Shown here piece after piece: positions 1 to 64,000 of a DNA stretch of 64,000 nucleotides. A program made the translations under genes and the position numbers. The DNA comes from an uncultured Acidobacteriota bacterium (lineage in GTDB: Bacteria; Acidobacteriota; Vicinamibacteria; Vicinamibacterales; SCN-69-37): positions 48,509 through 112,508 of the forward strand of contig CAWKHL010000004.1 of assembly GCA_963849525.1 (NCBI GenBank). Direction: 5' to 3'. Positions within the stretch are counted from its first letter, which is position 1. Every line of letters starts with the position of its first letter. Below the pieces are notes generated by a model. The model had not been told where the DNA came from and did not search any database. It was given only the letters and a program-made list of their open reading frames with translations.

Positions 1-2
1 AC

Positions 3-692
3 CTGCCCCGCGGCTTCCACGAGGCCGTCAAGACGTTCCTCGACAAGTTTCCCGCCAAGATCGACGACTACGACAGGCTGCTCACGAAGAACGAGATCTG
101 GATCAAGCGCACGAAGGGCGTCGGCCGGTTGTCGCGCGAGGACACGATTGCGATGGGCGTCGTCGGCCCCATGGCGCGCGCCGTGGGAGTGCCGTACGAC
201 GTGCGCAAGGTGTTTCCGTACCTCAAGTACGACACGTTCGATTTCGCGGTGCCGACCCAGACCGACGGCGACGTGTACTCGCGCTACCTCGTCAAGCTGG
301 AGGAGATGCGCCAGAGCACGAAGATCTGTCAGCAGGCGCTCGCCCGGATCTCGCCGACGGGCGCGTTCGACTGCGGCGACTACCGCATCGTGCCGCCGCC
401 CAAAGACCGCGTGTACACCGAGATGGAAGCGCTGATTCAGCACTTCCTCATCTACTCGCAAGGGTTCAACGTGCCGGCGGGGGAGTGCTACGTGCCCATC
501 GAAGGGCCGCGCGGCGAGCACGGGTTCTACATCGTGTCGGACGGCTCGAACCGGCCCTGGCGCGTGAAGTGCCGGGCGCCGTCGTTCATCGCCTGCCAGG
601 CCCTGCCGAAGATGATCGAAGGCGGCTTGATCGCCGACGTCATCGCCGTCATCGGCTCGACGGACGTGGTCATGGGAGATGTGGACAGGTGA
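3..692 (+). CDS. nuoD: NADH-quinone oxidoreductase subunit D, C-terminal part (5' end outside window)
   Basis: Frame open from window edge (codons phased on nt 3) to TGA 690-692. Translation (..GVVGPMARAVGVPYDVRK..GDVYSRYLVKLEEMRQS..IEGPRGEHGFYIVSDG..) is the conserved 49-kDa subunit C-terminus. nuoE and nuoF follow. Confidence 0.92.
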   Translation: MPRGFHEAVKTFLDKFPAKIDDYDRLLTKNEIWIKRTKGVGRLSREDTIAMGVVGPMARAVGVPYDVRKVFPYLKYDTFDFAVPTQTDGDVYSRYLVKLEEMRQSTKICQQALARISPTGAFDCGDYRIVPPPKDRVYTEMEALIQHFLIYSQGFNVPAGECYVPIEGPRGEHGFYIVSDGSNRPWRVKCRAPSFIACQALPKMIEGGLIADVIAVIGSTDVVMGDVDR

Positions 693-699
693 GGGACAC

Positions 700-776
700 G
701 GTTCTGGGGTTCCGAGGTTCTGGGGTTCCGGGGTTCCGGTTCCACGGTTCCGAGGTTCCGGGGTTCCGGGGTTCTG
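700..776. repeat. Tandem 8-nt array, GGTTCYGG/GGGGTTCC family (~9 units)
   Basis: ggttctggggttccgaggttctggggttccggggttcc... directly after the nuoD stop. Same unit family as 35558-35679. Confidence 0.85.
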
Positions 777-784
777 CCTGACGC

Positions 785-977
785 GAGCGCCGCAGCGCGA
801 GCGAGCGGGGGTGGGGCCCCGCGAGTGAACAGATGGTCCGCGCGAGGAGAGCGAGTCTTCGAGCGCCGCAGCGCGGGCGAGCGGGGGTGGGGCCCCGCGA
901 GTGAACAGATGGTCCGCGCGAGGAGAGCGAGTCTTCGAGCGCCGCAGCGCGGGCGAGCGGGGGTGGGGCCCCGCGAG
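785..977. repeat. 76-bp tandem repeat, ~2.5 copies (GC-rich intergenic repeat family)
   Basis: Units start at 785, 861 and 937 and are nearly identical. Each carries the core GCGAGCGGGGGTGGGGCCCCGCGAG (801-825, 877-901, 953-977). Confidence 0.9.
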
Positions 978-1033
978 CGAGTAAAGGAAGATGACGCGTT
1001 GAATCGCGGGGGCGAAGCCCCCCGGAGTGAGAA

Positions 1034-1645
1034 ATGACCTTTCACCCAACGATGGACTACGGCCGCGGGCATCACCAGTCGGCCCGCGCACTGCCAGAAG
1101 AGGGGCCGGCGTTCGTCTACACGGCCGAGCGGCGCGCCGAGCTGGACGAGATGCTCGCCCGGTATCCGCCCGACCAACGGAAGTCGGCGATTCTGGCCGC
1201 GCTCTACCTGGTCCAGGCGCAGCAGGGGTATCTGACGCGCCGCGGGATGGCGCACGTCGCCGAGGTGATCGGCTGCACCGCCGCCGACGTTGAGGACGTC
1301 GCGTCGTTCTACACGATGTTCTACACGCGGCCGGTCGGCCGGTACGTGATCCAGGTCTGCCGGACGCTCTCGTGCGCGCTCGCCGGCGCCGAGCGGGTGA
1401 CCGAGGCGCTGTCGAACGTGCTGGGGGTCGCGCCGGGCGGCACCGACGCGGCCGGCGAGTTCACCCTCGTCGAGGTGGAATGTCTCGGTGCGTGCGACCG
1501 CGCGCCGGTCGTGGGCGTGAACGATTTGTGGCAGGAGTGCCAGCACGCCGATGGCGTCCGGGCCCTCGTCGACGACCTGCGCGCCCGAGGCGACGCGGCC
1601 GTGACCGGGTGCCACTTGAGAGTGGAAAGACGCGAGACAAGTTAG
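1034..1645 (+). CDS. nuoE: NADH-quinone oxidoreductase subunit E (24-kDa, 2Fe-2S)
   Basis: 203-aa ORF. ..YPPDQRKSAILAALYLVQ..CRTLSCALAG..VECLGACDRAPV.. matches the NuoE thioredoxin-like 2Fe-2S cysteine pattern. Lies between nuoD and nuoF. Exact start uncertain. Confidence 0.9.
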   Translation: MTFHPTMDYGRGHHQSARALPEEGPAFVYTAERRAELDEMLARYPPDQRKSAILAALYLVQAQQGYLTRRGMAHVAEVIGCTAADVEDVASFYTMFYTRPVGRYVIQVCRTLSCALAGAERVTEALSNVLGVAPGGTDAAGEFTLVEVECLGACDRAPVVGVNDLWQECQHADGVRALVDDLRARGDAAVTGCHLRVERRETS

Positions 1646-1700
1646 AAGTCAGAAGACAGAAGTTGGAACTTCTGACTTCTGGCTTCTAACTTCCGACTTC
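1641..1700. repeat. Inverted pair of AGAAGNN heptamer arrays (imperfect ~24-bp hairpin)
   Basis: gttagaagtcagaagacagaagtt and aacttctgacttctggcttctaac are reverse complements with 2 mismatches. The nuoE stop TAG (1643-1645) lies inside the first unit. Confidence 0.85.
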
Positions 1701-1711
1701 TTTCATCGCCA

Positions 1712-3028
1712 GTGCCATTTATGGATCCAATCCTGACCCGCGACGTTCGTGAGCCCAACAGCTACACCCTCGACTTCTATATGAAGCACGGGGGCGGCTA
1801 TGGCGCGCTCAAGAAGGCGCTCGGCATGACGCCCGACGCCGTCGTCGACGCGGTGAAGCAGTCGGGGCTGCGCGGGCGGGGCGGCGCGGGGTTTCCGACC
1901 GGCATGAAGTGGCAGTTCGTCGACAAGAAGTCGGCCAAACCGAAGTACATCTGCTGCAACGCCGACGAGAGCGAGCCCGGCACGTTCAAGGACCACGTGC
2001 TGATGGAGCGCAATCCGCACCTGCTCTTCGAGGGCTGCCTCATCGGCTGCTACGCGATTGGCGCGAAGGTCGCCTACATCTACATCCGGGGCGAGTTCTA
2101 CCACGTGCAGCAGGTGCTCGAAGCCGAGCTGGCCAAGGCTCGCGCGGCGGGACTCATCGGCAAGAACATCTTCGGCAGCGGCTTCGACTGCGACATCTTC
2201 ATCCATCGGGGCGCCGGCGCGTACGAAGCGGGCGAGGAGACCGCGCTCCTCGAGTCGCTCGAGGGCAAGCGCGCGCAGCCGCGGCTCAAGCCGCCGTTTC
2301 CCGCCGTGGCGGGCCTCTACGGCTGTCCAACCGCGGTGAACAACGTCGAGACGCTGTGCAACGTGCCCCTCATCATCGACCGCGGCGCCGAGTGGTTCGC
2401 CGGGATTGGCCCGGAGAAGAACAGCGGCCCGAAGCTCTACTGCCTGAGCGGCCACGTGCGGAAGCCCGGCGTCTATGAGGCGTCGATGGACGTGACGCTC
2501 CGCGACCTGATCTATGACGATCGGTTCGGCGGCGGCATCCGCGGCGGCCACGCGCTCAAGGCCGTCATTCCCGGCGGCTCCTCCGTGCCCGTGCTGCTCC
2601 CCGACCAGCTCGACATTCCCGCCAGCTTCGATGGCGTGGCCAAGGCCGGTTCGATGCTCGGCTCGGCCGGCATCATCGTCATGGACGAGACGACGTGCAT
2701 GGTGTGGGGGGCGGTGAACCTGCTGCATTTCTACAAGCACGAGTCGTGCGGCAAGTGCACGCCGTGCCGCGAGGGCTGCGACTGGCTCCATCGCCTGCTG
2801 CTGAAGATCGAGCGGGGGGAGGGCGAGACGCGCGACCTCGACCTGCTGCTCTCGGTCGCGGGCAACATCCTCGGCAAGACGCTCTGCGCGTTCGGCGACG
2901 CCGCCGCGACGCCGGTGCTCTCGACCGTCAAGACGTTCCGCGCCGAGTACGAGGCGCACATCCGCGAGGGCCGGTGCACCGTCCCCGCGCCGTGGCGGGC
3001 CGACGCGGTTCTGGCGGGAGCGCACTGA
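1712..3028 (+). CDS. nuoF: NADH-quinone oxidoreductase subunit F (51-kDa, FMN/NADH-binding)
   Basis: 438-aa ORF. GLRGRGGAGFPTGMKW (FMN/NADH site), ADESEPGTFKD and ESCGKCTPCREG (4Fe-4S) motifs. Confidence 0.95.
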   Translation: MPFMDPILTRDVREPNSYTLDFYMKHGGGYGALKKALGMTPDAVVDAVKQSGLRGRGGAGFPTGMKWQFVDKKSAKPKYICCNADESEPGTFKDHVLMERNPHLLFEGCLIGCYAIGAKVAYIYIRGEFYHVQQVLEAELAKARAAGLIGKNIFGSGFDCDIFIHRGAGAYEAGEETALLESLEGKRAQPRLKPPFPAVAGLYGCPTAVNNVETLCNVPLIIDRGAEWFAGIGPEKNSGPKLYCLSGHVRKPGVYEASMDVTLRDLIYDDRFGGGIRGGHALKAVIPGGSSVPVLLPDQLDIPASFDGVAKAGSMLGSAGIIVMDETTCMVWGAVNLLHFYKHESCGKCTPCREGCDWLHRLLLKIERGEGETRDLDLLLSVAGNILGKTLCAFGDAAATPVLSTVKTFRAEYEAHIREGRCTVPAPWRADAVLAGAH

Positions 3029-3260
3029 GAAAGTTAGAAGTTGGAAGACAGAAGTGAGAAGTAAGTGAGAAGAAAGAAGTAAAACGTGAGAAGTGAGAAG
3101 ACAGAAGTTGGAAGTACGTGAGAAGTGACGGGCGGAACGATGAGAGTTGGGCAAGGATCTCGCGATGAGGGGAGAGCGGTGAAACGAATGTTGGCGGCGG
3201 GAGGCGGGATGCGGCGGCGCACGACTTCTCACTTCTGTCTTCTAACTTTTGACTTTTAAC
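3029..3260. repeat. AGAAGNN heptamer arrays in inverted orientation around a ~93-nt unique core
   Basis: Left array 3029-3129 (gttagaa gttggaa gacagaa gtgagaa ...). Right array 3223-3260 (acttctcacttctgtcttctaactttt...) is its reverse complement type. Fills the whole nuoF-nuoH spacer. Confidence 0.85.
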
Positions 3261-3265
3261 GTGCC

Positions 3266-4291
3266 ATGACTGCCACCCTAATCGCCCAGCTCGTCGTCAT
3301 CGGGTTCACGTTCTTCATGCTGCTGAACTCGGCGGCGATCCTCGTCTACATGGAGCGCAAGGTCGCGGCGTTCATCCAGCAGCGGTACGGCCCGTACCTG
3401 GTCGGGCCGAAGGGCCTGATGCAGCCGCTCGCCGACATCATCAAGCTCATGTTCAAGGAAGAGCTGCGGCCGAAGTCGGCCGACGCGCTGCTCTTCTACC
3501 TGGCGCCGATCCTGTCGGCGACGGCCGCGTTCGCCGCCTTCTCGGTCATCCCGTTCGGCGCCGACACGACGTTCTTCGGGCTGCTGTCCCAGCCCGTGCA
3601 TCTGGCCGCCGCCGACGTGAACGTCGGCATCCTGGTCATCTTCGCGATCACGTCGATGGGCGTGTACGGCATCGTGCTCGCCGGCTGGAGCTCGAACAGC
3701 AAGTACTCGCTGCTCGGCGGGCTCCGGTCGTCGGCGCAGATGATCAGCTACGAACTGTCCTACGGCCTCTCGTTTGCCGCCGTGATCATGCTGGCCGGCT
3801 CGCTCTCGCTGCACACGATTGTCGACCAGCAGGCGGGCTACTGGCTGCACGTGATTCCGAAGTGGTTCATCTTCATCCAGCCCCTCGGGTTCTTCATCTT
3901 TCTCACGGCGGGGGTGGCCGAGACGAACCGGGCGCCCTTCGACTTCCCCGAAGCGGAGCAGGAGCTGGTCGCCGGCTACCATACCGAGTACAGCTCGATG
4001 AGCTTCGCGCTGTTCTTCCTGGCCGAGTACGTGAACATGGTCACGGTCTCGGCCGTGGCGACCGACCTGTTCCTCGGCGGGTGGCACGGGCCGTTTCTCC
4101 CCGAGTGGCTGGGGTGGATCTGGTTCCTCGTGAAGGTCGGCGCGCTGCTGTTCTTCTATATTTGGATGCGCTGGACGCTGCCGAGGTACCGGTACGACCA
4201 GCTGATGGAGTTCGGCTGGAAGTGGCTGCTGCCGCTGGCCGTGGTGAACCTGCTGGTGACGGCCGGCGTGGTCATCTACATGGGCGTCTAG
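3266..4291 (+). CDS. nuoH: NADH-quinone oxidoreductase subunit H
   Basis: 341-aa polytopic ORF with the ND1/NuoH signature ..GVAETNRAPFDFPEAEQELVAGYHTEYSSM.. Confidence 0.95.
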   Translation: MTATLIAQLVVIGFTFFMLLNSAAILVYMERKVAAFIQQRYGPYLVGPKGLMQPLADIIKLMFKEELRPKSADALLFYLAPILSATAAFAAFSVIPFGADTTFFGLLSQPVHLAAADVNVGILVIFAITSMGVYGIVLAGWSSNSKYSLLGGLRSSAQMISYELSYGLSFAAVIMLAGSLSLHTIVDQQAGYWLHVIPKWFIFIQPLGFFIFLTAGVAETNRAPFDFPEAEQELVAGYHTEYSSMSFALFFLAEYVNMVTVSAVATDLFLGGWHGPFLPEWLGWIWFLVKVGALLFFYIWMRWTLPRYRYDQLMEFGWKWLLPLAVVNLLVTAGVVIYMGV

Positions 4292-4295
4292 AGAC

Positions 4296-4823
4296 GTGGC
4301 GATTATGGGTGGGCTTCTCTTCTGGATCTTCGCGGTCGTGTCGGTGGTGGCGTCGGTGCTCGTCGTCGGGCAGCGCAACCCGATGTACAGCGTCCTGCTG
4401 CTCATCGTCTCGTTCGGCGCGCTGTCGGGGCTCTACATCCTGCTCGGCGCGCCGTTCGTCGCCGCCATTCAAATCATCATCTACGCCGGGGCCATCATGG
4501 TCCTGTTCCTCTTCGTCGTCATGCTGCTGAACGTGCCGACCGAGACGCCGCCGTCCGGCGAGCGGCTGCGGCTGCTCGGCGGCGCGGGCCCGCGGCACTT
4601 CGGGGCGGTGCTGTCGGTCGTGCTGGCCGTCGAGTTGGGCGTGGCGCTCTGGCAGCTGCAGGCGACGCCGCTGCCGTCCGGACCGGCCGGGCAGGCGGTC
4701 TCGGTGTTCGAGATCGGCGTGCGGCTGTTCCGGACCTACGCGTTCGCGTTCGAGGCGACGTCGGTCCTCATTCTCGTCGCGATGGTCGGCGCGATCGTGC
4801 TGGCGCGAAGGGAAACGCGATGA
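4296..4823 (+). CDS. nuoJ: NADH-quinone oxidoreductase subunit J
   Basis: 175-aa hydrophobic ORF. ..NPMYSVLLLIVSFGALSGLYILLGAPFVAAIQIIIYAGAIMVLFLFVVMLL.. is ND6/NuoJ-like. Starts 4 nt after nuoH. Confidence 0.9.
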   Translation: MAIMGGLLFWIFAVVSVVASVLVVGQRNPMYSVLLLIVSFGALSGLYILLGAPFVAAIQIIIYAGAIMVLFLFVVMLLNVPTETPPSGERLRLLGGAGPRHFGAVLSVVLAVELGVALWQLQATPLPSGPAGQAVSVFEIGVRLFRTYAFAFEATSVLILVAMVGAIVLARRETR

Positions 4824-4863
4824 GAAGTTCGAAGTTCGAAGTGTCGAAGTTCGAAGTGCTGAC

Positions 4864-5184
4864 GTGAGTCTTATGCTGCCTGAACCAACGCTCAACGCGT
4901 ATCTGATTCTGTCGGCGGTGCTGTTCGCCATCGGGACCGCCGGCGTGTTCCTGCGCCGGAACCTGATCACGATCCTTCTGTCGATCGAGGTCATGCTGAA
5001 CGCCGTGAACCTGACGTTCGTCGCGGTTGGCCGGTTTCTGGGTACGGTGGACGGGCAGATCATCGTGTTCTTCGTCATGACGGTCGCGGCCGCCGAGGCG
5101 GCGGTCGGCCTGGCCATCGTGATCGCGCTCTTCCGGCACCGCGAGTCGCTCAATCCGGACGCCTTTACGAGTCTGAAATGGTAA
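4864..5184 (+). CDS. nuoK: NADH-quinone oxidoreductase subunit K
   Basis: 106-aa ORF with three TM segments. ..LLSIEVMLNAVNLTFVA..VAAAEAAVGLAIV.. is typical of ND4L/NuoK. Start may be ATG 4873. Confidence 0.9.
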   Translation: MSLMLPEPTLNAYLILSAVLFAIGTAGVFLRRNLITILLSIEVMLNAVNLTFVAVGRFLGTVDGQIIVFFVMTVAAAEAAVGLAIVIALFRHRESLNPDAFTSLKW

Positions 5185-5299
5185 TGACCGAAGCGAACGA
5201 GCGGACGCGAGAGAGCTCGCGGGAGCGGCGCGGGGCACATGGGGCCCCCGCAAGCGACCGCGTTGGGGGGGGCGCGGGGGCGCAGCCCCCCGAGCAAGC

Positions 5300-7298
5300 A
5301 TGATGCTGCTGCTGATTCCCCTTTTCCCGTTTCTCGGATTTCTGGTCAACGCGACGATCGGCCGCCGCCTGTCGAAGAGCGTGTCGGGCGGAGTGGCCAC
5401 CGGCGCGATGGCGCTGTCGTTCGGCGTCGCATTCCGGGCCGTGATCGCGCTGCTCTCGGTCGAGCCCACGGGCGGCGTGCGGACGATCGACCAGGTCGTC
5501 TACACGTGGATCGCGTCGGGCCGGCTGAACGTGCCGCTGGCGTTCCATCTCGACCCGCTCGCGTCGGTGATGGTGCTGGTCGTCACCGGGATCGGCACGC
5601 TGATCCATCTGTATTCGACGGCCTACATGCACGAGGAGCGCGACGGCGAGTTCGCGCGCTATTTCTCGTACCTGAACCTCTTCGCGGCGTTCATGCTCGT
5701 GCTGGTGCTCGGCGCGAGCTTCCCGGTGATGTTCGTCGGCTGGGAGGGCGTCGGGCTGTGCTCGTACCTGCTGATCGGATTCTGGTTCACGAAGCAGAGC
5801 GCGGCTGACGCCGGCAAGAAGGCGTTCATCGTCAACCGCATCGGCGACTTCGGGTTCATCCTCGGGATGTTCTGGCTGTTCAAGCTCTTCGGCACGCTGG
5901 ACTTCCAGCAGGTGGCCACGCACGTGGCCGCCTTGCCGCCTGAGCTCGTCTTCGGCCCGCTGACGGGCATCACGCTGCTCCTGTTTCTCGGCGCGACGGG
6001 CAAGTCGGCGCAGCTGCCGTTGTACGTCTGGCTGCCGGACGCCATGGAGGGCCCGACGCCGGTGTCGGCCCTCATCCACGCCGCCACGATGGTGACGGCC
6101 GGCGTGTACATGATCGGCCGCAATGCCGTGCTGTTCAGCCACGCGCCGCAGACCCTCGAGGTCGTGGCCATTGTCGGGTGTCTGACGGCGTTCATGGCCG
6201 GGACGATCGGCCTCGTGCAGAACGACATCAAGCGCGTGCTGGCCTACTCGACCGTCTCGCAGCTGGGCTACATGTTCCTCGCGATGGGCGTGGGCGCGTT
6301 CGCCGGCGGGATCTTCCACCTCTACACGCACGCGTTCTTCAAGGCGCTCCTCTTCCTGGGATCGGGCGCGGTGATCCACGCGCTTCACGGCGAGCAGGAC
6401 ATCCGCAAGATGGGCGGGCTGCGCAAGGAACTGCCCGTCACGTTCTGGACGTTCCTCATCGCCACGCTGGCCATCACGGGCGTGCCCGGACTCGCCGGGT
6501 TCTTCTCGAAGGACGAGATCCTCGGCCGGACGTACGCGGGCGGGCACCACGTGCTGTGGGCCGTGGGCGTCATCACGGCGCTCCTCACGGGCGTCTACAT
6601 GTTCCGGCTGGTCTATCTCACGTTCTTCGGTCCGCCGTCGCCGGAACTGGCCGCGCTGCGCGCGGGCGCGGATCACGGGGCGCACGGCGGCCACACCCGC
6701 CACCTGCACGACGCGCCGCCGGCGATGGCGATTGCGCTCGTCGTGCTGGCGATTGGCTCGGTGCTCGCCGGCTACGCAGGTGTGCCGCGCGTGCTCGGCG
6801 GCGGCGAGCGCATCGACGCGTTCCTCGCGCCGAGCTTCCGCGCGCCCATCGTGACCACGGCCGGCGCGGAGGTGCTGCCGGCCGCGCCCGAGGAGGCGAG
6901 CGTCATGAGCACGTCGGGCGAAGTCGGGCTGATGACCGTCTCGACGGTGTTCGCGCTTGGCGGCATCGGCCTGGCGACGTTCTTGTTCCTCCGCCGCCGG
7001 TCGGCGGCCGCGGCGCTGGCCGAGCGGTTCAGCGGGCTGCACCGGCTCCTGCTCGGGAAGTATTTCGTTCGACGAGTTCTACAACGCGGCGATCGTGCAG
7101 CCCCTCAAACGCCTCTCGACGAGCGTGCTCTGGCGGGGCGTTCAACGTGGGGGGCATCGACGGGACGGTCAACGCGGTCGGCCTCGTCGTGCGCGGGTGG
7201 AGCGCCGTGCTGCGCCGGCTCCAGACGGGGTCGGTGCGGGCGTATGCGATGTCGCTGTTCATGGGCGTGGTCGTGATCCTGGGGTACTACTTGTGGCG

Positions 7299-7302
<4 letters not shown>
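5300..7302 (+). pseudogene. nuoL: NADH-quinone oxidoreductase subunit L, reading frame broken twice (+1, +1) near the 3' end
   Basis: Conserved NuoL runs in the frame of 5300 up to ..LLLGKYF (about 7066). It continues FDEFYNAAIVQPLKRLSTSVLWRG in the next frame (7068-7139), then FNVGGIDGTVNAVG..YYLWR* in the third frame, ending at 7302. The tail of the 658-aa track ORF is out of frame. Confidence 0.9.
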
Positions 7303-8971
<1,669 letters not shown>

Positions 8972-8975
<4 letters not shown>

Positions 8976-10465
8976 TGAGGACCGACCTTGCCGCCGTCAC
9001 TCCGCTCCTCATTGTCGTGCTCTCCGCGTGCGCGGTCTTGCTCGCCGAGTCGTTCCGGCCGAAGAACGAGACGATGCCGCTCGGCGTGCTGGGAGCCATC
9101 GGGCTGGTCGGCGCGATGGTCGCGTCGGTGTTCCTCTGGGACCGCAGCCTGACCGGCTTTGGCGTCATCGTCGTCGATCACTTCACCATCTTCTTCAACG
9201 TCACGCTCTGCGGGATCGGGCTGCTCACGATCCTCTTGTTCACCGGATCGGCGGCGCGCGACCAGTTGCCGATGGGCGAGTACTACGCGCTCATGCTGTT
9301 CTCGGTCGCCGGCATGATGCTCATGGCGTTGACGCGCGACCTGCTGGTGATCTTCATCGCGCTCGAGATCATGTCGCTGGGCGTCTACGTGCTGACCGGC
9401 CTCAAGCGATCGAGCGCGCGGGGAGCCGAGGCCGCGTTCAAGTACTTCGTGCTCGGCGCGTTCTCGAGCGCGTTCTTCCTCTACGGCATCGCGTTCGTGT
9501 ACGCGCTGTCCGGCACGACCCAGCTCGACGGCCTCGCCGCGCGCGTCGCCGCGTCGGGGGCGCACCCGGGCGCGATGGTCGTGCTGGCGATGGTGTTCCT
9601 GCTGGTGGGCTTTGCCTTCAAGGTGTCGGCGGTGCCGTTCCATATGTGGACGCCCGACGCGTACGAAGGCGCGCCGACGCTCGTGACCGGGTTCATGTCC
9701 ACGGGCGTCAAGGCGGCGGCGTTTGCCGCCTTCTTGCGCGTGTTCCTCTCGGCCCTTGCGCCGCTCCACGTCCACTGGGCGCCGGTGCTCGCCGGGATCG
9801 CCGGCCTGACGATGTTGATCGGCACCATCGTCGGCGTGGTGCAGTCGAACGTGAAGCGGATGCTGGCCTATTCGAGCATCGCCCACGCCGGGTATCTGCT
9901 GGTCGGCCTCATCGCGGGGAGCGCGGCCGGCAAAGCGTCGGTGCTCTTCTATCTGGTGGCGTACGGCGTGACCAATCTCGGCGCGTTCGGCGTGCTGGCC
10001 GCGCTTTCGAGCGCCGATCGCCCGCACGACGAAGTCCGCGACTTTGCCGGGCTGGCGCGCGAGCGGCCGGGGCTGGCCGCGCTGCTCACGGTGTTTCTCC
10101 TGTCGCTGGGAGGCTTTCCGCCGACGGTCGGGTTCGTGGCCAAGTGGTACGTCTTCGCCGCGGCCGTGCAGCAGGGCCTCGTCGCCCTCGCGCTCCTCGG
10201 CGTCCTGACCAGCGTGATCTCCGTCTTCTTCTACCTGCGCATCGTCGTCATGATGTACATGACGGAGGCGCACTCGGTCGAGCCGCGCCCCAAAGTGCCC
10301 GCGTTGGCGCTTGCAGGCATGCTCATCGCCCTGGCCGCCGTCTTCTATTTTGGCGTGCTGCCCGGCCACCTCATCTCGCTCGCCGCCGATTCGGTGTCGT
10401 CGATTCTTTTGATCAACGGCTTGGCGCTCGGCGCCCATACAGGCATTGAAACATGGAGTTCATGA
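8972..10465 (+). CDS. nuoN: NADH-quinone oxidoreductase subunit N
   Basis: 497-aa polytopic ORF. ..FKVSAVPFHMWTPDAYEGAPT..MLAYSSIAHAGYLL.. is ND2/NuoN. Start overlaps the nuoM stop. Confidence 0.93.
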
Positions 10466-10480
10466 AGGCTGCACGCAGAT

Positions 10481-10616
10481 GCTGACCTGGGCGCCGCCTG
10501 CGGCGGCGATTGGCAAGAACCCGCTCAGCGAGAGCACGTTGGAGTTGAGCCGTGCTCTCGTTGAGCGGGTTCTTGCCAATCGCCACGCCCGGCAACGCCG
10601 GGCTGCCCAGGTCAGC
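10481..10616. other. 136-nt branched near-perfect palindrome (structured RNA, REP or MITE-like element)
   Basis: Outer arms gctgacctgggc / gcccaggtcagc. Inner 31-nt arms gattggcaagaacccgctcagcgagagcacg / cgtgctctcgttgagcgggttcttgccaatc have 1 mismatch, G-U compatible. Two side hairpins: gccgcctgcggcggc and gcccggcaacgccgggc. Confidence 0.8.
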
Positions 10617-10671
10617 TCGCCAACGCGGCACGCCTCCATGCGCTTCATGGTGTAATGTCTGGGGCTTCTTG

Positions 10672-11112
10672 ATGTCTCTTCCGAAACGTCCCGATCGAGT
10701 CCTGCCGGACGAGCCCGAGTATCGGCCGCTCGAGCGGTTCTGGCCGTACGCGGAGCTCTCCGAGCAGCCGACCGACGAGGAGCTGGCCGCGCTGCAGCCG
10801 GAGCTCCGCCAGGCGATCTTCGGCGCACCGGATCGGCCGTTCTCGATTGCGATTGAATTTCCGGCGTTCGACGGTCCCGACTATCCGCGGGCCGTCGAGT
10901 TGGCGCAGGCCTCCGACGAGTACATCGAGACGACGGCCGCCGGCGTGCGGCGCCATCGGGCGCGGTACCAGCCCGGCGCGCGCCCGCTCGAGTTGCGGGA
11001 CCTGTATGAACTGGTGGCCTCGGTGCCGGACTCCGAGATTTTCGTCGGAGACCAGCCCGTGCCGTATGCGCGGGAGTTGTGGCTCCCGCTCGTGTGGTGG
11101 TTGATTCGATGA
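10672..11112 (+). CDS. Hypothetical protein (146 aa)
   Basis: ATG 10672 inside track ORF 10552..11112. The upstream part of that ORF is the palindrome. Coding-like codon usage, no family recognised. Confidence 0.5.
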   Translation: MSLPKRPDRVLPDEPEYRPLERFWPYAELSEQPTDEELAALQPELRQAIFGAPDRPFSIAIEFPAFDGPDYPRAVELAQASDEYIETTAAGVRRHRARYQPGARPLELRDLYELVASVPDSEIFVGDQPVPYARELWLPLVWWLIR

Positions 11113-11178
11113 CGAGCGGCGTGACGCCGTCAGGGTTGAGGGACCGGAACGCGCGCTCCGGCCCCTCGCGTGGTTTGG

Positions 11179-11385
11179 TTAGCTTGGCTTGGTGACGTTA
11201 CCGGCCTGCGGCCCCTTGGGACCGTCGACGATCTCGAACTCGACCGCTTGGCCTTCTTCGAGCGTCCGGAATCCGGCCCCCTGGATTGCCGAGAAGTGAA
11301 CGAACACGTCGTTCCCTCCCTCACGCTCGATGAATCCGTAGCCCTTGGCGTTGTTGAACCACTTGACCTTGCCCGTGATGCGCAT
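11179..11385 (-). CDS. cspA: Cold-shock protein (CspA family)
   Basis: 68 aa. [34 protein letters not shown].. contains the RNP1 (KGYGFI) and RNP2 (VFVHF) motifs. Confidence 0.95.
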
Positions 11386-11553
11386 CGTGCCTGCCTTGCG
11401 AGAATCGCGGCGGGAGTCGCCGCATTACGACCCTGTCGCGCGTGAGCCCGACGGGGTACAAAAAAAGACCGCAACTGCGCGGCCTTCAGCTTTCGACGCC
11501 GGCCCGCCCAGCGTCAGCCCGCTACACTACTCAGGGGCCGTATGTTTGTCAAG

Positions 11554-11731
11554 GGCCATTCATTGGGCCATTTGGTCATTGAGGCAGTTGACCATTGACT
11601 CGCAATGTGCGGCAGTTGCTGGGGGGCGGTAGCTCATGGACGGATAGCGCCGAGTAGCTATAACACGGCAGCCAGGTTCAATGCCCCAATGGCTCAATGG
11701 CCCAATGGCCCAATGGCCCAATGGCCCAATA
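11554..11731. repeat. Inverted 8-nt arrays (CCATTGRG / CCCAATGG family) around a ~78-nt core
   Basis: Left: ggccattcattgggccatttggtcattgagg.. (11554-11601). Right: ccccaatggctcaatggcccaatggcccaatggcccaatggcccaat (11679-11731). Lies in the cspA-purH divergent spacer. Confidence 0.8.
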
Positions 11732-11742
11732 GGATCTATTTC

Positions 11743-13336
11743 ATGCGCGCATTACTGAGTGTCTCGAACAAGGCTGGATTGGTGCCCTTGGCGACCGCGT
11801 TGGCGGGCGGAGGATGGGAGTTGGTGTTGACCGGCGGAACCGCGCGGGCGCTCGAGCAGGCGGGGCTCGCAGGTGATCGGCATCTCGGACGTCACGGGCG
11901 TGCCGGAGATGATGGACGGCCGCGTGAAGACCCTTCACCCGAAGGTGCACGGCGGCATTCTGGCCCGGCGGCATCATGCGCCCGACCGTGCCGCGCTGGC
12001 CGAGCAGGCAATCGCGCCCATCGACCTCGTCGTCGTCAATCTCTATCCGTTCGCGGCTGCCGCGGCGCGCCCGGACATCGCGTTCGACGACCTGGTGGAG
12101 GAGATCGACATCGGCGGGCCAAGCCTGGTGCGCGCCGCCGCCAAGAACTTCCGTGACGTGCTCGTGGTCGTCGACCCGGCCGACTACGAAAGCGTGGTCG
12201 AGGCGCTCGCGGGCCCGGGCGGTCCGTCGCTCGCGTTTCGTTTCGAGCTCGCGCGGAAGGCGATTCGCCACACGGCCGACTACGACAAGATGATTGCCGC
12301 GACGCTCGACGAAGTGCAGGTGGATGAGGGGGCCGGGGCCTTCACGCGGAAGCGCGCGGGCGCGGGCGGCGAGCTGTTTCCGACGGTGTGGCAGCCGAAG
12401 CTCGAAAAGGTCCAGGACCTTCGGTACGGCGAGAATCCCCACCAGCCGGGCGCGTGGTACGCGGACGCCAAGGCCGGCTTCGGCGCCGCCAAAGTACACC
12501 AAGGCAAGGAGCTGTCCTTCAATAACCTGCTCGACCTCGACGCGGCGGCGCGCATCGCGCTCGAGTTCGAGGAGCCGGTCGCCGTCGTGATCAAGCACAC
12601 CAACCCGTGCGGCGTGGCGACCGGCGCGTCGCTCGCGGACGCTTACGTGCGCGCCCGCGACGCCGACGCGCTGTCGGCGTTCGGCAGCATCGTGGGGCTC
12701 AACCGGCCGCTCGACGAGGAGACCGCCCGTGCGATTGTGACGACGTTCGTCGAGGCCGTGCTCGCGCCCTCGCTCGAACCGCGCGAGGCGGTGCTGGCGA
12801 TTCTCGCGGCGAAGCCGAACCTGCGCGTCGTCACGGCGCGGTTCGACGCGCTGGCGAACGGCCGCGACGCCCGGTCGCTTCTCGGCGGCTGGCTGGTGCA
12901 GGGCCGGGACCACGCCGACGAGGCGCGCGCGCCGTGGCGCGCGGGTGAGGCGCCGCGCGTCGTGACCAAGCGCGCGCCGACGCCCGTCGAATGGCAGGCG
13001 CTCCGATTTGCGTGGCGCGTCTGCGCGCACGTGAAGTCGAACGCCGTCATCTTCACGTCCGCCGACCAGACGCTGGCCGTTGGCGCCGGCCAGATGAGCC
13101 GCGTGGATGCCGTCAACACGGCCGTGCTGAAAGCCGGCGGCGAGCGGCTGCGCGGCTCGGTGGCGGCCTCCGACGCCTTCTTCCCGTTTCGCGACGGGCT
13201 CGACGCCGTCGCGAAGGCCGGTGCCACCGCCGTCGTCCAGCCCGGCGGATCGAGAAACGACGCCGAGGTCATTGCCGCCGCCGATGAGCACGGCCTGGCG
13301 ATGGTCTTCACCGGCCGGAGGCATTTCAGACACTGA
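11743..13336 (+). pseudogene. purH: Bifunctional AICAR transformylase / IMP cyclohydrolase, one +1 frame break near codon 42
   Basis: MRALLSVSNKAGLVPLATALAGGGWELVLTGGTARALEQAGLA runs in the frame of ATG 11743. [30 protein letters not shown].. continues one frame on from 11873. One surplus nt lies at 11869-11872. Confidence 0.9.
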
Positions 13337-13340
13337 AGCC

Positions 13341-13632
13341 AGTCATTGGGCCATTGGGCCATTGAGCCATTTGGCCATTGGGCCATTGAGCCATTGAGTC
13401 ATTGAGTCATTGAGTCATTGAGTCATTGGGCGATTGAGTCGTTGAGTTATTGAGTGATCGGCTGTTGGCTATTGGTAACTGAAGGGCATGTGTGCCCAGC
13501 GGCACTGGTTGATGTCAACTTCGCCGACGACCACACAGCGGACAGCGAGGCCCAGGTGCCCCAATACCCCAATGACCCAATGGCCCAATGGCCCAATGGC
13601 CCAATGACCCAATGACCCAATGGCCCAATAAC
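13341..13632. repeat. Large inverted pair of 8-nt arrays (NCATTGRG x ~14 / CCCAATGR x ~9) around a ~100-nt core
   Basis: 13341-13455: tcattgggccattgggccattgagccatttgg..gtcattgagtcattgagtcattgag.. 13558-13630: gccccaataccccaatgacccaatggcccaatggcccaatgg.. The core contains the small hairpin gggcatgtgtgccc. Confidence 0.9.
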
Positions 13633-13652
13633 CAACAGTCATAGTTCTTCCC

Positions 13653-15306
13653 GTGAAGCGCTTTCTCAGTCCGCTCCTTGTCCTGCTCGCGCTGGCGATC
13701 CCGGTGTTCTTCGTGTGCCTGGGCGCGAATTCGATCTGGGACGCGAATGAGGCGTTCTATGTCGAGACGCCGCGGCAGATGATCCTGTCGGGCGACTACA
13801 TCAATCCGAGCTTCAACGGCGCGCCGCGGTTCAACAAGCCGGTGCTGAGCTACTGGATGGTCGCGGGACTGTACCGGCTGTTCGGGACGTCGGTGGTCGT
13901 CGAGCGGGTCGGCATCGCCCTCGGCGCGCTGGGCATCGTGCTCGCGGCCTTCCTCATCGGCCGCGCGCTGCGATCGACCCGCACGGGAGTGCTCGCGGCG
14001 CTGGTGGTCGCCACCGCGCCCCAGGTCGTCTGGTTCGCGCGGCGGATCTTCATCGACGTCTATCTCACGCTGTTCACCTCATTGGCGCTGGCCTGCTTCG
14101 TGCTCGCCGAACGGCACGCGGCCCATCGCCGGCGCTGGCTGGTCCTCATGTACGTCGCGCTCGGGCTCGGCGTGCTGACGAAGGGCCCGGTGGCCGTCGC
14201 GCTGCCGGGGCTGGCGTGCGTGCTGTGGCTCGCGTCGAGCCGCCGGCTCGGCGACCTCAAGCGCTTCATGCTCGTGCCCGGCGCGCTCGATTGTCCTGGC
14301 CATTGTGGTGCCCTGGTATGCGGCCGTCTATGCACAGCATGGATGGACGTATATCGTGAGCTTCTTCATAGGCGAGAACCTCGGACGCTATACGAACGCG
14401 ATGACGCCGGGCGGCCGCGGCGTGCTGTTCTACATACCGGTTCTTCTGGGCGGACTGTTTCCATGGGCACCGCTCGTGCTCGTGCCGCTGTGGCAGGTGG
14501 CGGCCGAGTGGTGGCGGCCGTCGGCCACTGGCGGCGGCCGCGCCGCGCTGCGCCGGCTGCTCTGGCTGTGGATCGTCGTGTTCGTCGCGGTGTTCTCGTT
14601 TTCGCGAACCAAGGAAGACCTCTACATCTTTCCCGTGGTGCCCGCGGTGGCCGCGCTCGTCGCCGACGCGCTCGTGGAGCGCGTGGAGGGCGGACGCGCG
14701 CGCGCGCTGGGCGCCGTCTTCATCGTGGTGTGCGGGCTGTGCCTCGTCGTCGCGCCGGCGGCATACTGGCTGTTCGGTCCGTCGGCCGGCTACTACGCGA
14801 TGGGCGGCGCCTCCACGTTCGCCGTGGTCCTGGGAACGACCGGGCTCGCGGCCGGCCTGTTCTGGCTGCGCGGTCGCCCTGCGACGGGGATCGCGGCGCT
14901 TGGCGCGGGGTTCGTCGTGCTGAACTACCTGTTCGTGGCGCAGGTGCTGCCCCAGGCCGAGCGGTCAAAGCCCGTGCCGCCCCTGGCGCGGACGCTTGCG
15001 GCCGACGCGGCGCCGGATGCACGTGTCGGCTCGTTCAACATGGGGCTCCAGAGCTTTGTGTACTACTCGGGCCGGTCCGCGATCGCGGAGATCGACTCGC
15101 TCGACGAGGCGCGCACGTTCTTCGCCGGCGACCGCGAAGCATGGGCGATCATGGGCGGCGACGAGTGGACCGAGGTTCAACGCGCCGTCCCGGGAACCTG
15201 CGTCGCCGCCGAGCGCCATCTCTCGATCTTCGACGCGAAGCTCGGCGACATCATCACCCGCACCCCGCCGCCGGCGGTGCTGCTCGTGAAGAACAGGTGC
15301 CATTGA
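13653..15306 (+). pseudogene. Glycosyltransferase family 39 (ArnT/PMT-like GT-C), one +1 frame break
   Basis: N-terminal part: ..ANSIWDANEAFYVETPRQMILSGDYINPSFNGAPRFNKPVLSYWMVAG..LKRFMLVPGAL in the frame of 13653. It continues IVLAIVVPWYAAVYAQHGW..LLVKNRCH* in the frame of track ORF 14305..15306. Junction near 14289. Confidence 0.85.
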
Positions 15307-15573
15307 GCCATTGGGTCATTGGGCCATTGGGTCATTGGGTCATTGGGTCAATGGGCCATTTGGGTCACTAAGACAAACTACGCCGAAGTCACCCGTAGCC
15401 AATTAATGAGACGCGTCGAACCCAATGGGTCGATTGGCTCAATGGCCCAATGGCTCAATGACCCAATGACCCAATGACCCAATGGCCCAATGGCCCAATG
15501 GCTCAATGGCCCAATGGCCCAATGGCCCAATGGCCCAATGGCCCAATGGCCCAATGACCCAATGACCCAACGG
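15299..15573. repeat. Inverted 8-nt arrays (CCATTGGG / CCCAATGG family) between convergent genes
   Basis: Left 15299-15368, right 15421-15573 (~19 units), with a ~50-nt core. The arrays abut or overlap the stop codons of both flanking genes. Confidence 0.9.
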
Positions 15574-15574
15574 C

Positions 15575-16774
15575 TCATCCCCCGATCTTCGGCAGCCACG
15601 GGCCGAGGGCGAGGCGCAGGACGATGAGCGTCGCCCAGGTGACGGCTGGCAGGGCGGGGATGGCGGCGTCGAGGCGGCGGATGGTCTGGCGCACCCAGCC
15701 CCAGGACTGGTAGGCGACGACGGCGCCGGCCGCGCCGAGCAAGTAGGTCGCCGAGAACGCGTAGCGTTCCGCAAACCGACTGACGCCGCTCAAGAGCAGC
15801 GCGGCGAACGCCGTGAAGCCGAGGACGAACACCAATCCGCGCCGCGCCGGCGATCGGTCGACCGCCGGCCGATCCGTCGGGCCCGCGCCGCGCGTCCACG
15901 CGAGCCACAGGAGCGCGAGGCTCCACGGCGCCGGCTGATAGAGCAGGCGCGTGAGGTAGAAGGCGACGTGCCGAAAGAACGTGCCGGCCTGGGCGATGGG
16001 CGTCGAGACGGTGACGGGGGCCAGCTGGCGGTTCCAGTAGGCCAGCCAGAACGAGTCGCCCGTGATGCGGATGTAGGAGATATCGTAGGCCGCCGCGGCG
16101 ACGAACATGGCCGCGCCGGCGACGAGCCAGGCGACCACGGGCCGCGCGCGCGACCCGCCGCCGGGATTGACCAGGATCCACAGCCCCGCGGCCGCCAGGA
16201 TGAGCGCCACGAACGCGCCTTTGATCACCAGGCCGCCGGCGAACCCGCAGGCGACGAGCGCCACCCACCACCACGAGCGCTTGACGCCCAGCAGGCCCAA
16301 GAGCGTCGCGAGCAGACAGACGAGCATCGGATATTCGTGGTTGTCGCGGATGCGGAACACGAAGGCGAGCGGCATGATCTGCAGCAGGACGAGGAGGGCG
16401 CGTCCTTCTTCCGCCGACGTCAGGCGGCCCGCCAGTTGGCCTGCGAGCAGGAGCGCCAGCAGGCCGGCGCCAATGCCGAAGACGTACGCGCCCTGCACCG
16501 GGGGGAGGCCCAGGCGTCCAAGGGCGGCCGGCACCCAGAAGAGGCCGGCCGGGTTCTCGATGAAGTACCCGGATAGATGCGCGTCGGGCCAGAGCCCCCA
16601 CCATTCGGGCGACGTCCATCGATTGAGGGGCTGGGTCGAGAGCTTGGCCGACAGATCGGCGTAGAGCGCCGAGTCCGGGTCATGGCTCTTGAACTTCATC
16701 GCGACCAGCAGCGCGGCGACCGCGATGAAGGCGATCACCCACACCACCCGATCGCGGCGCGAGAGCAGCCGCAT
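15575..16774 (-). CDS. Putative GT-C family membrane glycosyltransferase (ArnT/PMT_2-like)
   Basis: Real start MRLLSRRDRVVWVIAF.. at 16774 inside track ORF 15575..17032. About 11 TM segments and an early DPDSALYADLS motif typical of GT-C enzymes. Sits in the envelope gene block. Confidence 0.55.
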   Translation of the reverse strand: MRLLSRRDRVVWVIAFIAVAALLVAMKFKSHDPDSALYADLSAKLSTQPLNRWTSPEWWGLWPDAHLSGYFIENPAGLFWVPAALGRLGLPPVQGAYVFGIGAGLLALLLAGQLAGRLTSAEEGRALLVLLQIMPLAFVFRIRDNHEYPMLVCLLATLLGLLGVKRSWWWVALVACGFAGGLVIKGAFVALILAAAGLWILVNPGGGSRARPVVAWLVAGAAMFVAAAAYDISYIRITGDSFWLAYWNRQLAPVTVSTPIAQAGTFFRHVAFYLTRLLYQPAPWSLALLWLAWTRGAGPTDRPAVDRSPARRGLVFVLGFTAFAALLLSGVSRFAERYAFSATYLLGAAGAVVAYQSWGWVRQTIRRLDAAIPALPAVTWATLIVLRLALGPWLPKIGG

Positions 16775-16779
16775 CGGCG

Positions 16780-17769
16780 TCACCGGCTCGCGCCGTCGAG
16801 CGCCGCGATGAGCTCGTCGAACGGCGCCACGGCGGGGCCGAACCGCGCGACCACGAGGGCCGCGGCGATGGTGGCCACGCGCGCGGCGTCGGCGAGCGGC
16901 GCGCCGGCGGCCAGGCTCAAGGCCAGCGTGGCGATGACGGTGTCTCCGGCGCCGGTGACGTCGGCGACCTCCCGCGCGGACGCCGGCAGGTGGCGCTCGT
17001 CCGTGGTCGGCCCCGAGGCGTCGAGCAGCCACATGCCGTGCTCGCCCCAGGTGATGAGCACGTTCGCGCCGCTCTGCTCGTGGATCGCGCGCGCCGCGTC
17101 GCGCGCCTGATCGGGCGTGCGGATGCGCGTGCCGGCCATGAGCTCCGCCTCGTGGTGATTGGGCGTGATGAGCGTCGCGCCGCGATACCGATCCGCGTGC
17201 GGCAGTTTGGGATCGACGAGCAGCGGGACGCCCGCCGACCGGGCGCTCCGGGCGACGGCGCTGATCACGGCCGGGGCGGCGACGCCCTTCCGGTAGTCGG
17301 AGATGACCACCGCATCGGCCTCGCCGACCGCGCGCGCGGCGGTCTCCGACAATTGCCGGAGCACCTGGTCGTTGACGTCGCTATCTTCCTCGTAGTCGAC
17401 CCGCGCCACCTGCTGGTTGCGCGATGTGACGACCCGCACCTTGCGCGTGGTCGGCCTCGTCGGATCGACGACGAGGCCGGCGTCGGCCAGGCCGTTTGCG
17501 CCGAGCAGCCGGCGCAGCTCATCGGCCGGGGCGTCGCGGCCCACCAGACCGACCAGCGTCGCCTGTCCACCGAGGGCCCGCACGTTGTTGGCGACATTGG
17601 CGGCGCCGCCCAGCCGGTAGTCCTCGCGGTCGAATCGGATGATGGGGACCGGCGCTTCCGGCGACATGCGGTCGGCCCGCCCGAAGAGAAAGTGATCGAG
17701 CATGACGTCGCCGATGACGGTGACGCGGCGGCCGAGCCACTGCCGGGCGAGGTCGGCGGGGCGGCTCAC
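16780..17769 (-). CDS. rfaE1: D-glycero-beta-D-manno-heptose-7-phosphate kinase (PfkB family, RfaE domain I)
   Basis: 329 aa. ..VIGDVMLDHF..PEAPVPI..RLGGAANVANN..ITPNHHEAE..DVTGAGDTVIA.. is the ribokinase-fold signature. Next to the heptosyltransferase. Confidence 0.85.
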   Translation of the reverse strand: MSRPADLARQWLGRRVTVIGDVMLDHFLFGRADRMSPEAPVPIIRFDREDYRLGGAANVANNVRALGGQATLVGLVGRDAPADELRRLLGANGLADAGLVVDPTRPTTRKVRVVTSRNQQVARVDYEEDSDVNDQVLRQLSETAARAVGEADAVVISDYRKGVAAPAVISAVARSARSAGVPLLVDPKLPHADRYRGATLITPNHHEAELMAGTRIRTPDQARDAARAIHEQSGANVLITWGEHGMWLLDASGPTTDERHLPASAREVADVTGAGDTVIATLALSLAAGAPLADAARVATIAAALVVARFGPAVAPFDELIAALDGASR

Positions 17770-18966
17770 GTCGCCCTACCCGCCGCGGCGTCCGGCGCCG
17801 CCGCGCGAACGACGCTCACCGCGTAGGGAAGCGTGATGATGCCGAGAAAGAGCACGAGAAACTCGGAGTCGCCGAAGTTGTATTCAAACAGGCCCGCGGC
17901 CAGCATGGCGACGAGCGCGGCGGCCCCCGCACCGGCCACGGCTTTGTGGGGACCGCGCAGCAGCTGCCGGAATAGATCGCGACCGGCGACGACCACGAAC
18001 CACAGGAACGCCGCGAGCGCCGGCAGCCCGCGCTCGGCCGCGATCTGCACGGGCACGTTGTGCAGATGCGCCCGCGTTTGCGGGCCGACCGACCCGGCCG
18101 GGTCGACCGCGTCGGCCGTGCGATAGAGCGGGTACATCCGCGGCACCATGTTGAGGCCGACGCCGAACCACGGATGGTCGTGGATCATCGCCGCGCCCGA
18201 CTCGAGCATGGCGATCCGATCCTGGTTGGTCGGGTTGTGCAGGTCGAACACCGACAGGGCGCGACGCTGGGCGATCGACGGCGCGGCAAGCAGGAACAGC
18301 ACGGCGGCGACCGGCAGGACGATCGTGAGCTTGGCGTTGCGGATCGCCAGGAGGACGCCAATCGCCACCATCGTGCCGACCCAGGCGTTGCGCGACTCGG
18401 TCACCACCAGCGCGACGAGCAGCGCCGGGACGGCGATGGCGGGCCAGATCCACTGTTTGCCGACCTGAATCAGCCGCGCCGCCGCGGCGCAGACGACGAG
18501 CATCAGCACGCCGGAATACGTCATGTAGTGTCCGAGCGTGCCCCGCGGGCGGTTGTTCATCTGGTCGAAGCCCAGCGCGGCGTACTCGACGATGCCGATG
18601 AGCGCGCCCGCGGCCCCGAGCGCGATGATGACGTCGAGCGTCCGGGTGGCGCGGTCGCCGCGCAGCAGCCGCGAGGTCATCGGCACGATGGCGAACAGCA
18701 GCATCTGGCGCGACCGGATGAAGCTGGCGGCCGGATCGACCGAGAACGCGCAGCTGACGCAGCGTCAGGCCCGCGTAGACCATCAACGGCAGGAAGAACG
18801 CGGGCACGTCCGGCCGGCGTCCCTCGCGGATCGCGATCCACAGCCACAGCAGGCCGGGAATGACCAGCAGGTTCGCGCCGAAGATCGTGAACTGGACGAT
18901 GCCGAGGCAGGCCGCGAGCGCGACGTACCCGGCCAGCTCGATTCGCGACGTGCTCGGTGCGTTCAT
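17766..18966 (-). pseudogene. O-antigen ligase-like (Wzy_C) membrane protein, one +1 frame break
   Basis: N-terminus MNAPSTSRIELAGYVALAACLGIVQF..MVYAGLTL runs in the frame starting at 18966. It continues SCAFSVDPAASFIRSRQMLLFAIVPM.. in the frame of track ORF 17766..18704. Junction near 18756-18759. Confidence 0.8.
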
Positions 18967-20036
18967 GTGGTGGCTCCCAGCAACTGTTCCGCCGCCTCGA
19001 CGACCCGCGGCGCCGAGATTCCCGTCAAGCAGCGGAAGTCCCCCGGCGCGCACACGCGCTGATCGCACGGCCGGCAGGGCAGGACGCCCGCGTCGAGCGA
19101 GACCGTCGGCCGGTCGCGCGGGCGCCACGGGGCCGACCGCTCGGCCAGCGTCGGTCCGTACAACCCGACGACCGGGACGTCCGACGTCGCCGCGACGTGC
19201 AGCGGCCCGCTGTCGCCGCCGATGAACAGCGCGGCGCGATCCACGAGCGCCCGCAACTGCTGGAGCGAAAACCCTTCGGCGTCCAGGATCCGCGCCGCAT
19301 GGACGCCCGCCGCGCCTCGCGCGGCCGAGAGCACGCGTCCGACCGCGGCCCGATCGGACGGACCCGCCGTGACCGCGACCCAGCGGTCGGCGCCCGCCGA
19401 GGCCAGGCGCGCCGCGACGTCCGCGAAGGACGCCTCGGGCCAGCGGCGGAACGGATTGCCCGCGCTCACGTGCAGCACGATCAGCCGCGCCCGCGCGGGC
19501 ACCGCGGCGTCCGCCAGCCACCGGTCCACGGTCGTCCGCGCCGCATCCTCGACGGGCATCTCGACGCGGTCCGCGTCCGGGCTCGGCCCCGGGGCGAACG
19601 CGGCGTCGAATCCCGCCAGCAAGTCCCATTGGTTTTCCACCGAATGCCGCGGCCGAAACGCGCGCGGCCGGTGGATCACCCGGGTGTACATCCAGGCGCG
19701 GCCGGCAACATCGTAGCCTACTCGCACCGGCGCGCGCGTGGCCCAGGTCAACCAGGCGCTCCGCGGTCCGCCGTGCAGGTCGATGGCCAGATCGTAGCGG
19801 GCGGCCCGCAACTGCCGGGCCAGTCGCCAGTCGTCCAGGACCCGCCGCCATCCGCGGCGGCGCGCGACGACGAGCAGGTCGTTGAGATGGGGATTGTGGA
19901 GCACGACCGGCGCGGCCGCCGGCTCGACCAGGTACGTCAGGTGGGCGTTGGGCCAGCGGCGCCGCACGGCTCGAATCACCGGCGTCGTGAACACCACGTC
20001 GCCGATCAGCCGCAGGCGCACCAGCAGGATCTTCAA
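18963..20036 (-). CDS. Glycosyltransferase family 9 (LPS heptosyltransferase, WaaF/WaaC-like)
   Basis: 357 aa. MKILLVRLRLIGDVVFTTPVIRAVR..IDLHGGPRSA..FIGGDSGPLHVAA.. is the GT9 pattern. The stop overlaps the next start (ATGA). Confidence 0.85.
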   Translation of the reverse strand: MKILLVRLRLIGDVVFTTPVIRAVRRRWPNAHLTYLVEPAAAPVVLHNPHLNDLLVVARRRGWRRVLDDWRLARQLRAARYDLAIDLHGGPRSAWLTWATRAPVRVGYDVAGRAWMYTRVIHRPRAFRPRHSVENQWDLLAGFDAAFAPGPSPDADRVEMPVEDAARTTVDRWLADAAVPARARLIVLHVSAGNPFRRWPEASFADVAARLASAGADRWVAVTAGPSDRAAVGRVLSAARGAAGVHAARILDAEGFSLQQLRALVDRAALFIGGDSGPLHVAATSDVPVVGLYGPTLAERSAPWRPRDRPTVSLDAGVLPCRPCDQRVCAPGDFRCLTGISAPRVVEAAEQLLGATT

Positions 20037-20069
20037 GCGACGAGTCGCGACCGGGCCCGGTGCCCGGCG

Positions 20070-20240
20070 TCAGGCTTCAACGGTCGCTTCATCGATGAGC
20101 ATGACCGGGATGTCGTCCTTGATCGGGTAGACGCGGCGGCACTGGTCGCAGCGCAGCGCGGCGCCATCCTTGACCAGATGGACGGGCGTCTTGCACGCGG
20201 GGCAGACAAGAATCTCGAGGAGCGCGGGATCGACGGCCAT
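20070..20240 (-). CDS. Trm112 / UPF0434 family small zinc-ribbon protein
   Basis: 56 aa. MAVDPALLEILVCPACKTPVHLVKDGAALRCDQCRRVYPIKDDIPVMLIDEATVEA. These are the last codons of the spurious 665-aa track ORF. Confidence 0.85.
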   Translation of the reverse strand: MAVDPALLEILVCPACKTPVHLVKDGAALRCDQCRRVYPIKDDIPVMLIDEATVEA

Positions 20241-20279
20241 CGGAGGAATATAGCAGGATATGCGAAAATAGCATCCCAA

Positions 20280-21920
20280 ATGACCACTGCCATGTTCGTG
20301 CTCGCGGCGGCGATGACCGTCCAGACGCCGGCGCCTGCCTCGCCGCCGGCGGCATCGACCGACGCGCTGGCGCAGGCCTACTTTCTCTTCATCGAAGGCC
20401 GCACGGCCGAAGACCGCGCCGACCTGGCGACGGCCATCGCCGACTACAAGCAGGCGCTCGAGCAGGTGCCCACCGCCGCCGAGATCCATGCGCAGCTGGC
20501 GGACGTGTACGCGCGCGACGGCAAGACGAGCGAGGCGGTGACCGAAGCGCAGAGCGCGCTCGAGCTCGACGCCAAGAATCGCGAGGCCAACCGCACGCTC
20601 GGGCTCATCCAGGCCCAGCTCGCCGAGCGCACCTCGGACGCGGCCCGCGCCGCAACGCTCGTCACCCAGGCGATCGGTCATCTCGAAGTGGTGGCCGGCG
20701 ACCGGACGATCGACCTCGACGTCCAGCTCACGCTCGGGCGGCTGTACGTGCGCGTCAAGGACTATCCAAAGGCCATCCTGACGCTCCGGACCTTCCTGCT
20801 CGACGTGCCCAATTACCCGCAGGCGGCGATGCTGCTGGCGCAGTCCTACGAGCAGGTTGACCGCGTGCCGGACGCCATCACCGTGCTCAACTCGCTCGTG
20901 GCCGACGACCCGACCCAGGCGCGCGCGTGGGCGTGGCTGGGCGACCTGAACGAGGAAGTGCGCCAATGGAAGCCGGCCGCGGCCGCATGGGCCGAACTGG
21001 CCAATCAGGATCCGGAGAACGTGACGTATCGAATGCGCCAGGCGGGCGACCTGGCGAACGGCGGCGACCTGCCCGGAGCCCGTCAGGTCCTGGCCGACGC
21101 GACGAAGGCCTCGCCGACCGAGATTGGGCCCTGGTACGTGCTGTCCCGGATCGAGCGGCGTGCCGGGAATACCGCGGCGGCCGAAGACGCGGCCCGGCAC
21201 ATCATGACGCTCGACGCGACTGACTCGCGCGGACCGCTCGCGCTGGCCGACGCCAAAGGCGCCGAGGGAGACCTGCACGGCGTGATCGACACGCTCCAGC
21301 CGGTCGTGGCCGAACCGCGCGCCGAGGACGTGGCCGACGGGACCTACGCCGAAATGGTCACGCGCCTCGCGAGCGCGCTCCAGGGGACCGGTGACTCGGC
21401 GCGCGCGACGCAAGTGCTCGAGGCCGCCACGCAGCGCGACTCGAAGAACCTCACGCTGCGGTTCGACCTGGCCGAGGCCTATCAGGCCAGCCATCAATTC
21501 GATCGGGCCGAGCAGACCTACCGGGATCTGATTGCCGCCGACCCGAAGAATGCCGAGGCGCTGAACGACTTCGGCTACATGCTGGCCGACCGCGGCGAGC
21601 AGCTCGATGAAGCGGCCGGCCTGATTCGGCGCGCGGTCGCGCTCGATCCGGAGAACCCTTCCTTCCAGGACAGCCTCGGGTGGGTCTTGTTCAAGCAGAA
21701 GAAGTTCGAGGACGCCCGCGCGCCGCTCGAGCGCGCGGCGGGCGCTCGGCCCACCGTGTCGGTGATCCAGGACCACATGGCGCAGGTGTATTTCCAGCTG
21801 AAGATGTACCGCGAAGCCGCCGCGGCCTGGGACAAGGCGCTCGCCGGAGACCGTGACGGCATGGATGCGGCCGACGCGGCCACGCGTCGCGACCAGGCCA
21901 GGGCGCTGGCCGCGCAGTAG
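20280..21920 (+). CDS. Secreted tetratricopeptide (TPR) repeat protein
   Basis: ATG 20280, MTTAMFVLAAAMTVQTPAPA (signal-like), followed by many TPR-like 34-aa units. Only the last 546 codons of track ORF 18957..21920 are credible. Confidence 0.75.
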   Translation: MTTAMFVLAAAMTVQTPAPASPPAASTDALAQAYFLFIEGRTAEDRADLATAIADYKQALEQVPTAAEIHAQLADVYARDGKTSEAVTEAQSALELDAKNREANRTLGLIQAQLAERTSDAARAATLVTQAIGHLEVVAGDRTIDLDVQLTLGRLYVRVKDYPKAILTLRTFLLDVPNYPQAAMLLAQSYEQVDRVPDAITVLNSLVADDPTQARAWAWLGDLNEEVRQWKPAAAAWAELANQDPENVTYRMRQAGDLANGGDLPGARQVLADATKASPTEIGPWYVLSRIERRAGNTAAAEDAARHIMTLDATDSRGPLALADAKGAEGDLHGVIDTLQPVVAEPRAEDVADGTYAEMVTRLASALQGTGDSARATQVLEAATQRDSKNLTLRFDLAEAYQASHQFDRAEQTYRDLIAADPKNAEALNDFGYMLADRGEQLDEAAGLIRRAVALDPENPSFQDSLGWVLFKQKKFEDARAPLERAAGARPTVSVIQDHMAQVYFQLKMYREAAAAWDKALAGDRDGMDAADAATRRDQARALAAQ

Positions 21921-21932
21921 ACCGCGCGCCTC

Positions 21933-22793
21933 ATGTCCGACGCCTTCCCCATCAACGACGCCAGCGGTGTGACTGTTCCGACAGGTCTCGCGCGGCGCCG
22001 CCGCCTGGCCTGGTTCGCCGCGGGCCTGGTCCTGGCGTTCGGTTTCGCCGGCGCGTGCGCGCCGCATCCGATCGTGCTGCCGTCCGGGCCCGGGGCGGCC
22101 GCGCCCGACGCGGCGGCGGCCTGGGCCGAGGCCGCCGCGAGCTGCCGGCCGACGTCCACCTACTCAGCAGCGCTGCACGTGACCGGGCGGGTCGAGGGCC
22201 GCCGTCTTCGCGCGACCATCAACGGGGCCGTGACGTCAGCCGACCAGATCCGGCTCGAGATGCCCGTGGCCTTCGGCCCGCCGGGGTTCGTGCTGGCCGG
22301 CGGCGCGGGGCACGCCACGCTCCTCTTGCCCCGCGACCACGAAGTCGTCACCGCGCCGCCCGATCAGATCGTCCGTGCGCTCATCGGGCTGCCGCTCGGT
22401 CCGCGAGCGCTCCTGGCCGTGCTGGCCGGCTGCGCCGTGCAATCGACGGATCTGGCCCGTGCGGTACGATACGGCGACTTGGTAGCGGTCACGACCTCCG
22501 GGGGGCGAGTCTTTCTACGCGAGCAGGCGGGGCACTGGCGGATTGTCGCCGCCGACCTTGGCGAGTGGGTCGTCGAGTACCAGGCCTTCGACGGCCCGTG
22601 GCCATCGGCCTTGCGGCTGGCGTCGGCGGCCGGCCGCACGCCCGTGATCGCGCTGTCGGTCGAGATTCGCCAAATGGAAGTGAACAGAACGTTTACGACG
22701 GCGGACTTTTCGCTGGCCGTCCCGCCGGGAACCATGCCGCGCTCGATTGACGAACTTCACCGCGGCGGCCCGATGGCCGACACGCGCCCGTAA
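21933..22793 (+). CDS. Lipoprotein, LolB/DUF4292-like (position-based)
   Basis: 286 aa with lipobox ..LAFGFAGAC. Lies immediately upstream of ispE-prs, the same relative position as lolB in E. coli. Confidence 0.45.
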   Translation: MSDAFPINDASGVTVPTGLARRRRLAWFAAGLVLAFGFAGACAPHPIVLPSGPGAAAPDAAAAWAEAAASCRPTSTYSAALHVTGRVEGRRLRATINGAVTSADQIRLEMPVAFGPPGFVLAGGAGHATLLLPRDHEVVTAPPDQIVRALIGLPLGPRALLAVLAGCAVQSTDLARAVRYGDLVAVTTSGGRVFLREQAGHWRIVAADLGEWVVEYQAFDGPWPSALRLASAAGRTPVIALSVEIRQMEVNRTFTTADFSLAVPPGTMPRSIDELHRGGPMADTRP

Positions 22794-22805
22794 CCGGATG
22801 TCGCC

Positions 22806-23696
22806 GTGTCCCGCTCGTTGACGCTGCGCCCGTCCGCGAAGATCAACCTGACGCTGCGCGTGGGGCCGCGCCGGCCCGACGGCTTTCACGACGTGCGCAC
22901 GCTCATGCAGTCGGTGGCCCTGCACGACACGCTGGTCGTCACGGCGCGCCGCGGGCCGTTCGCGCTCTTCGGAGGCGGGCCGGGCCTGCCGACGGATTGG
23001 ACCAACCTGGTCTGGCGGGCGGCCGACGCGCTGTGGACGGCGCTCGGCCGGCCGGGCGACGCGCGCGACGCGCACGTGCGTCTGCAGAAGGAGATTCCGG
23101 CCGCGGCGGGCCTCGGCGGCGGCAGCGCCGACGCGGCCGCGGCCCTCGCGGGCCTGAACGTCGTGTGGGGCGGGCGGCTGACACGCGGCGACCTGATTCA
23201 GGTGGCCGCCGCCCTGGGCTCGGACGTGCCCTTCTTCCTGTACGGCGGCACGGCCTGCGCGGCCGGCCGGGGCGAGGACGTCTATCCGGTGGACGACGTG
23301 CGGCGTGCGGGCGTCGTGCTCATCAAGCCGTCGTTCGACGTGGCAACGGCCGACGCCTATCGATGGCTGGACGAGGATTGGGCCGCGGGCCTCGCGGACG
23401 CCGCTTGGGGGGGCCGCACGCTCGAGGTCGGGTGGCCGAGCGGGCCGCTCACGCTTGGCAACGACCTCGAGGCGCCGGTGGCGCGGCGGCACCCTGGTGT
23501 GGACGAGATGCTGGCGGCCGTGCGCGCGGAAGGGGCGCAGGTGGCGGCCATGACCGGGAGCGGCTCGGCCGTCTTCGGGGTGTTCGCCGAGGCGGCCGCA
23601 CGGCGGGCGGCCGAGCGCCTGCAGCGGCCGGCGTGGCTCGTGCGGCTTACGAGGACCCTGTCCCGCGCCGAAGCCGCCCGGCGCATGGGCCTGTGA
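22806..23696 (+). CDS. ispE: 4-diphosphocytidyl-2-C-methyl-D-erythritol kinase
   Basis: 296 aa. ..PSAKINLTLRVGPRRPDGFHDV..IPAAAGLGGGSADAAAAL.. is the GHMP kinase motif. prs is downstream. Confidence 0.9.
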   Translation: MSRSLTLRPSAKINLTLRVGPRRPDGFHDVRTLMQSVALHDTLVVTARRGPFALFGGGPGLPTDWTNLVWRAADALWTALGRPGDARDAHVRLQKEIPAAAGLGGGSADAAAALAGLNVVWGGRLTRGDLIQVAAALGSDVPFFLYGGTACAAGRGEDVYPVDDVRRAGVVLIKPSFDVATADAYRWLDEDWAAGLADAAWGGRTLEVGWPSGPLTLGNDLEAPVARRHPGVDEMLAAVRAEGAQVAAMTGSGSAVFGVFAEAAARRAAERLQRPAWLVRLTRTLSRAEAARRMGL

Positions 23697-23808
23697 TAAA
23701 CTTTCGGGTTTGCGAAGGGGACTTGGGCGCGGTCCAGAGTAACGCCACGTCCTGAGGCGCGGGCGACTGTCGCGACTCGGGGGGCAGTTCGACGAGCGAA
23801 GGGTGTTT

Positions 23809-23883
23809 TGGGGCGTGGCCAAGCGGTAAGGCGCGGGACTTTGGATCCCGTATTCGAAGGTTCGAATCCTTCCGCCCCAACCA
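23809..23883 (+). tRNA. tRNA-Gln (anticodon TTG)
   Basis: tggggcgtggccaagcggtaaggcgcgggacTTTGGatcccgt..gaaggttcgaatccttccgccccaACCA. Acceptor tggggcg/cgcccca, T-arm gaagg/ccttc, loop cTTTGGa gives anticodon TTG. CCA is encoded. Confidence 0.9.
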
Positions 23884-23934
23884 GTGCCACTGCGGGTTCA
23901 GGCGGTCGCGGCGCGCAACGCCGTCGAGAGTGTC

Positions 23935-24879
23935 ATGAGTCACGGTCAGCTCAAGTTGTTTACCGGGAGCGCGCACCCGGCTCTGGCGCACGAGATTGCC
24001 GAGCAGCTCGATATTCCGCTCGGCAACGCCCGTTTGCATCGGTTTCCGGACACCGAGGTCTCGTTCCAGATCGACGAGAACATCCGCGGGACCGACGTCT
24101 TTATCGTGCAGCCGACCTCGGCGCCGGTTGACGAGCACCTCGTCGAGTTGTGCGTGATGATCGATGCGTTTCGCCGGTCGTCGGCGTCGCGGATCACGGC
24201 GGTCGTGCCCTATTACGGCTACGCCCGGCAGGACCGGAAGGACAAGCCGCGCGTGCCGATTTCGGCCAAGCTCGTGGCCAATCTGCTGAGCGCCGCCGGG
24301 ACGAATCGCGTGCTGACGATGGATCTGCACAAGGCACAGATCCAGGGGTTCTTTGACATTCCGGTCGATCATCTGTTCGCCGCGCCGGCGATCATCGATT
24401 ACCTGGTCCGGCAGAACTTCGGACCGGTCACGATCGTCTCGCCGGACGCGGGCGGCGCCGAGCGGGCGCGCGCGTATGCCAAGCGGCTCGATGCCGACCT
24501 GGCGATCATCGACAAGCGGCGCAGCGAGGACGGGACGGCCGAGGTCATGAACGTCGTCGGGTCGGTCAAAGGGCGCGTGTGCGTGATTGCCGACGACATC
24601 ATCGACACGGCCGGGACGATTCAGAAGGCGGCGCTCGCGCTGCAGGAGAACGGCGCGAGCCGGGTGCTGGCGAGCGCGGTGCACGGCGTGCTGTCGGGGC
24701 CGGCGATGCAGCGCATCGAGTCGGCGCCGATCGACCGGCTCGTCGTGACCAACTCGATCCCGCTCAGCGGGACCGCGGCGGCCTGCAAGAAGATCGTCGT
24801 GCTCTCGGTGGCGCGCCTGCTGGCGCAGGCCATCCGGAGCATTCACGAAGAGACGTCGGTGTCGAAGTTGTTTGTTTAG
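23935..24879 (+). CDS. prs: Ribose-phosphate pyrophosphokinase
   Basis: 314 aa from ATG 23935. ..VVPYYGYARQDRK..DLHKAQIQGFF..VIADDIIDTAGT.. are PRPP synthetase motifs. Confidence 0.95.
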   Translation: MSHGQLKLFTGSAHPALAHEIAEQLDIPLGNARLHRFPDTEVSFQIDENIRGTDVFIVQPTSAPVDEHLVELCVMIDAFRRSSASRITAVVPYYGYARQDRKDKPRVPISAKLVANLLSAAGTNRVLTMDLHKAQIQGFFDIPVDHLFAAPAIIDYLVRQNFGPVTIVSPDAGGAERARAYAKRLDADLAIIDKRRSEDGTAEVMNVVGSVKGRVCVIADDIIDTAGTIQKAALALQENGASRVLASAVHGVLSGPAMQRIESAPIDRLVVTNSIPLSGTAAACKKIVVLSVARLLAQAIRSIHEETSVSKLFV

Positions 24880-24885
24880 GGCGTC

Positions 24886-24951
24886 AAGTTGGAAGGCAGA
24901 AGCCAGAAGTCAGAAGTGACTTCCGACTTTTGGCTTCTCACTTCTAACTTG
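24886..24951. repeat. Inverted AGAAGNN heptamer arrays (imperfect ~30-bp hairpin) after prs
   Basis: caagttggaaggcagaagccagaagtcagaagtgac / ttccgacttttggcttctcacttctaacttgg. About 26 of 32 positions are complementary. Confidence 0.8.
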
Positions 24952-24964
24952 GAGAGGTTCACTC

Positions 24965-25642
24965 ATGGAAGCGACACTTGAAGCCGTTCGCCGCGAGGGG
25001 TTCGGCAAGAATGAGGCGGGGCGCTTGCGGCGGAGCGGCCGGATTCCGGCGGTGCTCTACGGCGGGAATGACCGGAAGGCCGAATCGGTGGCGGTTGACC
25101 CGAAGGCGCTGATGCACATTCTTCATTCGCAGGGCGGCACCAACACGCTCATTGCGCTGAAGATCGACGGCGCCGACGATACGCGGGTGCTCGTCAAGGA
25201 GTTTCAGCTCGACCCGGTGGGCCACAAGCTGCTGCACGCCGACTTCTACCGCGTCGCCATGGACCGGGTGCTCCAGGTGACCATTCCGGTGCGGCTGACG
25301 GGGGAGGCGAAGACGGCGAAGGCCCTGGGCGGCATGGTCGACTTCGTCCACCGCGAGCTGGTCATCGAGTGCCTGCCGGCGAACATTCCCGAGCACATCA
25401 CGGTGGACGTCACCGACCTGATGATCAACCAGGGCGTGCGCGTCCGCGACCTGCCGACCGACGGCACGTGGACGGCCGTCAGCGAGCCGGACACGCTGAT
25501 CGTCCATGTCGTCTCGCCGAAGGCCGAGGTCGAGCCGGTCGCGGCCGACGCGGCGGCGGCGGCGCCCGTGGCGGCCGAGCCCGAGGTCATCAAGAAGGGC
25601 AAGGTCGAGAAGGCCGACGAACCGGAGGAGAAGAAGAAGTAG
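24965..25642 (+). CDS. rplY: 50S ribosomal protein L25 / general stress protein Ctc
   Basis: 225 aa. ..REGFGKNEAGRLRRSGRIPAVLYG..HKLLHADFYRV.. with an acidic/Lys-rich tail. Classical prs-ctc-pth order. Confidence 0.9.
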   Translation: MEATLEAVRREGFGKNEAGRLRRSGRIPAVLYGGNDRKAESVAVDPKALMHILHSQGGTNTLIALKIDGADDTRVLVKEFQLDPVGHKLLHADFYRVAMDRVLQVTIPVRLTGEAKTAKALGGMVDFVHRELVIECLPANIPEHITVDVTDLMINQGVRVRDLPTDGTWTAVSEPDTLIVHVVSPKAEVEPVAADAAAAAPVAAEPEVIKKGKVEKADEPEEKKK

Positions 25643-25674
25643 CGCGCCGCGATTCGCGCCTGGCGCCTTTGACG

Positions 25675-26259
25675 ATGAAGTTGATCGCCGGCCTTGGCAA
25701 CGTGCCGGAATCCCGATACGGGGGGACGCGCCACAATGTCGGGTTCGAGGTGGTCGACGAGGTCGCGCGGCGCCACGGGGCGGTGTTCGGCAGCGCGCCG
25801 GCCGACGCGCTCGAGGCCCGATGGCGGCACGGCGGCGAGGCGGCGCTGCTCGTCAAGCCGCTGACGCTGATGAACCTCAGCGGCGAGGCCATCGGCGCGC
25901 TGGTGCGGTACTACCGGGTGGCGCCGCCGGATCTGTTGGTCGTCTGCGACGACGTGAATCTGCCCCTCGGGCGGCTCCGCGCGCGGGCGTCCGGATCCGA
26001 AGGGGGACACAACGGGCTGCGCTCGATTGCGCAGCATCTGGGTACGACCGACTACGCGCGCTTGCGCGTTGGCGTGGGTCGGGGAGATGTGAGGCGCGAT
26101 CTGGCCGGCCACGTGCTGGCGAGATTCGAGCCGGACGAGCGTCCCGGGATTGAGGCTGCGATTACCCGGGCCGCCGATGCCGTCGAGGTCTGGACCGCCG
26201 AGGGTCTGGCGCGCGTGATGGCGACGTTCAATCGGGCCGAAGAAGATGACGTGAAGTAA
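25675..26259 (+). CDS. pth: Peptidyl-tRNA hydrolase
   Basis: 194 aa from ATG 25675. MKLIAGLGNVPESRYGGTRHNVGFEVVD..KPLTLMNLSGEA..GSEGGHNGLRSI.. Confidence 0.93.
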   Translation: MKLIAGLGNVPESRYGGTRHNVGFEVVDEVARRHGAVFGSAPADALEARWRHGGEAALLVKPLTLMNLSGEAIGALVRYYRVAPPDLLVVCDDVNLPLGRLRARASGSEGGHNGLRSIAQHLGTTDYARLRVGVGRGDVRRDLAGHVLARFEPDERPGIEAAITRAADAVEVWTAEGLARVMATFNRAEEDDVK

Positions 26260-26419
26260 GGCGGACCGCGCGGCGGTCCGGGCAACACACTCCTTGCCGC
26301 CTTCGATGGAAGGCGGCCGCGCCTGTGACGCGCGGACGACGCGGGGCGAGGGCCCCGCGCGCACGCGCGGCGGAGGTCGGGGCAGACCGCCCCGGGTGAG
26401 CACGTCCAAGAGGAGAGTC

Positions 26420-26875
26420 ATGAGCACCGTTCGTCAGTACCAGTTGGTTTATATCGCCCCGCCCGACGCGACCGAGGAAGCGCTGGCGGAACTGCATCAG
26501 CAGGTCGCCACCGTCGTCGATCGGTTCGGCGGCGTCATCGATCGCACCGAACCTTGGGGCCGGCGGAAGCTGGCCTACGAGATCGCCCGCCAGCGCGAGG
26601 GGAACTACGTGCTGGAGGTCATCAGCGGGCCCGCCAGCATGACGGCGGAGCTCGACCGCCGCCTCCGCGTGCTCGACAACGTCCTGCGCCACCTGATCGT
26701 GCGCGTCGATGAGGAATTGGCGGTGGCCGAGCGCGCCCAGGTGCGCCGCAAGACCGACATGGCCAAGCGGCGCGTCCGTCGCGGGTTGCCGCCCGAGCCC
26801 ACCGAGGGCGAGCGCAAGCGGCAGGATGACGACGACGATGACGGGCGCGACGGGGACAGGGGAGGAGACCGATGA
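26420..26875 (+). CDS. rpsF: 30S ribosomal protein S6 (acidic C-terminal tail)
   Basis: ATG 26420 preceded by aggagag. [31 protein letters not shown].. Followed directly by rpsR. Confidence 0.9.
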
Positions 26876-27162
26876 GCGACTACGACAAGGAGCGGGGCGG
26901 CCGATCGGGCGGCAAGAAGGACAGCAGCGAGAAGGGCGGACGCCGGACGTTCTTTCGCCGCCGCCGGGTCTGCAAGTTCTGCGTTGAGAAGATCGACTAC
27001 ATCAACTACAAGGACGTGCGGCTGCTCGCGCCGTTCATTCCCGAGCGCGGCAAGATTCAGCCGCGCCGCATCTCCGGGACCTGCGCGACGCATCAGCGGG
27101 CGCTGCAGACGGCCATCAAGCGCGCGCGGCAGCTTGCGCTCGTGCCGTACGCCACCGACTAG
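26872..27162 (+). CDS. rpsR: 30S ribosomal protein S18
   Basis: 96 aa. ..[64 protein letters not shown].. Confidence 0.95.
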
Positions 27163-27171
27163 GGGACCGAT

Positions 27172-27621
27172 ATGCCCATCGAAGTGATCCTGAAGGAATA
27201 CGTCGAGCACCTCGGCAACCGCGGCGAGGTCGTCAAGGTGGCCGACGGCTACGCGCGCAACTACCTCCTCCCGCGCAAGCTGGCCCTCGCCGTGACCGAC
27301 GAGAACAAGCGCCAGATCGAGCGTGAGCGCACGAAAGCCGAAGCCCGCGAGCGCGAAGAGCGCACGGCGGCCGAGGCCATGGCCAGCCGCCTCGAGACGG
27401 CCGAGGTGTCGATCGCGCGCCGCGTCGGCGAGAACGAGATGCTGTACGGGTCGGTCACGTCGGCCGACATCGCCGACGCGCTGGCCGCCAAGGATCTCGT
27501 CGTTGACCGGCGGCGGATTCTGATGGACGAGCCGCTCAAGGCGCTCGGCGAGCACACGGTGTCGGTGAAGCTGTACCGCGACGTGACCGTGGCGCTCAAA
27601 GTGCAGGTCGTCCCGGCGTAA
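27172..27621 (+). CDS. rplI: 50S ribosomal protein L9
   Basis: 149 aa. MPIEVILKEYVEHLGNRGEVVKVADGYARNYLLPRKLA.. Confidence 0.95.
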   Translation: MPIEVILKEYVEHLGNRGEVVKVADGYARNYLLPRKLALAVTDENKRQIERERTKAEAREREERTAAEAMASRLETAEVSIARRVGENEMLYGSVTSADIADALAAKDLVVDRRRILMDEPLKALGEHTVSVKLYRDVTVALKVQVVPA

Positions 27622-27640
27622 GCGGGAACGGAGGGGGCGC

Positions 27641-28987
27641 ATGTCCGACCGCACGCTTCCGCACAATCTCGAGGCGGAGAAGTGCGTGCTCGGGGCCGTC
27701 CTCATCAACAACCAGGCGTTCAATCAGGCCGCCGAGGTGCTCGACGCGGAGGACTTCTTTCGAGATGCGCACCGGCGCATCTTCGAGAAGATGGTCATCT
27801 TGACCGACCGGAGCGAGCCGGTCGATCCGGTCACGCTCAAGGACGAGCTGGCCCGGGCCGGGGAAATCGAGAGCGTCGGCGGCCCGGCCTACATCTCGGC
27901 GCTCACCGACCTCGTCCCCCGGTCGGCCAACGTCGAGTACTACGCCCGGATCGTCAAGGAGAAGTTGACGCTGCGGCGGCTGATCCAATCGGCCACCGGG
28001 ATTCTCTCGCGCGCCTACGAGGCCGAAGAGGACGCCGACCTGCTGCTCGACGAGGCGGAGCGGTCGATCTTCCAGATCGCCGAGAACCGCCTGCGCGCCG
28101 GCTTCGTGCCGCTGAGCGAACTGGTCGCCTCCAGCTATCAGATCATCGAGAAGCTGCACGAGCAGAAGGGGCTCGTCACGGGCGTGCCGAGCGGGTTCGT
28201 CGACCTCGACGACCTCACGTCGGGCTTCCAGAAAGCGGACCTCGTGATCGTGGCCGCGCGCCCATCCATGGGCAAGACCAGCTTCGTCCTCAACCTCGCG
28301 CAGCACTGCGGGATCGACGCCGGTAAGACGGTCGGCATCTTCAGCCTCGAGATGTCGAAGGAGCAGCTCTTCATCCGGATGCTCACGTCCGAGGCGCGGA
28401 TCGACGCCCACCGCTTCCGAGGCGGGTTTCTGGGCGACACCGACTATCAGCGGCTGGCCGTCGCCAGCGCGCGGCTGCACGACGCCAAGGTGTTCATCGA
28501 CGACTCGCCGGCCATCGGCATCCTCGAGATGCGCGCCAAGGCGCGGCGGCTGAAGCTCGAGCACGGACTCGACATGCTCGTCATCGACTACCTGCAGCTC
28601 ATGCAGGGGCGCGGGCGGTTCGACAACCGCCAGCAGGAGCTGGCGTCGATCTCACGGTCGCTCAAGATTCTGGCCAAGGAGCTCGACGTGCCGATCCTGG
28701 CGCTGAGCCAGCTCAGCCGGGCGCCGGAAGCGCGCGGCGATCATCGGCCGCAGCTCTCCGACCTGCGCGAGTCGGGCGCCCTCGAGCAGGACGCCGACGT
28801 CGTGCTCTTCATCTTCCGCGAGGAAATGTACGGGGGCGAGGATCGCCCGCCGGAGAGCGAAGGCGTGGCCGAGATCATCATCGGCAAGCAGCGCAACGGC
28901 CCGACCGGGACCGTGCGGCTCGCGTTCCTGAAGCAGTACACGCGGTTCGAAAATCTGCAGGCGGCCGGAGCCACCGGGCCGTTCTGA
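27641..28987 (+). CDS. dnaB: Replicative DNA helicase DnaB
   Basis: 448 aa. ..LPHNLEAEKCVLGAVL..GVPSGFVDLDDLTSGF..AARPSMGKTSF..LSQLSRAPE..FREEMY.. Confidence 0.95.
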   Translation: MSDRTLPHNLEAEKCVLGAVLINNQAFNQAAEVLDAEDFFRDAHRRIFEKMVILTDRSEPVDPVTLKDELARAGEIESVGGPAYISALTDLVPRSANVEYYARIVKEKLTLRRLIQSATGILSRAYEAEEDADLLLDEAERSIFQIAENRLRAGFVPLSELVASSYQIIEKLHEQKGLVTGVPSGFVDLDDLTSGFQKADLVIVAARPSMGKTSFVLNLAQHCGIDAGKTVGIFSLEMSKEQLFIRMLTSEARIDAHRFRGGFLGDTDYQRLAVASARLHDAKVFIDDSPAIGILEMRAKARRLKLEHGLDMLVIDYLQLMQGRGRFDNRQQELASISRSLKILAKELDVPILALSQLSRAPEARGDHRPQLSDLRESGALEQDADVVLFIFREEMYGGEDRPPESEGVAEIIIGKQRNGPTGTVRLAFLKQYTRFENLQAAGATGPF

Positions 28988-29004
28988 ATCCAGCGAGGCG
29001 CCTT

Positions 29005-30177
29005 GTGCCAGCCGTGAGCCGCATCGAGCCCGTCGTGGCCGCGCGCCCGACGGTGGCGGTCGTCGATCTTGACGCGATTGCGGCCAACGTGCGCGCGCTC
29101 AGGGCGATGGTGGCGTCCGAGCGGGAGCCGGCGGGCGCGCGGCCGCCCGGCGTCATTGCCGTGCTCAAGGCGAACGCGTACGGCCACGGCGCCATGCGTG
29201 TCGGCCCGGCGCTCGAATCGGCCGGCGCGGCGATGCTGGCCTGCGCGGATATCGAGGAAGGCGTGGCGCTGCGCCGCGCGGGCGTGACGATTCCGATTCT
29301 CGTCTTCGGCGCGCTCAGCATCAGCGACCTCTCCGGCGTGTTCGAGCAGCGGCTGACGCCGACCATCTCCTCGCCGGCCGCCGCGCGGGCGCTCGAACAG
29401 GCCGCACGCGAGCGCGGCGTGCGGCTGCACTGCCATCTCAAGATCGACACGGGGATGAACCGGCTCGGCTTCCGCCACGACAACCTCGCGCGGACGATGC
29501 CGCCCGTGGTCGCGAGCCCGCACCTCGAGATTGACGCGGTCTACACGCACTTTGCCACGGCCGACGAGCCCGAGAGGGCGTTTCTCGACGAGCAGCGCGC
29601 GCGGTTCGACCGGGCGCGCGCGGCGCTGGGGGCGATGGGCGTGCGCGGCATCGGCGTCCATGCCGCGAACTCGGCCGCGCTCCTGCGCGATACGCGGACG
29701 TGGTACGACTGGGTCCGGCCCGGCCTGCTGCTCTACGGCGTCGTCCCGCCGCCGCTTGGCGCCGAGCCGCTGGCGCTTCGCCCGGCGTTGTCGCTCGTGA
29801 GCCGCGTCGTCGCCGTCAAGGGCCTGCGTCCGGGCGAGGGGACGGGCTACGGCTTGCGCTGGACGGCTGACTCGCCCCGATCGATCGCCATCGTGCCCGC
29901 CGGCTACGCCGACGGGCTGGATACGCGCCTGGCCAACCGCGCGTCGGTGCTCATTGGCGGCCGCCGCGCGCCGATCGTCGGGTCGGTGTGCATGGACATG
30001 ATCGTGGTTGACGTCACGGACCTCGGCGTCTCGCCCGGCGATGAAGTCGTCATCATCGGCCGCCAGGGCCGCGAAGAAATCACCGCCCGAGAAGTCGCCG
30101 CCGCGATTGGCGCGATCCCGTGGGAGATCCTGTGCCGGCTGGGCAGTCGGATTGAAAGACGGTACGAAGGAAGTTAG
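29005..30177 (+). CDS. alr: Alanine racemase
   Basis: 390 aa. ..VLKANAYGHGA (PLP-lysine motif)..KIDTGMNRLGF..GYADG..VCMDM.. The gene ends ..AGT-TAG inside the first unit of the repeat array. Confidence 0.9.
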   Translation: MPAVSRIEPVVAARPTVAVVDLDAIAANVRALRAMVASEREPAGARPPGVIAVLKANAYGHGAMRVGPALESAGAAMLACADIEEGVALRRAGVTIPILVFGALSISDLSGVFEQRLTPTISSPAAARALEQAARERGVRLHCHLKIDTGMNRLGFRHDNLARTMPPVVASPHLEIDAVYTHFATADEPERAFLDEQRARFDRARAALGAMGVRGIGVHAANSAALLRDTRTWYDWVRPGLLLYGVVPPPLGAEPLALRPALSLVSRVVAVKGLRPGEGTGYGLRWTADSPRSIAIVPAGYADGLDTRLANRASVLIGGRRAPIVGSVCMDMIVVDVTDLGVSPGDEVVIIGRQGREEITAREVAAAIGAIPWEILCRLGSRIERRYEGS

Positions 30178-30756
30178 AAGTTAGAAGACAGAAGTTGGAA
30201 GTGACAGAAAGAAGTAAGGCGTTCGGGCGGAGTCACTCGACCGGCGTGCGCAGCTTGCGGACGGTGGTCGTGAGGATGGCCGTGAGTTGGTTGCACTCGT
30301 CGAGGACCGCTTCGAGTTGCGCCGCGACCCGAGGCTGGTCCGAGGCGATCAGACGCAGCCAGTAGTGACACTCCCGGCTCTCCCGTAGGGCGATGGTGTA
30401 CCGTGCGGCGAGATCGCGTCGCGAGTAGGCCGACTGCGCCTCCGCAATGTTGGCGCCGATCGACGTACCCGACCGAAGCATCTGTTCGATGAGATGACGC
30501 GGCACATTGGTTTGCCGGTTTGCCGCGCGACCTCGCGTGAGAGCGCCAGAAGCCGCTCGGCAAGGCGAAAGCTTCGCGTCGGAAGGGGCTCTGCTATTGT
30601 CATGCCTTGATGAATTGTCGGAGAGATTGGGGCACGCCGGGAGCCCATCGGGCGTTTCATGTACATGAAGTGCTGCCCGCCCGGAGGTTGGGGAACTTGG
30701 CGCTTGCGTCTTGGCACCTCCGGCTTCTAACTTCTGTCTTCTAACTTCTAACTTCC
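30169..30756. mobile_element. Candidate IVS-like or MITE-like cassette: 34-nt inverted repeats bracketing a four-helix-bundle gene
   Basis: IR-L 30169-30202 ggaagttagaagttagaagacagaagttggaagt. The reverse complement of IR-R (30723-30756) is ggaagttagaagttagaagacagaagttagaagc, identical at 32 of 34 positions. The 520 nt between them holds the antisense gene 30233-30603. No transposase present. Confidence 0.4.
30233..30603 (-). pseudogene. Four-helix-bundle protein (23S rRNA intervening-sequence protein family), frame broken once (-1 or +2)
   Basis: N-terminus MTIAEPLPTRSFRLAERLLALSREVAR.. runs in the frame of ATG 30603. The C-terminus ..VPRHLIEQMLRSGTSIGANIAEAQSAYSRRDLAARYTIALRESRECHYWLRLI.. 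is in another frame. Junction around 30505-30530, at the direct repeat caaaccggcaaacc. Confidence 0.7.
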
Positions 30757-30757
30757 C

Positions 30758-32119
30758 ATGAAACCACCCAAGTCGTTCTTCGTCTGTCAGGACTGCGGCT
30801 CGCAGTCGCAGAAGTGGCTGGGGCGGTGCCCGGACTGCGGGGCGTGGAATTCCTTTGTCGAGGAGCGGTCCGCGCCGGCGGGGGAGCGGCGCGCCGAGGC
30901 GCCGGTGCTGGGCGGCGGCGCGGCGCTCCGCTACGCCGACGTCGACGCCGTGGTGGCGGAGCGGTTGAGCACGGGGATTGGCGAGTTCGACCGCGTGCTC
31001 GGCGGCGGCATCGTGCCCGGCTCGCTCATCCTGCTGGGCGGCGAGCCCGGCATCGGCAAGTCGACGCTGCTGCTGCAGGCGGCGGCCGAGTTCGCGCGTC
31101 GGGCGGGGCCGGTGCTCTACTGCTCCGGCGAGGAATCCGAGTACCAGATCAAGATGCGCGGCGAGCGGCTCGGCGTGGGCGATGCGCCGCTCTACCTGCT
31201 GGCCGAGACGTGCGTCGAACGCGTGCTCGAAGAGGCGGCGCGCTTGAAGCCGGCGCTGCTGATCGTCGATTCCATCCAGACCGTCTTTTCGATGAAGCTC
31301 GCCTCGGCGCCGGGCAGCGTGGGGCAGGTGCGCCAGGCGGCCACCGACTTCCTCTTCACCGCCAAAGGCCAGACCCTGCCGACAATCGTCGTCGGACACG
31401 TGACCAAGGACGGGAGCCTGGCCGGCCCGAAAGTCCTCGAGCACGTGGTCGACACCGTCCTGTACTTCGAGGGCGAGCGCCATCACTCACACCGCATCGT
31501 CCGCGCGGTGAAGAACCGGTTCGGCGCCGTGAGCGAGCTCGGGGTCTTCGAGATGACCGGGACGGGGCTGCGCCCGGTCGGCAATCCCTCGCAGCTGTTC
31601 CTGGCCGAGCGGCCGATGAACGTGCCGGGGTCCTCGGTGATGTGCTCGATGGAGGGATCCCGACCCATCCTCGTGGAAGTGCAGGCGCTCGTGAGCGCGG
31701 CGACGTATGGCAATGCGCGGCGGACGGCGAGCGGCCTCGACCAGAACCGCTTGTCGCTGCTCCTCGCCGTGCTCGACAAGCGCGCCGGACTCAACTTGTC
31801 GACCGACGACGTCTTCGTCAACATCGCGGGTGGACTGAGCGTGAGCGAGCCGGCGGCCGACCTTGCGGTGGTGGCGGCCGTCGCCTCGAGCCTGCGAAAC
31901 CGCCCGGTGCACGGTGACGCCGTCGTCTTCGGCGAAGTCGGCCTGGCCGGCGAGGTGCGCGCCACCTCGCAGGCGCCGCTTCGCCTGCGGGAAGCCGCGC
32001 AGCTTGGCTTCGCGCGGTGCATCGTGCCGGAAGGCAACGTCGCGCCGTCCGACGCGCCGCGCGGCGTCGAGGTGATTGGCGTCAGGACGGTTGGCGAAGC
32101 GCTCGACGCGTTGATGTAG
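30758..32119 (+). CDS. radA: DNA repair protein RadA
   Basis: 453 aa. Zinc finger FVCQDCGSQSQKWLGRCPDCGAWNSF, Walker A GGEPGIGKSTLLLQ, KNRFG motif, and a Lon-like C-terminus. Confidence 0.95.
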   Translation: MKPPKSFFVCQDCGSQSQKWLGRCPDCGAWNSFVEERSAPAGERRAEAPVLGGGAALRYADVDAVVAERLSTGIGEFDRVLGGGIVPGSLILLGGEPGIGKSTLLLQAAAEFARRAGPVLYCSGEESEYQIKMRGERLGVGDAPLYLLAETCVERVLEEAARLKPALLIVDSIQTVFSMKLASAPGSVGQVRQAATDFLFTAKGQTLPTIVVGHVTKDGSLAGPKVLEHVVDTVLYFEGERHHSHRIVRAVKNRFGAVSELGVFEMTGTGLRPVGNPSQLFLAERPMNVPGSSVMCSMEGSRPILVEVQALVSAATYGNARRTASGLDQNRLSLLLAVLDKRAGLNLSTDDVFVNIAGGLSVSEPAADLAVVAAVASSLRNRPVHGDAVVFGEVGLAGEVRATSQAPLRLREAAQLGFARCIVPEGNVAPSDAPRGVEVIGVRTVGEALDALM

Positions 32120-32122
32120 GGG

Positions 32123-33034
32123 TTAGCGCGCCCGCCCTCTGGCGCGCTGGCCGGGGGCCGGGGGATCGAAGGTCAGCGGCAGGATCGTGGGATCGATCGA
32201 ATAACTCGTGATCGTCGTCGTCGAACGGCCGGCGACGTCGCTCTCGCGCACGATCGTGTGGGGGAGCAGGATGCCGCGTTCGGGGCGGAAGTCGCGGTAG
32301 GCGATGGTGTACTCGCCCGCCTGACGCCGGATGTCGGGCAGATAGCGCGCGATCAACCGGCGCGGCAGATGGGACACCGGGTCCATCAGCAGCTGGCCGG
32401 CGTCGCCGTCCGGGCCCTGGATCTCGAGGATGAGCGCGCCCCGGTCGGCGCCGCTCGCGACCGTGCCGGCCGCCGTGTAGGTGACCATCCGGGCGTCCTC
32501 GAGCCACGAGGGGACCACGCCGGCCGCGAAGTTGACGAGGGCTTGGCGGGCCGCGCGGGTTTCGGCGCGGGCTCGCACGGCCGGATCGCTCGACGACCCG
32601 TCGCCAACGAGTCGTCCCGCGCCGCCGAACCAGCCGTGCGTGCCGTTGAACCCGATGACGGCGATGTCCGGCGGGCGCCCGGACCGCAGGATCGCTTCGC
32701 GCTGCTGAAAGCGATTCGGGAAGCTCAGCAGGAACATCGCCTGCATCGGCGGCTGCGCGCCGCTCGACGCGATCGTGCCGACGGCCTTGAGCGCGTGCAG
32801 CGCGTTCAAACGCGGCCCGCCAGCGGCCGTGCGATAGGCGGCGACGAGCGCGCGTCCGCGCTCGACCGCCGTCACCGTCGGTGGCGGCGCGGTCTCGGCC
32901 GGCGCGGGGGCGGACGTCCGAGCGGCTGACGAGGCCGCGGCTGCAGGCGGCGCGCCCGAGTGGCCGCAGCCCCAGCTGCTCGCGATCGCGATCGCGATCG
33001 CGGCCGAGAGCGTCAGGTAACGCGCGTGTGACAT
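32123..33034 (-). CDS. Hypothetical lipoprotein
   Basis: Probable start MSHARYLTLSAAIAIAIASSWGC (lipobox) at 33034 inside track ORF 32123..33055. No family recognised. Confidence 0.55.
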   Translation of the reverse strand: MSHARYLTLSAAIAIAIASSWGCGHSGAPPAAAASSAARTSAPAPAETAPPPTVTAVERGRALVAAYRTAAGGPRLNALHALKAVGTIASSGAQPPMQAMFLLSFPNRFQQREAILRSGRPPDIAVIGFNGTHGWFGGAGRLVGDGSSSDPAVRARAETRAARQALVNFAAGVVPSWLEDARMVTYTAAGTVASGADRGALILEIQGPDGDAGQLLMDPVSHLPRRLIARYLPDIRRQAGEYTIAYRDFRPERGILLPHTIVRESDVAGRSTTTITSYSIDPTILPLTFDPPAPGQRARGRAR

Positions 33035-33123
33035 CCGCTCCAGCATAGTGCCCAAGGCGAGGTCGCGCCCTCCAGGCGGCTTGAAAAGACTCGCGGCCGG
33101 TTGACGGAGAACACTAGAATAGC

Positions 33124-34218
33124 TTGGTGATGGGTGTGACTCTCACTCGCGCGCTCTTCATCGCCGTCGTCGTGTACGTGGCCACGCTGCTGCGGCCGAT
33201 CGAGGGCCATCTGTTCATCAATCTGGCGCTGGGCCTCGGCTTGGCGCTGCTGGTGGTCGCGGCCGAGACGCGCCTGCGCAACGCGAAGCTGACCGACCTG
33301 CTCGGCGGGCTGCTCGGGTTCGGCGTCTGCCTGATGATCGCCAAGACGATCAACACCGCGCTCTTCTGGGCGGACACCTCGAATCCGCTCGTGCAGTTCA
33401 TGCACAGCTTCATTCTCGTCGTGCTGCCGTACCTGGGTCTGGTCGTCGGTACCCGGAAGGGCGAGTGGCTCGAGCCGGCGCGGCTGCGGTCGCTGTTTCG
33501 CGAGGCGCGCCCGCAGAAGCGGTACCGCATCCTCGACACGAGCGTGATCATCGACGGCCGCATCGCCGACGTCGTCGAGACCGGGTTCCTCGACGGGACC
33601 CTCGTGGTTCCCCAGTTCGTGCTCAAGGAACTGCAGCAGGTGGCCGACTCGTCCGACTCGATCAAACGCAACCGCGGCCGGCGCGGGCTCGACATCCTCC
33701 ATCGCATCCAGAAGATGGCGGGCGTCGACGTGCTCATCTCCGACCTCGACTTTCCGGACGTCAAGGAAGTCGACCTCAAGTTGATCGAGCTCGCGCGCGC
33801 GATGACGGGCCGCATCGTGACGAACGACTTCAATCTGAACAAGGTGGCGCAGCTGCGCGGCGTCGACGTGCTCAATATCAACGAGCTGGCCAATTCGCTC
33901 AAGCCGCTCGTGCTGCCCGGCGAGCAGATGAACGTCTTCGTCCTCAAGGAAGGCAAGGAATACAACCAGGGCGTGGCGTACCTGGACGACGGCACGATGG
34001 TCGTCGTCGACAACGCCCGCAGCAAGATCGGCAAGAGCCTCGACATCGTCGTCACCAGCGTGCTGCAGACGACGGCCGGGCGCATGATCTTCGGCCGCCA
34101 CGTCGAGCCGGGCACCGTGCACGCGGGCCCCGGGCTGGCCGAAGCTCCCGCCCAGCGCCAGCTGGAGCGCGGTGAGGGAGACGAGGGCCGCCGCCCGCGG
34201 CCGGCCGCTCGCGCGTGA
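33124..34218 (+). CDS. PIN and TRAM domain membrane protein (YacL-like)
   Basis: N-terminal TM segments, then ..RYRILDTSVIIDGRIADVVETGFLDGTLVVPQFVLKELQ..IVTNDFNLNKVA.. (PIN) and ..VGKSLDIVVTSVLQTTAGRMIFG (TRAM). The start may be ATG 33130. Confidence 0.8.
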   Translation: MVMGVTLTRALFIAVVVYVATLLRPIEGHLFINLALGLGLALLVVAAETRLRNAKLTDLLGGLLGFGVCLMIAKTINTALFWADTSNPLVQFMHSFILVVLPYLGLVVGTRKGEWLEPARLRSLFREARPQKRYRILDTSVIIDGRIADVVETGFLDGTLVVPQFVLKELQQVADSSDSIKRNRGRRGLDILHRIQKMAGVDVLISDLDFPDVKEVDLKLIELARAMTGRIVTNDFNLNKVAQLRGVDVLNINELANSLKPLVLPGEQMNVFVLKEGKEYNQGVAYLDDGTMVVVDNARSKIGKSLDIVVTSVLQTTAGRMIFGRHVEPGTVHAGPGLAEAPAQRQLERGEGDEGRRPRPAARA

Positions 34219-34931
34219 GCCGGCCGTCGCGCGCGGCGTGGTGGACGATCGCCGTGGTCGCCCCAGCCGTGATCGTCTACACCACCGTCCTTGGGGTGAT
34301 CTCGCTCCTCTCGACATTGATTGACCGCCGGGGGCGCGTCGCGCATGGGTGCGCGCAGCTGTGGTCCTGGCTCATTCTGCGAACCGCCCGGGTGCGGGTC
34401 GAGCGCCGCGGGACGCTGCCGACGCCGGGGACAAGCTGCGTGTTCGTGGCCAATCACGCGAGCTTCTTCGACATCCCCGTGATCTTCACGAGCCTGCCCG
34501 GGCAGCTTCGCATCATCGCCAAGGCGGGGCTCGGGCGCGTGCCCTTCATCGGCTGGCACCTTCGTTTGGCCGGCCACCTGCTGGTCAACCGCCAGAAACC
34601 CGGCGCCGGCGTTTTCAAGAAGATGCAGCGCATGGCGCGGCACGGCGTGTCGCTCATCGTGTTTCCGGAAGGCTCGCGGTCGCGCGACGGCCGCGTGGCG
34701 AAGTTCAAAGCCGGCGTGTTCCTGCTGGCCGTCGAAGCGCATCTGCCGATCGTGCCCGTGAGCATCTCGGGGACGCGTGCGGTGATGCCTCGAGGCGGGC
34801 TGACGGTCTCGGCGGGGGACGTGCGGGTGATCGTTCACGAGCCGGTGATGACCGACGGGCTGGGGCGCGACGACGTGCGCGCGCTCGCGTCCAGCGTGCG
34901 GGAGATTGTGGCCGCGGGAGTCAACGCGTGA
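34215..34931 (+). CDS. plsC: 1-acyl-sn-glycerol-3-phosphate acyltransferase
   Basis: 238 aa. ..FVANHASFFD (HX4D motif)..VFPEGSRSRDG.. The GTG start overlaps the previous stop. Confidence 0.85.
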   Translation: MSRPSRAAWWTIAVVAPAVIVYTTVLGVISLLSTLIDRRGRVAHGCAQLWSWLILRTARVRVERRGTLPTPGTSCVFVANHASFFDIPVIFTSLPGQLRIIAKAGLGRVPFIGWHLRLAGHLLVNRQKPGAGVFKKMQRMARHGVSLIVFPEGSRSRDGRVAKFKAGVFLLAVEAHLPIVPVSISGTRAVMPRGGLTVSAGDVRVIVHEPVMTDGLGRDDVRALASSVREIVAAGVNA

Positions 34932-35557
34932 CCGGGGAACCGTTGGCGCTCGACGTGGCCGCCGACGTCGACGCGATCGTCGTGCCCGCGTGGTGCGTGG
35001 TCGAGGACGTCGTCGTGCGCGAACGCGACCTGCGGCTCGACGGTCCGCTGCGCGAGGCCGCCGCGGCGATGCGAGCGGGCCGCGAGCCGGCCGAGCTCAC
35101 CGCGGCCGTCCGCATGATGTACAAGCGCGTGGGGCTCGACCCGACCAAGACGCGGCCGTCGTCGGAAGCCCTGCTCCGGCGCGTGCGGCGCGGAGACGAG
35201 CTGCCGCGCATCAATAGCCTGGTGGACATCATCAACTGGAGCTCGCTGCTGTCGCAGCTGCCGTTCGGCCTCTACGATTGCGCCGCGATTCGCGGGGCCG
35301 TGACGCTGCGCCTGGGCCGCGCGGGCGAGCACTATGCGGGCATTCGCAAGGACACGGTGCACGTCGCCGGCCGGCTGACGCTGGCCGATGCGGAGGGCCC
35401 TTTCGGGAACCCCACGTCGGACTCGGCCCGAACCATGGTCACGCCAGCCACCACGCGGGCGCTGGTCGTCATCTTCGCGCCCGCCGACACGCCAGCGCGA
35501 ACGCTCGAGGCCGTGATGGCGGCGACGAAGACGAGGATTGAAACCTACTGTCGTTAG
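34928..35557 (+). CDS. B3/B4 tRNA-binding domain protein (PheT-beta related)
   Basis: GTG 34928 overlaps the plsC stop. ..YKRVGLDPTKTRPSSEALLRRVRRGDELPRINSLVDIINWSSLLSQLPFGLYD.. is characteristic of the family. Confidence 0.7.
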   Translation: MTGEPLALDVAADVDAIVVPAWCVVEDVVVRERDLRLDGPLREAAAAMRAGREPAELTAAVRMMYKRVGLDPTKTRPSSEALLRRVRRGDELPRINSLVDIINWSSLLSQLPFGLYDCAAIRGAVTLRLGRAGEHYAGIRKDTVHVAGRLTLADAEGPFGNPTSDSARTMVTPATTRALVVIFAPADTPARTLEAVMAATKTRIETYCR

Positions 35558-35679
35558 GGGTTCCGGGGTTCCGGGGTTCCGGGTACTCGGGTTCGGTGGC
35601 CGCGAACCTCGGCACCGAGAACCTCCGGAACCCTCGAACCGGAACCCGGGCACCCGGGAACCTCGGAACCTCGGAACCC
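35558..35679. repeat. Inverted 8-nt arrays, GGGGTTCC / GGAACCYC family
   Basis: ggggttccggggttccggggttccgggtactcgggttcgg ... gaacctccggaaccctcgaaccggaacccgggcacccgggaacctcggaacctcggaaccc. Starts directly at the stop TAG 35555-35557. Confidence 0.9.
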
Positions 35680-35697
35680 TTGTCCTACTAGAATCAA

Positions 35698-36864
35698 GTG
35701 CTTATGCCCTCCGTGGGAGTGATCATCGTGGCGGCCGGGCGCGGCGTTCGGCTTGGGGCGTCGGTGCCGAAGCAGTTGCTCGAGATCAGTGGGCGGACCA
35801 TGCTGCGCTGGAGCGTTGACGCCTTCGACGGCCATCCGGCGGTCCGCCACATTGTCGTGGTCTTGCCGGAGGAGCTGGTTGAGCGGGGCGCGGCGCTTGT
35901 TGGGGCCACGCGGCGCCCGTGCACGTTCACCGCGGGCGGCGAGCTTCGAACCGACTCGGTTCGTCTCGGCCTCTCGCGGCTGGCCGATGACGTCGACCTC
36001 GTGCTTATTCACGACGCGGCGCGTCCGTTCGTCGACCGCGCACTCGTCGACCGCGTGATCGCGGGTGCGGCCGAATTCGGGGCGGCCATTCCCGGCGTGC
36101 CGGCGCGCGACACGGTCAAGCGCGTCGATGTCGAACGGAAGATGATCGTCGAGACGCTGCCGCGCCGGGAGATCTGGCTGGCGCAGACGCCGCAGGGCTT
36201 TCGCCGGGCGGTCATCGAACGTGCGATGCAGGAGGCCGGACGCCGCCAGGACGCGACCGACGATGCGCTCCTGGCCGAGTGGGCGGGGCAGCCGGTGCAG
36301 GTCGTGGAAGGCGACGAGCGAAACATGAAGATCACGACACAGGACGATTTGCAGGCGGCGCGCGCGGCTGCGGCCGGCGCACCCCGCGTGGGCACGGGCT
36401 ACGACCTCCATCGGTTGGTGGACGGCCGTGCGCTCGTGCTGGCGGGAGTCGAAGTGGCCGCCGACCGTGGCCCCGACGCGCATTCGGATGGCGACGTGGT
36501 CTGCCACGCGCTCACCGACGCGATTCTTGGGGCGGCGGCCGCCGGCGACATCGGCCAGCATTTTCCGAACACCGATGTTCGATGGAAGGACGCGCCGGGC
36601 CTCGATCTGCTGGCGCGCGCCGTCGGGGTCGTGCGCGCCCAGGGATGGGACGTCTCGAGCGCCGACGTCACGGTCGTGCTCGAGCGGCCGAAGCTCGTGC
36701 CGCACGTCTCCGAGATTCGCGCCCGTCTGGCCGGCGTCCTGGGCGTGGGCGTCGAGGCCGTGGGCGTGAAGGGCAAGACGAACGAGGGCGTGGATGCCGT
36801 CGGCCGCGGCGAGGCCATTGCCGCCCATGCCGTCGCGGTGCTCGCGGCCGGAGCGCCGCGATGA
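35698..36864 (+). CDS. ispDF: Bifunctional IspD/IspF (MEP cytidylyltransferase + MECDP synthase)
   Basis: 388 aa. N-terminus ..VIIVAAGRGVRLGASVPKQLL..IHDAARPF..TPQGF.. (IspD). C-terminus ..RVGTGYDLHRL..HSDGDVVCHALTDAILGAAAAGDIGQHFP.. (IspF). Confidence 0.93.
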   Translation: MLMPSVGVIIVAAGRGVRLGASVPKQLLEISGRTMLRWSVDAFDGHPAVRHIVVVLPEELVERGAALVGATRRPCTFTAGGELRTDSVRLGLSRLADDVDLVLIHDAARPFVDRALVDRVIAGAAEFGAAIPGVPARDTVKRVDVERKMIVETLPRREIWLAQTPQGFRRAVIERAMQEAGRRQDATDDALLAEWAGQPVQVVEGDERNMKITTQDDLQAARAAAAGAPRVGTGYDLHRLVDGRALVLAGVEVAADRGPDAHSDGDVVCHALTDAILGAAAAGDIGQHFPNTDVRWKDAPGLDLLARAVGVVRAQGWDVSSADVTVVLERPKLVPHVSEIRARLAGVLGVGVEAVGVKGKTNEGVDAVGRGEAIAAHAVAVLAAGAPR

Positions 36865-38348
36865 CGGACGTACGCGTCCGTTTCGCGCCGAGCCCGACCG
36901 GGCATCTGCACGTTGGCAGCGTGCGCACCGCGCTCTTCAATTGGCTGCTGGCGCGCGGACGCGGCGGGACGTTCATCCTCCGCATCGAAGACACCGACGC
37001 GGAACGGTCCACCATCGAATCGGACCGCGCGATTCTCGAAGACCTGCGCTGGCTCGGGCTCGATTGGGACGAGGGGCCGGAGGTTGGCGGGCCGCACGCG
37101 CCCTACCGTCAATCGGAGCGGTTGTCGACCTACCGGGCTTCCGCGCACGACCTGCTCGCGCGAGGCCTCGCGTACTACTGCTTCTGCCGGCCGGACGAAC
37201 TCGACGCCGACCGTCGGGCGGCGTTGGCGGCCGGGCTGCCGCCGAAGTACCGCGGCAGGTGCCGGGCGATCGACCCGCGCGCGGCGGCCGACCGTGTCGC
37301 GGGAGGCGAGGCCGCCGCCATTCGCTTCAAGGTGCCGTTGGATCGCGCCGTCGCATTCGAGGACCTGATTCGCGGACTGGTGACGTTCGACACGGCGGTG
37401 ATTGGCGATCCGATCATTCTTCGATCGGACGGCCGGCCCGCGTACAACTTCGCCGTGGTCATCGACGATGCCCAGATGGCCGTGACGCATGTGGTGCGCG
37501 GCGAGGACCACCTCTCCAATACGCCGCGCCAGATTCTGCTCTATGACGCGCTGGGGCTCGACGTGCCGGTGTTCGCGCACCTGTCGCTCGTCCTCGGGCC
37601 GGACCATGCGCCCTTGTCCAAGCGCCACGGCGCGACCAGCGTGGCCGAATTTCGCGAGCGCGGATTCCTGCCCGAGGCGCTCATCAACTACCTCGCGCTC
37701 CTGGGCTGGTCTCCGGGCGACGGTGAAGAACTCATGTCCGTGCGCGATATGGCGGGCCGGTTCGACCTGGCGAGAGTCAGCCACAGCGCCGCCGTGTTCG
37801 ACACCGGGAAACTGGAGTGGATGAATCGGCATTACATGAAGGAGGCCGGTCCGGCGCGTCTCGTGCGCGAGGTGCAGCCGTACTTCGTGCGGGCCGGCTA
37901 CGTGGCGGGAGAGACGGCCGCGGGGCGCGCCTACCTCGAGTCGCTGCTGCCGATGGTCATCGGGTCGGTGGACCGGCTGGAGGACGCGCCCGCGCGTGTG
38001 GCGTTCGTCTTCGCGTGGGACGCCGCGCGGGCGGCGTCGCTGGTTCGGGCCGAGCCGGACGGTTCGCGCGCGGTGGCCGCGTTCGCCGACGAGATCGCGG
38101 CGGCCGGACCGCTCGACAAGGACGCGTTTCGCGCCGCGGCGGCTCGGGTCCGGGCGCGGACCGGGCTCAAGGGGCGGGGGCTGTTTCATCCCCTTCGCGT
38201 GGCGTTGACGGGTGCCGAGTCCGGTCCGGAGCTCGACCTGGCCGTGCCCGCCATCGATCGCGGCGCCGCGTTGGACGCCGGTGCCGGCGTGGCGGCCGTG
38301 TGGTCGTGCGCCGCGCGGGCACGCGCGGTCGCCGAGCTGGTACCGTGA
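36861..38348 (+). CDS. gltX: Glutamate--tRNA ligase
   Basis: ATG 36861 (ATGA overlap with ispDF). ..RFAPSPTGHLHVGSVRTALFNW..VVRGEDHLSNTPRQ..LSKRHG.. show the HIGH and KMSKS-type motifs. Confidence 0.95.
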   Translation: MTDVRVRFAPSPTGHLHVGSVRTALFNWLLARGRGGTFILRIEDTDAERSTIESDRAILEDLRWLGLDWDEGPEVGGPHAPYRQSERLSTYRASAHDLLARGLAYYCFCRPDELDADRRAALAAGLPPKYRGRCRAIDPRAAADRVAGGEAAAIRFKVPLDRAVAFEDLIRGLVTFDTAVIGDPIILRSDGRPAYNFAVVIDDAQMAVTHVVRGEDHLSNTPRQILLYDALGLDVPVFAHLSLVLGPDHAPLSKRHGATSVAEFRERGFLPEALINYLALLGWSPGDGEELMSVRDMAGRFDLARVSHSAAVFDTGKLEWMNRHYMKEAGPARLVREVQPYFVRAGYVAGETAAGRAYLESLLPMVIGSVDRLEDAPARVAFVFAWDAARAASLVRAEPDGSRAVAAFADEIAAAGPLDKDAFRAAAARVRARTGLKGRGLFHPLRVALTGAESGPELDLAVPAIDRGAALDAGAGVAAVWSCAARARAVAELVP

Positions 38349-38377
38349 CAAGATAGAGGGTTGTGGGCGACAGACTT

Positions 38378-38423
38378 CCAACTTCTGTCTTCTAACTTCT
38401 AACTTCTAACTTCTAACTTTCAC
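38378..38423. repeat. CTTCTAA heptamer array (single orientation)
   Basis: cttccaacttctgtcttctaacttctaacttctaacttctaactt ends 1-5 nt before the rlmB GTG. Confidence 0.85.
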
Positions 38424-39194
38424 GTGTCTCTCATCTTCGGCGTCAATCCCGTGTCCGAGGCGCTCAAGGCGCGGCGGGCGTCGCGTCTCGTCCACGTGCG
38501 CGGCGCCGGGTCGCGCGTGGATGCCCTGGTCACCCGGGCGCGCGAGCTGCGGATTCCGGTCGAGACGGTTGACCGGCTGGCGCTCGACAAGATGGCGAAG
38601 GGCGGCGTGCATCAAGGCGTCGCGGCCGACTTCGAGGCGCTGCCGGCCTACACGCTCGAGGAGCTGGCGGCCAAGAGCGATCCCGCGCCGCTGCTGGTCG
38701 TCCTCGACGGCGTCGAGGATCCCCAGAATGTCGGGGCGATTCTGCGGACAGCCGACGCGGCGGGGGCCACGGGAATTGTGCGGCAGGCGCGGCACGCTGC
38801 GCCGCTTCACGGCGCCGTGGCGAAGAGCTCGGCGGGTGCGGTGAGCTACGTGCGCATTGCCACGGTGGTCAACATCACCAGGGCGATCGAGGAGCTGAAG
38901 GCGCTGGGCGTGTGGGTGATCGGCCTGGACGGGGACGCGCCGGACCCGTACGACGCGGTCGATTACACGGTGCCGACTGCGTTCGTGCTCGGTGGCGAAG
39001 GCTCCGGCATGCGGCGGCTCGTCAGGGAGCATTGCGATCGGCTCGTGGCGCTGCCGATGTCCGGCCAGGTCGAGAGCGTCAACGTCTCGGCGGCCGCCGC
39101 CGTGGTCTTGTTCGAGGCGAGCCGGCAGCGGCGCCGCAAGGCGCCGGGGTCGTCGGAGGCCGCCGAGGCTGGTGACGCTGGCGGCGGACGATGA
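38424..39194 (+). CDS. rlmB: 23S rRNA (guanosine-2'-O)-methyltransferase RlmB (SpoU/TrmH family)
   Basis: 256 aa. ..GVNPVSEALK..LDGVEDPQNVGAILRTADAAG..VLGGEGSGMRRLV..ESVNVSAAAAVVLFE.. Confidence 0.88.
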   Translation: MSLIFGVNPVSEALKARRASRLVHVRGAGSRVDALVTRARELRIPVETVDRLALDKMAKGGVHQGVAADFEALPAYTLEELAAKSDPAPLLVVLDGVEDPQNVGAILRTADAAGATGIVRQARHAAPLHGAVAKSSAGAVSYVRIATVVNITRAIEELKALGVWVIGLDGDAPDPYDAVDYTVPTAFVLGGEGSGMRRLVREHCDRLVALPMSGQVESVNVSAAAAVVLFEASRQRRRKAPGSSEAAEAGDAGGGR

Positions 39195-39330
39195 ACTTGT
39201 CCGGATTCGGTCATGTTGGTTCGTTGGTCCTGGTTTTTGGGGAGGCGACCGAGTCGCCGGTCGGTCCGGGGCACTCCCTGGGGAGGATTGCCCGCTTGCA
39301 AGTACCGTGCTACCATTTCCGTTTTGTCTG

Positions 39331-39407
39331 GCTGGCGTAGCTCAGTCCGGTAGAGCAGCTGATTTGTAATCAGCCGGTCGGGGGTTCAAATCCCTTCGCC
39401 AGCTCCA
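39331..39407 (+). tRNA. tRNA-Thr (anticodon TGT)
   Basis: gctggcgtagctcagtccggtagagcagctgatTTGTAAtcagc..ggttcaaatccc..cgccagcTCCA. Acceptor gctggcg/cgccagc. The anticodon loop tTTGTaa gives TGT. Confidence 0.9.
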
Positions 39408-39655
39408 AGTTCCGGGCGGTCATCCAGAACGCGCATCACTCTGAAGGAACCCCGGCGTTCTACGTGAGATCGCGGAATCACCGCATGGCTCTGAGCCACG
39501 CCGCTGCCGCAGGCGACACAAGAGGCGGGCGATGAGTCGTGAGGCGAGGCGCGTCTCCAGGCGCGGGCCGGACGAGAGGACTTTGCGGGCAACGCCCGGC
39601 GCGGGGCGCCGGCGAGCCAGACACGGAGTGACCGAGCGCGATTGATGATTGATCA

Positions 39656-39742
39656 GGCGAGGTAGCGAAGCGGTCAAACGCAGCAGACTGTAAATCTGTC
39701 GCCCTAGCGGCTTCGAAGGTTCGAATCCTTCCCTCGCCACCA
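39656..39742 (+). tRNA. tRNA-Tyr (anticodon GTA), long variable arm
   Basis: ggcgaggtagcgaagcggtcaaacgcagcagactGTAaatctgt + variable arm cgccctagcggc + ttcgaaggttcgaatccttccctcgccACCA. Confidence 0.9.
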
Positions 39743-39895
39743 TTCGACTCGGCCTCGCCGGCCTCGCGCATGGCGGGCCGAGTCGAGTGGCGGTGGCAGG
39801 CCGAGTCGAAGGGCGGAACGGCGAGCGAGCGAGTCGCGCTCGGGCCTGTCCGCCGAAGTTGAGCGAGGGCATCGGGGCAGCGGAGCGAAACGAAG

Positions 39896-39970
39896 GCGGG
39901 AGTAACTCAGTGGTAGAGTCACAGCCTTCCAAGCTGTTGGTCGCGGGTTCGATCCCCGTCTCCCGCTCCA
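39896..39970 (+). tRNA. tRNA-Gly (anticodon TCC)
   Basis: gcgggagtaactcagtggtagagtcacagccTTCCAAgctgt..gcgggttcgatccccgtctcccgcTCCA. Confidence 0.9.
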
Positions 39971-40112
39971 GTTTTCGCCGAACGCGCGCGGCGCTCGCGG
40001 CGTCGGCTGGCGGGCCAGTGGGTCGCGCGCTGAACGCATCGCGTGGGTTCGGCAGCCGAGGGCTAGGCCGACTTGTGGGCCGAAGCGGCGAGCGACGCGA
40101 GCGCTCGCGAAG

Positions 40113-40188
<76 letters not shown>

Positions 40189-40274
40189 GAAGTGTCCGCG
40201 GCGGTCGCGGCGCGGGAGACGACGGACGTAGACGAGAGCAACTCAAGTACGACTTTTAACGGAGACCGAGAGCA

Positions 40275-41474
40275 ATGGCGAAGGAGAAGTTTGATCGTTC
40301 GAAGCCGCACGTGAACGTTGGCACGATTGGCCACATTGACCATGGGAAGACGACGCTGACCGCGGCGTTGACCAAGGTGGCGGCCGACAAAGGGTGGGCC
40401 AAGTTCGTGTCGTACGACGAAGTGGCCAAGGCCTCGGAGTCGCAGGGGCGCCGTGACGAATCGAAGGTCATGACGATTGCGACGAGTCACGTCGAGTACT
40501 CGACCGCGAAGCGTCATTACGCGCACGTCGACTGCCCGGGCCACGCCGACTACATCAAGAACATGATCACCGGCGCGGCGCAGATGGACGGCGCGATTCT
40601 GGTGGTCAGCGCCGTCGACGGCCCGATGCCGCAGACGCGCGAGCACGTCCTGCTCGCCTATCAGGTCAACGTGCCGTATCTGGTGGTCGCGCTGAACAAG
40701 GTCGACGCGGTCGACGATCCGGAGTTGCTGGACCTCGTCGAACTCGAGGTGCGGGACCTTCTGAAGACCTACAAGTTCCCCGGCGACGATGTGCCGGTGG
40801 TGCGCGTGTCGGCGCTCAAGGCCCTGCAGGGCGACCCGGAGGGCGTCGAGTCGGTGCTGAAGCTGATGGAAGCGCTCGACGCGTACATCCCCATGCCGCA
40901 GCGCGACGTGGACAAGCCGTTCCTGATGCCGATCGAGGACGTGTTCTCGATTTCCGGCCGCGGCACGGTCGTCACCGGTCGCGTCGAGCGCGGCAAGGTC
41001 AAGGTGGGCGAGGAGATCGAGATCATCGGGTTCAAGCCGACCGAGAAGAAGGTCGTCACCGGCGTCGAGATGTTCCGCAAGCTGCTCGACGAGGGCGTGG
41101 CCGGCGACAACATCGGCGTGCTGCTCCGCGGCGTCGAGAAGGACGATGTCGAGCGCGGCCAGGTGCTGGCCAAGCCCGGCTCGATCACGCCGCACACGAA
41201 GTTCAAGGCCGAGGTGTACATCCTGTCGAAGGACGAGGGGGGGCGCCACACGCCGTTCTTCAACGGGTATCGTCCGCAGTTCTACATCCGCACGACCGAC
41301 GTGACCGGGACCCTCAATCTTCCGGAAGGCGTGGAGATGGTGATGCCCGGGGACAACACGACCATCACCGGCGAGTTGATGGCGCCCGTCGCGATCGAGA
41401 AGGGCAGCCGGTTCGCCATTCGTGAAGGCGGACGGACGGTCGGCGCCGGAACGATTACGGAAATCATCGAATAG
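40275..41474 (+). CDS. tuf: Elongation factor Tu
   Basis: 399 aa. [44 protein letters not shown].. Intact. Confidence 0.98.
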
Positions 41475-41494
41475 GCATTCGGCATCGGGCACGA

Positions 41495-41530
41495 GGCACT
41501 AGGCCGGACGTGGTCTAGTGCCCAGTGCCT
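41495..41530. repeat. CCTAGTG-type heptamer hairpin after tuf
   Basis: ggcactag (41495-41502) pairs with ctagtgcc (41515-41522), followed by cagtgcctgg. Same unit as the 3-copy array at 43899-43925. Confidence 0.55.
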
Positions 41531-41558
41531 GGCGCCCGGCGCCTGATGGGATTCACTT

Positions 41559-41708
41559 ATGCGCGAAATCGTCACCCTGGCGTGCCTCGAGTGCAAACGG
41601 CGGAATTACAGCACGACCAAGAACCGCCGTAAGAGCTCGGAGCGCCTGGAGTTCAACAAGTACTGCCGCGCGTGCCGCAAGCACACGTCGCACAAGGAAA
41701 GTAAGTAA
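41559..41708 (+). CDS. rpmG: 50S ribosomal protein L33
   Basis: 49-aa ORF absent from the ORF track. [49 protein letters not shown]. Canonical position before tRNA-Trp, secE and nusG. Confidence 0.9.
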
Positions 41709-41722
41709 CGTCGGATCCGTAC

Positions 41723-41798
41723 AGGCCAGTAGCTCAATTGGCAGAGCATCGGTCTCCAAAACCGAGGGCTGGGGGTTCGATTCCCTCCTGGCCTGCCA
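41723..41798 (+). tRNA. tRNA-Trp (anticodon CCA)
   Basis: aggccagtagctcaattggcagagcatcggtCTCCAAAaccga..gggggttcgattccctcctggcctGCCA. Confidence 0.9.
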
Positions 41799-41934
41799 GA
41801 TTGCGCGCTCGGCCGGGCGGCGCGCGAAAGACCGAACGGGGCAAGTCCCGGGCCGCGCGAGAGCGAGGGCCGTCAGGGCGTCGCGCAAAGCGCGAGGAGC
41901 GAGTGGGGGCGGGGCCCCACGCGCGGAGAAGTAG

Positions 41935-42186
41935 ATGAAGGTCGCGATGCTGGACAATCTCAAGGAATCGCCGGATCACGTGATGGGGTGGTTCGGTCGC
42001 GGACGACAGTTCCTGACCGAGGTCCGCGCCGAAATGACGCGGGTGACGTGGCCGACCCGCCGTGAGGTCTGGGCGACGACGATCGTCGTCATTCTCGTGT
42101 CGGTGGTCATCGGGTTGTATCTCTACGCGGTTGACCTGGGGCTGTCGAGCCTCGTCGGGTGGATCATTGGACGGTTTGGTGGTTGA
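41935..42186 (+). CDS. secE: Preprotein translocase subunit SecE
   Basis: 83 aa. ..[42 protein letters not shown].. shows a single C-terminal TM segment and the typical KVxWP motif. Confidence 0.88.
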
Positions 42187-42199
42187 GCGCGCGAGCGAC

Positions 42200-42754
42200 G
42201 TGAAGGGTGTCGTGACCGACGACAAGACGAAGCACTGGTACATCATCCACACCTACTCGGGGTTCGAGAACAAGGTGCGCGAATCGCTCGAGCAGCGCGT
42301 GCAGGCGTACGGGCTGCAGGACGAGATCGGCGAAGTCTTGATTCCGACCGAGCTGGTGGTCGAGAAGCGCGGCGGACGCACCGTCGAGACCTCGAAGCGG
42401 TTCTTCCCGGGCTACATCCTGGTCGAGATGCACATGTCCGACCACGCGTGGCACGTCGTCAAGAACACGCCGAAGGTCACCGGGTTCGTCGGCGCCGGAT
42501 CGAAGCCGACGCCGCTGTCGCGCGAAGAGGTCGACCAGATCCTGCACCAGGTCACGGTCGCGGCCGAGAAGCCCAAGCCGAAGTACACCTTCGACAAGGG
42601 CGACCAGGTGCGCATCAACGAGGGCCCGTTCGCCAGCTTCAACGGCGTGGTCGAGGACGTCAACGCGGATCGCAACACGCTGAAGGTGATGGTTACGATT
42701 TTCGGGCGCGCCACGCCGGTGGAACTGGACTTCCTTCAGGTGGAGAAGCTCTGA
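42200..42754 (+). CDS. nusG: Transcription termination/antitermination factor NusG
   Basis: ..[55 protein letters not shown] (KOW). Start is either GTG 42200 or GTG 42179; both are in frame. Confidence 0.9.
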
Positions 42755-42793
42755 GGAAGTTTGAAGTTGGAAGCCAGAAGTTAGAAGTTCAAG

Positions 42794-43410
42794 GCGCCGC
42801 GCGAAGCGCGTAAGCGAGCGGGAGTCGGGCGCCGCGAGCCTTGAGAAGAGACGCCCGCGGACGCGAAGCGCCGCGGCCAGCCCAAGGGGCGCCGCGCGAA
42901 GCGCGTAAGCGAGTGGGAGTCGGGCGCCGCGAGTATTGAGAAGGGACGCCCGCGGACGCGAAGCGCCGCGGCCAGCCCAAGGGGCGCCGCGCGAAGCGCG
43001 TAAGCGAGCGGGAGTCGGGCGCCGCGAGTATTGAGAAGAGACGCCCGCGGACGCGAAGCGCCGCGGCCAGCCCAAGGGGCGCCGCGCGAAGCGCGTAAGC
43101 GAGTGGGAGTCGGGCGCCGCGAGTATTGAGAAGAGACGCCCGCGGACGCGAAGCGCCGCGGCCAGCCCAAGGGGCGCCGCGCGAAGCGCGTAAGCGAGTG
43201 GGAGTCGGGCGCCGCGAGCCTTGAGAAGAAACGCCCGCGGACGCGAAGCGCCGCGGCCAGCCCAAGGGGCGCCGCGCGAAGCGCGTAAGCGAGTGGGAGC
43301 CGGGCGCCGCGAGTATTGAGAAGGGACGCCCGCGGACGCGAAGCGCCGCGGCCAGCCCAAGGGGCGCCGCGCGAAGCGCGTAAGCGAGTGGGGGTGGGGC
43401 CCCGCGAGCA
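42794..43410. repeat. 95-bp tandem repeat, ~6.5 copies (GC-rich intergenic repeat family)
   Basis: Unit gcgccgcgcgaagcgcgtaagcgagYgggagtcgggcgccgcgagNNttgagaagRgacgcccgcggacgcgaagcgccgcggccagcccaaggg. Units start at 42794, 42889, 42984, 43079, 43174, 43269 and 43364 (the last partial). Confidence 0.95.
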
Positions 43411-43421
43411 GGTAAAAGAAG

Positions 43422-43847
43422 ATGGCGAAAAAGATTCAGACAAGCGTGAAGCTCCAGATTGCCGCCGGCAAGGCGACGCCGGCGCCGCCCGTCGGCACCG
43501 CGCTCGGGCCGCACGGCGTGAACATCATGGACTTCTGCAAGAACTTCAACGCGAAGACCGCCAAGGATGAGGGGCTGATCATCCCGGTCGTCGTGACGAT
43601 CTATTCCGATCGGTCCTTTACGTTCATCACGAAGACCCCGCCGGCGGCCGTGCTGCTCAAGCGCGCGGCCAATATCGCCAAGGGGTCCGGCGAGCCGAAC
43701 AAGACCAAGGTGGGCACGGTGACCGCGAGCCAGGTCGATGAGATCGCGAAGCTCAAGCTGCCGGACCTCAACTGCGAGTCGCTCGATGCGGCGGCCCGCT
43801 CGGTCCGCGGCACGGCCCGGTCGATGGGCCTGGACGTGATCGACTAG
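43422..43847 (+). CDS. rplK: 50S ribosomal protein L11
   Basis: 141 aa. [43 protein letters not shown].. Confidence 0.97.
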
Positions 43848-43984
43848 GACGCTGGCCACGGGCCCAGGGCCTCAGGCCCCGGACAGCCCGACCCGAGTGG
43901 CCTAGTGCCTAGTGCCTAGTGCCTGGAAGCGGAAGTCGTAGATGTGGCAGGCCTTCGGGCCGCGATGACCACAGGAGAACGGTA

Positions 43985-44692
43985 ATGAGAACCCACGGGA
44001 AGAAGTTCGAAGCGGCGCGACAGCAAGTGCCGGCCCGGCCGCACAAGATTGAAGAGGCCGTGCCGCTCCTCCAGAAAGTCAAGTTCGCCAAGTTCGATGA
44101 GACGGTCGAGTTGGCCGTGCGCCTGGGCGTCGATCCCAAGCACTCCGATCAGATGGTTCGCGGCACGGTGATCCTGCCGCACGGCCTGGGCGGCAAGTCC
44201 AAGCGGGTGCTCGTCATCGCCAACGCGGAGAAGCAGCGGGAAGCCACGGACGCGGGCGCCGACGAAGTCGGCGGCGAGGAGCTGGTCGAGCGCATCACCG
44301 GGGGATGGATGGACTTCGACGCCGTGGTGGCGACGCCCGACATGATGCGGGCCGTCGGCCGGCTCGGCAAAGTGCTGGGCCCGCGGGGCCTGATGCCGAA
44401 TCCAAAGACCGGCACCGTGACGCTCGACGTCGTCAAGGCCGTGCAGGAGATCAAGGCCGGCAAGGTCGAGTTCCGCGTCGACAAGGCGGGCATCGTCCAC
44501 GCGCCGATCGGGAAGATCTCGTTCAGCCCGGACTGGCTCGTGGCCAACGCGCACGCGCTCATGGACAGCGTGGTCCGCGCGAAGCCGTCGGCCGCCAAGG
44601 GCAAGTATCTGAAGAGCGTGACGATGTCCTCGACGATGGGGCCCGGCGTCACGATTGACACGTCGCATGTGGATGACCTGGTGAAGCAGTAA
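43985..44692 (+). CDS. rplA: 50S ribosomal protein L1
   Basis: 235 aa from ATG 43985. ..[47 protein letters not shown].. Confidence 0.95.
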
Positions 44693-44836
44693 CGAGGCCC
44701 AGGGGCCTCCGGCCCTGGGCCGCGCCGACAGCCGCGGGCGCGAGGCGCCGCGGCAAGCCCGTCAGGGCGTCGCGCGAAGCGCGGGAGCGAGCGGGGGTGG
44801 GGCCCCGCGAGCCCTGAGAAGAGTTGGCAAAGAGAC

Positions 44837-45370
44837 ATGGCCGTCAGTAGAGCCGAAAAAGAAACGGAATTGCAGGAGCTGGAAGCGGCGTTCCGCCAGG
44901 CGGACACCGCCGTGCTCGTCGACTATCGCGGCGTGAGCGTGCCCGACGTGACCGAGCTGCGCCGGCAGATCCGCGCGGTGGGCGCGACCTATCGGGTCGT
45001 CAAGAACACGATCGCCAAGCGGGCCGCGTCCGGGACGTTGCTCGCCTCGCTCGACGCGCACTTCATCGGGCCGACGGCCGTGGTCTTCACGAACACCGAC
45101 CCGGTGGCGATGGCCAAGGCGCTCACGGCGTTCGCCAAGAACGCGCCGACGATGAGCATCAAGGCGGCCGTGGTGCAGGGGCAGACGGTCGCCGCCGGCG
45201 CGGTTGCCGACCTGGCCAGCCTGCCGGGCAAGCCCGAGCTGTATGCGAGGCTGCTGTCCGTCATGCAGGGGCCGGCGCAGCAGTTGGTGACGGTGCTCTC
45301 CGCCGTGCCGCGCGACCTGGTGACGGTGTTGGCGCAGGCGGAGAAGAAGAAGGCGGAGACGGCAAGTTAG
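44837..45370 (+). CDS. rplJ: 50S ribosomal protein L10
   Basis: 177 aa. ..[33 protein letters not shown].. Ends AGT-TAG inside a repeat unit. Confidence 0.93.
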
Positions 45371-45499
45371 AAGTGGGAAGCCAGAGGTTCGAAGTGTGGC
45401 GGGCGGTTGCCCGCCCCCTGGCGCCAGTCGTTGAGCGATCGACCTCTGGTTTTTGACTTCGAACTTGACCGAACGCGAATTTTTTCGAGGAGACAGACA

Positions 45500-45889
45500 A
45501 TGGCCGAAGTGACGCAGCAGCAAGTCGTGGAGTACATCAAGGGCATCTCGGTGCTCGAGCTTTCGCAGCTGGTGAAGACGCTGGAGCAGGAGCTCGGCGT
45601 GTCGGCGGCGGCGGCGATGCCGATGATGATGCCGATGGCGGGTGGCGGCGGGGGCGCGGCGGCCCCGGCCGAAGAGAAGACCGAGTTCACGGTGACGCTG
45701 ACCGAAATCGGCGGCAACAAGATCAACGTGATCAAGGTCGTGCGCGAGGTGACGAGCCTCGGCTTGAAGGAGGCCAAGGACCTGGTCGAGTCGGCGCCCA
45801 AGGCGGTCAAAGAGGGCGTGACCAAGGACGAGGCGGCGTCGATCAAGAAGAAGTTCGAAGAGGCCGGCGCGAAGGTCGAAATCAAGTAG
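45500..45889 (+). CDS. rplL: 50S ribosomal protein L7/L12
   Basis: 129 aa from ATG 45500. ..[56 protein letters not shown].. Confidence 0.96.
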
Positions 45890-45927
45890 CGGACATTGAC
45901 CTGCCGGGCCGGTCGCCCCGTTGGGGG

Positions 45928-46105
45928 TCGATCGGCCCACGGTCATCGACCGACCGCCCTGGGCGGCCGGTCGCGCAGTCGTTTCGCTCGGCCGATGCGA
46001 TGGGCCCCCTGGGTCGATCCGGATCGGCCGATGGGCCGATGTCGATCGGTCGATGGCTCGATCGCCAGGCGTGTTGACAGGTCGATGGGTCGATCGGCCG
46101 ATGGG
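45928..46105. repeat. 8-nt periodic CGAT-containing array (TCGATSGN units) upstream of rpoB
   Basis: ..ggccgatg ggccgatg tcgatcgg tcgatggc tcgatcgc.. and gtcgatgggtcgatcggccgatggg. Contains many GATC/TCGA palindromes. Confidence 0.75.
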
Positions 46106-46142
46106 TTGACGCTGGTGCTCTTGTCTCAGTAGAGGTCACTGA

Positions 46143-50464
<4,322 letters not shown>

Positions 50465-50484
50465 GCGCTGACGCTGGAGCTGGA

Positions 50485-50588
50485 CAAGTTTTGAAGTGAG
50501 AGGCCAGAGGTTGGAAGTCGGAGGGGCGGCCGGTCGAGTGCTGGCCGGGCGCGCCCTTCGAACTTCTGGCTTCTAACTTCGAAGTTGA
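50485..50588. repeat. Inverted AGAAGNN-type arrays (imperfect ~30-bp hairpin) in the rpoB-rpoC spacer
   Basis: caagttttgaagtgagaggccagaggttggaag versus the reverse complement of cttcgaacttctggcttctaacttcgaagttg. Most mismatches are G-U compatible. Confidence 0.75.
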
Positions 50589-50604
50589 CGAGGACCACCA
50601 ACAG

Positions 50605-55507
<4,903 letters not shown>

Positions 55508-55609
55508 TGGGCCGGCGGTTTGAAAGGAGAATCCCGAGGCCCCGATGGTGAGCGTTCCAGCTGATGACGTCCGAGCCGCGGCGCTCGGAGAAGCGGGAGA
55601 AGGCCTCAA

Positions 55610-56686
55610 GTGACGAGACAGTCGATCGTTCACGTCGCCCTTGTCGTTCGAGACTATGACGAGGCCATCGCCTTTTTCACGCGCGTGCTGGACTTCACGC
55701 TGGTCGAAGACACCTATATCCCCGAACAGGACAAGCGCTGGGTGCTCGTCGCGCCTCCCGGTTCCGCCGGCACGAGCCTCGTATTGGCGCGTCCGTCGCA
55801 GGCTGGCCAGGAGGCGTTCGTCGGCAATCAGACCGGCGGGCGGGTGAGCTTCTTCCTGCGCACCGATGATTTCTGGCGCGACTACGACTCGATGCGCTCC
55901 CGCGGCGTCGAGTTCACCAGACCGCCGATGTCCGCGCCGTACGGCACGGTTGCGGTCTTCAAGGACTTGTACGGCAATCTCTGGGACCTCATCGGGCCCA
56001 GTCGGGTGCCCAGGAGTTCGAGTGAGCCTATGGCAGCACACGACCCGTCGAGCGAGCCGACCGTGCCGCCCATGAGGGCGCAGGACTATTCCGAGGTGCA
56101 GGACTGGCCGGGGTACTTCGGAGCCGTCCTCGGCAAGGGGGCACGCGAGACACTGGTTGCGGCGTTGGATTCGTTTGAAGCCGAGGGATTCGCCGAAGGC
56201 CTGGCGGTCGACGTGGCTGCGGGCGAGGGGCGGGACACGCTGGAGCTGCTCAAACGGGGCTGGCGCGTGGTGGCGACCGACGGCCACCCGGACGCGTTCT
56301 CCCTCTTGTGGCCTCGCGTGCCGGAGGCGTCGAAGCCACGGTTGACGACCGTTGAAGCGAACTTCGCCGAGATGCACGTCCCTCTCTGCGACTTGGTGAA
56401 CGCGAGTTTCGCGCTGCCGTTTTGCGAGCCGCGGCACTTTGTCGCGTTCTGGCGCCGGATCGTCGCGGCAATCCGCCCCGGTGGCCGGTTCGCCGGGCAG
56501 TTCTTCGGGAAGCGCGACTCCTGGGCGTCGCTCCCGGACCGGATGCACCATTCCCTGGGCGAGGTCTTGGAGCTGCTGGAAGGCTTCGAGATCGAGATGC
56601 TGAACGAAGAAGAGAGAGACGACGCGCCCGAGGTGAGGAATCCCAAGCATTGGCAGCTGTTCCACGTCGTGGCGCGGAAGCGGTGA
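55610..56686 (+). CDS. Fusion protein: VOC/glyoxalase-like domain + class I SAM-dependent methyltransferase domain
   Basis: 358 aa. N-terminus ..IVHVALVVRDYDEAIAFFTRVLDF..VAVFKDLYGNLWDLI (VOC fold). C-terminus ..AVDVAAGEGRDTLELLKRGWRVVATD..IRPGGRFAGQFF.. (MTase motifs I and post-II). Confidence 0.7.
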   Translation: MTRQSIVHVALVVRDYDEAIAFFTRVLDFTLVEDTYIPEQDKRWVLVAPPGSAGTSLVLARPSQAGQEAFVGNQTGGRVSFFLRTDDFWRDYDSMRSRGVEFTRPPMSAPYGTVAVFKDLYGNLWDLIGPSRVPRSSSEPMAAHDPSSEPTVPPMRAQDYSEVQDWPGYFGAVLGKGARETLVAALDSFEAEGFAEGLAVDVAAGEGRDTLELLKRGWRVVATDGHPDAFSLLWPRVPEASKPRLTTVEANFAEMHVPLCDLVNASFALPFCEPRHFVAFWRRIVAAIRPGGRFAGQFFGKRDSWASLPDRMHHSLGEVLELLEGFEIEMLNEEERDDAPEVRNPKHWQLFHVVARKR

Positions 56687-56732
56687 CGCGGAGGCGCACG
56701 GTGCGACGTAGTCAGTCCAGGCCGGCAACACG

Positions 56733-57182
56733 ATGAGGCGCGATCAACAGCAGGTCTTCAGAACAAAGGTCGATGCGTGGCTCGTCGCCGTGGTGTCGAT
56801 TGCCTTTGGCGCGGGCTGGATGGCGGTGGCCAGGGTGAAGCCGGACGGCCTCCATCCTCTGATAGCGGCGGAGATCGCCTTGGCTCTGGCCTTCGGTCTC
56901 GTGGCGTGGATATTCGTCGCGACCGACTACGAGGTGACCGCCGATCGGCTCATCGTCCGTTCCGGTCCGATTCATACGGCCGTGCCCCTGGCCTCGGTGC
57001 GGCGGCTCCGCGCAACGCATAACCCTCTCTCGGCCCCGGCGCTTTCGTTCGATCGCATCGAGGTCCTGCACGACTCCGGACGAATCCTGATTTCCCCTCG
57101 CGACAAGCGGGGATTCGTGAACGCGATCCTCGCCCGCGCGCCCGGCGTGGTCGTGGACGGCCGGCTGGCTACCCTCGAGTGA
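56733..57182 (+). CDS. Membrane-anchored bacterial PH domain protein (YdbS/DUF304-like)
   Basis: 149 aa with two N-terminal TM helices, then ..DYEVTADRLIVRSGPIHTAVPLASVRRL..FDRIEVL.. Confidence 0.6.
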   Translation: MRRDQQQVFRTKVDAWLVAVVSIAFGAGWMAVARVKPDGLHPLIAAEIALALAFGLVAWIFVATDYEVTADRLIVRSGPIHTAVPLASVRRLRATHNPLSAPALSFDRIEVLHDSGRILISPRDKRGFVNAILARAPGVVVDGRLATLE

Positions 57183-57419
57183 GCGCGTCGTGAACGCCAG
57201 GGCGAATGCCTCGACCGCGGGCGCCCCACGTCGCTCGTCGGCCGGCCGCGCGACCGGTCGTGTGCGGGCGCCTTTCGAGCGGTCTGCGGATGAGGTAGTC
57301 TTCCGGCTACAGGAAGAGGGCTGTCTAATAGGCCACGCCGCGCCGGTGGCATGGCTGCCGTGCGGCCAGCCGCGAGCGCTCGTCCGAACCACACTTTTCT
57401 CTCGAGGGGAGACGTCGGC

Positions 57420-59063
57420 ATGTCTGGAAGGATGATGCGAATGGGCGCCTGGCTGGTGGGCCTGGCCGCGTTGGCCGTGGGCGTTGGGCCGCTGGTGCGT
57501 GCGGCCGGTCAAGGCGGCGCGGCCAAGAAGACGGCCGACCTGCCGCAGATTGTCATGATGACGTCGCAGCAGGATCACGATCGGCAGATGAAGATTCTGG
57601 GAATCACCGAGTTTCCCCAGGGGCCAAACGCGTACCAGGCGTCGACCTACGACGAGGCGGCCGCCAATCCGTATCCGAAGCTGCCCGATCCGCTCGTGAT
57701 GAACGACGGCACGAAGGTCACGACGCCGGCGCAATGGAAGCGGCGCCGCGCCGAGATCAAGGCGGCGATGGAAGAAGACGTGTACGGCAAGATGCCGGCG
57801 CACACACCGGCCGTGAAGTGGCAGGTCGTGAGCGTGGCGCACGGGCTGCCGATGAGCACGCCGTTCTTCGGTCGGGGCGAGCCGACGCCGGTGAGCGACG
57901 TGCCGGTCATCACGAAGCAGCTCGTCGGGCATGTCGACAACTCGTCCTACCCGCTCATCACCGTCAACATCGGTCTGACACTCGTGACGCCGGCGAGCGC
58001 GACGGGGCCCGTGCCCATCATCATGCAGTTCGGCAGCGGCGGCCCGAGCCCGATGCCGGAGAACCCGACGCCGAATCCGTGCGCGCCGCCTCCGGGCGCC
58101 GCCGCGCGCGGCCGAGGCCCCGCGCGCGGCGCGCTGCCGGCTCGGGCCGGCGGGGCCGCCCGCGGGGCGGCGGGTCGCGCGGCCGGGATTCCCGGCGCCG
58201 GGCGCGGTCCCGCCGGCCCGAACTGGCAGGCCCAGTTGCTCGCGAAGGGCTGGGGCTACGCCATGCTCAACACGTCGAGCATCCAGGCCGATGCCGGGTG
58301 CGGGCTGACCGTTGGCATCATCGGCCTCGTCAACAAGGGCCAGCCGCGCAAGATGGACGATTGGGGCAGCCTACGGGCGCTCGCCTGGGGCGCCGACCGC
58401 GCCATGGACTACTTCGAGAGCGACAAGGCCGTCGACGCCAAGCACGTCGGCGTCGAGGGCCACTCCCGTTGGGGGAAGGCGACGCTCGTCACGATGGCGT
58501 TCGATGAGCGCTTCGCCATCGGGTACGTGAGTTCGTCGGGTGAGGGCGGCGCCAAGCTCAACCGCCGCAAGTTTGGCGAGCTCATCGAGAATCTCAATGC
58601 GACGAACGAGTACCACTGGATGGCGGGCAACTTCATGAAGTACGGCGGCCACTGGGACGCGCTGCCCGTCGATTCGCACGAGCTCATCGCGATGGTCGCG
58701 CCGCGGCCGCTGTTCCTCAGCGCGGGCAGCGGGCCGCTCACCAACCCGGATGGCTCGTACCAGATGCTCAAGGACGGCGACCCGCGCTGCCAGCCGTCGC
58801 GCGGGCCCTGCGACACGCAGCCGGTGAACATCATGGACGCCTGGGTCGACGCCAAGGGCACGTTCCTCGCTGGCGTCGGCGCGGGGCCGGTCTATCGGCT
58901 GCTCGGCAAGAAGGACCTCGGCACGACCGAGTTCCCGAAGATGGAGACCGGCCTCCTGGACGGCGACCTCGCGTTCCGGCAGCACGCGGGACCGCACACC
59001 GACGCGCCCAACTGGCCGTATTTCATCGAGTTTGCCGACCGCGAATTCAAGACGATGAAATAG
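57420..59063 (+). CDS. Secreted carbohydrate esterase family 15-like (glucuronoyl esterase-like) alpha/beta hydrolase
   Basis: ATG 57420 with signal-like MSGRMMRMGAWLVGLAALAVGVGPLVRAAG. Nucleophile motif GVEGHSRWGKATL (GxSRxGK, as in CE15). Confidence 0.6.
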   Translation: MSGRMMRMGAWLVGLAALAVGVGPLVRAAGQGGAAKKTADLPQIVMMTSQQDHDRQMKILGITEFPQGPNAYQASTYDEAAANPYPKLPDPLVMNDGTKVTTPAQWKRRRAEIKAAMEEDVYGKMPAHTPAVKWQVVSVAHGLPMSTPFFGRGEPTPVSDVPVITKQLVGHVDNSSYPLITVNIGLTLVTPASATGPVPIIMQFGSGGPSPMPENPTPNPCAPPPGAAARGRGPARGALPARAGGAARGAAGRAAGIPGAGRGPAGPNWQAQLLAKGWGYAMLNTSSIQADAGCGLTVGIIGLVNKGQPRKMDDWGSLRALAWGADRAMDYFESDKAVDAKHVGVEGHSRWGKATLVTMAFDERFAIGYVSSSGEGGAKLNRRKFGELIENLNATNEYHWMAGNFMKYGGHWDALPVDSHELIAMVAPRPLFLSAGSGPLTNPDGSYQMLKDGDPRCQPSRGPCDTQPVNIMDAWVDAKGTFLAGVGAGPVYRLLGKKDLGTTEFPKMETGLLDGDLAFRQHAGPHTDAPNWPYFIEFADREFKTMK

Positions 59064-59243
59064 GCAGCCCGCGGACGCGAAGCGCCGCGGCCAGCCCGGA
59101 AGGGCGCCGCGCGAAGCGCGTTGAGGCGTGGGGGTGGGGCCCCACGCCATTGAGATAAGAACAGCCCGCGGACGCGACCGCCGTCGCCAAGGCGTCGGCG
59201 AGTCCGCCGAAGCTTCAGCGGAGGCGGAAGCGCCGCGGGCAGC
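59064..59243. repeat. Solo copy of the GC-rich ~95-bp repeat family plus further GC-rich hairpins
   Basis: cccgcggacgcgaagcgccgcggccagcccggaagggcgccgcgcgaagcgcgttgaggcgtgggggtggggccccacgcc matches the 42794-43410 unit. Lies between convergent genes. Confidence 0.8.
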
Positions 59244-61391
59244 CTAGCGCGCGGGCGCGGCCGGCGGCAGCCGTTGGAGCCCGCTGCGGGCGAGCGCATT
59301 GGCCGGGTCGATCTCGAGCGCGCGCTGGAATTCCTGGCGCGCACCGTCGAACCTGCCCGCCGTCGCGAGCACCTCGCCCATGAGCTCGTGGGCGGCCGCG
59401 TCGTTTGGCGCGATCGTTTCGGCCTCCTGGGCTTGGGCGCCGGCCTGTTCGACGTCGCCGGTCGAGAGCAGGGCCCGGCCCAGGTTGCGTCGATAGGCCG
59501 GGTTCTGCGGCACGATCTCCTCGGCGTGACCGAAGGCGGCGACGGCATCCGATCCGTTGCCGGTGCCGACGAGCGCGATCCCCAGCCCCGTCCACGCGCC
59601 GTCATCGTCCGGGTGCGCCGCCAGGTAGCGTTGGTAGTGGGGCACCGCGGCCGCGAGCGTGCCCTGCCGCGCGAGCGCGGTCGCCAGCAGGCCGTGGACG
59701 ACGGCGTCGTCAGGCGCCGTGTTGAGAATCGTCTGGTACTCGTCGGCGGCCCGCGACCAGGCTTGTGTCGCCTCGAAGGCCTGCGCCATGGTGATGCGCG
59801 CGTCGCGAAGCCACGGGCCAGGCGACTGCTGGCGAATGAGTTGCTGCAGCAGCGGAATCGCCTGGTCCGCCTCGTGCTGGGCAATGAGCTCCAGACAGAG
59901 ATTGAGTACCGCCGGGGGTAGTCTCGCGCAGCGACTCTCAAATGCTCGGTTCCCGCGACCTCCTGCTTCTCGGCGAGGAGCGCGGTGCCCAGCATGTTCT
60001 CGGCGATCGCGCTCGGCCAGCGCGCGGCCGTCACGCGCGCCATCGTCAGGTACCGACGCGTACTCGCGGCCGCGCAGGACGGTGCGCGTTGCGAGGGCGC
60101 CCGCCGCCGCGAGGAGGGCGCAGGCGGCGATGGCCGTCCACAAAGGCGTCGTCGGACGCGTGAGGTCCGCCCGTCCGTCTCCCGTTATCCGCACCCATGC
60201 GAGAACAAGGACCACGACCAGCAGCACGATGAAGCCCGCGAGCGGCAGATACATACGGCTCTCGGCGCCAACATGCGCCGGCCACGGGATGAGCGTGGAC
60301 GATGGCACGAGCGTGAGGAGGATCCAGGCGGCCGGGAAGCCGAATCGCGGGCGTCGCACCGCCAGGAGGACCGCCGCGGCGGCCCCCACCGCGAGGCACG
60401 CGGCGTACGGCCAGACCGTCGCGAACGCCACCTGGCGGGCCCAGCCGTAATCGAGCACGAGTCCGCGCGGCCAGATGGTGAGCCACAGATAGTGCGGCAG
60501 GATCACCGCCTGGTTCAGCAGGTAGGTCCATGGAGAGATGTGCGGCATCTCGAACCCGCCCGCGGTGGTCTGCGCCGCGAAGGCCGGAATCGTGAGCAGC
60601 ACCAGCCAGGTGGCCGCCAGGCCGGCATAGAGGCGCCAGCGGCTCCGAATGGCGGCGCGCGGCGAGTCGAAGAGAAACGCGCGGTCGTACAGAACGACCA
60701 TCAGGGGCGCCGTAACCATGGCCGGGTCCGAAGCCATGCCGCACGCGGACACGACGACCGCGCCAATCTGCCAGAGCGCGGGGCGGCGCGATTGCGGCGC
60801 TCGCGCGCACGCGTACATCACCCCCAGATAGCAGAGCGCCATCAATGCCATCGGCCGCTCGGTGACGGAGTTGACCACGACGCTGTTCAACGGGTGGACG
60901 ACCCACAACAGCGAGGCGGCCAGCGCGATGTCGGTCGATCGCGGCGCGAGCCGCGCGTCGATCGCGGGCCACTCCAGGGTGCGCCGGATCAGACCGAACA
61001 GCAGGAGCGCACAGGCGAGGTGGAGCGCGATGTCGAGGGCGTGGTAGCCGCCGACCCCCAGGCCGCCGAGTGCATAGTTGACAGCCAGCGACACATTGGC
61101 CAGCGGGTGGCCGGCCAGCGGCGAGCCCGGGCGGCTGGCGAACATGGCGCCGACGTTTCCGAGGTCGCGGATCTGCGCGTTCTGGACGACCGTATCGAGG
61201 TCGTCGAAAATGAACGGCCGCCCGATCGTGCTGCTGTAGGTCAGCGCGCCCGCGATGACGATCGCGGCAAGGCGCCACCAGAGTCCTCGCCATGGGGTGG
61301 AGGCGGGCGGCTCGCTTCCCTGGACGCGGCGACCGGTGCGACGGGGGGAGGGGCGACTGCGGCGGGGGACGGCACGCGTGGACGCCGGCAT
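59244..61391 (-). pseudogene. TMTC/PMT-like GT-C membrane glycosyltransferase with C-terminal TPR domain; +1 then -1 (or +2) frame breaks 140 nt apart
   Basis: N-terminus ..RPFIFDDLDTVVQNAQI.. (DD motif of TMTC/PMT type) with about 11 TM segments. Between 60053 and about 59915 the sensible peptide YLTMARVTAARWPSAIAENMLGTALLAEKQEVAGTEHLRVAARDYPR is in the neighbouring frame. TPR units follow. Confidence 0.75.
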
Positions 61392-61634
61392 GGGAACAGC
61401 CGATGATACGTCCTCGAGGTGGCGAGGGCACGCAAACGGCAGGGGTGCGGTAAACTAACACCCCTCGACACGCGTAGGATGATGCAGGATGGGTTCCGGC
61501 GCTCCGGGAGGCCGGGATCGCTCAAGACTCGATTACCGTATTCCGGTATCACTCACCTCCCAAACAACCATTCTCGAACTGTGTGCAATTTCGCATGGTC
61601 CACCTGCGTTACCAAGATATAGGATTCGCGCGCT

Positions 61635-64000
61635 ATGACTGACGACGTCAAGACCGGTACGGGCGGCCTCGATACTTCACGGCAGTATCTCCCGCTGCTA
61701 TTGCTGCTGTTCGTTGGCAGCGGATGCGCGGCCCTCATCTACGAGATCGTCTGGCTGCAGTTGCTCCAGCTGGTCATCGGCGTGTCGCCGGTCTCGCTCG
61801 GCGTGCTGCTTGGCACGTTCATGGGGGGCATGTGCCTGGGCAGCTTGCTGCTGCCGCGGCTCGTGTCGGGTCGGCACCATCCGCTTCGCGTCTACGCCTG
61901 GCTCGAGCTGGCCACGGGCGCGTGTGGGCTGCTGATCCTCTTCGGGATGCCGTTCGTCACCCTGGTCTACACGACCTGGGGCGGATCGAGCTTCAGCCTG
62001 TTCCTCCGCTGTCTGCTGGCCAGCCTGTGTCTGCTGCCGCCGACGCTCTGCATGGGCGCCACGCTGCCCGCCATGTCACGCTGGGTCAAGACGACGCCCG
62101 CGGGCGTCTCGTGGCTCGGGTTCTTCTACGGCGGCAACATCTTCGGCGCCGTGGCCGGCAGTCTGGTCGCGGGGTTCTACTTGCTGCGGGTCTTCGACGT
62201 GTCGGTGGCGACCTACGCGGCGCTGGGACTCAACGTGCTGGTCGCGGCGGTTGCGCTCGGCATTGCCAAAGCGACGTCGCACGCGAGGGAGGCCGAGGCG
62301 CCGGCGTCGGCCGTGCGGTCGCCAGGTGCCGCGGCCGTCTACCTGACCATCGCGCTCTCGGGATTGACGGCGCTCGCGGCTGAAGTGATCTGGACGCGGA
62401 TCCTGTCGCTCGTGTTCGGGGCGACCGTGTACACCTTCTCGCTCATCCTCGCCGTGTTCCTCGTCGGCCTCGGCATCGGCAGCAGCATTGGCGCGATGAT
62501 GTCCCGCGAGCTCAAGCGGCCGGGCGTGGCGCTCGGGTGGTGTCAGATGCTGCTCTGCGCCGCGATGGCGTGGGCGGCCTACATGCTCACCCAGTCGCTG
62601 CCGTACTGGCCCATCAATCCGTCGATCTCCACCGATCCGTGGTTCAACTTCCAGCTCGACATCGTGCGCTGTCTCTGGGTCGTGCTGCCGGCTGCCATCC
62701 TGTGGGGCGCGAGTTTTCCGCTCGCGCTCGCGGCCGTGGCGGCCGAAGGGCAGGACCCGGCCCGCCTCGTGGGCGGCGTCTACGCCGCGAACACGGTCGG
62801 CGCGATCGCCGGCTCGCTCGTGGCCAGTCTGCTGCTCGTCTGGTGGATCGGCAGCCAGCACGCCCAGCAAGTGCTCATCGTCGTCTCGGCGCTGAGCGGC
62901 CTGCTGATACTGGCGCCGGCCGTGGCGGGCGGCGAGAAGGCGCACGCGAAGGTCCAGTGGGCGGGGGTCGCCGCCCTGGTCGTCGCCACGGGCGGCGCGG
63001 GCCTGCTCGCGCGGGGCGTGCAGCCGGTGCCCGGGCTCTTGATCGCGTACGGCCGGTACTCGGCGACGTGGGTGGGCCAGAGCAAGATCATCTATTCGGG
63101 TGAAGGGATGAACGCGTCGGTCGCCGTCTCGGAACTGCCGAATGGCGTGCGCAACTACCACAACGCCGGCAAGGTGCAGGCGTCGAGCGAGCCGCAGGAC
63201 ATGCGGCTCCAGCGGATGCTGGGCCACGCGACGACGCTCCTGTCCGACCACCCCGATAACATCGTGGTCATCGGCTGCGGCGCCGGCGTGACGGCCGGGG
63301 CCGTGTCGATCGATCCGCGATTGAAGCACGAGACGATCGCCGAGATCGAGCGGCTTGTGCCCTGGACGGTCAACAAGTACTTCGGTCCCTGGAACTTCAA
63401 CGTCATCGAGAACCCGAAGGTCGAGGTGCATATCGACGACGCCCGGCATTTCATTCTGACGACGCGTGAACAGTTCGACGCGCTGACGTCCGACCCGTTG
63501 GACCCCTGGGTCAAAGGCGCGGCCGCGCTCTACACGCAGGAGTTCTTTCGGTCGGTCAAGGATCACCTGACCTCGGGCGGTCTCGTCACGCTCTTCGTTC
63601 AGCTCTACGAGAGCAACCCGGCAGCCGTGAAGAGCGAGATCGCAACCTTCTTCAGCGTGTTTCCCCACGGCTTCATCCTCGCCAATACGCAGAACGGCCA
63701 GGGCTACGACCTCGTCCTGGTTGGCCCGAAGGAGGAGCGGCGCTTCAACGTCGACCTGATCGAACAGCGGCTGAAGAGCCCCGAATACGCCGCGGTCGCG
63801 CACTCGCTGAGCGAGGTCGGCATCTATTCGGCGACGGACCTCTTCGCGAACTTCGCCGGGCAGCCGTCCGACATGGGCGACTACCTCAAGGACGCGATGA
63901 TCAACCACGACGACAACCTGCGCCTGCAGTACCTGGCCGGGATGGGCTTGAACCTGTACGAGAGCGACTCGATCTATCGCGATATCGTCGTCCATGCGAA
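61635..64000 (+). CDS. Fused polytopic membrane domain + spermidine-synthase-like (class I MTase fold) protein, 3' end outside window
   Basis: Not in the ORF track because it has no stop in the window. I translated ATG 61635 through 64000 without meeting a stop. MTDDVKTG..LLLLLFVGSGCAALIYEIVWLQLL..VVIGCGAGVTAGA..DALTSDPLDPWVKGAAALYTQEFF.. Confidence 0.8.
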   Translation, partial: MTDDVKTGTGGLDTSRQYLPLLLLLFVGSGCAALIYEIVWLQLLQLVIGVSPVSLGVLLGTFMGGMCLGSLLLPRLVSGRHHPLRVYAWLELATGACGLLILFGMPFVTLVYTTWGGSSFSLFLRCLLASLCLLPPTLCMGATLPAMSRWVKTTPAGVSWLGFFYGGNIFGAVAGSLVAGFYLLRVFDVSVATYAALGLNVLVAAVALGIAKATSHAREAEAPASAVRSPGAAAVYLTIALSGLTALAAEVIWTRILSLVFGATVYTFSLILAVFLVGLGIGSSIGAMMSRELKRPGVALGWCQMLLCAAMAWAAYMLTQSLPYWPINPSISTDPWFNFQLDIVRCLWVVLPAAILWGASFPLALAAVAAEGQDPARLVGGVYAANTVGAIAGSLVASLLLVWWIGSQHAQQVLIVVSALSGLLILAPAVAGGEKAHAKVQWAGVAALVVATGGAGLLARGVQPVPGLLIAYGRYSATWVGQSKIIYSGEGMNASVAVSELPNGVRNYHNAGKVQASSEPQDMRLQRMLGHATTLLSDHPDNIVVIGCGAGVTAGAVSIDPRLKHETIAEIERLVPWTVNKYFGPWNFNVIENPKVEVHIDDARHFILTTREQFDALTSDPLDPWVKGAAALYTQEFFRSVKDHLTSGGLVTLFVQLYESNPAAVKSEIATFFSVFPHGFILANTQNGQGYDLVLVGPKEERRFNVDLIEQRLKSPEYAAVAHSLSEVGIYSATDLFANFAGQPSDMGDYLKDAMINHDDNLRLQYLAGMGLNLYESDSIYRDIVVHA

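Follow-up and report, generated by a model that had tools for sequence, protein, structure and literature searches.

Programmed +1 ribosomal frameshifting is known in bacteria from the prfB type, and frequent +1 sites are found in Euplotes. At established sites, a defined shift motif is in most cases accompanied by a stop codon or a rare codon in the 0 frame, and these sites are conserved in relatives. The stretch of DNA analyzed here (the window; 64,000 nt, 67% GC, Vicinamibacterales-like) resembles these systems in that the breaks of its reading frames are in the +1 direction and the downstream frame of the affected genes is conserved and intact. However, the window contains no such motif, the 0 frame is open at most of the rpoC sites, and the sites are absent in relatives.

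Single-base indels that fragment otherwise intact genes, as in the window, are described for Nanopore-only assemblies and MAGs (Sereika et al. 2022, PMC9262707; PMC12313526), in which their occurrence depends on coverage and polishing. The errors in that literature are mainly located in homopolymers, whereas those of the window lie outside homopolymers, are almost all insertions and occur at positions that are variable among relatives. Additionally, Flye merges strains that are about 97-99% identical into a single consensus (PMC8302730, Strainberry), and the additional bases of the window reproduce two alleles at variable positions, in line with what a collapsed mixture would give. That study, however, covers SNVs and the lower identity of a collapsed consensus rather than tandem alleles, and the second strain considered here is deduced from relatives. 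In the literature on Flye and Medaka consensus, no description of both alleles being retained was found, and homopolymer indels are emphasized instead.

Frame breaks in the window

The window contains 25 frame breaks in genes of both strands, and 22 of them are one-base insertions. Two routes were used in their detection: tblastn of the intact RpoB and RpoC of relatives against the window, combined with DNA alignments, and a homology-free Viterbi segmentation based on codon usage. The segmentation yields 21 frame-switch events that represent 22 of the 25 breaks, with those at 51,291 and 51,322 fused into one switch, whereas the purH break and the break near 30,515 are not caught by it and were found via Pfam and the reading of frames. 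Together, these approaches recover the inventory of the preliminary description, which had listed 25 breaks with 22 of the +1 type. In the other genes of the window, a search for additional breaks found none, and the Pfam domains run end to end in a single frame.

Seventeen of the 25 breaks lie inside 5,921 nt (48,788-54,708), where 2.3 are expected (Poisson P = 5e-10). In a scan simulation, none of 200,000 uniform runs places more than 12 breaks in any interval of equal width (P<5e-6), and the variance-to-mean ratio of the break counts in 4-kb bins is 5.1; both results agree with the earlier claim that the clustering exceeds uniform random error. The claim that the directionality exceeds symmetric indel error is likewise borne out, as 22 of 25 breaks share one direction (two-sided binomial P = 1.6e-4) on both strands. 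Two close pairs (7,070/7,140 and 59,915/60,050) are also present outside the cluster (P=0.007).

Integrity of the affected genes

Removal of one base per site gives an RpoB of 1439 aa and an RpoC of 1402 aa with zero internal stops. The corrected proteins are 93-94% identical to the products of the uninterrupted genes of the closest public relatives, and the corrected RpoC aligns with full-length public RpoC proteins at 100% coverage and 91-94% identity. Both genes are uninterrupted in the three closest contigs (L081-L083) and in L003, L005 and L006, and the best 120 RpoC matches are all full length and uninterrupted. The frame-break sites of the window were sought in the rpoB and rpoC genes of the relatives and are absent in every one. 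A search for an independently assembled, nearly identical (>97%) sequence from this population found none, the top RpoC match being 94% identical at the amino acid level. The NuoL, PurH, PMT, Wzy_C and IVP domains run unbroken once the sites are corrected.

Nucleotide identity to the relatives is flat over the cluster and equal to the identity among the relatives themselves, and a check of rpoB and rpoC for signs of pseudogene decay found neither stops nor relaxed conservation. Past the shift, the old frame continues without a stop codon for 133-551 nt at 11 of the 13 rpoC sites, and there is therefore no stop or hungry-codon trigger at these sites. In the organism itself, rpoB, rpoC and the other broken genes are almost certainly uninterrupted.

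The cluster in rpoB and rpoC

The cluster (48,786-54,709, plus strand) spans the 3' third of rpoB and the whole of rpoC and comprises 16 one-base insertions and 1 one-base deletion, with four breaks in rpoB (48,788; 49,930; ~50,256; 50,307) and 13 in rpoC (51,291 to 54,708). All features described in this section are on the plus strand.

In rpoB, the insertion ACGC (48,786-48,789) corresponds to ACG in L082 and ACC in L083. The one-base deletion GCG GC- GAG (49,929-49,931) removes a third codon position that is variable in relatives (ACG/ACC). The insertion in CCGGGCC (50,254-50,260) can be read as ACC/ACG or as GGG/GGC, and both pairs are present in the relatives. At the insertion CAGC (50,305-50,308), the relatives have Gln CAG or His CAT, and a reading as a C run is also possible.

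In the first half of the rpoC series, the insertion ACGC (51,289-51,292) is placed by DNA alignments, and GTCG (51,320-51,323) corresponds to GTC in L083 and GTG in L081. The insertion CAAC (51,690-51,693) contains an additional A in a conserved His codon and has no two-allele support. ATGCA (52,303-52,307) can be read as ATG/ATC followed by ATG, and CTCG (52,559-52,562) corresponds to CTG in L082 and L083 and to CTC in L081. At TCGC (53,088-53,091), all relatives have TCG. A further insertion, GTCG (53,182-53,185), lies where the relatives have GTG and GTC; the existence of this break had been reported correctly, but its earlier placement near 53,193 gives way to 53,184, which is favored by the DNA alignment with closer relatives.

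Downstream, GTGCA (53,483-53,487) again coincides with GTG and GTC in the relatives, and CACG (53,661-53,664) combines CAC (L082) with an overlapping ACG (L083). Alternative readings are possible for the insertions in GGTCGA (53,872-53,877; GGT/GGC, or CAG/GAG), in GTGCCCGG (54,128-54,135; GTG/GTC or CCC/CCG) and in CGTCGAAT (54,476-54,483; GTC/GCG, or GAT/AAT, with Asp or Asn in the relatives). The last insertion, GACG (54,706-54,709), contains ACG as in L081, preceded by an additional G.

Breaks outside the cluster

On the plus strand, nuoL carries two insertions. The first, GTTC (7,067-7,070), can be read as GTT/GTC (Val) plus one base, and alignment with NuoL homologues moves from frame 2 to frame 3 at 7,071-7,078; the second, GGCG (7,137-7,140), can be read as GGC/GGG (Gly) plus one base, and the alignment moves from frame 3 to frame 1 at 7,136-7,156. 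The NuoL relatives (JGI metagenomes; 63-68% identical) confirm both breaks and are too distant for an allele-level comparison. The purH insertion GCAG (11,869-11,872, plus strand; GCA/GCG, Ala, plus one base) splits the MGS domain over two frames, the first covering profile positions 1-32 and the second 30-93. The insertion CTCG (14,286-14,289, plus strand; CTC/CTG, Leu, plus one base) interrupts a GT39/PMT-family gene, as indicated by the Viterbi segmentation and Pfam. On the minus strand, CTGC (18,759-18,762; CTG/CTC, Leu, plus one base) interrupts the Wzy_C (O-antigen-ligase-like) gene, and GTAC (60,050-60,053; GTA/GTC, Val, plus one base) interrupts a TPR/TMTC-like gene. All six hand-placed insertions outside the cluster can thus be interpreted as doublets of two different bases at a third codon position that give synonymous codons.

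The three remaining breaks are of other kinds: an 8-nt tandem duplication, a single-base deletion in a C5 run and another such deletion at the variable third position in rpoB. The duplication is an exact repeat of GGCAAACC (two copies; 30,509-30,524, minus strand) in the 23S-rRNA-IVP four-helix-bundle gene, which adds 8 nt and is equivalent to a -1 shift. When one copy is removed, a 120-aa protein with a single-stretch match to PF05635 positions 8-105 is obtained. The break itself had been noted near 30,515, but the accompanying reading, that one nucleotide must be added or two removed, does not describe an exact duplication. The break noted near 59,915 is present as well: it is a one-base deletion in the TPR/TMTC-like gene (59,914-59,918, minus strand), located in a C5 run of the coding strand (G5 on the plus strand) that is probably C6.

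Nature of the additional bases

The insertions in rpoB and rpoC were compared with the codons of the relatives at the aligned positions, and a site was counted as a two-allele site when two equally good single-base deletions restore the exact codons of different relatives. This signature is found at 8 of the 16 insertion sites (tolerance 0) or 9 of 16 (tolerance 3), that is, at 50-56% of the sites versus 8.5-12.5% in a null of 1500 random or duplicating insertions (P = 1e-5 to 1.3e-4). In looser and stricter variants of the test, P lies between 2e-4 and 0.01. The version used is the third, as one earlier variant was too permissive (null 35-40%) and another placed sites arbitrarily within plus or minus one codon. 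Approximately 7 of the 16 sites, such as CAAC at 51,690, have no two-allele match to the three relatives, and these could be plain insertion errors.

The rate of third-position synonymous doublets exceeds the null of random insertions only weakly (P 0.02-0.5); a test for such doublets is weakly informative because random insertions pass it 36-56% of the time. Errors in homopolymer length were also tested at the rpoB and rpoC insertions, of which 6 of 16 are compatible versus 95% under a duplication model, and 16 of the 22 insertion sites of the window have a run length of 1. A homopolymer error fits only the deletion in the C5 run at 59,914-59,918 and possibly also the deletion at 49,930. Among the k-mers and shift motifs shared around the 22 insertion sites, none is enriched after multiple-test correction.

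Frame breaks in other assemblies

Among the MFD Nanopore (Flye+Medaka) MAG loci of related taxa, produced by the MFD-LR MAG pipeline described in PMC12313526, 12 of 13 homology-verified breaks are +1. The verified breaks number six in L010, five in L074 with two further ones in rplL, and one in L046, and the genes affected in these loci are tuf, nusG, rplA, rplL, rpoB and rpoC. L048 and L067, contigs of hybrid or older long-read origin, have -1 breaks, and no homology-verified break was found in the short-read contigs of related loci. The codon-usage HMM shows the same technology pattern on the related loci; its candidates in L031, L041 and L012 are without homology verification and were left out of the verified counts. 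An apparent rpoB break in L002, a short-read MAG, is a run of 353 N and no frameshift.

Origin of the frame breaks

The frame breaks are almost certainly errors of the assembly consensus and not biology. With a probability of about 0.78, they arose in a long-read metagenome assembly of mixed strains, whose consensus wrote the two variants of a strain difference next to each other. The preliminary description had proposed an insertion-biased consensus over a poorly covered or strain-mixed region. The strain-mixed part of this proposal is supported by the two-allele signature at 8-9 of 16 sites, and the same bias, with breaks crowded into the same operon, is present in Nanopore MAG loci and absent from short-read loci. 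The platform and pipeline behind the window are most likely of the long-read (Nanopore) type, polished without strain separation, and the codons of the relatives point to a strain mixture at rpoB and rpoC, with a putative second strain deduced from them.

In such an assembly, where two co-occurring close strains differ by a substitution, the consensus may sometimes keep both bases side by side, such that GTC and GTG would give GTCG, and CAC and ACG would give CACG. Each tandem allele would add one nucleotide and shift the frame by +1, and the errors would be almost all insertions, since the sequence can become longer but never shorter when two alleles are merged. The second haplotype may have been similar enough for co-assembly or cross-mapping only over the long conserved 3' part of rpoB and rpoC, and the scattered breaks elsewhere, some of them tightly paired, may have arisen in the same way wherever the strains vary locally. 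As a separate observation, the cluster begins partway through rpoB and leaves tuf and the window's genes for ribosomal proteins unaffected, which was counted against strain merging.

Low-coverage consensus errors in a single strain, in which a drop in depth over rpoB-rpoC leaves a random, insertion-biased residue, are an unlikely origin, yet one that draws on several observations. The +1 bias and packed breaks are also seen in other Nanopore MAG loci, low-coverage MAGs have a reduced coding density according to the MFD-LR authors (PMC12313526), and R10.4 assemblies are reported to be near-finished only at about 40x. Additionally, the sites that lack a two-allele match (~7 of 16) and the doublet rate weakly above the random null are compatible with random insertion. 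However, random insertion produces the codons of both relatives far less often than is observed (8.5-12.5% versus 50-56%), the cluster is not accompanied by a surplus of substitutions or deletions, and the residual Nanopore errors in the published record are mainly homopolymer indels, which the sites in the window are not.

A systematic base-calling error at a DNA-methylation motif was raised in the preliminary description as a possible cause of motif-linked insertions, and is very unlikely. In the motif test near the sites, no k-mer survives multiple-test correction, and TCGA is borderline: it lies at most 5 nt from 8 of the 22 insertion sites versus 8% of background positions (uncorrected P=2e-4), and the enrichment is lost on correction (Bonferroni 0.06). 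Several of the insertions themselves create the motif (GTCGAT, CTCGAT, GGTCGAG), but a C/G third-position doublet between common codons naturally yields T-C/G-A contexts. Furthermore, nearly all of the 672 TCGA in the window, 106 of them within the cluster, are unaffected, and the clustering is left unexplained by a motif.

It is similarly improbable that a gap over rpoBC in a short-read scaffold was bridged by raw or lightly corrected long reads during hybrid assembly. Such gap filling would account for a sharply bounded, error-rich segment in an otherwise clean contig, and the hybrid OPERA-MS locus L048 has breaks as well; however, the hybrid and older long-read loci carry -1 rather than +1 breaks, eight more breaks lie outside the segment, and a patch of raw reads would bring many substitutions and deletions, whereas the identity is unchanged and 16 of the 17 breaks are insertions.

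The strict direction of the breaks in otherwise perfectly conserved genes has the look of recoding rather than decay, but real biology is extremely improbable, whether the population genuinely carries the insertions in its DNA and decodes the 4 rpoB and 13 rpoC breaks by repeated, motif-free +1 recoding (programmed ribosomal frameshifting or RNA-level correction), given that there is no common slippery or stall motif, the old frame remains open at most rpoC sites, homopolymers for transcriptional slippage are absent, no relative has any of the sites, the additional base mirrors the alternative alleles of relatives in a way that biology does not predict, and unrelated Nanopore MAGs show identical patterns of error (tuf, nusG, rplA), or the genes are decaying pseudogenes, which is ruled out by 13 breaks in a single-copy essential gene with zero stops and 94% identity.

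Consequences for public assemblies

The relevance of these breaks is modest for data quality and databases, and there is none as biology. Several public Nanopore MAGs, GTDB species representatives among them, have insertion-type breaks in universal markers (rpoB, rpoC, tuf, nusG, rplA, rplL). Gene calls are fragmented by such breaks, which can also be mistaken for recoding and can bias estimates of completeness, phylogenies of marker genes and counts of pseudogenes. The tandem-allele errors suggest a candidate rule, simple in form, for the diagnosis and repair of strain-mixed long-read consensus sequences. Lookalike sites are present in two of the Nanopore loci, namely CTAG (CTA/CTG), GCAG (GCA/GCG) and GGGC in L010 and GCCG in L046.

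Frame breaks in the window

A tblastn comparison of the window with the intact RpoB and RpoC proteins of relatives reveals four frame hops in rpoB and 12 visible hops in rpoC, one of them double, and the DNA alignments used for placement show three insertions and one deletion in rpoB and 13 single-base insertions in rpoC. A codon-usage Viterbi segmentation, which uses no homology and is independent of the first route, recovers the rpoB and rpoC switches and additionally finds switches in nuoL (two), a PMT gene, a Wzy_C gene and a TPR gene (two); in each case, the coding signal quits the frame well before the stop codon of that frame. Both nuoL breaks are confirmed by NuoL homologues. In the Pfam annotation, the MGS domain of purH is divided over two frames, and the PF05635 match of the four-helix gene lacks the first 29 profile positions. 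The Pfam domains of the remaining genes in the window are complete in a single frame, and the segmentation adds no further candidates. The total is 25 breaks on both strands, 22 of which are one-base insertions; homology, homology-free segmentation and Pfam thereby confirm the count and direction reported in the preliminary description.

Two individual sites require refinement. The disruption near 30,515 is present but is not the 1-nt event previously described; it is an exact 8-nt tandem duplication, GGCAAACC GGCAAACC, on the coding (minus) strand at 30,509-30,524, within a small 23S-rRNA-intervening-sequence-protein (PF05635) gene. Deletion of one GGCAAACC copy yields a 120-aa protein in which PF05635 positions 8-105 are matched in one stretch. 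This duplication is another type of event than the single-base breaks; it may be genuine variation in the population or an independent assembly error. The break placed near 53,193 also exists, but closer relatives favour position 53,184 (GTCG). The deletion near 59,915 lies within a C5 run, and that at 49,930 takes out a third codon position that is variable among relatives.

The reported clustering and +1 bias of the breaks hold statistically, as does the close pairing outside the cluster. Seventeen of the 25 breaks lie within 5,921 nt, compared with 2.3 expected (Poisson P = 5e-10), and no window of this length exceeds 12 breaks in 200,000 uniform simulations. Across 4-kb bins, the variance is 5.1 times the mean. 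The insertion direction (22/25) has P = 1.6e-4, and the two tight pairs beyond the cluster have P = 0.007.

Nature of the inserted bases

Indels that fragment genes are well documented in Nanopore assemblies and are usually ascribed to homopolymers (PMC9262707), whereas the insertions in the window are not homopolymer-length errors. Shortening a run resolves 6 of the 16 rpoB/rpoC sites, versus 95% in simulations in which the insertions duplicate a neighbour, and at 16 of 22 sites the inserted base is not part of a longer run (run length 1). By eye, most sites resemble a codon plus one base, with the third position doubled by unlike bases that give synonymous codons (GTC+G, CTC+G, ACG+C, GCA+G). 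This description also fits 36-56% of simulated random insertions (P between 0.02 and 0.5), which makes the doublet statistic weak by itself.

Alignment with the closest relatives, three contigs from JGI metagenomes (L081-L083), reveals that at many sites the two frame-restoring options are exactly the two codons found there in different relatives: ACGC at 48,786 (ACG in L082, ACC in L083), GTCG at 51,320 (GTC in L083, GTG in L081), CTCG at 52,559 (CTG, CTC), GTCG at 53,182 (GTG, GTC), CACG at 53,661 (CAC in L082, ACG in L083) and CCGGGCC at 50,254-60 (ACC/ACG or GGG/GGC). In a two-allele test, all single-base deletions within 15 nt of a site were ranked by how well the local peptide then matched relatives, and the best were retained; a site was positive if two retained deletions differed in one codon and both codons were present in relatives at the aligned position. 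Positives number 8/16 (tolerance 0) or 9/16 (tolerance 3), against 8.5-12.5% for a null in which 1500 insertions, random or duplicating a neighbour, were placed in the corrected genes (P = 1e-5 to 1.3e-4); with looser and stricter variants, P ranges from 2e-4 to 0.01. The insertions thus tend to favour positions that vary between close lineages, and the added base copies the alternative variant, a tendency that would be expected from two co-assembled haplotypes if both substitution alleles were retained. Such retention would directly account for the insertion bias; at 49,930, the consensus may have failed in the opposite way and dropped both alleles, leaving a deletion.

Breaks in related assemblies

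Eighty related loci around rpoB served as a natural control. In the codon-usage segmentation, breaks occur almost solely in loci of the Microflora Danica (MFD) long-read catalogue (records MFD...bin..., contig_N), are nearly all +1, and are packed together in L074 and L031. In a homology check that queried with peptides of the 71 clean loci and accepted a break when two or more queries supported it, L010 has six +1 breaks, L074 has five and L046 has one. A separate comparison adds two +1 breaks in L074 rplL, and the genes affected are tuf, nusG, rplA, rplL, rpoB and rpoC. The MFD sites resemble those of the window (CTAG, GCAG and GGGC in L010, GCCG in L046). In contrast to this class, the MEGAHIT and SPAdes contigs among the 80 loci have no breaks, and -1 breaks are found in L048 (a hybrid OPERA-MS contig) and L067 (a Canu-type contig). 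For the MFD MAGs, assembly of Nanopore reads with Flye --meta --nano-hq was followed by a single Medaka round, and the authors report reduced coding density in MAGs of lower coverage (PMC12313526). The pattern is thus a recurring property of one assembly class.

The +1 breaks affect tuf (two), nusG, rplA, rplL (two) and rpoB in L074 (CAWIWS010000021.1), rplA, rpoB and rpoC in L010 (CAWIPD010000016.1), and rpoB (one) in L046 (CAWCWB010000005.1). These three are public Nanopore MAGs and GTDB species representatives with broken universal marker genes. The codon-usage HMM also gives +1 candidates in the MFD Nanopore loci L031 (2,900-5,769, five within 2.9 kb), L041 (5,586) and L012 (2,300). An apparent rpoB break in the short-read MAG UBA823 (L002) was rejected as a run of 353 N at 5,932-6,284, which mimics a break in tblastn.

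Origin of the breaks

The feature is not real biology, and we assign a probability of approximately 0.95 to the breaks being artefacts. The two-allele test and the MFD loci support the earlier interpretation of an insertion-biased consensus over a poorly covered or strain-mixed region, and strain merging is a likely mechanism for most of the breaks. A long-read consensus oblivious to strains would combine two co-occurring close strains, with their substitutions sometimes written as two adjacent bases. Flye is documented to collapse close strains into one consensus (PMC8302730); our literature search did not find tandem retention of both alleles described as a cause of +1 bias, a detail that may have practical use. 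The cluster probably marks a stretch where the second haplotype would be similar enough for merging or cross-mapping. It begins mid-rpoB, with tuf and the ribosomal protein genes spared in the window, and stops where rpoC ends, a point at which the closest relatives already vary in gene order.

Plain low-coverage insertion errors, with no strain mixture, are possible for the approximately seven sites that have no two-allele match, but they leave the two-allele enrichment unexplained. A methylation motif, as previously suggested, is not supported: TCGA is borderline (8/22 sites, Bonferroni 0.06, with 672 TCGA sites in the window), but no k-mer around the sites is enriched after correction. Neither programmed +1 frameshifting nor correction at the RNA level is supported: the sites carry no motif and are conserved in no relative compared, and at 11 of 13 rpoC sites the original frame runs on for 133-551 nt after the shift before a stop codon.

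Removal of one base per insertion and addition of one at 49,930 restores RpoB (1439 aa) and RpoC (1402 aa) with no internal stop, and the corrected RpoC is 91-94% identical to full-length public proteins over 100% of its length. Both genes are uninterrupted in L081-L083 (rpoB, 1437-1441 aa; rpoC, 1401-1403 aa). Nucleotide identity to these contigs (0.81-0.94 per 600 nt) parallels that among the contigs themselves and is unchanged at entry into the break-rich segment. The flat profile therefore indicates no substitution excess in the segment, where the insertions alone are abnormal, which contradicts a raw-read gap fill; pseudogene decay is contradicted as well, since stop codons are absent and conservation is normal, and the genes are not decayed.

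Gene content and a repeat array

The window has a GC content of 67%, and its rpoB is nearest in protein comparison to those of Vicinamibacterales (Acidobacteriota) MAGs (88% aa for L001, 82% for L074 and L004). Gene order by Pfam annotation is ordinary. A first block contains nuoD-N, a cold-shock gene, purH, PMT-family glycosyltransferases, a sugar kinase, the Wzy_C gene, a heptosyltransferase and TPR proteins; a second contains prs, rplY, pth, dnaB, alr, the 23S-rRNA-IVP gene, radA, ispDF, gltX and a tRNA cluster; and a third contains tuf, secE, nusG, rplKAJL, rpoB and rpoC, followed by accessory genes. The tRNA cluster (Thr-Tyr-Gly-Thr), tuf and tRNA-Trp follow one another at 39,331-41,798, with tRNA-Gln apart at 23,809; in relatives, rpmG (L33) lies between tuf and secE.

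The nusG-rplK gap spans 664 nt and is filled by a tandem array (42,790-43,420) of approximately 6.5 copies of a 95-nt GC-rich unit that includes GGCGCCGCGCGAAGCGCGTAAGCGAGYGGGAGTCGGGCGCCGCGAG, whereas the spacing is merely 4-100 nt in the closest relatives L082 and L083. The array has no Rfam match. An extra copy of the unit core lies between rplA and rplJ (44,762-44,823), and the array may derive from an element of REP/MITE type or from expansion of a repeat.

Follow-up and report, generated by a model that had tools for sequence, protein, structure and literature searches.

Tandem AGAAGNN heptamers (complement NNCTTCT) stand between the genes of several conserved operons in a 64,000-nt stretch of a soil acidobacterial genome of the order Vicinamibacterales (hereafter the window, numbered from its first nucleotide). 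Are these arrays regulatory RNA features of the host, simple sequence repeats, or parts of an element that spreads?

Heptamer arrays in the window

We examined the nine sites at which the initial annotation had placed period-7 AGAAGNN or NNCTTCT arrays, and all of them hold such arrays at the same coordinates. The pattern RGAAGNNRGAAGNNRGAAG, which covers three consecutive RGAAGNN units, matched the window 22 times, versus 0.00 in dinucleotide-preserving shuffles (n = 100). By TRF and direct counts, the arrays comprise at least three tandem 7-nt units in non-coding DNA, and the number of units per array varies from 3 to 11. The gene names assigned earlier were borne out by NCBIfam (nuoD/E/F/H/J/K, prs, rplY, alr, radA, gltX, rlmB, nusG, rplK/A/J/L, rpoB and rpoC). 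The arrays are also AT-rich islands, as had been described, with 42% GC versus 68% across the window. The statement that they occupy most intra-operon spacers was too strong: by our count from the lists of ORFs and repeats, AGAAG arrays are present in 9 of ~33 spacers of at least 40 nt. Other period-7/8 arrays (GGTTCCGG, CCATTGGG, GATCGGNN and GCCTAGT) fill approximately 6–7 more spacers. The elements are listed below; profile matches refer to the arm profile described in the next section.

1638–1703, forward strand: nuoE|nuoF hairpin element; 5′ AGAAG arm (~1638–1666), loop of 4 nt and 3′ CTTCT arm (~1669–1703); nuoE stop codon TAG (1643–1645) within the 5′ stem strand; fold −38.3 kcal/mol, z −5.0; profile matches 1636–1673 and 1699–1664.
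3029–3260, forward strand: nuoF|nuoH element; doubled 5′ arm (3029–3080 and 3084–3129), GC-rich core (3130–3222) and 3′ arm (3223–3260); 34-bp stem in which 3029–3062 pairs with 3224–3260 (−91.1 kcal/mol, z −6.9); flanked by a stop codon ending at 3028 and an ATG at 3266.
4822–4858, forward strand: nuoJ|nuoK (GAAGTTC)x5 array, self-complementary via TTCGAA (z −3.6); no match to the family profile.
24884–24952, forward strand: prs|rplY hairpin element CAAGTT...AACTTG; ~30 paired bases, loop of 3 nt; fold −46.3 kcal/mol, z −5.9; both arms match the profile (E 2e-10 and 3e-9).
30163–30214, forward strand: 5′ AGAAG arm of the alr|radA cassette; alr stop codon TAG (30175–30177) inside the arm.
30233–30603, reverse strand: PF05635 gene of the alr|radA cassette, between both arms and antisense to alr and radA.
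30723–30757, forward strand: 3′ CTTCT arm of the alr|radA cassette; stem bridges ~520 nt; arm ends 2 nt before the radA ATG (30758), with no Shine-Dalgarno between.
38375–38420, forward strand: gltX|rlmB solo 3′ arm (CTTCTAA)x6, abutting the rlmB GTG on its upstream side; two profile matches; no partner arm and no structure (z −0.3, no better than shuffles).
42755–42791, forward strand: nusG|rplK solo 5′ arm, beginning at the nusG stop codon; best profile match (E 2.6e-11); the spacer has this AGAAG arm only and folds no better than shuffles.
45363–45472, forward strand: rplJ|rplL hairpin element; 5′ arm (45363–45398), GC hairpin core (45399–45437) and 3′ arm (45438–45472); rplJ stop codon TAG (45368–45370) inside the 5′ arm; fold −65.2 kcal/mol, z −4.6.
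50483–50592, forward strand: rpoB|rpoC hairpin element; 5′ arm (50483–50520), GC hairpin core (50521–50551) and 3′ arm (50552–50592); fold −75.7 kcal/mol, z −5.7.
13341–13632, no strand assigned: octamer hairpin (GYCATTGG)n/(CCAATGRC)n between purH and a glycosyltransferase gene; arms of ~76 nt.

The octamer hairpin belongs to the same element class with a different unit, and further copies lie at 11560–11730 and 15299–15577; in the octamer elements the G-rich arm is always 5′. Arrays of the GGTTCCGG type were observed at 700–774 and 35557–35680, and a 95-bp tandem repeat of 6.5 copies (42793–43408) comes after the nusG|rplK arm. AGAAG/CTTCT resembles the Shine-Dalgarno/anti-Shine-Dalgarno pair only weakly (4/5, with a central mismatch). 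An assembly artefact was ruled out, as the family occurs in >120 independent contigs and comparable cassettes are present in isolate genomes.

The arrays are arms of a dispersed palindromic repeat

The 20-mer AGAAGMCAGAAGTTRGAAGT was found in >120 metagenome contigs, and the ends of the metagenome copies align to one consensus, YAAGTN-AGAAGTG-AGAAGMC-AGAAGTT-RGAAGT followed by an inner GGGCG. More than 50 copies share the position-specific units, the YAAGT termini and the GGGCG. The reported period of 7 stands, but the arms do not run freely; they are a fairly fixed repeat of ~35–45 nt made of four degenerate heptamers, and the dispersed family behind the arrays had been missed. An nhmmer profile built solely from the ends of metagenome copies, with no window copies included, detected 15 window arms at eight of the nine sites (E 2.6e-11 to 3e-3).

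Orientation within the family is nearly uniform, the purine-rich arm lying 5′ and its complement 3′. Counted by arrays, AGAAG→CTTCT order was observed in 48 pairs and the reverse in one; counted by arms, the ratio was 58 to 1. The two arms are separated by a loop of 3–4 nt, a GC-rich core of ~30–100 nt or a whole PF05635 gene. Together, these results identify the AGAAGNN arrays as arms of a palindromic repeat that is dispersed in this Vicinamibacterales genome.

Many dispersed copies with common terminal inverted repeats, here at nine sites in 64 kb, are also one mark of a MITE. No target-site duplication was found in the flanks of the window and metagenome copies, where only the palindrome itself extends outward (NYAAGT...ACTTRN). 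No transposase was associated with the arms; the sole ORF-bearing relative encodes a PF05635 protein, which is not a known transposase. When the gene-less cores of the window were compared with the cassette interior, only chance words of ≤12 nt matched, and derivation of the gene-less copies by internal deletion is therefore not supported.

Predicted hairpins between stop and start codons

Inverted pairs with long stems had been reported for most arrays. They are present at six sites (nuoE|nuoF, nuoF|nuoH, prs|rplY, alr|radA, rplJ|rplL and rpoB|rpoC), but the nuoJ|nuoK array is self-complementary, and gltX|rlmB and nusG|rplK carry solo arms that cannot form a hairpin. The predicted stems at the six paired sites are ~24–38 bp long, with fold z values of −4.6 to −6.9; terminal inverted repeats with a stem of at least about 20 bp are likewise a mark of the intervening sequences (IVSs) of 23S rRNA. 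Each of the six hairpins fills its entire spacer from stop codon to start codon. The stop codon is either 0–20 nt away from the stem base or part of the 5′ strand, and the far end of the stem is 2–28 nt from the start codon.

Strong stems within presumably transcribed spacers might act as intrinsic terminators or attenuators between cistrons, and in E. coli the rplL–rpoB region is attenuated. However, no stem is followed by a U-tract, a terminator scan found no terminator-like site at any array, and the arrays lie upstream of essential, presumably co-transcribed genes, namely nuoH and rpoC. We regard termination or attenuation as barely credible. No promoter consensus or promoter-like end was found at the arrays, and Rfam at gathering score matched none of them; its only matches in the window were six tRNAs, with no rRNA.

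We also looked for signs of selection on base pairing. No element-specific covariation was detected (median of 18 for arms of the same element versus 17 for arms of different elements, P = 0.13), in a comparison that is uninformative because all arms share the consensus. Mismatches showed no G·U bias (15 G·U versus 11 A·C, with 43 others), as counted without orientation to host transcription. There is thus no sign that RNA pairing has been selected beyond what the consensus of the family gives.

A PF05635 gene in the alr|radA cassette

The arms at alr|radA are inverted, as the initial annotation had noted in calling them a pair, but the gene enclosed between them had been missed. This gene matches PF05635 (Pfam, E 2.4e-15), the Avd-like, four-helix-bundle family of the '23S rRNA intervening sequence protein', and is thus an ORF of the kind that IVSs carry; the other element copies in the window are ORF-less. 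Its frame shifts once near 30500, probably through a sequencing error, given that rpoC of the same window shows 11 frameshifts. Intact orthologues occupy the same alr|radA junction in two metagenome contigs, L481 and L477, where an arm again adjoins the radA ATG. The dN/dS of the orthologous gene was 0.17–0.21. The closest solved structure to the cassette protein is 2RLD, which was deposited with five chains.

Other features also connect the gene with the repeat family. An extended 5′ end that includes ACTGGGCGCTTGTC is common to L481 and gene-less copies, and in 680 kb of contigs with the family, each of the five PF05635 genes found adjoins an arm. Two PF05635 subfamilies, 19–30% identical where aligned, occur between AGAAGNN arms: an 'SFxDLxVW...' type (L115, L188, L414 and L497) and the type found in the window, L481, L477 and L407.

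Occupied junctions in relatives and the question of host function

Several of the occupied junctions are empty in relatives, and such presence/absence differences between orthologous sites are a further mark of MITEs. At nuoF|nuoH, the junction in relative L001 reads TGAgATG, and nuoD and nuoE overlap by ATGA in relatives. The nusG|rplK spacer measures 0–86 nt in relatives versus 667 nt in the window, and alr and radA are 20–45 nt apart or overlapping versus 580 nt in the window. At rpoB|rpoC, relatives L321–L325 lack the element and have no arrays. As the junctions are compact or overlapping at most sites in related Vicinamibacterales, most copies are, judged from this sequence comparison, insertions relative to these relatives.

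The arrays do lie at the junctions of conserved operons, as had been stated, but a specific enrichment in co-directional spacers was not observed. Nearly all genes of the window are on one strand, so the window alone cannot test such enrichment. Among 34 occupied spacers in high-GC metagenome contigs, 74% were co-directional versus 71% of all adjacent pairs (P = 0.84). Divergent spacers looked depleted in the same census (1/34 versus 14%, P = 0.09), and the AGAAGNN family was also found in convergent spacers.

The initial annotation had viewed the hairpins as host-selected regulatory RNA elements that act on stability, processing or coupling between cistrons of nuo and rplKAJL–rpoBC. The stems indeed reach exactly from stop codon to start codon, and nuoH, radA and rlmB lack a Shine-Dalgarno between arm and start codon, so that their translation must depend on the element context. 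A host function would likewise accommodate the copies that are old and shared with relatives: L001 has a hairpin of this family in its nuoE|nuoF spacer, and the alr|radA cassette, with its arm abutting the radA ATG, is common to L481 and L477. In the rplJ|rplL spacer, relatives carry a GGGCTTN hairpin (L322), a GATTNNN array (L320) or neither, and these heptamer repeats of unrelated sequence look like convergent recruitment. Against regulation selected at each locus, however, most sites are absent in relatives, the family enters convergent spacers as well and shows no co-directional enrichment, and the covariation and G·U signals are both absent. Moreover, near-identical copies number in the hundreds and sit at unrelated loci, which marks a spreading element and not locus-specific regulators. 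Thus, the long stems and the operon junctions behind the proposed RNA-level role are real, but the sites are not conserved host regulatory features, and we consider host-selected regulation unlikely.

Inverted arrays bracket PF05635 genes in many phyla

We sampled PF05635 genes at random from many phyla, using a back-translated IxANIAEG pattern to gather them. With an inverted-repeat score of at least 14 as the cut-off, inverted repeats bracketed 52 of 103 sampled genes, versus none of 99 control intervals. The repeat period was 7 in 40 of the 52 bracketed genes, and the class as a whole is one of inverted period-7/8 arrays. The 5′ arm had more G than C at 44 of 51 bracketed loci (P = 1e-7). 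Of 37 bracketed genes, 30 had co-directional neighbours, and none lay in a divergent spacer. In Mucilaginibacter rigui, the GYCATTGG octamer seen in the window flanks a PF05635 gene on both sides, and one Mucilaginibacter isolate contig carries two cassettes that are 93% identical over arm, leader and gene at different junctions. Heptamer arrays and PF05635 genes are therefore linked.

This link is one of exact position. PF05635 genes were found within 8 kb of 2 of 120 cross-phylum AGAAG arrays versus 1 of 80 unrelated nuoH loci; co-occurrence at 8 kb is therefore no evidence, and the signal lies in exact bracketing. Most cross-phylum AGAAG arrays are gene-less. None of 92 sampled PF05635 loci lay in a 23S gene, a count to be read with the frequent loss of rRNA operons from MAGs, and the name of the family is accordingly misleading.

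The bracketing also bears on whether the arrays are plain heptamer microsatellites produced by replication slippage in situ, with no element identity and only incidental inverted pairs. The period of 7 and the variable unit number (3 to 11) would suit this origin, as would the AGAAGNN x4 arrays that turn up across many phyla, in >120 contigs. In many bacteria, intergenic DNA has an excess of heptamer SSRs (PMC4692102), and Coxiella strains differ in unit number. Slippage, however, would leave freely varying units without conserved flanks or order, and the arms have position-specific units, YAAGT termini and the inner GGGCG. Nor does it fit the 48:1 orientation bias, the bracketing of one particular gene family or the duplication of whole cassettes, arms included, to new loci. 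An origin by slippage is very improbable; slippage probably alters the unit number secondarily.

A further possibility is that the arrays are putative multivalent DNA or RNA sites for a ring-shaped protein, with pentameric PF05635 as the candidate and one heptamer per subunit; such a protein would drive mobility or regulate flanking genes in the manner of TRAP. Most arms have 4–6 units, PF05635 proteins form pentamers and are related to Avd, a DGR protein that binds nucleic acids, and the five chains of 2RLD and the purifying selection on the gene inside the arms are consistent with this. A heptamer-binding protein has also been postulated by MacGregor for TAACTGA repeats (PMC4679880). However, both PF05635 subfamilies occur between AGAAGNN arms, so the arm unit does not track the protein, and the 64-kb window has a single PF05635 gene for ~15 arrays of four or more unit families. 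We consider a ring-protein site improbable.

Proposed explanation

We judge it reasonably probable that the arrays belong to IVS-like or MITE-like passenger elements, which are co-transcribed with host operons and presumably cut by RNase III. The gene-bearing form has the architecture of a PF05635-carrying 23S rRNA IVS, but in messenger operons. Gene-less forms may stand to it roughly as a MITE stands to its full element, or an ORF-less IVS to an ORF-bearing one. Copies have arrived, by insertion or copying, precisely at junctions whose counterparts in relatives are compact or overlapping. We infer that they are transcribed inside the host operon and fold into stems of ~24–38 bp, whose base would leave the upstream stop and the downstream start within 2–34 unpaired nt of each other. 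By analogy with IVS and Correia stems, RNase III most likely cuts the stem. Such a cut would divide the transcript of the operon and, where a copy bears a gene, would free the passenger mRNA.

The host may tolerate these elements in two ways. Cleavage or the stop-to-start juxtaposition would keep the downstream gene translatable, and, with the G-rich arm transcribed first, the C-rich arm would never be exposed as single-stranded RNA. As the two closest element types are RNase III substrates, effects on processing, stability or coupling are plausible by this analogy.

A wider reading, which we put forward with considerable doubt, is that a single widespread and undescribed class of 'operon-riding' cassettes, present in many phyla, is made up of inverted period-7/8 arrays together with PF05635 genes. 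These cassettes would insert at the stop/start junctions of well-expressed operons, be transcribed by the host and rely on its RNase III for their own excision from its transcript. On this view, the classical 23S rRNA IVS would be a special case resident in rRNA, and gene-less heptamer hairpins, the AGAAGNN family included, would be non-autonomous derivatives or landing sites, perhaps covering part of the bacterial heptamer excess and the cyanobacterial STRRs. The pentameric PF05635 protein may bind the heptamer arms and join in cassette copying.

If true, this reading would link the excess of intergenic heptamers in bacteria, the role of PF05635 outside rRNA and the origin of IVSs. The PF05635 '23S rRNA intervening-sequence / four-helix-bundle' family is very large. 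For annotation, the result means that a repeat family fills many operon junctions in Vicinamibacterales, and a simple profile suffices to mask or track it. The link between arrays and PF05635 is also directly testable, with a defined stem in a defined operon junction such as nuoF–nuoH or rplJ–rplL.

Comparison with known systems

Both kinds of element, IVS and MITE, are known. The literature searched, confined to papers free of subscription, contained no report of PF05635 genes bracketed by heptamer arrays and no description of the AGAAGNN-armed acidobacterial family. The 23S rRNA IVSs of Coxiella burnetii, Leptospira and others resemble the cassette in having terminal inverted repeats, with a stem of ~28 bp in the IVS, around a PF05635 gene, and ORF-less IVSs exist in Salmonella. 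The Coxiella IVS is removed by RNase III and has a 28-bp stem with AGAAGA and then tandem GACAGAT heptamers in its 5′ region; the first heptamer is the site of the RNase III cut, and heptamer number varies between strains (PMC4990558). IVSs occupy helix 25 or 45 (or helix 9) of 23S rRNA, whereas the copies in the window are all at mRNA operon junctions, with protein-coding genes on either side. The AGAAGNN elements also differ from IVSs in being high-copy and mostly without an ORF, and the ORF in the window is antisense to the host genes.

The Correia elements of Neisseria (CREE/NEMIS) are palindromes of ~100–150 bp with terminal inverted repeats of at least ~26 bp in hundreds of copies, and their RNA is bound by RNase III and cleaved or protected, with changes in the expression of neighbouring genes (PMC2649163, PMC10969869, PMC3184786). 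The AGAAGNN elements are likewise palindromic, high-copy and near genes, and may share the co-transcription seen in Correia elements. Unlike Correia elements, they have no TA or other target-site duplication, and their terminal inverted repeats are composed of heptamer units, without promoter-like ends. Unlike both Correia elements and MITEs, their ORF-bearing relative encodes a four-helix-bundle protein instead of a transposase.

REP/BIME sequences of enterobacteria are very abundant extragenic palindromes of transcribed 3′ and inter-cistronic regions, where they act as mRNA stabilisers, and are depleted in divergent promoter spacers (reviewed in PMC3184786). The AGAAGNN elements are similar in being abundant extragenic palindromes between cistrons. 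RAYT transposases mobilise REPs, whose palindromes are short, GC-rich and imperfect. The AGAAGNN arms, in contrast, have a regular period and are AT-rich, and no RAYT was observed.

Cyanobacterial STRRs and the GGGAATC and GGGGAYT repeats of Xanthomonas and Nostoc are intergenic tandem heptamers, sometimes in inverted stem-loop pairs; their length varies between relatives, some form G-quadruplexes, and they have been described as SSRs (PMC4692102). In contrast, the AGAAGNN arm is a repeat of four fixed units, has conserved termini and is tied to a gene cassette. The TAACTGA repeats of marine Beggiatoaceae, Cyanobacteria and Bacteroidetes consist of 2–6 heptamers just upstream of start codons, where they replace the ribosome-binding site, including at ribosomal-protein and rpoC-like genes, and their distribution across phyla suggests transfer (PMC4679880). 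The solo CTTCT arm before rlmB resembles these repeats. TAACTGA repeats were found as 169 direct sets and one inverted set (PMC4679880), whereas in the AGAAGNN elements the inverted pair is the standard arrangement.

Structure of the AGAAGNN arrays

Period-7 arrays were detected by TRF at every site listed in the initial annotation, and NCBIfam upheld the names of the flanking genes (nuoD-E-F-H-J-K, prs-rplY, alr-radA, gltX-rlmB and tuf...nusG-rplK-A-J-L-rpoB-rpoC). The arrays are indeed AT-rich islands (42% GC versus 68% for the window) and contain 3-11 units each, as counted directly from GAAG/CTTC strings at 7-nt spacing. The motif RGAAGNNRGAAGNNRGAAG matched 22 times in the window, compared with 0.00 times in 100 dinucleotide-preserving shuffles. 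Inverted pairs occur at six sites, with stems of ~24-38 bp and fold z values of -4.6 to -6.9. The AGAAGNN finding is real, and the arrays have more structure than the initial annotation gave them. The statement that they occupy most intra-operon spacers was too strong: they are present in 9 of ~33 spacers of at least 40 nt.

AGAAGNN arrays in the window and their folding
nuoE-nuoF: inverted pair; fold z -5.0
nuoF-nuoH: inverted pair; fold z -6.9
nuoJ-nuoK: self-complementary (GAAGTTC)x5; fold z -3.6
prs-rplY: inverted pair; fold z -5.9
alr-radA: inverted pair, arms ~520 nt apart; fold z -6.3
gltX-rlmB: solo CTTCT arm, no structure; fold z -0.3
nusG-rplK: solo AGAAG arm, no structure; fold z +1.2
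rplJ-rplL: inverted pair; fold z -4.6
rpoB-rpoC: inverted pair; fold z -5.7

The hairpin potential is strong and reaches from stop to start: each of the six window hairpins has a stem that closes its entire spacer. Stop codons lie within the 5' strand of the stem or at a distance of 0-20 nt from its base, and 2-28 nt separate the 3' strand from the start codon downstream. For nuoE, alr and rplJ, the stop is the TAG of GTTAGAAG, inside the 5' strand. No Shine-Dalgarno motif was present between arm and start codon for nuoH, radA or rlmB. For rpoB, the stop codon and its distance to the stem are uncertain: the ORF ends at 50378, and another frame is open to a TAG at 50461-50463, just 5' of the hairpin element (region 50376-50465).

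Insertion at gene junctions

We compared these junctions with those of relatives. The nearest genomes are Vicinamibacterales MAGs, with NuoH 87% identical to OY969918.1 and RplL 88% identical to JBKJQX010000130.

Gene junctions in relatives and in the window (L001, nuo locus of a relative; L323-L325, loci of relatives)
nuoD-nuoE: ATGA overlap in L001; 341 nt in the window
nuoF-nuoH: TGAgATG in L001; 237 nt in the window
alr-radA: 20-45 nt apart or overlapping in L323-L325; 580 nt in the window
nusG-rplK: 0-86 nt in relatives; 667 nt in the window
rpoB-rpoC: arrays absent from five relatives; AGAAG hairpin element in the window

By these comparisons, the elements are insertions at gene junctions. 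Some copies are older, as the nuoE-nuoF hairpin is common to the window and L001. The rplJ-rplL spacer carries a hairpin of another heptamer, GGGCTTN, in one relative (L322), a GATTNNN array in a second (L320) and no array in the others.

The nuo genes are ordered nuoD-E-F-H-J-K-L-M-N, and nuoG and nuoI are missing between nuoF and nuoJ (1712-4823). In L001 (4680-6100), nuoF is likewise directly followed by nuoH. Genes for the missing subunits presumably lie at other loci.

A defined and dispersed repeat family

Oriented alike, the 16 window arms have in common (C)AAGTT-AGAAGTN-AGAAG(A/C)C-AGAAGTN-RGAAGT, with an inner GGGCG after this consensus wherever a core is present. The arms are a defined repeat with a shared consensus rather than free microsatellites. 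The family is dispersed: the 20-mer AGAAGMCAGAAGTTRGAAGT was found in at least 120 metagenome contigs. Among the matches listed, copies begin with YAAGTN-AGAAGTG-AGAAGCC-AGAAGTT-AGAAGT-nACTGGGCGCTTGTC, followed by a variable core and an inverted copy of the 5' end, and they are clearly one element. An nhmmer profile built from 55 metagenome ends among these matches, with the window sequence excluded, recovered 15 arms (E 2.6e-11 to 3e-3). These lie at eight of the nine window sites; only the nuoJ-nuoK array gave no match.

The palindrome has a fixed polarity. Arms with a partner were arranged as AGAAG 5' and CTTCT 3' in 58 cases and in reverse in 1, and array pairs at most 120 nt apart in 48 and 1, respectively, making the arm order almost invariant. 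No target-site duplication or transposase was found with the window or metagenome copies.

Other repeat families in the window

Further period-7/8 families are present beyond those first listed. Most of their arrays form inverted pairs in which the G-rich arm precedes its partner, and arms reach 76 nt. Counting the AGAAGNN elements, the window holds at least four such families.

Additional short-period arrays
700-774 and 35557-35680: GGTTCCGG arrays
11560-11730, 13341-13632 and 15299-15577: CCATTGGG / AGTCATTG arrays
43900-43924: GCCTAGT array
46010-46110: GATCGGNN array

These families lie in co-directional, convergent and divergent spacers, and between nusG and rpoC almost no spacer is free of repeats. 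Long GC-rich tandem repeats form a second repeat family: 76 bp x2.6 in nuoD-nuoE (784-977) and 95 bp x6.5 in nusG-rplK (42793-43408), each preceded by a short-period array. Both end in GCGAG(C/T)GGGGGTGGGGCCCCGCGAG, which also occurs just 5' of rplJ (44740-44815) and each time lies 10-40 nt 5' of the next start codon. A CspE/CspA-like cold-shock gene (11179-11385, minus strand; E 2e-30) adjoins the 11560-11730 octamer hairpin. Csp proteins have been proposed to bind heptamer repeats (PMC4679880); the proximity is probably a coincidence.

A PF05635 gene inside the alr-radA pair

The alr-radA arms enclose, on the minus strand, a PF05635 gene ('23S rRNA intervening sequence protein'; Pfam E 2.4e-15). 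PF05635 proteins are four-helix bundles related to the DGR accessory protein Avd, and the closest solved structure is 2RLD. Two metagenome contigs (L481 and L477) carry an intact cassette, i.e. an arm pair enclosing this gene, at the same junction, where the arm again adjoins the radA ATG. Among the three copies dN/dS was 0.17-0.21, with dS near saturation, indicating that the protein is maintained. The 5' end of the L481 cassette, ACTGGGCGCTTGTC included, is identical to that of gene-less copies, and all five PF05635 genes in 680 kb of family-bearing contigs abut an arm.

The window gene contains one frame shift, which we took as a sequence error because rpoC in the same window (50605-54561) is split into 12 frame segments relative to a relative's RpoC, i.e. 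11 frameshifts, mostly +1 steps; the adjoining rpoB is one intact ORF. As rpoC is essential, its splitting suggests that the assembly (perhaps a long-read MAG) contains indel errors in this region, and single frameshifts elsewhere in the window are therefore no sign of pseudogenes.

In L481 (7270-7347), the PF05635 frame includes sequence of the 3' CTTCT arm, which supplies a ...LLLLTSGFLLLT tail, and in another contig (L414) the PF05635 frame stays open across the 5' arm. Arms can thus supply coding sequence to the passenger protein.

PF05635 genes and inverted arms across phyla

A back-translated IxANIAEG pattern, searched against a genome collection, gave a sample of 120 loci from many phyla; our iterated HMM placed a PF05635 gene in 111 of them. 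Inverted repeats (score at least 14) bracketed 52 of the 103 genes with usable flanks, 30 of them at a score of at least 18, compared with 0 of 99 same-length random intervals from the same loci. These repeats consist of tandem units with a period of 7 (40/52) or otherwise 8, and the units vary by genome (GGTAATG, GATTAGG, AGTTACC, GGGAGTC and others). G outnumbers C in the 5' arm in 44 of 51 bracketed cases (P = 1e-7), as in every window pair. Of 37 bracketed genes, 30 had co-directional neighbours (27 in sense and 3 in antisense orientation); 7 spacers were convergent and none divergent. A 23S signature was found at 0 of 92 sampled loci, rRNA operons being poorly assembled in MAGs.

Identical arm units recur across phyla. 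Ignavibacteria (L115, L188) and contigs of 44-52% GC (L407, L414, L497) have PF05635 genes between AGAAGNN arms, and the window octamer AGTCATTG brackets one in Mucilaginibacter. An isolate genome of this genus has two cassettes, 93% identical over arm, leader and gene, at different junctions, and so provides direct evidence for the copying of entire cassettes to new sites of this kind; both cassettes begin directly 3' of the upstream gene's TAG. In another acidobacterial class, a Terriglobales MAG (JBAVVP010000348; L052, 1215-1665) has a PF05635 cassette between nuoF and nuoG with inverted period-8 arms, (GTAATTTN)n, indicating that a different arm family entered the nuo operon there in an independent event. 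AGAAGNN arrays lie beside or within CCCAATG, GGGTTCA, AGTAGGT and CTACTAC arrays in contigs of Cyanobacteria, planctomycetes and others (L087, L098, L180, L102); these concentric inverted arrays look as if elements had inserted into one another. Of all these findings, the association of PF05635 genes with heptamer hairpins across phyla most merits follow-up.

A possible host function and a proposed mechanism

Placement within operons had suggested RNA-level roles, for which the hairpins would be kept by the host. This reading is weakened. Co-directional spacers were not enriched (25/34 occupied spacers in high-GC metagenome contigs versus 169/239 in the background, P = 0.84), arms from different elements paired as well as those of the same element, and no G.U excess was found. 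No terminator, promoter or Rfam match overlapped the arrays, and a terminator or promoter at these sites was accordingly rejected. Divergent spacers were weakly depleted (1/34 versus 33/239, P = 0.09).

The elements would be transcribed together with their host operons, and RNase III would then cut the stems. By default, near-perfect dsRNA of at least 22 bp is cut in this way, and such cleavage has been demonstrated for IVS and Correia stems, from which we infer it here; by analogy, RNase III processing is a reasonable expectation. Downstream genes may remain translatable because the closed stem would set the terminating ribosome beside the start codon, or alternatively because cleavage would leave a short unstructured leader. 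Exposed C-rich, G-poor RNA is a potential Rho loading site, and we speculate that, with the G-rich arm first, the C-rich, G-poor arm might never be exposed as single-stranded RNA.

Comparison with known systems

The AGAAGNN elements are a heptamer-armed, IVS-like or MITE-like palindromic family with a PF05635-bearing form, sharing their architecture with PF05635 cassettes and IVSs. In the literature searched, we found no description of this acidobacterial family and no paper tying PF05635 genes generally to heptamer-array hairpins. Heptamer SSRs are over-represented in bacteria, with inverted pairs in Xanthomonas and Nostoc (PMC4692102), and the TAACTGA heptamers of Beggiatoaceae lie just 5' of start codons (PMC4679880). 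The closest analogues of the gene-less copies are the Correia elements of Neisseria, palindromic MITEs that are co-transcribed and are bound and cut by RNase III (PMC2649163). The Coxiella 23S IVS is described as carrying AGAAGA and tandem GACAGAT heptamers, in strain-variable number, 5' of the S23p ORF; its terminal stem is 28 bp long, and the first heptamer is the site of RNase III cleavage (PMC4990558). The window cassette has the same design, but that of Coxiella lies in rRNA.

Follow-up and report, generated by a model that had tools for sequence, protein, structure and literature searches.

Three successive spacers around purH, at positions 11554-11732, 13341-13632 and 15299-15577 of the window (the whole 64,000-nt stretch of DNA analyzed here), are each built from a tandem array (CCATTGGG)n, a unique centre and an opposed array (CCCAATGG)n. 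We favor, with a probability of roughly 55%, the reading that these spacers, referred to below as sites A, B and C, hold inserted hairpin elements of the STRR or intervening-sequence (IVS) stem type that are devoid of a gene, and that a complete element of this class has a small gene of the TIGR02436/PF05635 four-helix-bundle family between its arms. Each arm is a tandem array, the same 7- or 8-nt unit running in opposite directions in the two arms, and the elements reside in intergenic spacers, which they often occupy all the way from one gene's stop codon to the start codon of the next. Related genomes differ through gain and loss of elements, a single genome can harbor several families of units, and arrays and gene travel together across phyla.

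Three opposed octamer arrays around purH

The three sites share their layout and differ in size. At site A, a 5' arm of some 5.5 degenerate units of the CCATTGGG family (11554-11599, plus strand) is followed by a unique centre of 78 nt (11600-11677) and a 3' arm of approximately 6.5 CCCAATGG units (11678-11732, plus strand) that ends 10 nt upstream of the ATG of purH at 11743. Site B occupies the spacer between purH and the plus-strand gene for a PMT/ArnT-like glycosyltransferase. Its 5' arm (13341-13461, plus strand) begins 5 nt past the purH stop codon (13334-13336) and comprises about 15 NCATTGRG units whose degeneracy rises towards the centre, a 95-nt unique stretch (13462-13556) with neither an ORF nor an Rfam match; the 3' arm (13557-13632, plus strand) contains about 9 CCCAATGR units and stops 20 nt short of the glycosyltransferase gene, which starts with a GTG at 13653. 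Site C fills the entire spacer between this gene and a convergent gene for a second glycosyltransferase, a PMT_2 protein encoded on the minus strand, from stop to stop. The TGA of the plus-strand gene (15304-15306) lies inside the first unit, CCATTGAG, of a 5' arm of about 8 units (15299-15367, plus strand), the unique centre measures 52 nt (15368-15419), and the 3' arm of about 19 units (15420-15577, plus strand) is twice as long as its partner, its final bases being the stop codon (15575-15577) of the PMT_2 gene. The window has a G+C content of 68%, and the best matches of PurH, at 62-67% identity (top match 67%), belong to Vicinamibacterales or other Acidobacteriota, which places the window in the order Vicinamibacterales.

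Tandem Repeats Finder assigned a period of 8 to each of the sites. The program returned 14.4 copies with 84% matches for 13341-13455 and 8.8 copies with 91% matches for 13560-13629 at site B, 6.5 copies for 11679-11730 with a degenerate partner at 11560-11581 at site A, and 7.8 and 17.5 copies for 15299-15360 and 15435-15574, respectively, at site C. The arms 13342-13417 and 13557-13632 of site B, 76 nt each and 139 nt apart, are 84% complementary, and site C contains a 65-nt arm pair with 94% complementarity. The 14-mer CCATTGRGYCATTG, which spans two units, occurs 44 times when up to one mismatch is allowed, with every occurrence inside sites A-C, while 0.02 are expected from shuffled sequences. 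Variation among the units consists mainly of transitions (GGG/GAG, CCA/TCA). The arrangement of array, unique centre and inverted array at 13341-13632, its recurrence in the same family and orientation at the two neighboring sites, and the variability of individual units had all been reported in a preliminary description of this DNA, and all are borne out here. Note that (CCATTGGG)n contains no stop codon in any of the six reading frames and thereby lengthens spurious ORFs.

The three centres have no sequence in common. That of site A does not match anything elsewhere in the window or in the comparison loci L001-L102, and no credible remnant of a four-helix-bundle gene was found in any of the three, the best blastx hits against a database of 20 sequences having E-values of 0.01-0.02. 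Because the centres are unique, the sites are not copies of a single mobile element or MITE with a conserved core, and this candidate was rejected. A CRISPR array was likewise rejected, as the units are 8 nt long and contiguous and form two opposed arrays, unlike CRISPR repeats of 24-48 nt with unique spacers of similar length.

Giant hairpins with stems of 60-75 bp are predicted for sites A-C on either strand, in agreement with the imperfect hairpins proposed previously. Predicted folding energies on the plus and minus strand are -152 and -177 kcal/mol for site B (z of -9 and -12), -176 and -187 kcal/mol for site C (z of -12 and -13) and -88 and -78 kcal/mol for site A (z of -3). Note that at site B the minus strand pairs better in spite of both flanking genes being located on the plus strand. 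The order of unit variants is not significantly mirrored from one arm to the other; out of 2000 permutations per site, 419 (site B), 100 (site C) and 1108 (site A) matched or exceeded the observed value. This is consistent with a slippage-driven, microsatellite-like turnover inside each arm. A bias for G.U pairs was also absent from the stems that flank four-helix-bundle genes, where the sense strand would form 33 G.U versus 37 A.C mismatches, next to 58 transversions. Selection on the stem at the RNA level was thus looked for and not detected, and the missing G.U bias, the better antisense pairing at site B and the unmirrored unit order taken together fit young, largely neutral elements with a fast turnover. 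These negative tests of RNA-level selection leave room for a role at the DNA level or in protein binding.

Searches for known RNA features gave no candidate at the three sites. At gathering scores, the Rfam covariance models identified only six tRNAs and no rRNA in the entire window. With permissive thresholds, two weak matches far below the gathering score were obtained for the region 11300-15800, both within coding sequence and none in sites A-C. A terminator scan revealed no intrinsic terminators or promoters at these sites, and no T-run follows the stems.

Further array families and their turnover

The window contains at least five unit families of 7/8-nt arrays in about 15 intergenic spacers, where they abut stop and start codons. 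Most are arranged as array, centre and inverted array, and some are single. The GAAGTNA family forms ORF-less hairpins at 1639-1701 (plus strand, arms 4 nt apart) and at 3026-3260 (plus strand), where arms at 3026-3108 and 3224-3260 enclose a unique centre of 115 nt. Single heptamer arrays of this family are found at 4824-4857 and 38374-38419, and a one-armed GAAGTTA array (42756-42789, plus strand) is located in the nusG-rplK spacer. A further ORF-less hairpin at 24892-24950 (plus strand), grouped with the GAAGTNA heptamers, is made of GAAGNCA units. Another octamer family, GGGGTTCC / GGTTCCGG, contributes a hairpin at 35557-35680 (plus strand) and a single array at 700-774. GGCCTCN / NGGGGCC (GGCCYNG) heptamer arrays lie at 8859-8958 (plus strand), with related ones in the rplK-rplA spacer (43860-43924), and GATCGGNC octamers are present between rplL and rpoB (46010-46110). 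As arrays are found in this many spacers, even in nusG-rplK, rplK-rplA and rplL-rpoB, they represent a genome-wide habit and not a feature of purH.

Comparison with orthologous spacers in related genomes, as had been suggested for the initial observation, showed that these are either short and array-free or hold arrays of other units. The metagenome-assembled genome (MAG) SMAG_U8798 is syntenic with positions 20084-27998 of the window at 66-85% DNA identity. In its tRNA-Gln/prs spacer a CCATTGGG hairpin is present whose final unit provides the ATG of prs, whereas the corresponding spacer of the window consists of 48 nt of unrelated sequence and is devoid of the hairpin. Conversely, the GAAGNCA hairpin of the window, in the spacer 24879-24966, is missing from SMAG_U8798 (locus L101), where the stop codon lies directly beside the ribosome-binding site. 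The convergent spacer that holds site C, about 270 nt long in the window, is only 15-40 nt long and array-free in the more distant relatives L139, L140 and L143, and in a fourth, L141, it carries arrays of the other units GGGGCTT, TGCCTGA and GCCTCAA; the closest relatives of the neighboring PMT_2 protein are merely 53-61% identical. Still different units occur at gene boundaries in other Vicinamibacterales. This presence or absence of entire blocks among orthologous spacers identifies the sites as recent insertions or expansions with rapid turnover rather than as conserved regulatory RNA.

No target-site duplication was seen at the junctions for which filled and empty spacers were compared. 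These junctions do give a hint, from the sequence, that the target may resemble the unit. The array-free spacer of L139 reads TGCCCTTGAGCC...GGCTCA, one base off the unit.

The CCATTGGG octamer family also appears at non-orthologous sites, both in a MAG of the Terriglobia and on nine contigs of another MAG from the Vicinamibacterales. It is not specific to a lineage, as short single runs are found in Streptomyces, Xanthomonas, Paraburkholderia and others; these lone (CCATTGGG)n runs may be unrelated products of slippage. The preliminary description had interpreted the arrays as diverging microsatellites and not as one mobile element. The unshared centres and the unmirrored unit order agree with that part of the interpretation. 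A reading of the arrays as merely diverging microsatellites is nevertheless not supported, given the occurrence of the CCATTGGG family at non-orthologous sites, the block insertions relative to related genomes and the association of such arrays with a single gene family.

Arrays at genes for four-helix-bundle proteins

Versions of the element with a long centre of approximately 500 nt were found in three cases, and all three encode a four-helix-bundle protein of the TIGR02436/PF05635 family, the "23S rRNA intervening sequence protein". Two of them, loci L100 and L094 of SMAG_U8798, have CCATTGGG arms and match TIGR02436 with E-values of 6e-20 and 3e-10, respectively. The third (E-value 2e-8) is the minus-strand GAAGTTA element of the window at 30170-30755, with (GAAGTTA)n at 30170-30202 and (TAACTTC)n at 30724-30755. 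Its arms enclose a minus-strand four-helix-bundle gene at about 30248-30620 that an 8-bp tandem duplication (30509-30525) has turned into a pseudogene. This is the sole such gene in the 64-kb window, and none flanked by CCATTGGG was found there. The nearest solved structure is 2RLD, an entry with five identical chains.

The association extends far beyond these cases. In a cross-phylum sample of 36 loci, drawn with one peptide pattern and including some that are mutually related, period-7/8 arrays have a density of 2.37 per kb at distances of up to 320 nt from the gene but only 0.12 per kb in the remainder of the same loci, a 20-fold difference. At a threshold of 3.5 or more copies, arrays are found on both sides of the gene in 21 of the 36 loci, on one side in nine and on neither in six. 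Lowering the threshold to 3.0 copies yields 22 two-sided loci, and in every one the two arrays are inverted with respect to each other; the right unit deviates from the reverse complement of the left by at most two mismatches in all 22 and by at most one in 16. Close relatives of the protein bear identical or near-identical units, so that gene and unit co-diverge.

As an independent sample, we inspected 10 finished plasmids of cultured strains, out of 31 plasmid records with a match; their hosts are Nostoc punctiforme PCC 73102, N. flagelliforme, Anabaena cylindrica PCC 7122, Gloeocapsa, Planktothrix, Pseudanabaena, Chlorohelix, Treponema saccharophilum, Chondrinema and Bernardetia. Heptamer-type repeat tracts adjoin the gene annotated as "four helix bundle protein" in all 10, and in most of them Tandem Repeats Finder detected period-7 arrays on both sides of it. 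Clearly inverted pairs are present in N. punctiforme, N. flagelliforme, Gloeocapsa and Planktothrix; in the N. punctiforme plasmid, (CAATTCG)x4.7 precedes the gene and (CGAATTG)x4.9 extends from its stop codon onward. Genes and arrays are typically placed between the genes of an operon, for example cas2|cas1, RND adaptor|permease, DrmD|PglX or DUF1156|HEPN, and are co-oriented with them in nine plasmids. The linkage of array and gene was seen in Acidobacteriota, Cyanobacteriota, Bacteroidota, Ignavibacteriota/Chlorobiota, Verrucomicrobiota/Kiritimatiellia, Spirochaetota, Chloroflexota, Campylobacteraceae and one MAG of the candidate phyla radiation. Models of anti-phage defence systems did not match the four-helix proteins.

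In the literature, with partial coverage of journals, we found no general link between short-unit arrays and four-helix-bundle or IVS proteins beyond a single-case note on heptamers in Coxiella, and, with the same partial coverage, no description of such arrays in Vicinamibacteria or Acidobacteriota. The link of array and gene, the occurrence in Acidobacteriota and the octamer unit thus appear to be undescribed.

Origin of the elements and relation to known systems

If sites A-C are indeed gene-less hairpin elements, the two arms would pair as a double-stranded RNA stem of 60-75 bp whenever the host operon is transcribed. By analogy with the heptamer-bearing 23S rRNA IVS of Coxiella, RNase III would then probably cut this stem, and cutting would either remove the element from the transcript or split the transcript, which would allow the element to be tolerated inside operons. 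At site C, between convergent genes, the stem would in addition block read-through. Slipped-strand mispairing would probably alter the length of the arms; their periodicity allows them to pair in any register, so that the stem would survive the gain or loss of units without base-by-base compensation. New spacers would be reached by some copying mechanism, and no mobilising enzyme was identified with the elements. Most likely they are selfish or near-neutral passengers and not regulators of purH.

Several other explanations have to be weighed against this one. A rather unlikely alternative is that the arrays are binding sites, with a sequence-specific protein occupying each 7/8-nt unit, in the most plausible case the cognate four-helix-bundle protein with its pentameric Avd/IVS-protein fold, on DNA or on single-stranded RNA, so that the effect would be exerted by the protein and not by pairing of the arms. 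The tight linkage of gene and array, the co-variation of protein and unit, the one-armed arrays and the undetected selection for RNA pairing would all suit such a role, as would the five identical chains of the 2RLD entry. Avd proteins, which are related to the four-helix-bundle proteins, bind nucleic acid in diversity-generating retroelements. The consistent inversion is nevertheless the property of a stem and not of a binding array, and the 64 kb hold many arrays but only one such gene, a pseudogene. We likewise consider it improbable that the arrays are by-product microsatellites, expanded locally by slippage in each spacer with neither a mobile element nor a function, and inverted through fold-back template switching. 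Unique centres, unmirrored unit order, the lacking bias of G.U over A.C and the existence of one-armed single arrays are in line with this idea, and so are the 8-bp tandem duplication within the gene (30509-30525) and the array-free L139 spacer that is already one base from the unit. It does not account for the presence of the octamer family at non-orthologous sites, both in the Terriglobia MAG and on nine contigs from another MAG, for the restriction to a handful of unit families per genome, or for the inversion of 22 out of 22 two-sided arrays at one gene family across phyla, with gene and unit co-diverging.

We give little credence to miniature inverted-repeat transposons of the foldback type, with tandem-array termini and a transposase encoded elsewhere. 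Orthologous spacers do differ in the presence of the arrays, the inverted termini are long, and the termini of eukaryotic Foldback elements are composed of short tandem subrepeats as well, yet the copies lack a conserved core, the compared junctions are free of target-site duplications, the arms can be very unequal (69 versus 158 nt at site C), the sites have no transposase linked to them, and the associated gene does not have a known recombinase fold. Host-selected terminators or stabilisers of mRNA 3' ends, similar to REP or BIME and acting on purH and its neighbors, seem just as improbable. Stems that begin 0-5 nt from stop codons, the location of site C exactly between convergent genes and the proposal that STRR hairpins stabilise or terminate transcripts (PMC2670836) would fit this explanation. 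Against it stand the missing T-runs and the empty terminator scan, the absence of the sites from the same spacers of relatives, which shows that they are not conserved regulatory parts, and the arrays within the tight operons nusG-rplK-rplA and rplL-rpoB, where termination would be harmful. Finally, frameshifts of 1 nt affect purH and the PMT-like gene; they are typical of the indel errors of long reads and might raise the suspicion that the arrays are artefacts of long-read sequencing or assembly. The probability of this is negligible, since the CCATTGGG family appears with the same layout in another Vicinamibacterales MAG whose contigs (k141) were assembled from short reads; the layout also recurs in finished plasmids of isolates, and the arrays fit exactly into the gaps between genes whose ends are intact. 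Neither an independent assembly of the same strain nor a close relative of it was found; an exact 27-mer from the end of purH had no match in metagenomes, and look-ups with the exact L11 protein were also unsuccessful.

Returning to the inserted hairpin elements as our preferred explanation, a more far-reaching proposal, which we advance only tentatively and consider less likely to be right than wrong, is that inverted 7/8-nt arrays and the TIGR02436 gene constitute one widespread, hitherto unrecognised element whose protein would recognise or propagate its own unit. STRRs, rRNA IVSs, TAACTGA-like heptamers and the octamer hairpins of Acidobacteriota might then all be its products, with gene-less hairpins as non-autonomous progeny. 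STRR repeats have been known since 1990 and rRNA intervening sequences with a conserved ORF since 1993. To our knowledge, the origin and function of both are still unexplained, as are those of the very large family of "four helix bundle proteins", and the present data suggest that the three are parts of one type of element. Should the coupling of array and gene be confirmed genome-wide, it would unite several long-unexplained families of repeats and genes. Soil Acidobacteriota carry abundant octamer and heptamer versions, even in the spacers of ribosomal-protein and rpoB operons. The arrays are likely to fragment short-read assemblies, and they could act as strain markers, a use to which STRR fingerprinting has already been put in Nostoc.

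The preliminary description did not recognise the organisation as that of a described repeat class. The layout does match that of STRR hairpins (PMC2670836), of the P6b hairpin in the Nostoc trnL intron (PMC3488679) and of the stem of the Coxiella IVS (PMC4990558), so that the organisation as such has been described before. The 23S rRNA IVS of Coxiella burnetii contains the ORF S23p ("hypothetical ribosomal S23 protein"), its ends pair as a 28-bp stem, its tandem heptamers GACAGAT vary in copy number with the strain, and RNase III cleaves it at the start of the first heptamer, within the terminal stem (PMC4990558). Sites A-C share with the IVSs of Coxiella and Leptospira the terminal inverted sequences that form a long stem around a variable centre, here with arm pairs of 65-76 nt and 84-94% complementarity at sites B and C. 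The gene family, S23p / PF05635, is common to the IVSs and the full-length relatives of the window arrays, being present in L100, L094 and window positions 30170-30755 and missing in sites A-C. Whereas the IVSs are inserted into helix 25 or 45 of 23S rRNA, sites A-C are located between protein-coding genes; they also lack an ORF, their unit is 8 nt long, and their arms reach 158 nt as compared to the 28-bp stem.

Cyanobacterial STRR heptamers form spacer hairpins, for example between hupS and hupL and upstream of hoxW, to which no function has been assigned, although stabilisation or termination of transcripts has been proposed (PMC2670836). In the Nostoc trnL intron, degenerate heptanucleotide repeats pair as the P6b hairpin, with varying copy number and with non-repeat inserts (PMC3488679). 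In both systems and at sites A-C, opposed arrays of short tandem units pair, or are predicted to pair, as hairpins within spacers or RNAs; additional non-repeat sequence may occupy the middle, copy number varies between strains in the known cases, and the Nostoc and Anabaena plasmid arrays adjoin four-helix-bundle genes. STRRs are defined as heptamers of heterocystous cyanobacteria, however, whereas the present sites stem from an acidobacterium with 68% G+C and consist of octamers of unrelated sequence. The period of 8 sets sites A-C apart from the heptanucleotide STRRs, and heptamer families are present elsewhere in the window. In the literature searched, a connection of STRRs with four-helix-bundle genes was not found.

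The TAACTGA direct repeats (MacGregor 2015) of Beggiatoaceae, Cyanobacteria and Bacteroidetes are almost exclusively intergenic, often end beside a start codon, differ in presence between close relatives and are patchily distributed across phyla (PMC4679880). They resemble the arrays of the window as 7-nt, intergenic arrays of patchy occurrence, but with 169 direct sets versus one inverted, 2-6 copies and essentially a single unit sequence (PMC4679880) they are direct arrays devoid of the hairpin layout of sites A-C. REP, BIME and REPIN sequences are abundant extragenic palindromes that likewise form hairpins in spacers and at the 3' ends of genes. A REP is a single imperfect palindrome of 20-40 nt with a conserved GTAG/CGTC head and is mobilised by RAYT transposases (PMC3733652), while the arms in the window are tandem octamers without such a head. 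A parallel in outward form from eukaryotes is provided by the Foldback (FB) elements, and no homology is implied. These elements are transposase-dependent and have longer subrepeats. Both they and the elements described here have long inverted termini made up of short units in tandem, arms of unequal length, and a centre that varies or is lacking.

Junctions and polarity of the arrays

The junctions of filled and empty spacers were compared between the window and its relatives (window 15290-15310 and 15570-15580 against 7170-7215 of L139, a relative's locus with a short, array-free counterpart of the site C spacer; window 23880-23935 against 3990-4180 of L101, a locus of the related MAG SMAG_U8798), and unit-like sequence was found to be already present at the junctions of the relatives' empty spacers. 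For the hairpin at site C (15299-15577), the empty spacer of L139 reads TGCCCTTGAGCC...GGCTCA, whereas the window has TGCCATTGAGCC[array]GGCTCA. The prs gene of L101 has its ATG within the last array unit, CCAATGAG. This likeness of the junctions to the unit hints either at a microhomology-guided insertion or at a seeding of the arrays from local sequence.

Informative array pairs, about 30 in all, were taken from the window, from 36 loci with four-helix-bundle genes in many phyla (L103-L138) and from ten finished plasmids of cultured strains (L146-L155); in 22-23 of them the 5' arm consists of the unit in its G-rich or purine-rich form. The reverse layout, (CCCAATGG)n...(CCATTGGG)n, did not occur among the array pairs of this same set. 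As an inverted repeat reads identically on both strands, this polarity of the arms is a real structural constraint. A terminator-like hairpin with a T-run is found on the minus strand at 11464-11487, just downstream of site A (11554-11732) in the minus sense; a minus-strand transcript through the site A hairpin would stop there.

Open reading frames, gene disruptions and longer repeats

All six frames of the octamer array (CCATTGGG)n are free of stop codons, and ORF finders therefore read through it, as in the ORF at 13653-15371 of the window and likewise across the arrays of L094 and L100, two further loci of SMAG_U8798, yielding HWVIGPLG-type tails and spurious overlapping ORFs. Frameshifts of 1 nt in purH (~11865-11875) and in a PMT-like gene (~14290-14300) are probably indel errors of long reads. 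The four-helix-bundle gene of the window (~30248-30620, minus strand) is instead broken at 30509-30525 by a perfect tandem duplication of 8 bp, GGTTTGCC GGTTTGCC, which may be a real mutation whose step size matches that of the arrays.

Two longer tandem repeats directly follow single arrays: a 76-nt repeat at 784-977 (2.6 copies, 99% identity) after the array at 700-774, and a 95-nt repeat at 42793-43408 (6.5 copies, 96% identity) after that at 42756-42789. Both terminate in GGGGGTGGGGCCCCGCGAG; next comes a purine-rich stretch that closes with GAAGATG, and the ATG of this motif is the start codon of a gene at ~991 and of rplK at 43422, respectively. They look like a further repeat family tied to gene starts.

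Occurrence in other genomes

Short runs of (CCATTGGG)n, 4-8 copies long, are also present singly in unrelated genomes (L082, L084, L086, L090, L093, L097, L098), with hosts including Streptomyces incanus, Paraburkholderia sp. J63, Xanthomonas pisi, Lamprobacter and Glaciecola; the runs of X. pisi and Glaciecola adjoin other arrays of 6-8 nt units. The four-helix-bundle genes of the finished plasmids, together with the arrays that flank them, are inserted within operons for defence and transport, between one gene and the next, for example at the cas2/cas1 junction in Anabaena cylindrica, between DrmD and PglX in Planktothrix, between DUF1156 and Swt1-HEPN in Gloeocapsa and likewise in Chlorohelix, and between RND adaptor and permease in Chondrinema.
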